DNA from: Candidatus Odinarchaeota archaeon
GTDB lineage: Archaea > Asgardarchaeota > Odinarchaeia > Odinarchaeales > Odinarchaeaceae
Direction of reading: 5' to 3'
DNA: 32,000 bases
Assembly (NCBI GenBank): GCA_038826135.1
Contig: JAWBON010000005.1
Span: forward strand, 1-32,000
Of this stretch, positions 1 to 32,000 are shown piece by piece (within the stretch, counting starts at the first letter, position 1; the number at the start of each line of letters is the position of its first letter). The notes beneath the pieces were generated by a model. That model worked only from the letters and a program-made list of their open reading frames with translations, ran no database searches and was not told where the DNA came from. The translations under genes were made by a program, and so were the position numbers.

Positions 1-396
1 GATCAACCCCCTCTGAACTTGGTTTAAAAATTCTAGTTTAAACCCGTCAAGATCTGTTACAAGTATATTTGGGTTCAGCTTGTTTTCTATAAGAGCTGTT
101 AAAGCACCGTCAACCGCTATAATCATTAATTTACGCTTTAAATCTTCCAGTAAAGGTTTAAGTTTATTAAGTGATATTCCAAGAGAGGGGCCGGGTGCAA
201 CTATTAGAATCAGCCTGCCTGTGATTTTACTCTTAAATTTTTTAATAACCAAGGCAGGGTTAGTAAGCATTCCACCTAATAATTTAGCAGCCTCTAAATC
301 TAAAACCGGATCGTATTTAAACTCTGCTAGGATCTTCGGATACCAGTTTTCTAGAAAATTCTTTTTTAAAAAATTTATTTTCTCTTTAACTCTCAT
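1..396 (-). CDS. mptE: 6-hydroxymethyl-7,8-dihydropterin pyrophosphokinase MptE-like (DUF115), 3' end outside window
   Basis: Hand translation from ATG at 396: MRVKEKINFLKKNFLENWYPKILAEFKYD...LILIVAPGPSL...MIIAVDGAL...NILVTDLDG. The Y..I...F.YD, GPSL, AVDGA and VTDLDG motifs match the MptE family. The ATG directly abuts the cofE TAA. Confidence 0.8.
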   Translation of the reverse strand, partial: MRVKEKINFLKKNFLENWYPKILAEFKYDPVLDLEAAKLLGGMLTNPALVIKKFKSKITGRLILIVAPGPSLGISLNKLKPLLEDLKRKLMIIAVDGALTALIENKLNPNILVTDLDGFKLEFLNQVQRGLI

Positions 397-1167
397 TTAA
401 AGCCCCAGCTTATCCCGGAATACAGATACGTAAAGACATTCCTCCGGAGGTATTAACAACTCCTCCATTTTAATACGGCGCTCTGTGAATTCGACAGGCG
501 CCTCCCTGACTAAAACAGCGGGAGTGCTTTCATCAGCCTCCCCCATCAACAGCTCAGCCGCTGAGGCTATGTTATCAGCTATAGCCCTCCGTGTGATTCT
601 AAGAGGTCTACCGAAAAGATCTCTATGACCTCTCTCATCTTTAACAGGTATAATACCAGCCACACCAACAGCTAAGCCTATGTTCCCTAAACGCAAAGGT
701 TGAGTCCTGCTATCAGCTATGATGACGCCTATATTCACGTTAAATCTTTTTTTAACATGTAAGCGAATTTCTTCAGCGGTTTTACACGGATCGGCTGGTA
801 GAAGAGTTACAAATCCGGGGGGAGCATTACTCTTATCCACCCCTGCGTTAGCCTGAAAAACACCGTCTTTTAAAGTTAGTAGAACGTGTTTAACCCCGCC
901 TAAAACCTTATCAGCCTCCCGTAAAACAACCTCTACTAGTTCAGGCTCCATATCATATTCAGCTGCAAGTTTTTCAGCCTCCGCGCTAGGTTCAACCTCT
1001 GAAAGCTTTACAACCCGTCCTTGGCTTAAACCTAACGGGGATTCAGCTATAACTAATATATCATGCTCTTCAAAAAACAAGCGCTGGCCAGCCATAACCT
1101 CAATCAAGAGATCTATTAAGCTGTCACCCTCCTTGATTAAAGGTGTTCTAATAGGGTAAAGAATCAT
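397..1167 (-). CDS. cofE: Coenzyme F420-0:L-glutamate ligase family (CofE-like gamma-glutamyl ligase)
   Basis: Motifs P.IKEGD, ANAGVDKSN, LLPADP, GVIIADS, G.A.GVAG, DLFGRPLRIT, ADNIASAAELLMGEADESTPAV. ATG 1167 follows an SD-like GGGGG; the ORF track starts at TTG 1173. Confidence 0.88.
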   Translation of the reverse strand: MILYPIRTPLIKEGDSLIDLLIEVMAGQRLFFEEHDILVIAESPLGLSQGRVVKLSEVEPSAEAEKLAAEYDMEPELVEVVLREADKVLGGVKHVLLTLKDGVFQANAGVDKSNAPPGFVTLLPADPCKTAEEIRLHVKKRFNVNIGVIIADSRTQPLRLGNIGLAVGVAGIIPVKDERGHRDLFGRPLRITRRAIADNIASAAELLMGEADESTPAVLVREAPVEFTERRIKMEELLIPPEECLYVSVFRDKLGL

Positions 1168-1188
1168 AGACAACCCCCACTCCGTTGA

Positions 1189-2322
1189 TTAAAAATCATC
1201 CTCCCCGGTTGTTAACACTTTAACAAGCTCCTTCTCACCGTAGCCTGTGACCACTTTTAAGTAGCCTTTAAACTGAGCGTCTAACTCAGGATCTCCTGTA
1301 TCAACCCTTAAACCTTTAAGTGTAGATAATTTATAAGGTGTCGCTACAACTATAATGTTTTCAATCCCGATTTTACGTATGACTTGAGGACTTAACTGCT
1401 GGTTGCCTCTGCCGAGTATAAAGCCTTGGTTGCCTATAACAGTCACAATTATCTTAGGCGGCTTAGAATATTTCAGTTTTAAAATATCGTTTTCATTAAC
1501 ATCTTTTTTAAACAGTCTCCTATTAAAAATCACGTCAATCCCTAAAAGCGTTTTCTCAACACCTATATAGGAGGCAATAGCCGCCACGGTTGTTCCCGGA
1601 CCTAAAATATAGTAAACATCCTCCTCCATGCTGTCAGCTATATATTTTGCTATAGCCTCTTTATCCATGTAGTCGTCTACAAGATTAGGGCTGGCTTCCT
1701 TAGTACCCTGAATGTAAAAAGGCTGATACGGGACTTTCGCATAACCTTTCAGCCTAGCCGCTACAATTCCTTTTCTAAAAGCATCCTCATCAATATCCAT
1801 AACCTCCATCTCGGTGTAAGGAATCTCTAGGAAAACAGCCTCTCGAATTATAGCAGCGGCGGCTAAAGGTGTCGATGCGAAAACCCCGCTGTGCATTTTC
1901 ACCCCTGCCGGTATACCTAGCACAGGAATCTTCATATCAATCACATCCACTATATCAACAGCTGTCCCATCACCACCGCAGAAAACCAGCAGGTCTAAAC
2001 CCTTATCTAACATAACCTGTGCGCAATTTTTAGTATCCGCAGCGGTTGTCATACCACCCTCTTTAATATAGTAGACGACCTCCCCTTTGAAACCGAGCTC
2101 CTCTAGAATAAAACCGCCCATAACACCGGAGGCTGTGTAAACGTATATTTTATCTATAAGAGCTCTTAACCGTTTAAAAACCTCTCTCACCCGAAGAGGA
2201 GCCTGCGGCTTAACACCCATCTTCAAGGCTTCAGCGACTATTAACGGGTCATCCGTGCCCTTAAAACCGGAGGCCCCACCTAAACCAGCTATAGGGTTAA
2301 CTATAAGACCAAGCTTAAACAA
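1189..2322 (-). CDS. ATP-NAD/AcoX kinase family protein
   Basis: N-terminal GLIVNPIAGLGG..GFKGTD, GGDGT, PVLGIPAGVKMHSGVFA, QGFILGRGNQQLSP. Probable TTG start at 2322, 5 nt after GGAGGT. Confidence 0.85.
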   Translation of the reverse strand: MFKLGLIVNPIAGLGGASGFKGTDDPLIVAEALKMGVKPQAPLRVREVFKRLRALIDKIYVYTASGVMGGFILEELGFKGEVVYYIKEGGMTTAADTKNCAQVMLDKGLDLLVFCGGDGTAVDIVDVIDMKIPVLGIPAGVKMHSGVFASTPLAAAAIIREAVFLEIPYTEMEVMDIDEDAFRKGIVAARLKGYAKVPYQPFYIQGTKEASPNLVDDYMDKEAIAKYIADSMEEDVYYILGPGTTVAAIASYIGVEKTLLGIDVIFNRRLFKKDVNENDILKLKYSKPPKIIVTVIGNQGFILGRGNQQLSPQVIRKIGIENIIVVATPYKLSTLKGLRVDTGDPELDAQFKGYLKVVTGYGEKELVKVLTTGEDDF

Positions 2323-2357
2323 TCTAAACCTCCAATAAAAATTAGGAAAATGAAAGA

Positions 2358-2804
2358 TCACTCGTGGCTGGCTACCTCTTGCTTCACGAACTCCATGTAA
2401 CTCTTATCATTCATAAGCTTCTTAACTTCACTGTTAAGATCGCTGGGTTCAATAACCATGATATAGCCTGCTCCGTAAGGCTCCTTATTTGCAAGCTCCG
2501 GGTTATTTTCCAGTTTCCGGTTAATCTCCACAATCCTACCGCTCACAGGCGAATAAACTTCAGATGTAGCTTTCACTGATTCAATAGCAGCAATCTGCGA
2601 GCCGGCTTTAACCTCACTTCCTACATCCAGCGCTTCCTCATCAGCGTTTATGAACTCCACGTAAACAAGATCTTTCAAATTCCTCTGAGCGTAATCAGTT
2701 ATACCCACTACAGCCTTATTATTCTCAATCTTCAACCATTCATGCGTCTTAGTATAATACAATCCTTCCTGAATAACATAGTCTCCAACCTTCAAAGAAA
2801 CCAT
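2358..2804 (-). CDS. gcvH: Glycine cleavage system H protein (lipoyl carrier)
   Basis: YYTKTHEW, VGITDYAQ, lipoyl-lysine motif ESVKATSEVYSPVSG, N.EPYGAG. Confidence 0.95.
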   Translation of the reverse strand: MVSLKVGDYVIQEGLYYTKTHEWLKIENNKAVVGITDYAQRNLKDLVYVEFINADEEALDVGSEVKAGSQIAAIESVKATSEVYSPVSGRIVEINRKLENNPELANKEPYGAGYIMVIEPSDLNSEVKKLMNDKSYMEFVKQEVASHE

Positions 2805-2918
2805 CTCCAGTTGTGAGTAAACTAAGTTGAATTTATCTTATCATAATCCCCTTATTAGATTTACTTTTCCATATGAGCGGTGTTTTAAAACATTTTTTAA
2901 AATTAATCAAGGGATACT

Positions 2919-3464
2919 ATGGATACTGGAATAATACTTAAAATACTAGTTGTCGGCGATGAGGGTGTGGGTAAAACATGCTTGATTAAAAGATTCGCTG
3001 ATAACATATTCCCGGATACCAGTAAACAGACAATAGGAGTAGACTTCACTGTTAAAAAAATAAGAATAGGGGACAAGCTAGTTAAACTTCAAATATGGGA
3101 TTTCGGAGGCCACAGCTATTACAGGCAGATACAATACACATTCTGCGAGGGAGCGAAAGGCGTGATACTCGCATTCGATCTATCAAATACTAGCACATTC
3201 AAAAATCTTAGCAGCTGGGCGGCCTTCCTAAAAGATGCTGTTGAAGAAGACACTCCTAAAATACTAGTAGGCACCAAAAGCGATTTAAAATGGCCCAGAC
3301 CACTTATTAAAGAAATCCGGTCTTTTATTGAAAAAAACAAATTTCAAAACTATTTTGAAACCAGCGCTAAAGAAAACATATCAGTTCAACCGCCATTCCA
3401 TTATTTAGCGAAGACAATAATTAAACAGCATATTAAAACACCGCACACACCACTGATATTTTAA
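2919..3464 (+). CDS. Rab-like small GTPase (Ras superfamily)
   Basis: G1 GDEGVGKT, G2/RabF1 TIGVDF, RabF2 KLQIW, G3 DFGGH, G4 TKSD, G5 ETSAK. No C-terminal Cys prenylation motif. Confidence 0.92.
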   Translation: MDTGIILKILVVGDEGVGKTCLIKRFADNIFPDTSKQTIGVDFTVKKIRIGDKLVKLQIWDFGGHSYYRQIQYTFCEGAKGVILAFDLSNTSTFKNLSSWAAFLKDAVEEDTPKILVGTKSDLKWPRPLIKEIRSFIEKNKFQNYFETSAKENISVQPPFHYLAKTIIKQHIKTPHTPLIF

Positions 3465-3623
3465 CCTAATATTTTAACTATTTATTTTGAGTTTTTATTC
3501 AGCTCATTAAATAAGCTTAGAATATAGATTCCGTAAAAAAATATTTTATCTATAATAAGAGCGCTTTAGATTTTCTCTTTAGCCGCTGGTTTCGAGAAGA
3601 TAAATAGGCTTCTCAATTTCAGT

Positions 3624-4952
3624 TTAAGATTCAGATATTAAAGCTGTTTTTATCTTCCACTTTTTTAAATTATTTTTAAAAGTTCTTCCAGTAATAAGAC
3701 TTTCAGCCATTGAAAAAACCGATCTTCTAAAAGAACGTTTACCTATTATTGATTTCAAGAATCTAAAAATTACAGGAATCATAGAGTTAAGCTGCTCTGT
3801 CATTTCCAAACTTATATCATAAAGTTCTTGAATAGTGAGGTTTTTCGGCTTAAAAGTAAATAGGGGAAAAGGGTCTTCTAACCAAAACTGGTTATTAAAT
3901 AATCTGTTTTCAGAAACAAGTTTATCATATATTTTAGTTCCAGGATAAGGGGTAAGGTGAGTTATATTCGGTATATCAATATCAGACTCTATAATAAAAT
4001 CTTTAAGCCTATTTAAACTATCTTTTGTATCGAAATCAGTGCCTATTATAAAGGAGCCCATCACACCAACACCGTAATCATGAATTTTCTTTACAATATT
4101 TTTATAGTTTGAAACCCCTTTAGACAAATTGAGCTTTTTATTAAAAGATGATAAAATATTCGGGTCTATGGATTCAAACCCGATAAATAAGAACATACAC
4201 CCACTTTCAGCTAATAATTTTAAAATTCTTTCATCATCAGCAATATTAATCGAAGCTTGACCCATCCAGTGTAAACTATACTCTTTTAACAATCCAAATA
4301 ATTCCACAGCTCTTCCTACAGCTTTTCCACCTACACCGATAATATTATCATCAACAATAAACACATTTTTTTTCTTAAGAGATTCAACCTCCTTTTTCAG
4401 ATAATTTAAAGGCTTATATCTATATGTTCGCCCGTGAAACCTTGTCACAGAGCAGAAATAACAGTCTAGTGGACATCCTCTTACAGTCTCGAAACTCTCA
4501 AATTTATATTCATTTTTTATCAAATCTCTTCGAGGAATTTTAAATTTAGAGAAATCGAATAAACCTGATTTATACACTTTACGAAGCTTCCCCTCTTCCA
4601 AATCCTGTAGCAAATTCTGCCAAACTAGCTCACCGTCACCGACTACCACAGAGTCAGCGTACCGCATCGACTCCTCTGGAAGTATTGAAGGATGATTACC
4701 ACCTAAAACAACAGGGATACCTCTTTCTCTAAATTGATTAGCAATCAAGTACGCTCTTCTAATTGAATAAGTATTAGCTGTTATAGCAGCCAAATCCGCA
4801 TCGTAATCAAGGCGTTGAAAATTATTATCGATAATTTTCACCTCATAATCATCAGGTATGAAAGCCGCTAAACTAGCTAAACTAAGCGGTGGAAACAATT
4901 TCATTGCATATTCCGGAGTTGAAGGGTTAACTAAGACTATCTTTTTTACCAT
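3624..4952 (-). CDS. B12-binding radical SAM protein
   Basis: N-terminal cobalamin-binding domain (LVNP, PPLSL, D.N, VVLGGNHPS, VVGDGE), RGCPLDCYFC CxxxCxxC motif, GFES, LTPYPGT. Likely start MVKKIVLVNP at 4952. Confidence 0.88.
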   Translation of the reverse strand: MVKKIVLVNPSTPEYAMKLFPPLSLASLAAFIPDDYEVKIIDNNFQRLDYDADLAAITANTYSIRRAYLIANQFRERGIPVVLGGNHPSILPEESMRYADSVVVGDGELVWQNLLQDLEEGKLRKVYKSGLFDFSKFKIPRRDLIKNEYKFESFETVRGCPLDCYFCSVTRFHGRTYRYKPLNYLKKEVESLKKKNVFIVDDNIIGVGGKAVGRAVELFGLLKEYSLHWMGQASINIADDERILKLLAESGCMFLFIGFESIDPNILSSFNKKLNLSKGVSNYKNIVKKIHDYGVGVMGSFIIGTDFDTKDSLNRLKDFIIESDIDIPNITHLTPYPGTKIYDKLVSENRLFNNQFWLEDPFPLFTFKPKNLTIQELYDISLEMTEQLNSMIPVIFRFLKSIIGKRSFRRSVFSMAESLITGRTFKNNLKKWKIKTALISES

Positions 4953-5136
4953 TAAACCACATTTATAAATTAATCCAATCAAAAATAAAAGCAAACTTCT
5001 AAATTAAGCATTTTAAACTATCTTTCCTCTGAAAATTTAAACCTATTAAAAATAAGTACACATGCTAAAATTTTTAAACTATACAGTATGAGAGCGCGAG
5101 ATATCAGTTAATATAAAGTTAGCTAAGCAAATTTAG

Positions 5137-5346
5137 TTAAGGCGCTTTCATGTTAGCAAACTTTTTCGAGTCTGAATGCCTTTCCCCGCCTGTAGCCCAA
5201 TTACTCTTAGGAGTTTCATAAATGATGATCTCAACCGCTTCCTTAGGAATACCCACCGATTCAAAAGTTTTAGTTATACCTTCAACAATACAACGCTTAC
5301 ATTCATCACTCATTCCAGCCCAAACAGTGATTTGAACAACAGGCAT
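5137..5346 (-). CDS. 4-oxalocrotonate tautomerase family protein
   Basis: (M)PVVQITVWAG with catalytic Pro-1, K..IVEGIT, V.IIIYE...NWATGG. Confidence 0.85.
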   Translation of the reverse strand: MPVVQITVWAGMSDECKRCIVEGITKTFESVGIPKEAVEIIIYETPKSNWATGGERHSDSKKFANMKAP

Positions 5347-5398
5347 ATTCTCCACCGATAATATAGAGTACTTGTTAAATTATTTAAAGCATATTTAG

Positions 5399-5504
5399 TG
5401 GTGCGGGGGATGGGATTTGAACCCATGAAGCTGTCTGCGTCTATTAGACTCTACAGCATAGGATTCTGAGTCCTACCCCTTAGACCTGGCTCGGGAACCC
5501 CCGC
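5399..5504 (-). tRNA. tRNA-Leu(CAG) with an 18-nt intron (5433-5450) in the variable arm; CCA encoded
   Basis: Acceptor GCGGGGG/CCCCCGC, anticodon arm TAGGA-CTCAGAA-TCCTA, T arm ATGGG-TTCAAAT-CCCAT. The variable region is too long. BHB-like fold CTGT-AG^A-GTCT-AAT-AGAC-GCAG-AC^A; removal leaves a normal Leu V-arm T-GCT-GTAG-AGC-TTC and an 88-nt tRNA. Confidence 0.93.
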
Positions 5505-5540
5505 TTTTGTAATAATTCTCAGATACGAGTATTTTAATTT

Positions 5541-6332
5541 TTATAGAGCGCTTTTTATTATCCCGCCGTCGATTTGTATGGTTGCTCCTGTGATATAGCT
5601 TGCTCTTTCAGATGCTAAGAAGACTATTAGTTCAGCGTATTCTCTGGGGTTTCCTAGTCTACCTAGCGGGATCTGCGACTCCCAGTCTTTGAATATGTTT
5701 TCTACAGTTGTGTTTAATTTAGCAGCTTTATTTTTAGCAAGCTGGATAACCCTGTCTGTTTTAAAATAGCCGGGGCATATGTTGTTAACTGTAATATTGT
5801 ATTTTCCAACCTCGTTTGCAAGTGTTTTAGCGAAGCCTATGACCGCCAGTCTTATACTGTTTGAAAGAATTAAGCCCTCTATAGGTTGTTTAACGGAGAA
5901 AGATGTTGAATTTATTATTCTACCCCAACGCTTCTTTATCATGTAAGGTAACACATTTTTAGAAAGCGTTATAGTACTCATAAGATTCAGCTTAACAGCT
6001 TTCATCCATTCCTCCAGTGGGAGCTCTGTGAATAAGCCTGTAGGGGGACCGCCTGCATTATTAATAAGAATGTTTATATCCCCGAGGGCTTCAGCGGTTT
6101 CCTTCACAAATTTTTCGATTTCCGCCTCAACTGTTAAATCGCATTTAAAGGCTAAAACCTCAGCTCCTGTTTCTTTTATTATAGCATCCCGTGATTTTAA
6201 TAATTCGCTATTATTTCTCGCACACATTGAGACTCTAACACCTTCTTCTGCAAAGGCTTTAGCTATCTCAAAGCCGAGACCCCTGCTTGAAGCAGCTACG
6301 ATGGCTACTTTCCCTTTAAGCCCAAGATCCAT
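5541..6332 (-). CDS. Short-chain dehydrogenase/reductase (FabG-like SDR)
   Basis: AASSRGLG Rossmann motif, NNAGG, S...R (SNSIR) variant of the YxxxK site, NNICPG, GRLG.P.E, YITG. Confidence 0.9.
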   Translation of the reverse strand: MDLGLKGKVAIVAASSRGLGFEIAKAFAEEGVRVSMCARNNSELLKSRDAIIKETGAEVLAFKCDLTVEAEIEKFVKETAEALGDINILINNAGGPPTGLFTELPLEEWMKAVKLNLMSTITLSKNVLPYMIKKRWGRIINSTSFSVKQPIEGLILSNSIRLAVIGFAKTLANEVGKYNITVNNICPGYFKTDRVIQLAKNKAAKLNTTVENIFKDWESQIPLGRLGNPREYAELIVFLASERASYITGATIQIDGGIIKSAL

Positions 6333-6347
6333 ATAATCACCCGGCTA

Positions 6348-7187
6348 TTATTTAATTAAATTATATTTACTAATAAATTTTGATACGGTTTTAACCTGTC
6401 GCACATCATGAGTCCGGATTATATTAGCCCCTTTTAAAATTGCTAAAATTGTTGCGGCTGTTGAGCCTGTCAAAACATCTTCATCACTATCTGAGTTAAC
6501 CATGGTTTTTATGAAGACTTTCCTAGACAAACCTACAAGGATTGGTTTCCGGAGTGCTTTTAACCTGTGAATGTTTTTTAAGATTTGAATGTTCAACTCA
6601 ACCGATTTACCGAAGCCGAAGCCGGGGTCGATAATTATCTTTGACTTTTCAGCTTTTGCTTCAAGAGCAATATTTATACTCTCTCGTAAAGCAGGTATTA
6701 ACTGGTTAATGGAAGATATATCCCCCGGCTCACGTCTTGAAGCCATTAAAATAACATACGGCGAGTACTCTTCTATAACACGCTTCATATTTTTGTCTTT
6801 TTTAAGACCACTCACATCATTAATGATCTCAGCGCCTAGCCTTAACGCCTTCTCCGCCACCTTCGCTCTCATAGTATCCACTGATATAGGTAAGCTGGTG
6901 CAATCTCTAATATAGGGTAGAGCCTCCTCCACCCGTTTAAGCTCCTCCTCTTCTGAAACATATTTTGAGCCAGGGTAAAATGATACGGGCGCGGTTGAAG
7001 CGGCCCCTATATCAATAATATCCGCACCGTCTTCAACCAGTTTTAAAGTGTACTCGGTTAAATCCCTAGCCGTTATTTTAATAGATGGTGTGTAAAATGA
7101 CTCGGGGGAGCAGTTTATAACGCCCATTACAAGGGGTTGAGTATTCTCACCGATGATTTTAGATTTGAAGAATTTCTTCACCGTCAT
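6348..7187 (-). CDS. folP: Dihydropteroate synthase
   Basis: MGVIN.SPESFY, GADIIDIGAAST, ISVDT, IINDVSG, IIIDPGFGFGK, LVGLSRK, IIRTHDV. An alternative upstream ATG is at 7196. Confidence 0.9.
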   Translation of the reverse strand: MTVKKFFKSKIIGENTQPLVMGVINCSPESFYTPSIKITARDLTEYTLKLVEDGADIIDIGAASTAPVSFYPGSKYVSEEEELKRVEEALPYIRDCTSLPISVDTMRAKVAEKALRLGAEIINDVSGLKKDKNMKRVIEEYSPYVILMASRREPGDISSINQLIPALRESINIALEAKAEKSKIIIDPGFGFGKSVELNIQILKNIHRLKALRKPILVGLSRKVFIKTMVNSDSDEDVLTGSTAATILAILKGANIIRTHDVRQVKTVSKFISKYNLIK

Positions 7188-7277
7188 ACCTACCATCTAA
7201 TAAATTATTAAAGATTAACTAAAACTTTTTAAAAAACCTATCATAATTATTATCTTAACCAAGGGATAGGTGACATT

Positions 7278-8438
7278 ATGAGCGATAGACTTAAAATTAC
7301 CCATCTTAACTCGTGGCATAAGAAATACGCTAAAATGGTTGAGTTCGCAGGCTACGAGATGCCTTTATGGTATGAGAAGGGGATTGTGGAAGAGCATTTA
7401 ACAGTAAGACGCAGCGTCGGAGTTTTTGACGTAACTCATATGGGTCGTTTTATTTTCAAAGGCGCTGACGCTGAATCTTTACTTGACTATTTGACAACGA
7501 ATAATGTTAAAAATCTTAAAATAGGGGAGGGGCAGTACTCTGTTCTGTGCAATGAGAGTGGGGGTATAATAGACGATCTTATAATTTATCGCTTAGAGGA
7601 AGACTTGTTTTTCGTTGTTGTTAACTCAGCTAATAAAGTTAAAGATGAAGCCTGGTTTAGAAAACATGGGAAAGGCAGAAACGTTGATATACAGAATATA
7701 TCCGATAACACACCGCAGTTCGCTGTTCAAGGACCGAAAGCGGTAGAAACTTTGAGTAAAATCTCTGATGTAAACCTTAACAGACCGTATAAATTCGGTG
7801 ATATAATTGAAACAAAACTAGCAGGTTACAGCGTCTATGCTACGCGCACAGGCTACACAGGCGAAGACGGATATGAGATTGCCCAGCTAAACACGCCGTT
7901 ATCTAATCCTAAACCAGCGGTAGAGTTATGGGAGAGGATACTAGAGGCTGGTAAAGAGTTCGATATAACACCTGTCGGCTTAGGGGCGCGTGATACACTT
8001 CGATTAGAAGCGGGTATGCCACTTCACGGTTCAGATATAACCGAGGAGACTACACCCTTCGAGGCTAGACTTAAATTTGTGGTTAAACTGGATAAAGATG
8101 ATTTCATAGGTAAAACTGCTTTAAAAAAGCAGATGGAGTTGAAGCCTTCAAAACTTAGAGTGGGTTTAATCCTTATAGATAAAGGGATACCGCGCCCACA
8201 TCTTAACATATTTGCAGGCGGTAAAATAATAGGTGAAACAACAAGCGGAGGCTACTCACCTCTTATGCCTAAAGGTTACGGTGTAGCTTTAGGATACGTT
8301 GATAGAAAATATAAGGAAGACGGGACCATTGTCCATATAGAGATTCACGGTAAAAAAAGAGCTGCAGAGGTTGTAAAACCTAGAAAAATGCTGAATAAAA
8401 TAAAAGAGAAGGCTAGGCAGTTAAGCTCTAATCAATAA
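7278..8438 (+). CDS. gcvT: Glycine cleavage system T protein (aminomethyltransferase)
   Basis: FAGYEMPLWY, EHLTVR, FDVTHMG, GGIIDD, RTGYTGEDGYE, GLGARDTLRLEAG. Confidence 0.96.
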   Translation: MSDRLKITHLNSWHKKYAKMVEFAGYEMPLWYEKGIVEEHLTVRRSVGVFDVTHMGRFIFKGADAESLLDYLTTNNVKNLKIGEGQYSVLCNESGGIIDDLIIYRLEEDLFFVVVNSANKVKDEAWFRKHGKGRNVDIQNISDNTPQFAVQGPKAVETLSKISDVNLNRPYKFGDIIETKLAGYSVYATRTGYTGEDGYEIAQLNTPLSNPKPAVELWERILEAGKEFDITPVGLGARDTLRLEAGMPLHGSDITEETTPFEARLKFVVKLDKDDFIGKTALKKQMELKPSKLRVGLILIDKGIPRPHLNIFAGGKIIGETTSGGYSPLMPKGYGVALGYVDRKYKEDGTIVHIEIHGKKRAAEVVKPRKMLNKIKEKARQLSSNQ

Positions 8439-8581
8439 ATCCACAGTTCCAACGAATTTTTAAAGCGAAAGAGACTAAAAATTCTAAAATCTTCAAAAAA
8501 AGACGAGCCTAATGAAAATATTTATTTATAGCAAATTGAATTAATATTTACAGTTTATCTGGCTATTAGGCGGGAGACTCT

Positions 8582-9436
8582 TTGGCGAAGATACCGTTCG
8601 AGGATAACAGCCTAGAGTTTACTATGCTAATCCCATTCTACAGTCGTGTTATAAGAACAGTTTACGCTAATTCTGATTTCAAAGACTATTCGGCGCTGGA
8701 AATTTTTACTAAGATGAAATACGATTTTGAAAAAATAAAGAATAATTATGATGAAGCAGCTCACGTTTGCATTGAAGCCCGTACTAAAGCATTAGACTAT
8801 CTCGTAAGCAAGTATATTGAAAGAAAACCGTATGCTACTATTGTAAACATCGGGGCTGGTTTAGACACACCCTTCTTAAGGCTAGATAACGGTAAAATAT
8901 TATGGTATGATTTAGACCTGCCTGATGCGATCGAGCTTAGGAGAAAATTCGTAAAAGAAACAGATAGAAACAGGTTTATATCTAAGTCGATGTTCGATTA
9001 CAGCTGGTTCGATCAGATCAACTACAATCCTGAGAGAGGGATATTATTCGTAGCGAGCGGTGTGTTAATGTATTTCGATGAAGAAAAAGTGAAGGATTTT
9101 CTTAGAAAAATAGCCGAGCGTTTTCCTGGAGGGGAGATGGTTTTCGACGCTGTGACGTCGAAGATCGCGGCGATAGTGGCGAATAGAAGAATGAAAAAAT
9201 GCGGTAATAGAAAGGCAATGGTCTGTTGGTATGTTAAAAACTCTAAGATATTCAATATATGGGATAGTAGAATTATCTTGATAAAAATAATGAACTACTT
9301 TGATAGAATTCGAAAACGGTTAATCGCATCTACACTAACTAAATTGAAACTATACATATCACAAATTATTAACGCTATGAAATACTATCATCTCAAATTC
9401 TTAGACGGAAAAGAAAATCAGGAGTCATACTTGTAA
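8582..9436 (+). CDS. Class I SAM-dependent methyltransferase, LCM/TcmP-like family
   Basis: TMLIPFYSR, RT...D, IVNIGAGLDT, WYDLDLPD.IELR, SMFDYSW, SGVLMYF, FDAV. TTG start. Confidence 0.85.
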   Translation: MAKIPFEDNSLEFTMLIPFYSRVIRTVYANSDFKDYSALEIFTKMKYDFEKIKNNYDEAAHVCIEARTKALDYLVSKYIERKPYATIVNIGAGLDTPFLRLDNGKILWYDLDLPDAIELRRKFVKETDRNRFISKSMFDYSWFDQINYNPERGILFVASGVLMYFDEEKVKDFLRKIAERFPGGEMVFDAVTSKIAAIVANRRMKKCGNRKAMVCWYVKNSKIFNIWDSRIILIKIMNYFDRIRKRLIASTLTKLKLYISQIINAMKYYHLKFLDGKENQESYL

Positions 9437-9990
9437 AGCGTGACTCCGAACATAGAAAACCAGCTAGTAATCATTAAAGCAACAACGGTTTCAATTAAAG
9501 CCAATCCCGGTAGATTAATAAAAATCCATACCAATAAACTTATTAAAAGCACAATTAACCCGTACACTCCAAGCCTGAAATAATTTTTTTTAACTATGAA
9601 AATTATGCTCATAACTCCACATAGAAGAATTGAGAGAGCGAACGCTAGAAAAGCGAAAAAATAATGTATAAAACCGAAGCTGAGAGTGAACACACCGGCT
9701 AGAATATAAGAAATATTTGTAGCGAAAAATATGGCTCCAATTATTAAATATCTTAAAACATTTTTATTATAATTGATAAAGAAGATTGAGAATAAAACCC
9801 CTAGAAAACCGCCCCCGATCAAACCGGAATTAAATATATAACTAACTTCAGACACACCCAGTTCGCTTAGAAGACCATTATACCAGTTGAAGCTACTATG
9901 TAAAAACGCGGATATGAATATACTACCCCATATAAGTATCGAGCTGAGGGGTAGTAAGAGTGGGAAAAAACCTAAATTATTTTTACCCAT
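9418..9990 (-). CDS. DUF998-like multi-pass membrane protein
   Basis: About 5-6 hydrophobic helices; F.W...LSELG...S.IFNSGLI.GG; GVF......H...A motifs. Confidence 0.75.
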   Translation of the reverse strand: MGKNNLGFFPLLLPLSSILIWGSIFISAFLHSSFNWYNGLLSELGVSEVSYIFNSGLIGGGFLGVLFSIFFINYNKNVLRYLIIGAIFFATNISYILAGVFTLSFGFIHYFFAFLAFALSILLCGVMSIIFIVKKNYFRLGVYGLIVLLISLLVWIFINLPGLALIETVVALMITSWFSMFGVTLYKYDS

Positions 9991-10032
9991 AAAATTCCCT
10001 TAAAACTTATTACACAGCTATACGAATACAGA

Positions 10033-10323
10033 TCAGTCGCTAATAGTCTCCAAGATACTTACCGCGTTCCATATTTTTACACGCAGCCTTTAATAAGGCA
10101 GCTTTGTGCGAGCATGAAGCGGGCAGTTAGGATCTTGAGAGACCTCATCAAGTATGGAGATAGCGTTCGAAGCTCTTACCGCCATCCCATTAACCTTACT
10201 ATCGTTCAAAGCTGCAATAGATTCGCTTGCAGCCCTCCTTATATTTCTAGGCACGGAGGTATCTTCACTAATCATAGTCAGAACCTGTATCGCCTGCTTA
10301 GCTTTCTCCTCAGCAGTGGACAT
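10033..10323 (-). CDS. UPF0147 family protein, two exons (10323-10104 and 10076-10033), 87 aa after splicing
   Basis: Family motifs [14 protein letters not shown] and S.LDE.SQDPN.P.HART. The ORF track stops at TAA (10090), but the family-type tail [14 protein letters not shown] lies in the same frame 27 nt downstream, beyond a BHB hairpin. Confidence 0.9.
10077..10103 (-). other. 27-nt BHB-type intron in protein-coding gene UPF0147
   Basis: Minus strand: GCAC-AA^A-GCTGCCTT-ATTA-AAGGCTGC-GTGT-AA^A. It has a 4-bp central helix (GCAC/GTGT), two 3-nt AAA bulges and an 8-position intron stem (7 pairs, one U.U). Cutting after the 2nd bulge nt joins ACA A|AA ATA TGG = T-K-I-W. Confidence 0.85.
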
Positions 10324-10544
10324 TTATAAAACCTCCAATATTTTTCAAAGTAACGCTTAATATATAATATGTTATATAACAATTTTTAACTAAATAATGT
10401 ATTATTGAATAGTGAATTATACGATTTAAATCTTACCAAAAGATAACAAGCGAATAATTCTGGTAAATAGCGGTTAAAGGTTGAAAACAACATATTTTTA
10501 TCAAAATTAGTTTAATCTACAAATAGATTTTAGGAGAGTTAAAA

Positions 10545-11723
10545 ATGGTTGAAAATCTCAGTGAAAGCGAGATAAATAGTTTAATCCGTAAAATAAAGGA
10601 GAAAACCGCTCAAAGCCCTTTAGGGAAAATTGTAGTTATAGATGAAGTTGACCATCTCCTAATCATACCACCTAAACCGGATATAAAAAAAGTTTATGTG
10701 GAGTTAACTAATAAATGCAATTTAAACTGTCAAATGTGTATTAGAAGATCATGGTTAGAATCCCTAGAGGAAATGGGTTACGAAGATTATTTGAAATTAT
10801 TAGACCAGTTAACCGAGTTGCCTGAGCTGAAAACAATTGTTTTCGGCGGGCTGGGGGAGCCTACAATCCATCCTAAATTCAAAAAAATAGTTGAATCTAC
10901 AAGAAGCAGATTACCTGAAATTGAACTTGTTATGACCACTAACGGAACTATGATCGATAGGTTTCAAGACCTTATAATAGATAATTTCGATTACATGATT
11001 GTTTCAATAGACGCTGTTAGCGAAGATGTTTTTAAAGGTATAAGAGGCCCCCAGGCGGGTAAAGTTATAAATAATTTAAAAAACTTCGCCGAATACCGGA
11101 ATAAAATCAGGAAGTTCACTCCATGGATATGGGTCGAGTTTGTGGCTATGAGGCAGAATATAGAAGAACTCCCTAAACTATTAGCTATAGCTAAAGACCT
11201 GCAAATCAGTAGAATAATGATATCTAATATGCTACCTTACACACCCGATATGACAGCGGAGAGTTTATACCCCCACGCCGACCCTGAGGAAATATATAAG
11301 TGGATTCCAGTAGGCCCTGATCTTAAAAATTACATCCAGATCAATGTAGCGGACACTCGAATTAGAACGGAGAGAAGCTGCGCGTTCATTAAAAATAAAG
11401 CAGCCGTGATCACTGTAAACGGTGATGTAACTTCCTGCTATAATTTCGCTCACACATACCGCTCCTATATAAACGGTCATGAGAAAACCGTATACAAGTA
11501 TAGCTTCGGAAACATCCACAGTGAGAAACTAAAAGACATATGGATGAAAGAGGAGTACGTGAGATTTCGAAATAAAGTTTCAGATTTCAACTTCCCATCA
11601 TGCATAGATTGCCCGACAAGAGAAGGATGCTCATACGCTAATACTAATGAAGTGGATTGCTACGGTAACACCCCCTCCTGCGCGGAATGTTTGTGGAGCC
11701 GGGATATTGTAAGATGCCCTTAA
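10545..11723 (+). CDS. Radical SAM/SPASM protein, tungsten-cofactor oxidoreductase maturase type
   Basis: LIIPPKPD..KVYVELTNKCNLNCQMC, FGGLGEPTIHP, SPASM C.F, G.VTSC, C-terminal C.DCP...GC...DCYGN.PSC.ECLWSR..VRCP typical of the W-oxidoreductase maturase family. Confidence 0.8.
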   Translation: MVENLSESEINSLIRKIKEKTAQSPLGKIVVIDEVDHLLIIPPKPDIKKVYVELTNKCNLNCQMCIRRSWLESLEEMGYEDYLKLLDQLTELPELKTIVFGGLGEPTIHPKFKKIVESTRSRLPEIELVMTTNGTMIDRFQDLIIDNFDYMIVSIDAVSEDVFKGIRGPQAGKVINNLKNFAEYRNKIRKFTPWIWVEFVAMRQNIEELPKLLAIAKDLQISRIMISNMLPYTPDMTAESLYPHADPEEIYKWIPVGPDLKNYIQINVADTRIRTERSCAFIKNKAAVITVNGDVTSCYNFAHTYRSYINGHEKTVYKYSFGNIHSEKLKDIWMKEEYVRFRNKVSDFNFPSCIDCPTREGCSYANTNEVDCYGNTPSCAECLWSRDIVRCP

Positions 11724-11798
11724 ATTCCAGTAATCTACCAATAAAACTTAAATATTACTTTTTAGAAGCTTTCGTTTAGTAAGTTATCACCCTATAAG

Positions 11799-12074
11799 GT
11801 GGCATATATGGAGGACGTGGTTAAAACCGCTCAAGAATGCTATGATAAAGCATGCCTACTGTACGCTGCCAGAAAACTTGACGACGCTGAGAAAATGTTA
11901 AAAGACGCTTTAAAATACTATGAAACAGCTAGAAAAGGAAAAAACCAGTATAAAAAAGAGATCTCCGAAATCCTGAAATTATTAGGAGACATATACCATC
12001 TTAAAGGGGAAGAGGAGAAATCAAGAAACTATTATGAGAGAAGCCACAAAGTATGGGACTGGAATTTTCCGTAA
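11799..12074 (+). CDS. Small TPR-like helical protein
   Basis: A..YAARKLDDAEKMLKDAL and LGDIY...GEEEKS..YYERS TPR consensus. Start may be ATG 11808. Confidence 0.7.
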   Translation: MAYMEDVVKTAQECYDKACLLYAARKLDDAEKMLKDALKYYETARKGKNQYKKEISEILKLLGDIYHLKGEEEKSRNYYERSHKVWDWNFP

Positions 12075-12204
12075 TCTACTATTTACTATTTTAAAAAATC
12101 ACGAAGAGAGTTTACCTAACTATAAAGATTTTAATCAACGAAAATTAGGTGAATTAAATAATAAAAAAAAGGATTCAAGAATCCGAGAGCGAGTACGGTA
12201 TTTT

Positions 12205-12609
12205 TTAGTATTCTATTTTTCGTGGAAGTTTCTTAGCTTGTTCAATCCAGCTTTTAATTTCTTTAAGAGTTGGCGGTCTCCTCACTATTTTTCTAGCCTT
12301 GTTAAGCTCTAGTATCTTATTATGAAGATTCTCAGGATCCCTTTTAGACAATTCTCCAACCGCGTCAACCCCTGCCTCTTCAAGCAGATCGGAGTATTCA
12401 GGCCCGACACCTTTAATCCGGAAAAGATCCGCGTGATTAACCCATTCAAGAATTAAATTGTCAGCAATACCTGTCTTATTAGCAAGCTCTTTTCTACCAT
12501 TTCTTGTAGCCCCTACTTTAAGCAAGGTTTCAACTGTTTTAACACCAGCGTCACTGAGCTTTTTAGCATAGCTTGGCCCGATGCCTTCGATTTCAATTAT
12601 TTTAGTCAT
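12205..12609 (-). CDS. DUF4332 family tandem helix-hairpin-helix protein
   Basis: IEGIGPSYAKKL..AG..T, WVNHADLFRIKGVGPEYSDLLEEAGVD, RRPP......WIEQAK. ATG 12609 follows SD GGAGTGGT. Confidence 0.85.
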   Translation of the reverse strand: MTKIIEIEGIGPSYAKKLSDAGVKTVETLLKVGATRNGRKELANKTGIADNLILEWVNHADLFRIKGVGPEYSDLLEEAGVDAVGELSKRDPENLHNKILELNKARKIVRRPPTLKEIKSWIEQAKKLPRKIEY

Positions 12610-12635
12610 ATAAACCACTCCATTTAAGTTTTATA

Positions 12636-12657
12636 TATATACGTTATAACGTATATA
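12636..12657. promoter_or_regulatory. Perfect 22-bp palindrome (putative operator) upstream of the DUF4332 gene
   Basis: TATATACGTTATAACGTATATA, 27-48 nt upstream of the start codon. Confidence 0.5.
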
Positions 12658-12695
12658 CCTGTATAGTGAATATGCAAGCATCTTTTATATATGTG

Positions 12696-12728
12696 TTTCC
12701 CTAATAACAACGATGCTTTCCCTAATAA
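12696..12728. repeat. Two 12-bp direct repeats TTTCCCTAATAA with 21-bp period
   Basis: Copies at 12696-12707 and 12717-12728. Confidence 0.6.
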
Positions 12729-12779
12729 GCACTTTTTCCACCATTAAATAAAAGAAATAGTAACCGTTGAAATCAACAG

Positions 12780-12792
12780 AAAAAAAGAAAAA
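12780..12792 (-). terminator. Oligo-T terminator downstream of tRNA-Met
   Basis: Minus strand TTTTTCTTTTTTT about 13 nt after the encoded CCA; typical archaeal U-rich terminator. Confidence 0.55.
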
Positions 12793-12804
12793 TGCTTTCA
12801 TGAA

Positions 12805-12986
12805 TGGTGCCGAGGGCGGGATTTTCCTCCCGACGGTGAGCACCTTTCAGGTTTTGAACCCGCGACTTCCGTCAGCTTGAATTTTACTGTTTCCGGATCT
12901 CTTATTCGTCTGACCCCTTTTTAACAGACAGATTATGAGTCTCGCCTCTTTGAACCGGCGCTCTAACCAGGCTGAGCCACCTCGGC
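12805..12986 (-). tRNA. Elongator tRNA-Met(CAT) with four BHB-type introns; CCA encoded
   Basis: Exons 12986-12955, 12940-12934, 12898-12891, 12866-12853 and 12821-12805 join into a 78-nt cloverleaf: GCCGAGG TG GCTC AGCCTGGTTA GAGC G CCGGA CTCATAA TCCGG AAGTC GCGGG TTCAAAT CCCGC CCTCGGC A CCA. Introns are 14, 35, 24 and 31 nt at 30/31, 37/38, 45/46 and 59/60. Confidence 0.9.
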
Positions 12987-13136
12987 GTTCAGTGTTTGAA
13001 TTTTACTTTATTATGTTAATTAACTTTACGCTAAATAATTTTTTGCAGCGTGGGGGGAAATAGGTTTAACCGGTAATAGTTTGAAACAGAGGTTTTATTA
13101 AGGTTTTATAGCTCATATTTATTATTGGTGGTGTAA

Positions 13137-13781
13137 ATGGTTACTGTTAAATGGCTCGGCCACGCGTGTTTTGAGATTAAAGGGGATGTGACTGTGGTAA
13201 CCGACCCGCATGACGGTGTGAGTCTGGGGATTAAGCCGCCTCAATCTAAAGCTGATATCGTGTTAATAACTCACAGCCACTATGATCACGCTGATGGTTT
13301 ACCTCTTGTACGTAGAGATGACACTGTTGTTCTCAGAGAATTCGTGGGTGAGAGGAACGTTAAAGGCGTTAATGTGAGGGGGGTTAAGACCTTCCATGAT
13401 ACAAGTAAGGGTGCTCAACGCGGTTTGAATGTTATATATCTTTTTGAAATGGCTGGGATGAGATTTCTTCATCTAGGGGATTTAGGGCATGTTCTAGGAT
13501 CGGATATCGTGGAGTCTGTTAAACCGGTTGATGTGCTTTTTGTTCCAGTGGGGGGCACTTATACGCTAGATCATTCAGGCGCGACTAAGATCTATAATGA
13601 GATTAAACCGAGAATAACAATACCGATGCATTATAAAATAAGCGGGTTGAATCTTCCTTTAAGCTCAGTTGACACGTTTCTAGCCGGTAAAGCGGAGGCG
13701 AGACGTCTAGGAGTTAACTTCTTGGAGATTAGTAGGGAGAAGCTTCCTAAAACGAGTGAAATAATTGCTTTAACGGTATAA
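13137..13781 (+). CDS. Metallo-beta-lactamase-fold hydrolase (Lactamase_B_3-like)
   Basis: WLGHACF, TDP, ITHSHYDHAD (HxHxDH), HLGDLGH, PVGG, IPMHY. Confidence 0.9.
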   Translation: MVTVKWLGHACFEIKGDVTVVTDPHDGVSLGIKPPQSKADIVLITHSHYDHADGLPLVRRDDTVVLREFVGERNVKGVNVRGVKTFHDTSKGAQRGLNVIYLFEMAGMRFLHLGDLGHVLGSDIVESVKPVDVLFVPVGGTYTLDHSGATKIYNEIKPRITIPMHYKISGLNLPLSSVDTFLAGKAEARRLGVNFLEISREKLPKTSEIIALTV

Positions 13782-13851
13782 GAGGGCTATGTGTTAAAAT
13801 GGTTTAACAGGTTTGTTAAAGTTTCTGCGACACCGGGGTTAACTGTTAAAA

Positions 13852-14988
13852 CTACCATTTTTTATTCCACATTTCTCTGGCTAGGGTTCCTGTGTATTTG
13901 AATGAGTCAATTTTATTTTTAGCTTCCTGTCTTCTTTGCTGATGTTCTATTAGAAAATTGGTTAATTTCTCTACTAAGTAGTTTTTGCATTCCCCGCAGA
14001 TTAGTTTTCCTGATAGACACATATTTTCTCTGTTCTTAATTTTAGCATCATCTTCTTCTAGAAGCGTGTTTAACCATTGAAATACAGTGCATATATTAGG
14101 ATTTCCCCCTTTCTCCCTCTGCTCAACTATTGAGGGTTGACCGCCTGTGAATGCGTATTTGATTATTTTCTTTCGAACCGTTTCAGGTTTATCAGTAAGG
14201 TATATAGCGGTCTGTTCTTTAGAGGCGCTCATTTTACCTGTAGGTCCCTCTAATCCTGGTAAAAACTTGCTATGTATCGCAGCGGTTTTAGGGTATCCTA
14301 GTTTAGGAGCTATATCTCTTTGAATACGCCAATATGGGTCTTGATCTATAGCCGCCGGGATGAGGCATTGTTTTTCTAATAGGAAGCAGGGCATGGCTTG
14401 AACAGCTGGGAAGAATATTAAACCTATATTTGCCTCATTTTTGAATCCGAAAACGGCTTTAACAGTTGATAGAGTGATTTTTTTAGCTATTTTAACAGCT
14501 AGCGGATAGAAGTTCGTGTATTCGCTATCCTGGAATATGAATGTTAAATCAGGGTTAAACCCGCAAGCTATAATATCGCATGCGTTTTCAAAAGAGTATT
14601 TTCTAGTAGTTTCAAGCGTAAGCTCTTCTTTATAAAGGAATTTTTCATCATCCGTTATCTGTATTATAACAGGTGCCTTAAATTTATCTTGAAGCCATTT
14701 AACAAAAAGAAACGGGATCAGGTGGCCTATATGCATATGCCCGGTTGGGCCTCTACCAGTGTACAGGAAGAAGCCGTCTCCTTTTTTATAAGCTTCTAAA
14801 ACACGGGGCATATCTCTATGAGAGAAGAAGAACCCTCTTCTAAGCAAGGGATGAAGTTCACCGGTTACGCGCTCTATCTCCTTTAACAGTTCAGATGTTA
14901 TTCTCTCTGTTCCAAATTCCTGTATTAATTTATCATAATCTACGATACCTGTTACTTCCCATGGTGTAACCTGGAATTCTTGCGTCAT
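13852..14988 (-). CDS. trpS: Tryptophanyl-tRNA synthetase (archaeal/eukaryotic type)
   Basis: VTPWEV, DYDKLIQEFG, LYTGRGP, HIGH, TDDEK, AIDQDPY, KMSAS, AFTGG. Confidence 0.96.
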   Translation of the reverse strand: MTQEFQVTPWEVTGIVDYDKLIQEFGTERITSELLKEIERVTGELHPLLRRGFFFSHRDMPRVLEAYKKGDGFFLYTGRGPTGHMHIGHLIPFLFVKWLQDKFKAPVIIQITDDEKFLYKEELTLETTRKYSFENACDIIACGFNPDLTFIFQDSEYTNFYPLAVKIAKKITLSTVKAVFGFKNEANIGLIFFPAVQAMPCFLLEKQCLIPAAIDQDPYWRIQRDIAPKLGYPKTAAIHSKFLPGLEGPTGKMSASKEQTAIYLTDKPETVRKKIIKYAFTGGQPSIVEQREKGGNPNICTVFQWLNTLLEEDDAKIKNRENMCLSGKLICGECKNYLVEKLTNFLIEHQQRRQEAKNKIDSFKYTGTLAREMWNKKW

Positions 14989-15122
14989 TAAATTCCCTCT
15001 GTGTCTATATTTTTTTCAATTACTGTTAGAGAACATTATGAGTTATTCAATCAGATTAATATATTTTTACTCTATAAGGTTAAATATTTTAAAAATTCAA
15101 GATTAGTAAGCGGTGAACAGTG

Positions 15123-16316
15123 ATGAAGACGCGTAGAGTGTACTTTGCTCCTAACGGAATAGCTTTAGGCCATGCTGGTCGATGTATCCCAGCTGCTAAA
15201 AAACTTGTAAACAGAGGGGATAACGTTATTTTTTCAACGTACGGTGACGCTGTGGAATTTATTCGCGAAGCGGGTTTTAAAGTTTTAAAAAGCCCGCCGC
15301 TTAAATTCGAGGAGAGACCTGACGGCAGCGTGGCGATGCTTGAGACGAGTTTAAAATGGCCTATTCACATTACGACCTTTCTAAGACAGGTGAGAGGCGA
15401 GCTTGTTAATATTAAAAAATTTAAGCCTGATGTTATTGTATCAGATTCTAGACTTTCACCATTATTCGCAGGGAGACTTCTAGGCATCCCTAGATTATTA
15501 TTACTCCATCAGATAAGAATGCTAATACCGCATAGAAAAGAGTTAACACAGTTTCAGGAAAAGCTGAAGCGGTTAGGTGAAGATATAATAATGTATGACA
15601 CTAATATTTTCTGGAGCGCCAGCGATCGAATACTTGCCCCGGATTTCCCATTCCCGTATACGATAGCGAAGGATAATTTGAATGTTCCGGGTAAAATGCT
15701 TAGAAACGTTGAGTTTATCGGTCAAGTGATAAGTAAAAGACCTGAAGAACTCCCTGAAAAAGAGGATATTAGAAGAAAACTAGGTTTAGATGATAGACCT
15801 TTAATTTACGCGGGTGTTGCTGGAACGATGCTTGAGAGAACGATTCTTATAAAACTTCTGGAGGAGAATTTACCGAGACTCCCTGGTAAATACCAGGTTA
15901 TATTCACTAAGGGGATTCCAAGTAAACGTGAAACCCCGGTTTATGAAGATAAAAATATTAAAATTTTTAACTGGGTTAGTGACAGATACATGATACTTAA
16001 AGCAGCTGACCTGGTTATATCGCGAGCAGGGCATAATACTATAGCGGAGTGTTTTTACTACGGTAAACCCATGATACTTATACCAACTCCAACTCATACT
16101 GAGCATCAGGGAAACGCTAGATCCGTGCTTCAGATGGGTGTGGCTAAAGTATTACAGCAAAACGAGGTTAACTATCAAACCCTCCTTGAAAGTGTTGAAT
16201 ATGTTTTAAACAGTTCGCAGATAAACAGGAGAATACAGAGTATTCAGAGAGCTGTGTCAAAATTCAACGCTGTGAACACGATCATAGAGAGAATAGACCA
16301 GTATACTAATAATTAA
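15123..16316 (+). CDS. GT-B glycosyltransferase, family 28/MurG-like (MJ1255-type)
   Basis: NGIALGHAGR, PDVIVSD, ADLVISRAGHNTIAE...YGKP.ILIP, EHQGNA. Confidence 0.85.
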   Translation: MKTRRVYFAPNGIALGHAGRCIPAAKKLVNRGDNVIFSTYGDAVEFIREAGFKVLKSPPLKFEERPDGSVAMLETSLKWPIHITTFLRQVRGELVNIKKFKPDVIVSDSRLSPLFAGRLLGIPRLLLLHQIRMLIPHRKELTQFQEKLKRLGEDIIMYDTNIFWSASDRILAPDFPFPYTIAKDNLNVPGKMLRNVEFIGQVISKRPEELPEKEDIRRKLGLDDRPLIYAGVAGTMLERTILIKLLEENLPRLPGKYQVIFTKGIPSKRETPVYEDKNIKIFNWVSDRYMILKAADLVISRAGHNTIAECFYYGKPMILIPTPTHTEHQGNARSVLQMGVAKVLQQNEVNYQTLLESVEYVLNSSQINRRIQSIQRAVSKFNAVNTIIERIDQYTNN

Positions 16317-16320
16317 GGCT

Positions 16321-16971
16321 TTAACTGCATGTTGAATGAGATTTACCTTCTATTTCCCCACCGGGTACTTTCTCCGAGAATATTTGAGCTTGAAACTTAT
16401 AGATTTTAGTCTTAGCATCCAGCCAGCAGTCTGCTAGTAAACCCGCTTTCTGACAGCAGTGGGATAGGAATTCATTAGCATTCCAACCGTATTCAACAGC
16501 AACCTGGGGGAGAAGGAGCCCCGAATACATCCCAGCTTCAACTATTAAACCATCTTTACCTACACTGATGTGATCAGGGTATTCGCGGGGAGTGTTAGCG
16601 GTTATGAGCTCAGGTTTTGTTAGAACACTTATCTCTATAATTATTTTTTCAAGCTCTTCAAGTGTGACAGGCCCAGGCCCGTAAGGTGGATAGAACCGGT
16701 AGTCTTTGGTTGCAGCGCTAATAGCCGCCTTAATAGTTGCTTCAGTTAAAGGCAGATAAGGGTATGGGAACCCTATACACCCTCTCAGCTGCTTCTCTTT
16801 ACCTTCAATATTGTAAAGTGTAACGAAGACCCCCCGTTTCTCGGTTAAAATTTTAGAGGCTGAAGAGGGGGCTTTCATCTCTTTTTTAGTATTAAGATAC
16901 TCCTTTATAGCAGCCCTTGCAATTTTCATCAGGAACCGCCCATCATCTAAAGATAACAGCAATAACATCAC
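16321..16971 (-). CDS. AMMECR1-domain protein
   Basis: RGVFVTL, LRGCIG, IEISVLT, GLLLPQVAVEYGW, L...C.KAGL. Exact start is uncertain within the first few codons. Confidence 0.9.
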   Translation of the reverse strand: MMLLLLSLDDGRFLMKIARAAIKEYLNTKKEMKAPSSASKILTEKRGVFVTLYNIEGKEKQLRGCIGFPYPYLPLTEATIKAAISAATKDYRFYPPYGPGPVTLEELEKIIIEISVLTKPELITANTPREYPDHISVGKDGLIVEAGMYSGLLLPQVAVEYGWNANEFLSHCCQKAGLLADCWLDAKTKIYKFQAQIFSEKVPGGEIEGKSHSTCS

Positions 16972-17051
16972 CGCTAACTGAAATATTTTATAGCTTGGAT
17001 AATTATAGTTAAGATAATATGATTAAATAAAGTATTCGAAAAGGTTTCAGA

Positions 17052-17552
17052 ATGAGAGAAAAACCTTCATTCATATGTGATAGCATGCTTGGACGCTTAA
17101 GCAGATGGCTCAGAGTACTCGGCTATGATACAGTTTTCCAAAGAGACAGCAGCGATTATGATATTCTCAATTTACTTAAAGCGGAAGAGGATAGGATTTT
17201 ACTAACAAGAGACAGACAGCTTTACACACGCGCCAGCTGTCAAGGAGCCGACTGTCTTCTGATACCTTACCAGAATATCATAGAACAGCTCTCGTATATT
17301 GGTAAAAAATTAGGTTTAAACCTTAAAGTTAACCCTGATAATTCTAGATGCTCTATGTGCAATAACCCCCTTGTTAAGGTTTCAAATATAAACAGTATCC
17401 GCGGGCTTATACCGCCTCTTCTAAGGTTAAGCGGAAGAAGATTCTGGTACTGTGTTAAATGCAATAAGGTTTTCTGGAAGGGTAGAATGTGGCCTAATAT
17501 TAGTAAAATAGCTTTAGCTGCTTCGAAGACAATGCGGCGAATGACTCTGTGA
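17052..17552 (+). CDS. Mut7-C RNase domain protein (PIN-like plus Zn ribbon)
   Basis: F.CDSMLGRLSRWLR.LGYDT, ILLTRD, SRC..CN, C..C.KVFWKG. Confidence 0.88.
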   Translation: MREKPSFICDSMLGRLSRWLRVLGYDTVFQRDSSDYDILNLLKAEEDRILLTRDRQLYTRASCQGADCLLIPYQNIIEQLSYIGKKLGLNLKVNPDNSRCSMCNNPLVKVSNINSIRGLIPPLLRLSGRRFWYCVKCNKVFWKGRMWPNISKIALAASKTMRRMTL

Positions 17553-17597
17553 GACAGCTAAATTTATAGTAAAATCTCCCGCGAAAATAAAAAATAA

Positions 17598-17861
17598 TTA
17601 TTCTCCACCACTCATTTGAGATTTAATCTCAGCTCTTTTAAACGCGTCTACAAACTCGCCGTAAGCGTCAACAGGCTCCATAAGCGCGTGGGATGGGATG
17701 ACAAGCTCCATTTTACAGGCTCCGCATTTAACCTCCGCTATTTTCTCAGTCTTGGAAATATCCACTTTAACCGCTTTTTTACCACACGCAGGGCATACAA
17801 ATACGGCGGGTATCTTAGGTTTAGGTCTTACAACAATTTTCTTAGTTTTACGACGACCCAA
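17598..17861 (-). CDS. elf1: Transcription elongation factor Elf1
   Basis: MGRRK, F.CP.CG, C..C, EPVD.Y..F.D. TTG start after GGAGG. Confidence 0.88.
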   Translation of the reverse strand: MGRRKTKKIVVRPKPKIPAVFVCPACGKKAVKVDISKTEKIAEVKCGACKMELVIPSHALMEPVDAYGEFVDAFKRAEIKSQMSGGE

Positions 17862-18141
17862 AAATATTCCTCCAACAGTTTATAACCGGTTTTATACAAG
17901 CTATAAGAGAGTTTTCATCTCCGCAAACTAGCGCATAGTAGTACACATACAGTTATTTGCCAAGTTTTATAGGATGACGCGGCTCAACCTATATTTAATA
18001 AAGGGATATTTAAAGCAAGAAATATAAAGCTAATGTTAAATTTAACCTTACCGTTAAACTCAGTTTCAACAGTGATGTCTTAAATATGAACTCAAACGCT
18101 TACACGATTTTACAAGGTTCAGAATAATTTTATTTGAAAAA

Positions 18142-18369
18142 TTAAAGAAACCAAACCCAGCTTTTTGCAGCTATTGAAAGCTCCCCTTTAATTACCCCTT
18201 TCAAGCGGAGTTGATTAAGATACCTTGCTGGGCTGTCAGGGCATTTTAAACCCATTCTATTAATCTCAGCCTCTATCTGCGTAGTTGTTAGAGGTCGGCC
18301 AGCATTCTTTAATAATTCAATTATCTTCATAATTATAAGATCATCACCACTCTCACCCAAGCGAGACAC
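18142..18369 (-). CDS. Small winged-helix DNA-binding protein
   Basis: KIIELLKNAGRPLTT.QI, L..LR.KG.I, C-terminal W.W wing pattern. Confidence 0.65.
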   Translation of the reverse strand: MSRLGESGDDLIIMKIIELLKNAGRPLTTTQIEAEINRMGLKCPDSPARYLNQLRLKGVIKGELSIAAKSWVWFL

Positions 18370-18415
18370 CTCAAATTTAATATTTTATACCCGAATAAAA
18401 ATATGAGGTTATTTA

Positions 18416-19711
18416 ATGAGCCTAAAGAAAGAATATTTATCAGTGGATGAGGTTAGAGCGGACATACCGTTAACTAAAAAATATATTTATTTTGATAACG
18501 CTGCAACAACACCTGTACCCCTCCCAGTGATTAAAAAAATGGAAGAGTATCTTATAGAATACTGCGTTAATATTGAGCGGGGAGCCTACTCAATAGCTAA
18601 TCGCGTAACTGAGGAATGGGATCGCGCGAGAGAGGATGTTGCAAGAATACTGCTTAACTGCGATGCGAAGTATCTTATATTCACTCGCAATCTCACACAG
18701 GCTACGAACATCGTAGCATACGCCTTAGGGAACCCGCCTATAACAGTTAAAAATAATAGTTTAACGGCTAAGAGACCTCTAATAGATTGGAGGAGCGGTG
18801 ATGAAATAGTGACAACAATTGTTGAACACCACAGCAATATGCTACCCTGGATGCGGTTAGCCTACTATAAGAAGGCGAAGTTTAAAGTCATCAAGAACCT
18901 TCCTAAGACGGGTCTAATAACCTTGGAGGCTGTGCTAGATAATATTTCCAGTAAAACAAAGTTTTTAGCATTTCAACACGCTTCTAATGTTTTCGGCACT
19001 GTTAACGATGTTAAATCAATAATTAAAGCTGTCAAAGACGTTAACCCTGAATGTTTAGTGTACGTAGACGGGTCTCAAGGACCCGGCCATATGCCAGTTG
19101 ACGTGGAGGATATGGGATGTGACTTCTACGGTTTCTCAGGGCATAAAGGCCCTTTAGGCCCAGCTGGAACAGGCGGGTTATATGTTAGGAAGAATATAAT
19201 CGAGGAGATTGAACCGATTGAAGTAGGCGGCGGGGTAATAGCGAATGTAACTGAGGATTACTATGAGCTTAGAAACGACTACCCGTCTAAAAAATTCGAT
19301 GCTGGATCTCCTAATATTTTAGGATTAATAGGCTTAGGGGAGGCGGCTAGATATATTTCTAGAATAGGTTTAAAGAGAATTCACGAAGCTGAGAGAAAGT
19401 TAATATCTTATTTAATAAGCGGGCTGAGTAAAATTAACGGTGTCCAAATATACGGACCTGAGGAGCCTGAACTGAAAACAGGTGTATTAACATTTAACCT
19501 GAAAGGTTGGAGTTCACATGATTTATCACTGGCTTTAGATGAAAAATGGAGAATACTCACAAGAGCCGGACACCACTGCGCGCTGCCAGCTATAAGATGG
19601 CTGGGAATAAATGAATCCTATAGAGGGAATGTTAGAATATCATTCCATTATTATAATACACTGGATGAAATTGATTTAGCTTTAAACGCTCTTAAACAAC
19701 TTTCAACCTGA
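18416..19711 (+). CDS. Cysteine desulfurase, SufS-like (class V PLP aminotransferase)
   Basis: YFDNAATT, EHHSN.LPW, HASNV.G, VDGSQ, FSGHK (PLP lysine), group II RAGHHCA motif, R.SFHYYNT. Confidence 0.9.
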   Translation: MSLKKEYLSVDEVRADIPLTKKYIYFDNAATTPVPLPVIKKMEEYLIEYCVNIERGAYSIANRVTEEWDRAREDVARILLNCDAKYLIFTRNLTQATNIVAYALGNPPITVKNNSLTAKRPLIDWRSGDEIVTTIVEHHSNMLPWMRLAYYKKAKFKVIKNLPKTGLITLEAVLDNISSKTKFLAFQHASNVFGTVNDVKSIIKAVKDVNPECLVYVDGSQGPGHMPVDVEDMGCDFYGFSGHKGPLGPAGTGGLYVRKNIIEEIEPIEVGGGVIANVTEDYYELRNDYPSKKFDAGSPNILGLIGLGEAARYISRIGLKRIHEAERKLISYLISGLSKINGVQIYGPEEPELKTGVLTFNLKGWSSHDLSLALDEKWRILTRAGHHCALPAIRWLGINESYRGNVRISFHYYNTLDEIDLALNALKQLST

Positions 19712-19722
19712 GCTGGTTGAAT

Positions 19723-21789
19723 TTACATTCTACTATTAAAATAGTCGAGAAGTTCTTTACTCTCCTTTTCAGGTTCTACTTGACGAATATAAGTTACATT
19801 CAGCTCATTATCCTGCGAGAAATCGCTGAAAATCACTTTTCCACCGAAAACGTATGTTTTAGCTATGAGTGATTGAATACGAGTGTTAACCTCATCTTCT
19901 TTACCGGATTCGATCATACTGTGAATCTCTTCAGCGGGAATTCCTAAAAGACCTTCAGCGGAGCCTCCAAGAAGGTTCGCTCTAATAGTACCTGTCCCGT
20001 CATCTAATGTGACGCTTAATATTACGCGATAGTTTATTTCATTTATAGCCCCGCAGTTATCACAAAGCCCTCCTGTATCGGTTTTCACCGCTTTTTTAAA
20101 ACACGCAGGGCAAGCGGGGTAAACTATGTTTTTCCCGAAAACATACACTATTGTACCCACAACCTCAACTTTATCCTGGGGTTGTAAATCAGATATTTTC
20201 TTCCTTTGAAAGAGGGGTCTTCCAGTACTAGGCTGAACAATGCTTGTGGCTGTTAATTCAACCCCAGCGGGGTTTACAGTGATTATTGAAGATTCGCTTA
20301 AATGTAATTCAATATTATTGTTAAGCCCTGTTTTCGTATACCCTCCTTTAACAGATATTATATCACCGGTTTTCAAATCAGCTAAAAGCTCAGCAGATTT
20401 ACCCCAGGCCACAACCCTTATACTTCCAGTTTCATCTGCAATGAACATGCTTAAAACCTTACCAGACGAGCCGGTGGATCTTTCAAACTCTTTCAACTCG
20501 TATATTTGAGTTACTTTCCCTACTACAGCTATATTGAAGAGCTCCGTGTTAAGCTCTGATATTTTTCTAGGTTTACTCTCAGAGACAGCTGGTAAAGTTG
20601 TCTCAGGAGGGTTTAGTTCAATAAGTCCCTTAGACCCTACGTTCACACTAACCCCGAAGTCATCCACCCTTGTATAGGCATGGCTTATTTTTACTATATC
20701 ACCGATCTTTAACTCCGAGATTTCATCCACTTTATCATCCCAGAAAGACACTCTAGCTGAGCCTGAATTATCGTTTATCATAATTGATTTAACCCGACCG
20801 GTCGAGCCGTCAGCTCTGTTGAATTCCTTCTCATCGTACACGGCTGTAACCCGCCCTGTTATATCCACGTCAAAGTACCGGCCGGTGATATCCGCTATTT
20901 TAATAGGCTTAGACGGATAAATATCGGAGAAGTCTATTCCAAGATCAGGGTTAACTTCTATTTCAACACCAGCAGATGTGTGTAATTCAACCTCCCCATT
21001 CTTGTTTTCACGTGATGTAAGTTTTTTAACGTAAACAATCTGCCCTTCCTTTAAGCTTTCAAATAATGGAACACTATCACCCCATACCACGATTCTACAG
21101 GTTCCTCTAGTCCCCTGAATGATTAAACTCATAACTCTCCCTTCACTTCCATCAGCTCGTGTAAAAGTGGACTGGGGGAGAATTCGCATTACAACACCTG
21201 CAACATTTAAACTGGTTTTATCAGGTTCTAGGCTTGAGAAATCAGTTATAATTGAAGGTGTAGAATACAAGCGTTCTAGACCGGTATCAGTCGGGTATAG
21301 TATCTCCGATCTGACGCCGATATTAAGTTCAGGTTTACCGTCCCTACCTTCTTTAACATAACCTCTTATAATTTTTATAACTTTACCGTTTCTTACAGCA
21401 CCCTGCTTAATACTTGATGTTTTATCATCCCAGAAAACTATACGGATCTCGCCGGAGTTATCCATAATTCTACCGCTAGCAACCGCTCCCTTACGCCCAC
21501 CTCCCCTATCAAACACTTTTACAGGGGTAAGATCTTTGATAACACCGGTTATCGAAACACTGTTCATTCCAGGTATGAGATCGGAAATCCTTAATTTATG
21601 CTCGGATGGGCTTTGATCCTCGAATATATTTATCCCCAGTTCTTTAGCTATTATATAAGCCGCTCCCTCATCGGTTATTAAACCGCCTAGTTCACTCTTC
21701 TTTAATCTAATCTTATTCAGTATGTCCTCTTTAGACATCTTCACTTTCGCTCTAATCTTGTTTACAACCTCATCAACTGAGAGACTCAA
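19723..21789 (-). CDS. rpa: Replication protein A large subunit (multiple OB folds plus Zn finger)
   Basis: N-terminal GGLIT.EGAAYIIAKELG helical domain; four repeated OB units (F.R.DG..G.V, D.SG.IR...W); Zn motif CPAC...CDNC; LDDGTG.IRA. Confidence 0.9.
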   Translation of the reverse strand: MSLSVDEVVNKIRAKVKMSKEDILNKIRLKKSELGGLITDEGAAYIIAKELGINIFEDQSPSEHKLRISDLIPGMNSVSITGVIKDLTPVKVFDRGGGRKGAVASGRIMDNSGEIRIVFWDDKTSSIKQGAVRNGKVIKIIRGYVKEGRDGKPELNIGVRSEILYPTDTGLERLYSTPSIITDFSSLEPDKTSLNVAGVVMRILPQSTFTRADGSEGRVMSLIIQGTRGTCRIVVWGDSVPLFESLKEGQIVYVKKLTSRENKNGEVELHTSAGVEIEVNPDLGIDFSDIYPSKPIKIADITGRYFDVDITGRVTAVYDEKEFNRADGSTGRVKSIMINDNSGSARVSFWDDKVDEISELKIGDIVKISHAYTRVDDFGVSVNVGSKGLIELNPPETTLPAVSESKPRKISELNTELFNIAVVGKVTQIYELKEFERSTGSSGKVLSMFIADETGSIRVVAWGKSAELLADLKTGDIISVKGGYTKTGLNNNIELHLSESSIITVNPAGVELTATSIVQPSTGRPLFQRKKISDLQPQDKVEVVGTIVYVFGKNIVYPACPACFKKAVKTDTGGLCDNCGAINEINYRVILSVTLDDGTGTIRANLLGGSAEGLLGIPAEEIHSMIESGKEDEVNTRIQSLIAKTYVFGGKVIFSDFSQDNELNVTYIRQVEPEKESKELLDYFNSRM

Positions 21790-21858
21790 TTATCCAACCT
21801 CAAACCCATATAGTAGTGTATATTCGAATATTAAAAGACTTAAGGCTGCTACCCGTAA

Positions 21859-22287
21859 TCATATGTCAACTACGAATCTTAATATAACCTCTTTCTCAGA
21901 CTGTTTGACCTCCATCTGAGCATATGTGGGGGCTTTAATCTCTGTTTTAAGCCTGTGTTTAGTAAAATCTATTTTTTCACCTTTTATAGACGCGGATAAA
22001 CTATATTTATCTTTACCATCTTTGATTTTAACTTTAAATTCTCGGAAAAGACATTCTTCAGTGTCAACTAAAAATAGCAGTTCCCGTATATACTCAAATA
22101 AGAGAGCGTATAGATCCTCAGCCTCTATTTTAAAACGCCTAGTTAATTTAATGTCAACGTTTGAAACATCAGCCATTACATTGAACAATGCTAGACCAGC
22201 CTGTTCGAAAGCCTCATTCAAAGATGGAGCGTAAACCTCTAAATAAACATCTGCGGTATGAGGGAGTTCCCGGTAGCCTTTACTCAA
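21859..22287 (-). CDS. Archease (RtcB RNA-ligase activator)
   Basis: Y..L.HTADV, AF..A..A.F..M, EIKA.TY, C-terminal V.DI. Confidence 0.9.
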   Translation of the reverse strand: MSKGYRELPHTADVYLEVYAPSLNEAFEQAGLALFNVMADVSNVDIKLTRRFKIEAEDLYALLFEYIRELLFLVDTEECLFREFKVKIKDGKDKYSLSASIKGEKIDFTKHRLKTEIKAPTYAQMEVKQSEKEVILRFVVDI

Positions 22288-22297
22288 GAACCTACAC

Positions 22298-22621
22298 CTA
22301 TTCTACTTCACTACCAATTTCAATATCGGAAGCGGTTGTTAAAATAGAAACTTTATCCTTATTAACAGCTGCTAGAAGCATGCCATTGCTCTCAACACCG
22401 AAGATTTTAGCAGGCTTCATATTGGTTACAACAATGATGTTTTTACCAATCAACTCCTCAGGCCTATATATGTTAGCTAAACCAGCTACAAGTGTTCTAG
22501 GGGAAGATTCTCCAACATCCACGGAGAGCTTTAACAGTTTATTCGAGCCTTTTATATTCTCAGCTGTTAAAACCTTCCCGACTTTTAATTTAATTTTCTG
22601 AAAATCTGAGTATGAGATAAT
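22298..22621 (-). CDS. Stand-alone tRNA-binding OB-fold protein (Trbp111/CsaA/MetRS C-terminal-like), probable ATT start
   Basis: The frame is open upstream of the ORF-track start: ISYSDFQKIKLKVGKV..AE.IKGSNKLLKL.VDVG...RTLVAGL..Y..EEL.GK....N.KP.K.FG.ES.GM.LAA. There is no ATG/GTG/TTG before an in-frame TAA; ATT lies 7 nt after GGAGGT. Confidence 0.85.
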   Translation of the reverse strand: MISYSDFQKIKLKVGKVLTAENIKGSNKLLKLSVDVGESSPRTLVAGLANIYRPEELIGKNIIVVTNMKPAKIFGVESNGMLLAAVNKDKVSILTTASDIEIGSEVE

Positions 22622-22797
22622 TTCAGATACCTCCTTTTAACTGGTTGGTTAATAATCTAAGATAATAATTATATTATAACTATGTCGGATTTAAACGTTT
22701 TAACCGTTAAATTTTAAATGGCTTAAAAACGTTTAGAAAAATATTTTATACCTCTAAAATACTTATATAAGGAAGAGGATGGAATAGAGGGATTTAA

Positions 22798-24015
22798 TTG
22801 AAATTCAAGTTTCTAACTCTTAAAGATGTGGCTTTAACCAATAAAAGAGTTTTAGTAAGGGTTGATATCAACTCACCTATCGCTGATAACAATACTCTGC
22901 TTGAAACTAGTAGAATAAAAGCAATATTGCCGACACTGGAAATGTTGAAGGATTCGAAAACAGTTTTACTAGCCCATCAAAGTCGACCGGGTAAAAAAGA
23001 TTTCACAAGTTTAGCTCCTCATGCTGCTGTTCTTAAAAGCATGATAGATAGACCTGTAAAATTTGTCGATGACATATTCGGAAGCACCGCTCAGAAAGCT
23101 ATTAAAGAATTAAAGAACGGCGAGATTCTATTATTAGAAAACGTTCGTTTTTACTCAGAGGAGGTTGCGGAGGATATACCGCCTGAAAAACAGGCGAAAA
23201 CTATAATGGTTAGGGTATTAAGCCCGCTTTTCGACTTATTCGTTAACGACGCTTTCGCTGCAGCGCATAGAGCTCAACCTTCACTAATAGGTTTCACATA
23301 TACTTTACCTTCAGTCGCTGGGAAGGTAATGGAGAAAGAGCTGACCGTGTTAAATAAGATATTCGACCCTGATAGACCTGCAGTTTTCATTATAGGCGGC
23401 GCTAAGATTGATACTAAACTTGAGATTCTTAAAAACATTCTGAAAAATGGAAAAGCAGATAAAATACTTTTAGGCGGACTTTTAATAAACCTCTTCCTAG
23501 AAGCTAAAGGCTACAAGATCGGAGAATTAAATAGGAAAACTATTGACAAATTTGACCATTATCTGAAGGAGACTGAAAACATACTCAGAGAATACGAGGA
23601 TAATATAGAGTTACCTACCGATGTGGCTATAGAGGAGGGGGGTAAAAGATACGAAGTCTCCTGCGATGAGCTGAATAGAGAGAATAAAATTCTAGATATA
23701 GGTTTAGATACAATCGTGAAATATTCGAATATAATAGTGAACAGTAAAACAGTTGTAGCTAATGGTCCTCTGGGACTTTTTGAAAGAGAGGATTTTGCAC
23801 TAGGTACTCGGGAGATATTAGACGCGATGACCCGCTGCAAAAATTTCACAGTTGTAGGCGGGGGTGAACTGGGAGGGTATGCTGAAATATTAGGGCTCAG
23901 CGGTAAAATAAGCCATTTAAGCACAGGGGGCGGCGCGACATTAGCTTTACTGTCAGGTGAAGAGTTGCCTGTTATAAAAGCTCTTGAAGAGGCTGCGCGG
24001 AAATTCAAGCACTAG
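22798..24015 (+). CDS. pgk: Phosphoglycerate kinase (archaeal type)
   Basis: RVLVRVDINSP, AHQSRPG, LLENVRF, NDAFAAAHR, GGAK, NGPLG.FE, GGG, STGGGA. Confidence 0.96.
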   Translation: MKFKFLTLKDVALTNKRVLVRVDINSPIADNNTLLETSRIKAILPTLEMLKDSKTVLLAHQSRPGKKDFTSLAPHAAVLKSMIDRPVKFVDDIFGSTAQKAIKELKNGEILLLENVRFYSEEVAEDIPPEKQAKTIMVRVLSPLFDLFVNDAFAAAHRAQPSLIGFTYTLPSVAGKVMEKELTVLNKIFDPDRPAVFIIGGAKIDTKLEILKNILKNGKADKILLGGLLINLFLEAKGYKIGELNRKTIDKFDHYLKETENILREYEDNIELPTDVAIEEGGKRYEVSCDELNRENKILDIGLDTIVKYSNIIVNSKTVVANGPLGLFEREDFALGTREILDAMTRCKNFTVVGGGELGGYAEILGLSGKISHLSTGGGATLALLSGEELPVIKALEEAARKFKH

Positions 24016-24109
24016 GCTGCGTAGAAAGGATAAAACTGGTATTAAGTTTTTATATTTGAATTTTGCAAATTATCAAAGTGAATAGAACACATGCTCCAGT
24101 AAACTTAAC

Positions 24110-24236
24110 GGCTCGGTGGCTCAGCCCGGCTAGAGCAACGGACTTGTAAGTTACTTGAAAACCGGGAGATCCGTCGGAAATAGTTGTCACCAGACCTATT
24201 GGCGAATCGGGGGTTCAAATCCCCCCCGAGCCTCCA
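24110..24236 (+). tRNA. tRNA-Thr(TGT) with two introns (24149-24168 at 37/38; 24178-24206 at 46/47); CCA encoded
   Basis: Spliced 78-nt cloverleaf GGCTCGG...ACGGA CTTGTAA TCCGT CGGTC GGGGG TTCAAAT CCCCC CCGAGCC T CCA. BHB1: CTTG-TA^A-GTT..AAC-CGGG-AG^A. BHB2: CGTC-GG^A-AATAG..CTATT-GGCG-AA^T. Confidence 0.9.
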
Positions 24237-24246
24237 TAATAAAAAT

Positions 24247-24377
24247 GGGGCGGTAGTCTAGCTTGGTATGATTCTGGATTTGGGATCCAGAGTTCTATAG
24301 GAGAGCCCTATAAACTGGAGATCACCGGTTCAAAAGATTAGCTGCCAGCTAATCTGAAATTCCGGTCCGCCCCACCA
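24247..24377 (+). tRNA. tRNA-Pro(TGG) with two introns (24293-24320 at 45/46; 24335-24360 at 59/60); CCA encoded
   Basis: Spliced 77-nt cloverleaf GGGGCGG...CTGGA TTTGGGA TCCAG AGATC ACCGG TTCAAAT CCGGT CCGCCCC A CCA. BHB1: CCAG-AG^T...CTGG-AG^A. BHB2 is strict: TTCA-AA^A-GATTAGCT-GCC-AGCTAATC-TGAA-AT^T. It lies 10 nt downstream of tRNA-Thr, so a dicistronic transcript is likely. Confidence 0.93.
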
Positions 24378-24443
24378 AACATTTAAGTTAAATTCTAAAA
24401 TCAACTCAATTAACTGGCTTTTATATTAGAAATAAATAGATTT

Positions 24444-24941
24444 TCAGATGGTTTTTCTCGCCTCATAAGATCTTAGGAGTTTAATTAATTTGAGTATGTT
24501 TAACCGTTCAACTTTAAGCATGCGTGCAATACCCTCCCTGTTTGGAGCTATAATATACCTGTCAGCTACAATATCCTTAGCATAATAGATAAGAAATAAC
24601 CCTAGCAATATGATGGGGAGAGTTGATAATATTATTAAATTATAAATAGCAAGCACGCTTATTATAATAGTTAAAGATATTATCAGGGTCCTTAAAATTT
24701 TAAACTGCCATGTGAATTTTTTAAACGGCTTTGAAGATTTAATTGTTTTAAGCAGTTTTTCAATAGTGTTTGATGTTGAATCCCAGACGCTCAGCCATAA
24801 ATCCGATTTAGATAATAGAACCCTCATATTTTTGTCGAAAATATCAAATCTTAGGAAGAGGGGTATTTTCAAATAGGCGAAGCGCTCCAAGACTGTAACA
24901 GCTTTATTAATGTAAGGTTGCCGGTTTAGTGAAGACTTCAC
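24444..24941 (-). CDS. Hypothetical membrane protein (two adjacent TM helices)
   Basis: 165-aa ORF filling the tRNA-Pro to rfcS gap; hydrophobic segment ILRTLIISLTIIISVLAIYNLIILSTLPIILLGLFLIYY. Confidence 0.6.
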   Translation of the reverse strand: MKSSLNRQPYINKAVTVLERFAYLKIPLFLRFDIFDKNMRVLLSKSDLWLSVWDSTSNTIEKLLKTIKSSKPFKKFTWQFKILRTLIISLTIIISVLAIYNLIILSTLPIILLGLFLIYYAKDIVADRYIIAPNREGIARMLKVERLNILKLIKLLRSYEARKTI

Positions 24942-25037
24942 ACCCTATTAGATGAAAAAGAACGTTTTAAATATTTAGTTTTAAACAGTAAAATATTGAT
25001 TAACGCTTTAAGAAATATACGGCGGAAAGTAGTGGTT

Positions 25038-26021
25038 ATGATGGTTAATGAAAAAGAAATAGTCTGGGTGGAAAAATACCGACCGAGAACACTTGAAGAG
25101 ATTATAAACCAGAGGGAGATTGTAAACCGTTTGAAAGCTTTTGTATCTAAAAAATCAATGCCCAACCTTATCTTCTCAGGACCGGCTGGAACAGGTAAAA
25201 CCACATGCGCGTACGCTCTTGCAAGAGGATTATACGGTGAAGCGCTGCAGGGGAATATACTAGAACTTAACGCGAGCGATGAGCGGGGTATTGAAACTAT
25301 TAGAACTAGGGTTAAAGACTTTGCTAGAAGTTCTGTTCTAGGAGATGTGCCGTTTAAACTCTTAATATTAGATGAAGCGGATAATATGACAGCTGACGCT
25401 CAGCAGGCTTTAAGAAGAACTATGGAAAGGTACAGCCGTAATACTAGATTCATACTTGACTGTAATTACAGCAGTAAGATCATTGAACCAATCCAATCAC
25501 GTTGCGCTATTTTCAGGTTTAAACCATTGTTAAAAGAGGATCTTACAAGTTATCTGCAGATGATATGTGAAAAAGAGGGAGCGGAGATTACTCAGGATGG
25601 ATTAGAGGCTATATACTATGTTTCGGAAGGTGATATGAGGAAAGCTATTAACGTACTTGAAGCCGCCGCCTCGATTAACACTAAAATAACCCCGGATGTA
25701 ATATATCAGGTTACAGGTATGGCTAGACCTGAAGAGGTAAGAGATATGATAAACTTGGCCTTGAAGGGGAAGTTTTCAGAGAGCCGTTCAAAGCTCAGAG
25801 CTCTTTTAATAGATTACGGTCTTTCCGGAGATGAGATACTTAAACAGATCTTCAATGAAGTATTAAAGCTGCCTATCGAAGAGAAACTTAAGGTTCAATT
25901 AACTGAAAGTTTAGGGGCGACCGAGTATAGAATAAACCAGGGGGCTAGTGAGGATATACAGTTAACAGCTCTGTTAACAAAACTGGTTTATATAGGCAGT
26001 CAGATTAACATGTTAAAGTAA
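25038..26021 (+). CDS. rfcS: Replication factor C small subunit
   Basis: WVEKYRP, Walker A GPAGTGKTT, ELNASDERGI, LDEAD, AQQALRRTME, SRC motif. No intein. Confidence 0.96.
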   Translation: MMVNEKEIVWVEKYRPRTLEEIINQREIVNRLKAFVSKKSMPNLIFSGPAGTGKTTCAYALARGLYGEALQGNILELNASDERGIETIRTRVKDFARSSVLGDVPFKLLILDEADNMTADAQQALRRTMERYSRNTRFILDCNYSSKIIEPIQSRCAIFRFKPLLKEDLTSYLQMICEKEGAEITQDGLEAIYYVSEGDMRKAINVLEAAASINTKITPDVIYQVTGMARPEEVRDMINLALKGKFSESRSKLRALLIDYGLSGDEILKQIFNEVLKLPIEEKLKVQLTESLGATEYRINQGASEDIQLTALLTKLVYIGSQINMLK

Positions 26022-26037
26022 CTGTCTTATTATATAA

Positions 26038-26053
26038 CCCGGTAATCCCCGGG
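26038..26053. terminator. Short GC hairpin between convergent rfcS and truA
   Basis: CCCGG-TAATCC-CCGGG in an AT-rich convergent spacer; function is inferred only. Confidence 0.3.
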
Positions 26054-26079
26054 GTAAAGATATTTTGCATTCGAAAAAT

Positions 26080-26892
26080 CTATAATTTATTATTCAAGAA
26101 CTCTAACATACCGTTGCTTAATCGCTGCTTCACACGGTGAAATTTTTCAAGCCGGTCTATGTATTCTATTAATCTTTTTAAACTGTACCAGTCTATATCA
26201 AATTCGAAAGAATATTTTATATCATATAAAACTAAACCTTCAGCCGGAGCGGGTTTAAGCTTTGGATCGAAGATGTCAAACGGATCTAGTATCCTATCCA
26301 CAATATCAGGCTCCATCAGACGTAGACCGATCGACTTTAATAATGTAACTGTTTTTCTAACCATCTTCCATAAGAATGATTTAGCCTTAAACTCGTATAT
26401 CACCATGTTATCAGCTAATTTCACATCGATTTTATCAATAACACATAGGGTACACCTGGTTTTATCTGGTTTTGAAAGTTTTTTAAAATCATGCTCCCCT
26501 TCAATTTTTTTAACAACGCTTTTAATAAGCTTAAGATCCTCCCCCTGATAAGGCGAGTAGTACCTGTAAATCTTAAAAGATGCGTCCTGCCGTGGATTAA
26601 AATTTGCTGGAACCCCCGATTTAGCCCAGAAAAATAAGCCTTGGGGTAAAAGTGAATTAATTAACCGAATATTAGGAGGAGTTGACGTGTTAAATGCGAG
26701 AACTTGGCTTAACGCCGATACACCCGCATCAGTTCTACTAGCATAGGAGAAACCCGCGTCTCGGAGATTATTAATATAAGATGACTTTTTAAGCGCGGTT
26801 ATAGCAGCATCCTCTATTGTAGGCACACCTGGCTGTCTTTGAAACCCATGGTATCCAGCACCATCGTAGAAGAGTTTTAAAGCGTATCTCAT
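26080..26892 (-). CDS. truA: tRNA pseudouridine(38-40) synthase
   Basis: YALK..YDG..YHGFQRQP, ASRTDAGVSA (catalytic Asp), F..R, HDF, SFLWKMVR, PAPAEGL.L. Start ATG 26892. Confidence 0.93.
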   Translation of the reverse strand: MRYALKLFYDGAGYHGFQRQPGVPTIEDAAITALKKSSYINNLRDAGFSYASRTDAGVSALSQVLAFNTSTPPNIRLINSLLPQGLFFWAKSGVPANFNPRQDASFKIYRYYSPYQGEDLKLIKSVVKKIEGEHDFKKLSKPDKTRCTLCVIDKIDVKLADNMVIYEFKAKSFLWKMVRKTVTLLKSIGLRLMEPDIVDRILDPFDIFDPKLKPAPAEGLVLYDIKYSFEFDIDWYSLKRLIEYIDRLEKFHRVKQRLSNGMLEFLNNKL

Positions 26893-26903
26893 GAGTTGAC
26901 ACG

Positions 26904-27425
26904 TTATTTTAAGTGTTTCAATATGTGGCCGCATTCTGGAATGATCAGTTTCTCGAGAGCGAGTTGAACCGCGGCCGGTGACCCGGGTAGGCAGAATATT
27001 ATCTTATCTTTTAATATCCCTGCTGTTGACCTAGTTAGCATTGAAGACGAACTTATTTGATCATAGCTGAGTTTTCTTAAAAGCTCGCCGAAGCCGGGTA
27101 TTTTCTTCTCAAATAACGGTTCCAATGTTTCAATCGTTACATCCCTCTTTCCAAGTCCTGTTCCACCGCTAAACAGTATTACGTTAACGTTTGACGCTAA
27201 CAACTGCAGTAATTGCTTGGTTATCTCTGAACGCTCATCCGGCACATAGTGGCTGGAGTGAACTGTAAAACCGTTTTTCTGTAAAATATTTTTCATCAGT
27301 GGAGTGGTTTCATCATTGATTATCTCACCGTTTATGTACTGGGTGTATCTACTATCGCTTACAATAACTATAGCAAATGATATTTTTGTAGGAGCGTCTT
27401 GCTTGTGCTGCGCTGGTATATTCAT
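26904..27425 (-). CDS. moaB: Molybdenum/tungsten cofactor biosynthesis protein MoaB/MogA
   Basis: VIVSDSR, VPDE, SGGTGLGKRDVT.E, PGFGEL.R, FCLPGSP.A. Confidence 0.92.
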   Translation of the reverse strand: MNIPAQHKQDAPTKISFAIVIVSDSRYTQYINGEIINDETTPLMKNILQKNGFTVHSSHYVPDERSEITKQLLQLLASNVNVILFSGGTGLGKRDVTIETLEPLFEKKIPGFGELLRKLSYDQISSSSMLTRSTAGILKDKIIFCLPGSPAAVQLALEKLIIPECGHILKHLK

Positions 27426-27560
27426 TTAAATCGCCTTAAGATACATTAAGAATGGTAATTATAATAATATACTTTACTCATTTATGTTTTTTGATTACTG
27501 AAATCGGAGAGTAACTATGATTTATAATCTTGGGAGTTTAATATATTAAAATAAAGCTAT

Positions 27561-28040
27561 ATGGAGCTGGCTGAGTTGAGTGATAGTAAAATTACCATGG
27601 TGGATATTTCCGGTAAGGAGGATGTTCTCCGGGTGGCTACAGCTGTCGGGGTGATAAAGCTTAAAAAGAAAACTATTGAAGCGATTAAAAAAGGTGAGAT
27701 AAAGAAAGGCGATCCTTTAGTGAATGCTAGGTATGCTGCTGTTAACGCTGTGAAACACACGTCTTCGCTTATTTTCCTAGCCCATCCTATTCCTATAACT
27801 AATGTGGATGTTAACTTTAAAATTAATGATGAAGAGAACTCTATAAGAGCGGAGGTGACTGTTAAATCAATAGGTAAAACAGGTGTTGAACTTGAAGCTT
27901 TAAACGGTGTTATGATAGGTTTATTATCGATATGGGATATGTGCAAGTATCTTGAAAAAGACGAACAGGGGCAGTATGTTGAAACAGAGATAAAAGGCGT
28001 CAAAGTGGTTAAAAAGGAGAAGCTTAAATTAAAGGTTTAA
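27561..28040 (+). CDS. moaC: Cyclic pyranopterin monophosphate synthase
   Basis: MVDISGK, R.ATA.G, KKGDPL, A...AVK.T..LI..AHP, TGVELEAL.G, IWDMCK. Confidence 0.95.
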   Translation: MELAELSDSKITMVDISGKEDVLRVATAVGVIKLKKKTIEAIKKGEIKKGDPLVNARYAAVNAVKHTSSLIFLAHPIPITNVDVNFKINDEENSIRAEVTVKSIGKTGVELEALNGVMIGLLSIWDMCKYLEKDEQGQYVETEIKGVKVVKKEKLKLKV

Positions 28041-29068
28041 TATCTACTCTGCGTTGTCTCTTTCAATTTTTTCAGTTCAGCGCGCAGACTCTCATTTTCC
28101 TCGATTAAAAATCTATTCTGCTTCTCAAACTCGCTGAACTGGTTTTTTAAAGAGGCTAGAGCTTCATCTATATTCAAAATGGATGTTTGAAGAGCTCTTG
28201 AACGCCAAACATTCCGCTCCTCCACTAATTGACTTATACGCTCAAGATATTTTTTCTTAGTTTCTTCAAGCTGCTGAGATAATTCATTAATCTTCTCGTT
28301 TTCTATATTTTGTTTAGAAGCTTTTACGTTTTCTGATTCCTGAGTTACCCTGTCCTGAAGTTCCTTTATCTTTTGTTTTAATGCAATATTTTCAGATTTG
28401 AGTTCGGCCATCATGTTTTTATCGAATATTAAGCTGCTTTCAACCGACTCTTTTCCGAGGATTTCCTGGATCCTCTCTTGCAAACTATCGCGCTCTTCAG
28501 ATAGCCTGGAGACTTCAGCTTGCATCTCAAAAATCTTTTTCTCCGAGATGTCTAACTGCTCTGTCAGCTCGGAAATCTTTTCCTCCGACTCTGAAAGACG
28601 GGTTTTAATGTTTTTCAACAGTGGAAAAATGTTTTTTTCAAACCGTTGCAATTCAACTAAACGATTTTTTAAGAAGTGGATTTCTTCAACCATGAAGCTG
28701 TAGTCTTCGATTTTTCTAAATAATTGTATGAAATCATTTGAATAATTTATTATTTGAGTAATTCTGTCAGAGCTTATATTATAAATTTCTTCAGCCTCAA
28801 TATTTTTATCATCTATGATATTAGAGTAGTCGATAAGATTGGCTTCCATTTTTTCAAGGGAGCCTATTAATTTATCAATATCTTTAACTCCGCTTTTCTC
28901 AATATAGCTTCTAACAGTTTTACATAAAACTGCTAACTGTTTTATAGAGCTGCTTAAGAACTCTCTATATTCCTCGAAATCAATCATGAATAGTTTAGAT
29001 GTCAACGTGGATAGGAGGGCTCTTAACCTCCCTATTAGAAACTCAATAGACTGGGACATTTCAACCAC
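28037..29068 (-). CDS. Hypothetical protein with a long coiled coil
   Basis: E/K/L-rich heptad pattern over roughly the C-terminal 200 aa; no catalytic motif recognised. Confidence 0.7.
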   Translation of the reverse strand: MVEMSQSIEFLIGRLRALLSTLTSKLFMIDFEEYREFLSSSIKQLAVLCKTVRSYIEKSGVKDIDKLIGSLEKMEANLIDYSNIIDDKNIEAEEIYNISSDRITQIINYSNDFIQLFRKIEDYSFMVEEIHFLKNRLVELQRFEKNIFPLLKNIKTRLSESEEKISELTEQLDISEKKIFEMQAEVSRLSEERDSLQERIQEILGKESVESSLIFDKNMMAELKSENIALKQKIKELQDRVTQESENVKASKQNIENEKINELSQQLEETKKKYLERISQLVEERNVWRSRALQTSILNIDEALASLKNQFSEFEKQNRFLIEENESLRAELKKLKETTQSRY

Positions 29069-29263
29069 ACAGAGATTCTTAACACTTAAATAGTAGCGGC
29101 GTGGATTTTAACTTTACCATCCTGGAGTAAAAGATTCCACTTAACTATCACGGGTTAAAAACGCTTAATCTGTTTCATCAGTCTTATATGATATTCAGCT
29201 AATAGATTAAATTCGAAAAAGATTAAATACGTAATGGTACAGTTAATTTTAGGAAGTGGGGGT

Positions 29264-30661
29264 ATGGCTAGTAGACTTATGAGTAGAGAATATCAAACCG
29301 TAAGCGAGGTTGCCGGTCCTTTACTTGTGGTTGAGAAAGTTAAGGATGTAGGTTATTCAGAACTGGTTAAGATAGTGACCCCTGACGGCGAAATTAGAAA
29401 GGGGACTGTTCTAGAAGCTACAAAAGACAGGGTTATTGTACAAGTATTCGAGGGAACCAGTGGACTGAATATAAAGAATACTAGTGTAACTTTCACAGGG
29501 GAGACTTTAAAACTCCCTGTTTCCTCGGAGATATTGGGTCGTATTTTCAGCGGTAGCGGTGAGCCTTTAGACGGAGGCCCGGGGATAATAGCTGAAGATT
29601 ATTATGATATAAACGGTTCACCAATTAACCCTTATGCTAGAGAATACCCTAGAGAGTTTATTCAGACAGGTATATCTGTAATCGACGGTATGAACAGTAT
29701 AAGCAGAGGGCAGAAGCTGCCGATATTCAGCGGCAACGGTTTACCGCATAATCGTATAGCTGCGCAAATAGCTCGGCAGGCTAAGGTTCTCGGAAAAGAA
29801 GAGGAGTTTGCAATTGTATTCTGCGCTATGGGTATAACTGCTGATGAAGCTGCTTATTTCAAAAATAACTTTGAGAGAAGCGGCGCTCTTGAGAGATTAA
29901 CCATGTTCATTAACTTAGCTGATGACCCTGCTATTGAAAGAATTATTACTCCGAGAATGGCTTTGACAGCTGCAGAGTATCTTGCATATGACAAGGGGCT
30001 TAATCTACTAGTTATATTAACCGATATGACTAATTATGCTGAAGCTTTAAGAGAGATATCTGCTGCTAGAGAAGAGGTACCTGGTAGACGAGGCTACCCA
30101 GGTTACATGTATACTGATCTAGCTTCTATTTACGAGAGGGCGGGGCGTATTAAGGGTAGAAAAGGATCTATAACCCAGATGCCTATATTATCAATGCCTC
30201 AAGATGATATAACACATCCAATTCCGGATCTCACAGGTTACATAACAGAGGGACAGTTAATAGTGGATAGAAGCCTCCACAGGAAGGGAATTTACCCTCC
30301 TATCGACCCTAGGCCGAGCCTCTCACGTTTGATGAAAGAGGGTATAGGTAAAAACATGACTAGGGAAGATCACAGAGAGGTTAGCGATCAACTATACTAT
30401 GCTTATTCAACAGGATGTGATTTAAGAGATCTAGTAGCGGTTGTCGGGGAGGAGGCTTTAACAGATAGAGACAAGTTATATTTAAAATTCGCCGATGATT
30501 TCGAGAAACAGTTTATAGGTCAAGGAGAATACGAGGAAAGGAGTATTGAGCAAACCCTGGATTTAGCGTGGGAGTTATTAAGCATGTTCCCTGAATCAGA
30601 GTTGAAGAGAATAGACCCTGACACGATTAAAAAATTCAGTCCCAAGCATAGGAGAACATAA
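29264..30661 (+). CDS. atpB: A/V-type ATP synthase subunit B
   Basis: [85 protein letters not shown]. Likely ATG 29264 after GTGGGGGT; ORF-track start is 29234. Confidence 0.96.
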
Positions 30662-30708
30662 GAATTAACAGGTTATATTTTTTATTAAATAAATGTTAAC
30701 ATTTATTT

Positions 30709-32000
30709 ATGGAGGAACTTCACTTAGAAGTTTACAGTATAATACAGTCTATCGCTAAAAAATTTTATTTAAAACAACGACTTGAAATAAAAGACATATT
30801 ATTATCTGACGCGATTGATAGAATAGATGGGAATAGAAAAACAACTGGCAGGGTATATTTTGACGGGGAAATACTTCATATAAATAAGTTCGCGGTAAAA
30901 CAGAGTTTATTCAAAGAGTTTTTAATAAAAGAGGTAGCTAAAACATTTCTACCTAGGATTTTATTCAATATAGAGCGGTCTAAGGATTTCTGTTATTACA
31001 TCGCTTACAAGTTAACTAGAAATAAGAGTGAGTGGTTGAAAATATGGGAGGCCGATTCACCCCCTATTTATATGAAGGATTTAGCTTACACCCCGCAATA
31101 CGATCTTATTGAAATAGATAATATCACGGATGGTAGAGCTGTTAAGCTAATTTTTGATTTTTTCAGCGAGGCTGAGAAGTACAGGGATAAACTAGATCTA
31201 GAGGATTATTTACTATTTTATAACTCTATTCAGAAGGAGATAACCCCTAGAATATCAGAGCGGGATTACAAGTTACTACTAGAAATTTGCAAGTATAATA
31301 CACCTGACTTGACTACGCTTTCTAAAAATATGGGTTTAAGCGTTAAAAAAGTTAAAAGACATTATTATAAGCTTAAAAAACATTTATGGCTGAATTTTTT
31401 AGCTTTCCCGAACTGGAGTAAGATAGGTTTAGAATACGTGATCGTTCTTGTTGACCCGGTGAATAAACAGATATTAAATGTGAAAGAGCGGCTGGTGAAA
31501 CCGTATACCCGAATCATCCATCGAATCGGTGGAGGGGAGGCTTCTAAAATATTATTTATTTGCACACCGCCTTTCGGAACTATTTACGTTATTGAAAAAT
31601 ATCTCCGTAAACTAGAATATGATGGTTTAATTAAAAACTATAATATAATGAAGCCGGTAAAGTTTACGCGTTCAATTAACATGAAGCTTTTAAATATTAA
31701 ACGCGGGGAGTGGGAGTTGGAAAATATTGAGAAATCAAACAATGATTATCCTGTAATATATGAAATGGACTTAGGCTACCAGCCTCACCCCCCGTTATTT
31801 GATAAAGAGGATATTAGGATATTATTCGAATTAGATACAGCGCCTGGTGTTGAGAACCCGGTTAATAGAGTTTCTAAAAAAACTAGGATACCTAGAGGAC
31901 ATGTTTCTAAGAGGTTTAAAAGACTTAGAGAGGATGGATTTTTTATAAGCTACCCTGTAGTCTACCCTCCTTTAATCAAATTGCCTGAGACTATATTCAC
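30709..32000 (+). CDS. Multi-domain protein with two Lrp/AsnC-type HTH modules, 3' end outside window
   Basis: Hand translation from ATG 30709, open to the window end. HTH1: ERDYKLLLEI...DLTTLSKNMGLSVKKVKRHYYKL...PNWSKIGLE. HTH2: FDKEDIRILFEL...VNRVSKKTRIPRGHVSKRFKRLREDG. Confidence 0.72.
   Translation, partial: MEELHLEVYSIIQSIAKKFYLKQRLEIKDILLSDAIDRIDGNRKTTGRVYFDGEILHINKFAVKQSLFKEFLIKEVAKTFLPRILFNIERSKDFCYYIAYKLTRNKSEWLKIWEADSPPIYMKDLAYTPQYDLIEIDNITDGRAVKLIFDFFSEAEKYRDKLDLEDYLLFYNSIQKEITPRISERDYKLLLEICKYNTPDLTTLSKNMGLSVKKVKRHYYKLKKHLWLNFLAFPNWSKIGLEYVIVLVDPVNKQILNVKERLVKPYTRIIHRIGGGEASKILFICTPPFGTIYVIEKYLRKLEYDGLIKNYNIMKPVKFTRSINMKLLNIKRGEWELENIEKSNNDYPVIYEMDLGYQPHPPLFDKEDIRILFELDTAPGVENPVNRVSKKTRIPRGHVSKRFKRLREDGFFISYPVVYPPLIKLPETIF

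Follow-up and report, generated by a model that had tools for sequence, protein, structure and literature searches.

The window, by which we mean the whole 32-kb stretch of Odinarchaeal DNA analysed here, contains genes for tRNA-Leu, -Met, -Thr and -Pro and a UPF0147 gene, all of which carry short inserts that can be folded into bulge-helix-bulge (BHB) motifs. Several questions arise. Are these inserts introns of the archaeal tRNA type? Does the same kind of interruption extend to other protein genes in the genome? If so, is the splicing endonuclease responsible for the abundance of introns? We consider each in turn.

Introns in the tRNA genes

When the raw window is searched ARAGORN reports no tRNA and Rfam only two or three. 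Removal of nine inserts, distributed 1, 4, 2 and 2 over the Leu, Met, Thr and Pro genes, allows ARAGORN to recognize Leu(CAG), Met(CAT), Thr(TGT) and Pro(TGG), each 73-85 nt in length and followed by an encoded CCA (Table 1). These nine introns, seven of them at non-canonical positions, and the single intron in a coding sequence all lie where the initial annotation had placed them. Intron lengths across the tRNA and protein genes of the genome range from 14 to 35 bases, and repeated bases at a junction leave the precise point of cutting uncertain by 1-3 nt. The intron option of ARAGORN was rejected as a validator: it absorbed the inserts into false long introns and misidentified the genes, Leu being called as Tyr and Met as Arg, for instance.

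Table 1. Interrupted genes, their introns and the archease gene in the window. H, central helix; positions are those of the window.
Feature	Position	Strand	Remarks
tRNA-Leu(CAG) gene	5399..5504	-	encoded CCA 5399-5401; Rfam tRNA 51 bits; ARAGORN Leu(cag) when spliced
Leu intron, 18 nt, variable-arm loop	5433..5450	-	H CTGT/GCAG 4/4; bulges AGA/ACA; h' 4-5 bp; exon-side helix none
UPF0147 gene	10033..10323	-	exon 1 10104-10323; exon 2 10036-10076; stop 10033-10035
UPF0147 BHB intron, 27 nt	10077..10103	-	in-frame TAA; H GCAC/GTGT 4/4; bulges AAA/AAA
Elongator tRNA-Met(CAT) gene, four introns	12805..12986	-	encoded CCA; ARAGORN Met(cat) when spliced; no Rfam or ARAGORN match unspliced
Met intron 1, 14 nt, 30/31	12941..12954	-	H CGCC/GGCG 4/4; outer helix 3 bp
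Met intron 2, 35 nt, canonical 37/38	12899..12933	-	H 3/4 (C.A mismatch); exon-side helix 2 bp
Met intron 3, 24 nt, 45/46	12867..12890	-	H 3/4; outer helix none; weakest motif
Met intron 4, 31 nt, T-loop 59/60	12822..12852	-	H 3/4; 5-bp outer helix is the T-stem
Archease gene (RtcB ligase cofactor)	21859..22287	-	PF01951 positions 1-136 of 136, 148.9 bits
tRNA-Thr(TGT) gene	24110..24236	+	encoded CCA; Rfam 46.7 bits; ARAGORN Thr(tgt) when spliced
Thr intron 1, 20 nt, canonical 37/38	24149..24168	+	full hBHBh'; H CTTG/CGGG
Thr intron 2, 29 nt, variable loop 46/47	24178..24206	+	H CGTC/GGCG 4/4; outer helix none
tRNA-Pro(TGG) gene	24247..24377	+	encoded CCA; Rfam just 20.7 bits unspliced; ARAGORN Pro(tgg) when spliced
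Pro intron 1, 28 nt, variable loop 45/46	24293..24320	+	H CCAG/CTGG 4/4; outer helix none
Pro intron 2, 26 nt, T-loop 59/60	24335..24360	+	full hBHBh'; H TTCA/TGAA 4/4; h' 8-9 bp; outer helix is the T-stem

Comparison of the Thr and Pro genes among four genomes of the genus reveals no variable column out of 149 in the exons as opposed to 44 out of 103 in the introns, and the intron helices of the tRNA genes stay paired among relatives by compensatory changes. At Thr 37/38 the central helix of relatives shows CAAG and CGAG with pairing preserved, at Pro 45/46 different but paired sequences substitute for the hairpin and at Met 37/38 a G:C pair of the hairpin is replaced by A:U within the genus. 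The loop of the Met 45/46 intron varies across the genus whilst the flanking exons are constant; indeed the tRNA-Met exons display a single differing column, in one genome. The Met 30/31 site is also occupied in a genome of the sister family (G005).

A perfect central helix is present in 12 of 15 introns (the ten in the window plus five further coding-sequence introns described below), the three with 3/4 pairing all being in tRNA-Met. The initial annotation noted such mismatches in two non-canonical Met introns, which is correct, but the count was incomplete as the canonical Met 37/38 intron is also mismatched. One of the three lacks an outer helix as well, and the cleavage of these three is the least certain aspect of the splicing model. 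The slight hairpin stability and 3/4 pairing of Met 45/46 and Met 59/60, together with the preference of an automatic solver for other parses of this gene, might indicate that these two inserts are bounded differently or processed by a route independent of BHB motifs. We regard this as improbable, given that a Met(CAT) cloverleaf is obtained only with the manual boundaries and that variation within the genus begins and ends there.

Only four of the 15 introns (Met 30/31, Thr 37/38, Pro 59/60 and kae1) combine a perfect central helix with 2 bp or more of exon-side outer helix adjoining the second bulge. The outer helix is absent (0-1 bp) in five of six coding-sequence introns and in four tRNA introns of the window as against the five counted earlier, those of Leu, Met 45/46, Thr 46/47 and Pro 45/46; Met 37/38 has 2 bp. 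As a set, the introns do not conform to the canonical hBHBh' motif that is the substrate of strict EndA. Since the exon-side helix is missing from most introns of mRNAs and from those in the variable loop of tRNAs, an enzyme of relaxed specificity would be needed. The variable-loop motifs also draw on nucleotides of the anticodon stem, and their formation thus precludes both the cloverleaf and the canonical motif in that precursor. In tRNA-Thr, for example, the central helix at 46/47 takes nucleotides 41-44 and competes with the anticodon stem.

The proposal that every tRNA gene is hit holds for the window but not for the genome, where of the 33 tRNA genes detected approximately 27 carry introns and six do not, and the load is about 1.2 introns per detected gene. 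These genome-wide counts are approximate, as the automatic cloverleaf solver failed at five loci and mis-parsed tRNA-Met.

The UPF0147 intron

The match of exon 1 of the UPF0147 gene to PF03685 covers positions 2-69 of the 81 in the family model and ends at the junction. Of 80 archaeal orthologues 75 have no intron and are contiguous across this point, in agreement with the spliced reading (HARTK before the junction and 13 residues after it). The cut sites may slide inside the A runs, leaving the product unchanged. The intron hairpin is preserved in four genomes, with a C:G pair changing to U:A via U:G. This 27-nt intron is confined to the genus; the UPF0147 gene of the sister family and of G012 has at another site a BHB intron of 31 nt, distinct from it. 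No other broken gene was found within the window; a candidate, the open reading frame at 12034-12312, was ruled out as a shadow of a DUF4332 gene.

Other interrupted protein genes

Five more coding-sequence introns were verified, in gatA, kae1, gcvPA, citG and a PF04008 gene, as the initial annotation had anticipated in supposing that further interrupted protein genes exist genome-wide. With UPF0147 the total is six, a lower bound for the genome. A census made without reference to the motif, comparing open reading frames of a relative, G011, with the genome, recovered UPF0147, gatA, kae1 and the PF04008 gene; by design it detects only introns not shared with G011. Events from this census at C10, C6, C2, C41 and C72 were discarded, each having turned out to be the end or the start of a gene or an alignment in the wrong frame. 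Pfam coordinates adjoin across the gaps (Amidase 153/156, TsaD 61/64 and GDC-P 99/101).

The motif must be treated with care. A loose BHB lies within 3 nt of 24% of random positions, and because such motifs are frequent by chance their presence alone is no evidence; support comes from the restored products and the comparison with relatives. A genome-wide scan for BHB motifs that fuse open reading frames gave no signal, with counts equal to those of decoys having bulges of 0, 1, 4, 5 or 6 nt, and the same was true when strict hairpins were demanded. Among in-frame insertions devoid of stop codons, strong motifs were likewise no commoner than expected by chance (16 of 741).

Might the inserts in protein genes simply not be removed, the genes being decaying pseudogenes or encoding truncated or variant proteins, with a coincidental BHB-like shape? 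The abundance of loose motifs would allow this, as would public gene calls, in which the spliced form of UPF0147 was not found among close relatives and only truncated products of 74-77 amino acids are annotated in Odinarchaeia. However, both kae1 and gatA belong to the core gene set, and the exons that flank the inserts evolve as coding sequence. Comparison of up to four genomes reveals intron lengths that differ by 1-6 nt, including non-multiples of three, regardless of frame, whilst the hairpins are maintained by compensatory changes. Moreover, a strong motif (4/4 central helix and h' of at least 5 bp) is present at five of the six sites compared to 1.8% of random positions. We consider a failure to remove these inserts highly improbable. 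They appear instead to be archaeal BHB introns, having the motif, a restored product and conserved exons next to introns that vary outside the helices. It is probable, judging from these sequences, that some Odinarchaeal mRNAs need tRNA-type splicing.

The splicing enzymes

The genome encodes two EndA paralogues. The alpha subunit (C48/C72) keeps the catalytic histidine, whilst the beta subunit (C45:5803-6357) has alanine at that position and retains the tyrosine and lysine. The best match of alpha is its counterpart in Aeropyrum pernix (3P1Z_B); the alignment is unbroken through the Crenarchaea-specific (L1) loop, where EKPR is matched by RKPK. The A. pernix residues Lys44 and Arg46, whose roles have been described (PMC3241643), correspond to two lysines so that both basic residues are present. 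The likeness to A. pernix EndA (PMC3241643; PDB codes 3P1Z and 3AJV) thus comprises an alpha subunit with an ungapped loop, both basic residues and a non-catalytic second paralogue. The difference is that the Odinarchaeal beta subunit is full length and closer to Methanocaldococcus jannaschii EndA than to crenarchaeal beta subunits. [quoted passage not shown] Genes for RtcB and archease are also present, and the enzyme complement is that foreseen in the initial annotation.

This type of EndA, and the predominance of relaxed motifs among the non-canonical and mRNA introns, would suit the earlier suggestion that an unusually permissive enzyme peculiar to this lineage sets the intron load. The same type and loop are, however, reported across those TACK and Asgard genomes that have been examined, of which many are intron-poor (PMC5829648), and a 2026 preprint census finds no link between EndA features and intron load within families (10.64898/2026.10.13.758758). 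Intron sites differ between sister lineages, which suggests that introns have been gained repeatedly. A lineage-specific enzyme is therefore an unlikely cause of the proliferation; a permissive EndA is probably a necessary background and not the driver.

Taken together, it is very likely that the inserts are archaeal BHB introns spliced by EndA and RtcB. The motifs, restored products, comparative behaviour and enzyme genes are observed, and from them we infer cleavage and ligation. The transcript would fold so that two 3-nt bulges enclose a 4-bp helix to which exon and intron contribute equally, with the intron hairpin on one side. By analogy with established archaeal biochemistry, (alpha-beta)2 EndA with the broad-specificity loop on alpha would cut both bulges and RtcB, assisted by archease, would join the exons. 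Most tRNAs would pass through this system, as would at least six mRNAs (UPF0147, gatA, kae1, gcvPA, citG and the PF04008 gene), which if unspliced would yield truncated or frame-shifted proteins.

Implications and comparison with known systems

The gene cbf5 is uninterrupted in the Odinarchaeia genome. A second, Jordarchaeia-like, Asgard genome has at least seven introns of this kind, one of them in cbf5 at the crenarchaeal position and codon phase. We lean, if only by a little, towards a small but general EndA/RtcB mRNA-splicing system in intron-rich Asgard archaea, affecting approximately 0.5-1% of protein genes in at least these two classes, including core translation genes, and coupling their expression to tRNA-splicing capacity. 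[quoted passage not shown] Any bearing on how TSEN or IRE1/RtcB splicing arose is speculative. As the products annotated in public databases are truncated or split, metabolic reconstructions may mis-score these genes as broken. With half of the central helix being exon, is intron persistence favoured in invariant codons?

The IRE1/HAC1-XBP1 system would have only the RtcB ligation step in common with the one described here, which carries a BHB motif and is not assigned to that class. Heavy interruption of tRNA genes in Asgard archaea is already published, in a 2024 paper and the 2026 preprint, and resembles our observations in that most tRNA genes are interrupted, many multiply at non-canonical sites and mostly by BHB introns. 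Those studies concern Atabeyarchaeia, Freyarchaeia and Jordiarchaeia, with loads of 2.0-2.4 in the focal families as opposed to about 1.2 here. Introns in Asgard mRNAs were not found in the literature searched: neither 'Odinarchaeia' nor 'mRNA' occurs in the preprint text (10.64898/2026.10.13.758758), and where the 2024 paper discusses introns it deals solely with those of tRNA genes.

Published splicing of archaeal mRNA by the tRNA machinery comprises one coding gene, cbf5 (PMC2738675), and one 5' leader (PMC7714728). The latter, HVO_1309 of Haloferax volcanii, is similarly an mRNA on which the tRNA splicing endonuclease acts, but the intron is in the untranslated leader and not in coding sequence. 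The cbf5 intron of Crenarchaeota (Watanabe 2002; Yokobori 2009, PMC2738675) differs in having RT-PCR-type proof of splicing, which here is deduced from sequence, and in that the Odinarchaeal introns involve six other gene families in an Asgard archaeon. It is nevertheless a short (16-44 bp) BHB intron in coding sequence that must be removed to make the protein, in hosts that combine (alpha-beta)2 EndA with many non-canonical tRNA introns, as in the organism described here.

tRNA introns

ARAGORN recognises no tRNA in the raw window, and Rfam finds two above threshold with one further weak match. Reading of the sequence reveals four tRNA genes carrying nine inserts, each consisting of 4 nt, a 3-nt bulge, a hairpin, the 4-nt complement and a second 3-nt bulge. 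After splicing in silico, with each bulge cut between its second and third bases, ARAGORN identifies Leu(CAG), Met(CAT), Thr(TGT) and Pro(TGG), and all four genes encode the 3′ CCA (Table). With the UPF0147 intron discussed below, this bears out the ten introns of the initial annotation.

Two introns occupy the 37/38 site; the others lie at 30/31, 45/46 (twice), 46/47, 59/60 (twice) and in the loop of the Leu variable arm. Three of the nine form the full bulge-helix-bulge (BHB) motif with exon-side outer helix, hBHBh′. Another three have a perfect central helix without the exon-side helix, and the tRNA-Met introns at 37/38, 45/46 and 59/60 carry one central-helix mismatch each. In the variable-loop motifs the central helix takes nucleotides 40-44 as its exon half, which puts these motifs in competition with the anticodon stem as well as with the precursor's own canonical motif. 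We infer that such precursors undergo either ordered splicing or a fold switch.

Comparison of the Thr-Pro pair among the four genomes of the genus gives variable columns at 0 of 149 exon positions versus 44 of 103 intron positions, the switch falling exactly at the assigned boundaries. The Thr 37/38 central helix presents CGGG, CAAG or CGAG to CUUG and pairs in every case. In tRNA-Met a single exon column differs, in one genome; the remaining differences are all intronic and include a compensatory change of a G:C to an A:U pair. The tRNA-Met of G005, from the sister family, also has four introns, three at the same sites. The fourth, in the T-arm, is at 61/62 rather than 59/60, which suggests sliding or independent gain.

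The window belongs to contig C5 of a 1.26 Mb assembly, 93% complete, for which the closest records bearing a name are Candidatus Odinarchaeota/Odinarchaeia MAGs. The assembly's 33 tRNA loci comprise 31 Rfam matches (29 above threshold), tRNA-Met and the corrected tRNA-Pro; 27 contain inserts and six are uninterrupted. For 22 of the interrupted loci a structure-guided solver gave a parse, and with each of the other five counted as one intron the total is approximately 39 or more. An intron in the variable region occurs in roughly half of the interrupted genes.

Introns in protein-coding genes

A loose BHB motif occurs within 3 nt of 24% of random positions, and scans for BHB motifs that fuse open reading frames return the same counts as decoys with wrong bulge lengths. 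The case for the introns therefore rests on evidence other than the motif.

Exon 1 of the UPF0147 gene matches PF03685 positions 2-69 of 81, the match ending at the junction. The 27-nt insert contains an in-frame TAA and its removal gives a product reading HARTK up to the junction, then 13 residues (not shown). At this junction 75 of 80 archaeal UPF0147 loci read through with no insert. The 27-nt insert is confined to the genus, where one hairpin pair is C:G, U:G or U:A. A different BHB intron, of 31 nt and eight codons upstream, separates the DPN codons from those for CP in the sister family (loci L012-L014, genomes G004-G006) and in the more distant Asgard genome G012 (L032). For close relatives, public gene calls give truncated UPF0147 products of 74-77 aa.

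Further interrupted protein genes had been predicted genome-wide, and five were found: gatA, kae1, gcvPA, citG and a gene of the PF04008 adenosine-specific kinase family. A motif-free tblastn census, using the open reading frames of the whole 2.14 Mb relative G011 and covering about 753 kb of this genome, gave clean interruptions in UPF0147, gatA, kae1 and the PF04008 gene. In all five additional introns the central helix pairs 4/4 and the bulges are of 3 nt. A hairpin of 5-8 bp is present in five of the six coding-sequence introns, compared with 1.8% of random positions. Only that of kae1 has the full outer helix, the others being relaxed motifs. In relatives, compensatory changes keep the hairpins and lengths vary by 1-6 nt. 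The PF04008 intron is common to the sister family, with quite different sequence, and is absent from five more distant orthologues inspected (including those of G040, G011, G032 and G012); open-frame lengths suggest that the remaining more distant orthologues also lack it.

We note that the six introns lie within very conserved, often Gly-rich motifs (GSDTGG/S, SQGPG/L, TP/YQ, WP/KPG, GQGN/F). A possible reason is that the central helix requires a constant exon half.

Irregularities of other kinds were also seen. On the - strand of C71, about 40 nt short of one end of the contig, an in-frame stop stands opposite Cys/Ser/Ala of the conserved AAA ATPase motif QAAP-x-IIF; a sequencing error at that end, or recoding of the codon, may account for it. 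Relative to G011 orthologues, in-frame insertions of about 390 nt (C57:5566-5956, +) and 228 nt (C91, - strand index 3577-3805) may represent inteins or additional domains. An apparent frameshift without insert (C62:2934-2939, +) affects a gene of about 400 aa.

Coordinates of tRNA, intron and splicing-machinery features
Feature	Genome	Position (strand)	Length	Remarks
3′ CCA	window	5399-5401
3′ CCA	window	12805-12807
3′ CCA	window	24234-24236
3′ CCA	window	24375-24377
tRNA-Met (L160)	G005	C88, ~5637-5696
gatA intron	this genome	C35:9457-9485	29 nt	Amidase 153/156 across gap
kae1 intron	this genome	C27:11638-11663	26 nt	TsaD 61/64 across gap
gcvPA intron	this genome	C60:2456-2485	30 nt	GDC-P 99/101 across gap
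citG intron	this genome	C79:1196-1220	25 nt	exon 2 begins at CitG position 18
PF04008 gene intron	this genome	C3:14102-14128	27 nt	exon 2 begins at PF04008 position 19
EndA alpha, part	this genome	C48:1-135 (-)
EndA alpha, part	this genome	C72:1-127 (+)
RtcB	this genome	C16:2586-5357 (+)	995 aa
Archease	window	21859-22287
cbf5 intron (loci L034-L089)	G011	C1:835887-835915 (+)	29 nt
Coding-sequence intron	G011	C2:318659-318687
Coding-sequence intron	G011	C1:996247-996276
Coding-sequence intron	G011	C2:123973-123999
Coding-sequence intron	G011	C1:549831-549889
Coding-sequence intron	G011	C1:836938-836966
Coding-sequence intron	G011	C1:804315-804345

Splicing machinery

The EndA alpha gene is split by an assembly break across two contig ends that share about 127 nt, with a single mismatch. 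Its best match is the A. pernix alpha subunit, with no gap over the Crenarchaea-specific loop and K/K in place of K44/R46. A second paralogue on C45, EndA beta, has Ala in place of the catalytic His. Judged by these features the endonuclease falls into the (alpha-beta)2 class with an L1 loop, a type reported for Asgard archaea (PMC5829648). RtcB is a single open frame in which Pfam matches 1-50 and 49-426 are separated by about 1.4 kb; the in-frame insert is of intein size and probably an intein. An archease gene is in the window. An EndA of the broad-specificity type proposed earlier, with RtcB and archease, is in place. The further idea that a permissive EndA caused the intron load survives at best as a precondition and not as a driver. 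On sequence grounds, splicing of the tRNAs and at least six mRNAs by EndA and RtcB is very probably the mechanism.

Comparison with other archaea

Heavy interruption of tRNA genes is already published for other Asgard classes. For archaeal mRNAs the literature searched holds only the BHB introns of cbf5 (coding sequence) and HVO_1309 (leader). A reverse census in G011, a Jordarchaeia-like Asgard genome with a congener carrying a locus of about 82% DNA identity to Ca. Jordarchaeum records, gave at least seven BHB-supported coding-sequence introns, and several additional split genes without a strict motif. Six of the introns are of 27-59 nt, one being in a Rab-like small GTPase between TI and GID. 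The seventh is in cbf5, a gene without interruption in the Odinarchaeon; the intron follows the first base of the catalytic Asp codon, the same position as described for the Crenarchaeota cbf5 intron.

Follow-up and report, generated by a model that had tools for sequence, protein, structure and literature searches.

A candidate tRNA-type intron in the UPF0147 gene of a Candidatus Odinarchaeum genome

The UPF0147 gene of a Candidatus Odinarchaeum (Asgard) genome raises the question of how a complete protein can be obtained from a reading frame that contains a stop codon. The gene (family PF03685) lies on the minus strand at positions 10033-10323 of the window, that is, the whole 32,000-nt stretch of DNA that was analyzed, and is split by a 27-nt insert (10077-10103) with an in-frame TAA. 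The source genome comprises 1.26 Mb in 105 contigs, with a GC content of 38%. The insert is a real feature of the gene. Sequence comparison indicates that it is very probably a functional intron of the relaxed HBh' BHB type, which the splicing endonuclease EndA and the RNA ligase RtcB would remove from the UPF0147 mRNA.

The interrupted gene and the anatomy of the insert

Direct reading of the minus strand places the start codon ATG at 10323-10321, with a GGAGG ribosome-binding site (10332-10336) located 8 nt 5' of it. The called ORF (10090-10323, minus strand) encodes 77 aa and ends at the in-frame TAA (10092-10090), beyond which the frame stays open to a TGA at 10035-10033. When translated through the stop, the product matches the PF03685 profile with 104.5 bits (cut-off 23.6) over profile positions 2-81, the insert appearing as a gap, whereas for the 77-aa ORF as called, the match is confined to positions 2-71 (97 bits). 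Exon 1 (10104-10323) contains 73 codons and the first base of a junction Lys codon. Exon 2 (10033-10076) supplies the last two bases of this codon, 13 residues, and the TGA, and corresponds to profile positions 72-81. Because the 77-aa ORF stops at position 71, the last ten positions of the family are encoded past the stop. Two homologues of known structure, 2QZG and 2QSB (PDB), align to UPF0147 through ...HTRTQIWGIVSELETIK; since this alignment covers the C-terminal segment, the segment lies inside the crystallized protein. Reading of the sequence ahead of exon 2 revealed no ribosome-binding site or in-frame start. An earlier note on this DNA had quoted the minus-strand sequence, assigned the gene to UPF0147, and suspected an Asgard-like lineage. 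The quotation agrees with direct reading, the assignment with the profile match, and the lineage with the source organism (Candidatus Odinarchaeum/Odinarchaeia), the nearest relatives of which are Candidatus Odinarchaeota or Odinarchaeia.

The insert consists of an A, a 20-nt hairpin, GUGU, and AA. The 5' strand of the putative central helix, GCAC (10106-10109), is located in the exon and spans the end of an Arg codon and the start of a Thr codon, while the 3' strand, GUGU (10079-10082), belongs to the intron and pairs with GCAC in the minimum-free-energy fold. Together they form a 4-bp helix with three Watson-Crick pairs and one G-U pair. An AAA bulge follows each strand: the 5' splice-site bulge occupies 10103-10105, with a predicted cut at 10104/10103, and the 3' splice-site bulge occupies 10076-10078, with a predicted cut at 10077/10076. 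In all eight orthologous sequences compared below, the former reads AAA or AAU and the latter AAA or AUA. The inner hairpin h', GCUGCCUU-AUUA-AAGGCUGC (10083-10102, 20 nt), forms seven of its eight pairs and contains one U.U mismatch. Exactly this BHB core appears in the minimum-free-energy fold of 10060-10125, along with one more element, a possible exon-exon outer helix between UUCAUG (10113-10118) and UAUGGA (10068-10073). This outer helix is weak. Its 5' strand is separated from the central helix by CUC and its 3' strand by two A in addition to the bulge, which places the 3' bulge in a 3x5 internal loop. The fold energy of the segment is unremarkable (z = -1.4).

The core of a BHB motif, namely four base pairs with a bulge of 3 nt on the 3' side of either strand, the bulges lying on opposite strands, is therefore present. 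In the strict hBHBh' form, both flanking helices are stacked on the bulges; here h' is present (7-9 bp) and the outer helix is displaced. Because the outer helix does not adjoin the bulges, the motif belongs to the relaxed HBh' form and not to strict hBHBh'. The stop-containing, BHB-shaped insert of 27 nt with GCAC/GUGU and two AAA bulges, as originally described, can be seen in both the sequence and the fold. Two details of that description require adjustment: the intron stem with its ATTA loop exists as a hairpin but includes the U.U mismatch, which had gone unmentioned, and the designation as a BHB motif is valid for the core geometry but has to be narrowed to the relaxed form.

Cuts between the second and third base of each bulge (the 2/1 rule) would excise 10077-10103, i.e., exactly 27 nt, and give ...CGC ACA A/AA AUA UGG..., with CGCACAA/AAATATGG as the predicted spliced junction. 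The unspliced frame corresponds to 77 aa and the product after removal of the insert to 87 aa, which reproduces the result of the earlier note. The resulting tail, which that note had given as the tail of UPF0147 homologues, is the same as in intronless homologues (P0006, P0008, P0017), where it is contiguous. At the DNA level, the empty site of intronless relatives reads ACA AAA ATA TGG, exactly the predicted junction. These relatives thus indicate, through their protein tail as well as their junction DNA, that cuts in the bulges would yield a functional mature sequence.

Inserts at two sites in related genomes

The insert is found at the same site in eight assemblies, comprising all four genomes of the genus (4/4) and four more distant ones, and is 27 or 30 nt long. 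In the four genomes of the genus, one of which is a single contig, the match to the UPF0147 profile extends over 270 nt vs 240 nt and includes one internal stop, TAA or TGA. A protein search identified further UPF0147 proteins of 74-75 aa that end in ...PLHARTK or ...HARTM and share 80-85% identity. The DNA of loci L205, L207, L208, and L210 carries inserts of 27 or 30 nt at the UPF0147 site. Alignment of orthologues had been proposed as a check, and its outcome was favorable: the insert occupies one conserved site in eight assemblies and shows compensatory changes. An assembly artefact, considered as another origin of the insert, is excluded by the independence of these eight assemblies.

Within the four same-genus sequences, the central helix and bulges are invariant, and covariation calculated from these four alone is not significant (232/500 shuffles, one double-change pair). 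The inner stems of the distant inserts are unrelated in sequence, e.g., GUGAACUAU/AUAGUUCAC and GUAAACUAC/GUAGUUUAC, and the H-B-h'-H-B architecture is kept. The BHB architecture is found in 8/8 orthologous sequences and forms part of the minimum-free-energy fold in 7/8. In the alignment of the eight related orthologous UPF0147 insert sequences (A2), 92% of cells fall in standard pairs; in controls with partners slid by 1-3 columns, the figure drops to 19-47%. Changes on both sides are seen in six pairs (17 cells), five of which belong to the inner hairpin. None of 500 column shuffles gave a covariation score as high, a figure that is not a probability, as the sequences are related and the shuffle control consequently overstates significance. 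The slid controls and the full turnover of stem sequence in this alignment point the same way as the shuffle result. For A2, that is, for eight related sequences only, the structure appears to have been kept by compensatory change.

The central helix is 100% paired across the eight sequences, and its second pair covaries, being C-G in six and U-A in two. This pair joins the third base of the exonic Arg codon (CGC to CGU, a synonymous change) to a base of the intron. The outer helix UUCAUG/UAUGGA is paired in 92% of cells of A2 and shows no covariation there.

A second insertion site was found in three genomes of a sister family of the same order (G004-G006) and in one genome of another family of the phylum (G012), where the UPF0147 profile match is split at positions 61/62. 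These inserts share the architecture seen at the first site, have the form AUCC-AAU-hairpin-GGAU-AAA (31 nt) or ACCC-AAA-hairpin-GGGU-AAA (29 nt), and follow ...SQDP on its 3' side, eight codons (24 nt) upstream of the first site. The 2/1 rule restores CCA A/AC UGC. The stems vary by wobble and compensatory changes, and the inserts, as they possess two adjacent outer base pairs, are closer to the canonical form. The spacing of 24 nt between two sites in a gene of 87 codons hints at independent gains.

UPF0147 was detected in 365 of 400 sampled Asgard genomes. Among the matches listed for these 400 genomes, the four from Odinarchaeum are alone in having internal stops, and the profile match is split in G004-G006 and G012. 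The inspection of split matches covered the genomes other than G086, G177, G191, G200, G223, and G362, which have two UPF0147 matches each; at least in G362, the two lie on different contigs. A scan of metagenomes returned 80 loci, none above 75% identity, and the 74 that could be scored were all without an insert at the site. Inserts of 46-58 nt in Thorarchaeota, obtained from a regular-expression screen, turned out to be false positives, the genes being intact on inspection.

Splicing enzymes, tRNA introns, and other split genes

The earlier note had assumed that the host possesses the tRNA-splicing machinery, and genes for both a splicing endonuclease and an RNA ligase are indeed found. The EndA catalytic domain (PF01974) is encoded by two genes, on contig C45 and on C48/C72, the latter being a single gene across a contig break. 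RtcB (PF01139) is present and carries an intein-sized insertion. [quoted passage not shown] The two EndA-domain genes are compatible with the type reported for Asgard archaea, and the occurrence of two paralogues in the genome makes a heteromeric, broad-specificity form likely.

The tRNA genes of the window offer a direct comparison. The tRNA-Thr(UGU) gene at 24110-24233 contains a CUUG/CGGG 4-bp helix, UAA and AGA bulges, and a short inner hairpin. Application of the 2/1 rule excises exactly 20 nt, after which CUUGUAA remains as a 7-nt anticodon loop, as expected of a canonical 37/38 intron. Further inserts of approximately 30 nt are located in the same tRNA-Thr gene and in the tRNA-Leu gene at 5402-5504. 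In the search of the window for tRNAs, Rfam found two genes, both over-long, and ARAGORN found none. The geometry was originally claimed to match that of nine tRNA introns in the window; the comparison covered part of these, and identity holds for one canonical 37/38 intron (tRNA-Thr).

Similar inserts divide other protein-coding genes of the genome. In gatA, the Amidase profile of Pfam runs over 5-153 and 156-445 on the two sides of a 29-nt insert; in gcvPA, the GDC-P profile runs over 9-99 and 101-428 across a 30-nt insert; and in a radical-SAM gene, a 29-nt insert falls within the CxxxCxxC motif. The same H4-B3 geometry is seen in each of these inserts, and the Pfam coordinates are continuous. 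As these genes are similarly split, UPF0147 would be one of several genes that need such an excision. Separately, a match to PfkB (adenosine-kinase family) at C28:7066-7869 does not include profile positions 1-29, which is consistent with a candidate intron. The cbf5 gene of the Odinarchaeum source genome is uninterrupted.

How far the motif itself can be trusted was assessed by counting. A loose BHB motif occurs 25,432 times on both strands of the AT-rich 1.26-Mb genome. A genome scan that combined the motif with ORF rescue gave 1393 hits for the true geometry vs 1389 for a mirror-image control, and stricter settings produced no enrichment. Since the rescue scan equals its mirror control, the BHB motif alone is weak evidence; only scan hits with recognizable split motifs were followed by Pfam. 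For the UPF0147 insert, the excision window is fixed by homology to one of four, and the chance of finding the motif on one of them is approximately 5e-4 (1.3e-4 per position and length), a value that excludes the second site, the covariation, and the constraint on exon 2.

Competing readings and known splicing systems

In the proposed mechanism, GCAC of exon 1, which precedes the AAA bulge, would pair in the pre-mRNA with GUGU near the 3' end of the intron to form the 4-bp central helix. Each helix strand would be followed by a 3-nt AAA bulge, with the intron body folded as a hairpin. EndA, likely in a heteromeric form of broad specificity, would then cut each bulge between its second and third base, and RtcB would ligate the exons to ...CGC ACA A/AA AUA UGG.... 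Removal of the TAA would result in a protein of 87 aa that includes the conserved C-terminal helix, whereas the unspliced message would give 77 aa without this helix. The earlier proposal of a BHB intron inside a protein-coding mRNA is accordingly strengthened from five directions: the structure, the covariation, the selection on exon 2, the junction identity, and the enzyme genes. That the mRNA is cleaved and ligated, and that its spliced form is translated, is inferred from sequence comparison.

Exon 2 stands 3' of one or two in-frame stops. In a comparison of eight lineages, 14 variable sites are spread over its 15 codons; ten codons vary only synonymously and one changes the residue (S/T/N). 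Of the last 20 codons of exon 1, 16 vary only synonymously and two change a residue in the same lineages. Judged by this pattern of substitution, exon 2 is under purifying selection. Because this constraint lies behind stops, in a segment with neither a start nor a ribosome-binding site of its own, exon 2 is presumably translated in the frame that splicing would make.

This constraint also bears on the possibility that EndA cuts the BHB mainly to destroy or down-regulate the mRNA, with ligation being rare, in which case the insert would be a regulatory site and not a constitutive intron. Non-tRNA substrates of EndA can affect expression, as in the 5'UTR of Haloferax HVO_1309 (PMC7714728). However, exon 2 is under purifying selection in the frame that splicing would create, which presupposes translation of the ligated mRNA, and housekeeping genes such as gatA carry similar inserts in the same genome. 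Regulatory cleavage as the main role of the site is therefore very improbable.

Programmed read-through of the stop codon without any splicing would generate a protein of 96 aa in which 9-10 additional residues precede the last helix. Such a product is permitted by the reading frame, which is open apart from the stop or stops, and by the insert lengths at this site, which in all eight cases (27 or 30 nt) preserve the frame. The inserts themselves do not behave as coding sequence. Their stops vary between TAA and TGA and between codons 2 and 5, with two stops in JGI3300038469; the peptides they would encode are unconserved, while the flanks are nearly invariant; and the substitutions track base-pairing, not codons. 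The PF03685 profile has no positions for an insert. The inserts of the sister lineages (29-31 nt) shift the frame, so that read-through would be unable to rescue them. This reading can be considered extremely improbable, and the same grade applies to true truncation, according to which the gene encodes a 77-aa protein or is a pseudogene, with exon 2 decaying as a remnant behind a hairpin insertion, e.g., a small mobile or palindromic element. Truncation agrees with the gene callers, which give products of 74-77 aa, and with the score of 97 bits that the 77-aa ORF still reaches on Pfam. It fails to explain why both the frame and the residues of exon 2 are kept in eight lineages, nearly all of the 14 variable sites being synonymous, or why the exact BHB geometry is retained while the stem sequence turns over. 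In addition, the C-terminal segment falls within the aligned range of 2QZG and 2QSB, and UPF0147 is present at full length in most of the Asgard genomes sampled (365/400).

Ribosomal bypassing can be dismissed as the least probable reading of all. In this case, peptidyl-tRNA-Lys would leave AAG, pass over the hairpin in the manner of the translational hop of phage T4 gene 60, and land on an AAA located 24-27 nt further 3'. In its favor, the take-off and landing codons both specify Lys, a hairpin with a stop lies between them, and the product would equal the spliced one. However, the take-off codon in ERZ23491060 (L210) is AUG and not Lys, and the second-site inserts lack matching codons (CCA, then ...AUA before AAC). 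A hop would also leave unexplained why the 4-bp helix and its two 3-nt bulges are conserved and why exon and intron bases covary, and the same geometry marks the tRNA-Thr intron of the window.

Excision by EndA and ligation by RtcB, the preferred reading, has a precedent in archaeal mRNA. Watanabe in 2002 and Yoshinari in 2006 reportedly described a BHB intron in the cbf5 pre-mRNA of Crenarchaeota. The cbf5 and UPF0147 introns are both short BHB-type introns within archaeal coding sequences that were gained or lost among related lineages. Removal of the former involves the tRNA splicing endonuclease together with a ligase and has been linked to a hetero-oligomeric EndA of broad specificity, and a similar set of enzymes is proposed for the latter. 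The two cases differ in the gene and the lineage (UPF0147, Asgard/Odinarchaeia), in the presence of at least three further genes with such inserts in the Odinarchaeum genome, and in the second intron site found in UPF0147 of sister lineages. Moreover, cbf5 splicing was demonstrated by experiment, whereas UPF0147 splicing is predicted from comparison. The cbf5 intron of Crenarchaeota was treated by Yokobori in 2009 (PMC2738675).

The mRNA of Haloferax volcanii HVO_1309 possesses a BHB intron in its 5'UTR, and the same study reported cbf5 as the sole earlier BHB intron in archaeal mRNA (PMC7714728). The two transcripts resemble each other in containing an EndA substrate, a predicted one in UPF0147, and removal of the HVO_1309 intron matters for expression. 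Unlike this untranslated region of a euryarchaeon, the UPF0147 intron is located in a coding sequence, and its removal would restore the C-terminus of the frame. tRNA introns, at both canonical and non-canonical sites, are abundant in Asgard archaea (PMC11291895; bioRxiv 10.64898/2026.10.13.758758). The UPF0147 insert shares with them a 4-bp helix, a 3-nt bulge after each strand, a 2/1 cut (predicted for UPF0147), a length of 20-30 nt, and the same presumed host enzymes. In contrast to tRNA introns, the host RNA is an mRNA, and codons impose an additional constraint on the exon strand of the central helix. As this RNA is translated, splicing must coexist with ribosomes.

A more distant parallel is provided by HAC1/XBP1, the spliceosome-independent mRNA splicing of eukaryotes carried out by Ire1 with RtcB or Trl1; the XBP1 intron is 26 nt long. 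A very short intron, a protein endonuclease that recognizes structure, ligation by RtcB, and an altered C-terminus are features in common with the process proposed here, the analogy being functional only. Ire1 reads twin stem-loops with a CNGNNG loop consensus and not a BHB, and its splicing is regulated by stress, while UPF0147 shows no evidence of regulation.

A full-text search of the literature, incomplete in its coverage, found no reports on introns in Asgard mRNAs or in UPF0147, and the Asgard intron papers it returned concern tRNA only. The only BHB introns of archaeal mRNAs in the literature searched are those of crenarchaeal cbf5 and of a single 5'UTR in Haloferax. UPF0147 would therefore represent a second coding gene family with a BHB intron, this time in Asgard archaea. 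Its comparative support is unusually clean, the gene has been hit at two sites in related lineages, and the housekeeping genes gatA and gcvPA carry similar inserts. It offers a testable case of mRNA splicing by protein enzymes alongside coupled translation and would illustrate the colonization of coding genes by introns in a lineage near the eukaryotic stem. A broader scenario can be envisaged, although as a whole it is rather unlikely: in Odinarchaeia, tRNA-type introns would have spread to several coding genes (UPF0147, gatA, gcvPA, the radical-SAM gene, and probably others), EndA and RtcB would perform obligatory mRNA splicing in a close relative of eukaryotes, and splicing of UPF0147 would, beyond constitutive repair, act as a regulated switch between truncated and full-length protein similar to XBP1/HAC1.

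The consequences for annotation are more immediate. Pipelines had been expected to call a truncated gene at this locus, and UPF0147 entries of 74-77 aa are indeed annotated. Because gene callers truncate or split such genes, pseudogene counts for Odinarchaeia would be inflated, and estimates of completeness and metabolic reconstructions depressed.

UPF0147 inserts at the lysine codon and at a second site

In the eight-sequence alignment covering positions 10060-10125 of the window and the orthologous sequences, the inserts at the lysine codon of UPF0147 are 27 or 30 nt long, a multiple of three in every case. All eight also contain at least one in-frame stop codon, and these stops occur at two or three different positions. 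The combination of stops with lengths divisible by three may reflect selection against translation of the insert, or it may reflect shared ancestry.

A second BHB-type intron site, at SQDP|NCPLH, lies 8 codons upstream of the lysine-site intron in four loci (L031-L034, on G004:C81, G005:C139, G006:C10 and G012:C86). Its inserts measure 29-31 nt and shift the reading frame, and its carriers belong to a sister family in the same order and to one other family of the phylum.

Inserts of like architecture in other protein genes

Further inserts of this kind are found in the host genome (G000). In gatA, a 29-nt insert with the architecture of the UPF0147 intron, GCGG-UAU ... CCGU-AGG (G000:C35:9457-9485, plus strand, locus L116), is located inside the amidase signature, at GSDTGG|S.RQPA; exons 1 and 2 match positions 5-153 and 156-445 of the Pfam Amidase profile. 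The gcvPA gene is interrupted at YTP|YQ by 30 nt, CCCC-AUA ... GGGG-AUA (G000:C60:2456-2485, minus strand, locus L117), with exon 1 covering positions 9-99 of Pfam GDC-P and exon 2 positions 101-428. In a radical-SAM gene, an insert of 29 nt, GCGU-AUA ... ACGC-AAU (G000:C33:9419-9447, minus strand, locus L115), splits the CxxxCxxC motif as CTFRCAY|C, and exon 2 gives a weak Pfam match (21 bits, profile positions 14-152). A PfkB-family kinase gene (G000:C28:7066-7869, minus strand, locus L212) matches Pfam positions 30-297 only, its N-terminus being missing.

Splicing enzymes of the host genome

RtcB is encoded in one open frame of 995 aa (G000:C16:2586-5357, plus strand, loci L121/L122), in which Pfam positions 1-50 and 49-426 lie about 1.4 kb apart, a gap of intein size. 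This ligase, required for RNA splicing, may itself depend on protein splicing. An EndA gene is broken between two contig ends (G000:C48:1-135, minus strand, and C72:1-247, plus strand), which share about 125 nt apart from a single mismatch. The two pieces constitute one gene, and the genome therefore carries two EndA paralogues, not three.

Neighbouring genes and over-long tRNA genes in the window

UPF0147 is flanked downstream by a DUF998 membrane protein gene (9418-9990, minus strand) and upstream, in divergent orientation, by a radical-SAM/SPASM protein gene (10545-11723, plus strand); neither neighbour has an apparent functional link with the intron. Two over-long tRNA genes, neither detected by ARAGORN run on the window, each have about 30 nt inserted in the variable region: tRNA-Thr(UGU) (24110-24233, plus strand), which also has a canonical 37/38 intron of 20 nt, and a tRNA (Leu) with the anticodon loop CUCAGAA (5402-5504, minus strand).

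Follow-up and report, generated by a model that had tools for sequence, protein, structure and literature searches.

An elongator tRNA-Met gene predicted to carry four introns in Odinarchaeales

The window, as we call the whole 32,000-nt stretch of DNA analysed here, is contig C5 of a Candidatus Odinarchaeota genome (G000; 1.26 Mb in 105 contigs, 93% complete). On its minus strand, a 182-nt stretch (12986-12805) encodes a tRNA-Met(CAU), and 104 of the 182 nt are intronic. On our reading, the locus is a real, conserved and single-copy elongator tRNA-Met gene with four predicted introns. We estimate a probability of roughly 0.87 that it is the sole functional elongator tRNA-Met(CAU) gene, with its four introns cut by the splicing endonuclease EndA and its exons joined by RtcB. 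An elongator tRNA-Met with four bulge-helix-bulge-type introns, at 30/31, 37/38, 45/46 and 59/60, had been proposed in an earlier note on the same DNA, and the proposal is borne out by the splicing motifs and the orthologues described below.

All elements of the gene lie on the minus strand. Exon 1 (12955..12986, 32 nt) spans tRNA positions 1-30, comprising the 5' strand of the acceptor stem, the D arm and the initial four bases of the anticodon stem. It is followed by intron 1 (12941..12954, 14 nt), which lies at 30/31, and by exon 2 (12934..12940), the 7-nt ACTCATA, which spans positions 31-37 and holds the CAU anticodon. Intron 2 (12899..12933, 35 nt) is at the canonical position 37/38 and is followed by exon 3 (12891..12898), the 8-nt ATCCGGAA, which spans positions 38-45 with the 3' strand of the anticodon stem. 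Intron 3 (12867..12890, 24 nt) interrupts the variable loop at 45/46, exon 4 (12853..12866, 14 nt) spans positions 46-59 with the last part of the variable loop, the 5' strand of the T stem and the greater part of the T loop, and intron 4 (12822..12852, 31 nt) lies in the T loop at 59/60, with the T stem as its outer helix. Exon 5 (12805..12821, 17 nt) supplies position 60, the T-stem and acceptor 3' strands, the discriminator A73 and the encoded CCA. On re-reading, the coordinates, the strand and the sizes of exons (32, 7, 8, 14 and 17 nt) and introns (14, 35, 24 and 31 nt) in the earlier note matched exactly, as did its placement of the anticodon on a 7-nt exon.

Removal of the four segments leaves a 78-nt RNA. 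Its perfect pairing, also claimed in the earlier note, was re-derived as a cloverleaf with 21 Watson-Crick pairs. The stems are GCCGAGG/CCTCGGC (acceptor), GCTC/GAGC (D) and CCGGA/TCCGG (anticodon), the anticodon loop is CTCATAA, the variable loop is AAGTC and the T arm is GCGGG-TTCAAAT-CCCGC. The conserved tRNA features U8, A14, G18G19, U33, A37, T54-C56, A58, discriminator A and CCA are all present. Split and permuted tRNA genes of the Nanoarchaeum, Caldivirga and Thermofilum type have their exons at separate loci or in permuted order. The five exons found here are collinear on one strand within 182 nt, which rules out a gene of that kind. Abutting the 5' end of the gene is an A+T-rich block (12987..13035, minus strand) that contains AAAGTTAATTAA and ATAATAAAG and is a putative archaeal BRE/TATA promoter; in an alignment of the five orthologous loci it was near-invariant within the genus though non-coding. 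T5 and T7 runs 13-25 nt 3' of the CCA end (12780..12792, minus strand) form a likely archaeal oligo-T terminator.

A bulge-helix-bulge motif consists of a 4-bp central helix and two 3-nt bulges on opposite strands, with cuts after the second bulge base. The four segments are of this type, intron 1 strictly and introns 2, 3 and 4 in relaxed form with one central mismatch each, and the motif strings that the earlier note gave for them were correct on re-derivation. Intron 1, the only strict motif of the gene in this genome (hBHBh'), has a central helix CGCC/GGCG with four of four pairs, bulges GG^T and AG^A, an outer helix GAG/CTC (G22-G24 with C32-C34) and an inner helix TC/GA. Its minimum-free-energy fold reproduced the central helix, the outer helix and the 3' bulge. 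Standard pairing at all four central positions is seen in 15 of 16 Asgard orthologues, two of those 15 using G.U. The relaxed class, with three of four central pairs, is frequent by chance (10.64898/2026.10.13.758758). Intron 2 in this genome has CTCA/TAAG with three of four central pairs and a C34.A mismatch; TGAG takes the place of TAAG in G005, an Odinarchaeales genome from another family, and in most other Asgard orthologues, giving a perfect, strict CTCA/TGAG helix. The inner helix of intron 2 co-varies among relatives (T-A versus G-C at pair 1, C-G versus G-C at pair 2), and 53 of 66 cells in it are paired, compared with 23-44 of 66 for a shifted partner.

Intron 3 is a relaxed HBh' motif with a central helix CCGG/ACGG (three of four pairs, G43.A mismatch), bulges AA^A and AA^G and an inner helix CAGT/GCTG, without an outer helix. 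Its second inner pair changes from A-T in the genus to G-C in G005, which is compensatory. For introns 2 and 3, the expected register was absent from the minimum-free-energy folds in this genome. Intron 4 has TTCA/GGAA with three central pairs (TTC/GAA), an A57.G mismatch and the 3' bulge AA^T; its 5' cut site lies inside a 4x2 internal loop beside the inner helix CCTGA/TCGGG, which is offset by one extra A, and this arrangement is visible in the minimum-free-energy fold. In G005, the T-loop intron departs from standard bulge-helix-bulge geometry. The cut sites of introns 2, 3 and 4 are ambiguous by 3 to 5 nt and were placed by motif fit together with the mature sequence of relatives. For intron 2, the initial atc equals the first bases of the following exon and the splice site is thus sequence-ambiguous, and for intron 4 the cut position is sequence-ambiguous across 56/57 to 59/60, with 59/60 as the motif fit. 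On inspection, the C and D boxes of a box C/D guide were not visible in the copy of intron 2 in this genome. No copy of the four Met introns above 67% identity over ~24 nt was found elsewhere in the genome (blastn-short; global alignment against other tRNA introns), and intron transposition thus finds no support.

In raw DNA, the tRNA-Met locus gave no match with ARAGORN or with the Rfam tRNA model, at the gathering score or at E-values up to 10. After removal of all four segments ARAGORN called a tRNA-Met(cat), a call that it also made with three segments removed and a single intron left in. A cloverleaf-threading solver written for this analysis, in which introns are allowed at three or more of the four central-helix pairs, ranked the four-intron model of the earlier note first, with a score of 48. 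When the interior of the locus was shuffled 60 times with the acceptor ends kept, 57 of the 60 shuffles could not be solved as a cloverleaf and the highest-scoring shuffle reached 19, compared with 48 for the gene. The four-intron cloverleaf is far beyond chance.

The gene was compared with its orthologues in three genomes of the same genus (G001, G002 and G003, of which G002 is closed) and in G005 (isolate H2M.186), which belongs to the other family of the same order named above. All four introns are at matching positions in these four genomes. Within the genus the exons are identical at 78 of 78 positions, and the introns are 83-85% identical, with indels. Exon 1 is the same in G001, G002, G003, G005 and the Bathyarchaeia tRNA-Met, and exact matches to its 32 nt were found in Candidatus Odinarchaeota J65_bin.29 and Odinarchaeia RPA3 and also in Atabeyarchaeia and Bathyarchaeia records. 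A metagenome scan with the exon-1 pattern returned Bathyarchaeia-like and Atabeya-like genes only, and no further Odin-type orthologues. Exon 3, ATCCGGAA, is invariant in the five Odinarchaeales genomes, where it is sandwiched by divergent introns, and a paired anticodon stem in G005 requires it.

The four introns differ in how widely they are distributed. The 37/38 intron is present in every orthologue examined, Bathyarchaeia included; at loci L001-L009, L018, L023 and L051-L061 it starts with atc and keeps GGGGTCAGA(T/C). The 30/31 intron occurs in 16 distinct Asgard orthologues, and the T-loop intron, among the Asgard families searched, in Odinarchaeales and three other families. Among the orthologues compared, only those of the five Odinarchaeales genomes have the variable-loop intron at 45/46 and the 8-nt exon. 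Since the Odin, Atabeya and Freya genes share the pattern atc...GGGGTCAGA, the 37/38 intron looks like one old homologous intron, which suggests that a single intron was retained at this site across Asgard classes.

Searches of the genome for CAU tRNA genes yielded just two, this locus and a multi-intron initiator. No second Met-like or Ile2 gene was found in the assembly by spliced alignment with the mature Met and Freyarchaeia Ile2 sequences, by CAU-loop scans with a canonical intron or by acceptor-stem-anchored scans, which can recover only genes whose acceptor stem is intact and whose CCA is encoded. The best matches to the Ile2 query turned out to be two tRNA-Lys genes. In the closed relative G002, DNA search gave one copy of the gene, and a CAU anticodon is absent from the 30 best Rfam tRNA matches. 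An intron-less elongator tRNA-Met elsewhere, a possibility raised by the earlier note, was found neither in this genome nor among those 30 best matches.

Could the locus be a decaying or silent relic, with Met decoded by an undetected gene that is split, permuted, more fragmented or located in the unassembled 7%? The assembly is incomplete, the scan anchors have the requirements given above, and G000 (93% complete assembly) gave no match for three of the expected tRNAs (Asn, Cys and the Ile(UAU)/AUA decoder). However, the exons of four species-level genomes have zero substitutions against 15-17% divergent positions in the introns, the block upstream of the gene is conserved, and the closed relative has a single copy by DNA search and no CAU among its 30 best matches. 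We therefore regard a relic as very improbable, and a functional gene as the preferred reading. An intron count of three is similarly hard to sustain. In that case one 59-nt intron at 40/41 would make up most of the 67 nt between ACTCATAATC and CGGAAGTCG, with the 8-nt 'exon 3' intronic, and a spliced aligner with a per-intron penalty favours this model. It also gives the identical 78-nt product in G000-G002, because intron 2 begins ATC and intron 3 ends CGGAA. In G005, however, intron 3 ends CCTGAA, so that the three-intron model yields CCTGA there and breaks the anticodon stem, while ATCCGGAA persists as a separate block between unrelated intron sequences. The 59-nt segment lacks a bulge-helix-bulge motif (one of four central pairs, score -2 versus 7-12 for the two separate introns), and the 37/38 boundary is common to every other orthologue. 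Across all threadings with up to four introns, the four-intron model ranked first by splicing-motif score in all five genomes. The three-intron threading was rejected on motif score and on the G005 anticodon stem, and we consider it a most unlikely description of a gene that is best read with four introns.

The identity of the tRNA has to be weighed in the same way. Initiator tRNAs have A1:U72 and three G:C pairs at 29-31:39-41. These features are absent from the gene, which has G1:C72 and the anticodon stem CCGGA/TCCGG; they are found in an initiator-type gene at C25:7153-7378 (plus strand), with A1:U72, AGCGGGG...CCCCGCTACCA and GGG/CCC. In tRNA-Ile2(CAU), C34 is converted to agmatidine and the tRNA reads AUA, for which TiaS is required. 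Since the CAU anticodon is common to Ile2 and Met, the gene might in principle encode tRNA-Ile2(CAU) with agmatidine at C34 rather than elongator Met. An AUA-decoding tRNA (Ile2 or Ile-UAU) was found neither in this genome nor among the standard matches of the closed relative, and the Freyarchaeia Ile2 gene likewise has four introns (PMC11291895). Against this, searches for the TiaS FLD domain (PF08489) gave no match in the five Odinarchaeales genomes G000-G003 and G005, of which one is closed, but three further Asgard genomes matched at E ~1e-40, among them Freyarchaeia, which has Ile2(CAU). Two Atabeyarchaeia genomes (G017 and G027) likewise gave no match. The mature sequence is identical to the Freyarchaeia Ile2 at 55 of 78 positions, compared with 69-75 of 78 for Met-typed genes: 75 for the single-intron Bathyarchaeia tRNA-Met, in which the bases are contiguous save for the canonical intron, and 69-72 for the Atabeya and Freya genes typed Met in PMC11291895. 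The Atabeya-2 orthologue is the same gene that is listed as Met in that table. The acceptor GCCGAGG and the stem CCGGA/TCCGG are of the Met family, whereas the Ile2 acceptor is GGGCCCG, and an Ile2 identity would leave the genome without an elongator Met gene. An Ile2 identity thus has only a slight chance of being right, and by its sequence the gene is an elongator tRNA-Met(CAU). The AUA decoder of Odinarchaeum may be another hidden, fragmented gene. An 'Ile tat' called by ARAGORN in G002 at 634681-634782 is really a Thr(GGU) gene with a variable-loop intron.

Matches to EndA (PF01974) fall in two distinct genes, on C45 and on C48/C72. The C48/C72 protein is closest to crenarchaeal heterotetramer catalytic subunits (3P1Z_B, 2CV8), and the C45 paralogue is more distant. 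Asgard archaea have an (alpha-beta)2 EndA with an L1 loop (Kaneta et al. 2018), and the predicted pair of paralogues fits this broad-specificity (alpha-beta)2 type. A contig boundary cuts the catalytic-type EndA gene, which extends beyond the start of C48 (C48:1-140) and resumes at the start of C72 (C72:1-127); the two contig ends share ~127 nearly identical bases, so that the contigs could be joined. RtcB (PF01139) is present on C16. Its gene (C16:2586-5357, plus strand) is one 995-aa open frame in which Pfam positions 1-50 and 49-426 are ~1.4 kb apart, and looks like a gene interrupted by an intein insertion.

In the maturation pathway that we propose, the A+T-rich promoter would probably give rise to a precursor of at least 182 nt, from which the archaeal splicing endonuclease would remove the four introns by cleavage at exactly these sites. 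RtcB would then join the five exons (32, 7, 8, 14 and 17 nt) into the 78-nt tRNA. The motifs overlap in the exon bases that they use: the paired positions are 22-28 and 32-34 for intron 1, 32-35 for intron 2 and 40-43 for intron 3. The outer helix of intron 2 is the anticodon stem, which intron 1 interrupts, and C40-G43 of the intron 3 motif is the 3' strand of that stem. In a fold with introns 1 and 2 both present, the intron 1 motif forms and the intron 2 motif does not. Because the motifs of introns 1, 2 and 3 share exon bases, the precursor would need to change its fold from one cut to the next. Most probably, introns 1, 3 and 4 would be cut first and the canonical 37/38 intron last.

Interrupted tRNA genes are the rule in this genome. 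We recognised 44 tRNA genes, comprising 30 Rfam loci (29 over the threshold and one weaker) and 14 from an acceptor/T-arm-anchored scan. About 38 of the 44 have introns, at ~1.7 per gene with most carrying one or two, and about six are intron-less; these counts are approximate, with long variable loops mis-assigned in a few class I tRNAs and seven solver failures resolved by eye. Fourteen of the 44, including the only elongator tRNA-Met, are under the Rfam tRNA threshold. The initiator tRNA gene on C25 has five introns (six according to the solver), one of them within the acceptor 3' strand, tRNA-Leu(UAG) (C75:2840-3021, plus strand) has four and tRNA-Gln(CUG) (C28:1819-1981, plus strand) has three. 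Within the window, tRNA-Pro(UGG) (24247-24377, plus strand) scores 20.7 bits, under the Rfam gathering threshold, and has two introns, one of 28 nt near the anticodon and one of 26 nt in the T loop. A tRNA-Thr(UGU) gene with two introns (24110-24236, plus strand) lies 10 nt upstream of it. Some intron sites recur in the genome: a minimum of seven introns use the T-loop site at ~59/60, five or more are at 53/54, and the variable loop accounts for at least eight.

The gene encodes an essential tRNA, is the only elongator Met gene found and is invisible to ARAGORN and Rfam, so that annotations of this kind would list the tRNA as missing. Incomplete tRNA sets were described in some of the new Asgard genomes surveyed by Kaneta et al. 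2018, and Odinarchaeota LCB_4 was among the genomes surveyed. Within one orthologous gene, the introns form a dated series of gains: 37/38 (shared with Bathyarchaeia), 30/31 (several Asgard classes), T loop (some) and 45/46 (Odinarchaeales). The gene would also be a compact substrate for testing a broad-specificity endonuclease on relaxed, mutually exclusive motifs and 7-8-nt exons. Taken together, the data allow a wider proposal, to which we give slightly less than an even chance: that Odinarchaeia are a third heavily interrupted Asgard class, unreported in surveys, that the 45/46 intron is an Odinarchaeales-specific gain on top of the Asgard-shared 30/31 and 37/38 introns, and that refolding is programmed, with the canonical intron removed last. 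As three of the four motifs compete for exon bases, programmed refolding would be needed if this is true.

The known splicing mechanism is unchanged by this gene, and the number of introns is no record. In the older literature, tRNA genes of Crenarchaeota/Thermoproteales are described with no more than three introns (PMC4090602), in agreement with the maximum given in the earlier note for Thermoproteales. Its suggestion that four may be a record is refuted by genes already tabulated in 2024, by a 2026 preprint that reports five, and by the five or six introns of the genome's own initiator gene. Supplementary Data 4 of PMC11291895 (Valentin-Alvarado et al. 2024) lists four introns in the Freyarchaeia Arg-TCT, Ile2-CAT and Leu-GAG genes and in Atabeyarchaeia-2 Trp-CCA, and Goswami et al. 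(2026 preprint, 10.64898/2026.10.13.758758) report up to five intervening sequences per Asgard tRNA gene, with 2.2 per gene in focal families and many introns missed by tRNAscan-SE. We found no description of Odinarchaeum tRNA introns in the literature.

Several of these systems resemble the Odinarchaeales gene in part. The Met orthologues covered by PMC11291895, at Atabeya-2 792623-792753 and Freya 1505101-1504955, have the 37/38 intron too, and those of Atabeya the 30/31 intron as well; however, these orthologues thread with two introns (three in Atabeya-1), and Odinarchaeia are outside that table. The heavy interruption of Asgard tRNA genes is common to our data and those of Goswami et al., but the main text of that preprint assigns it to Jordiarchaeia and Atabeyarchaeia, with Odinarchaeia unmentioned. 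It also inspects only genes detected by tRNAscan-SE, whereas the Odin gene was missed by ARAGORN and the Rfam tRNA model. Thermoproteales (Sugahara et al. 2007, 2008; PMC4090602) likewise have relaxed bulge-helix-bulge introns at non-canonical positions, several per gene, and an (alpha-beta)2 endonuclease. They differ in having up to three introns per gene and in belonging to another phylum, Thermoproteota, and their introns are not homologous to those described here. The elongator tRNA-Met genes of Bathyarchaeia and other archaea have the canonical 37/38 intron at the same site, an identical exon 1 and a mature sequence that matches at 74-75 of 78 positions. In contrast to the four introns of the Odinarchaeales gene, they have one, and they are detected by standard tools.
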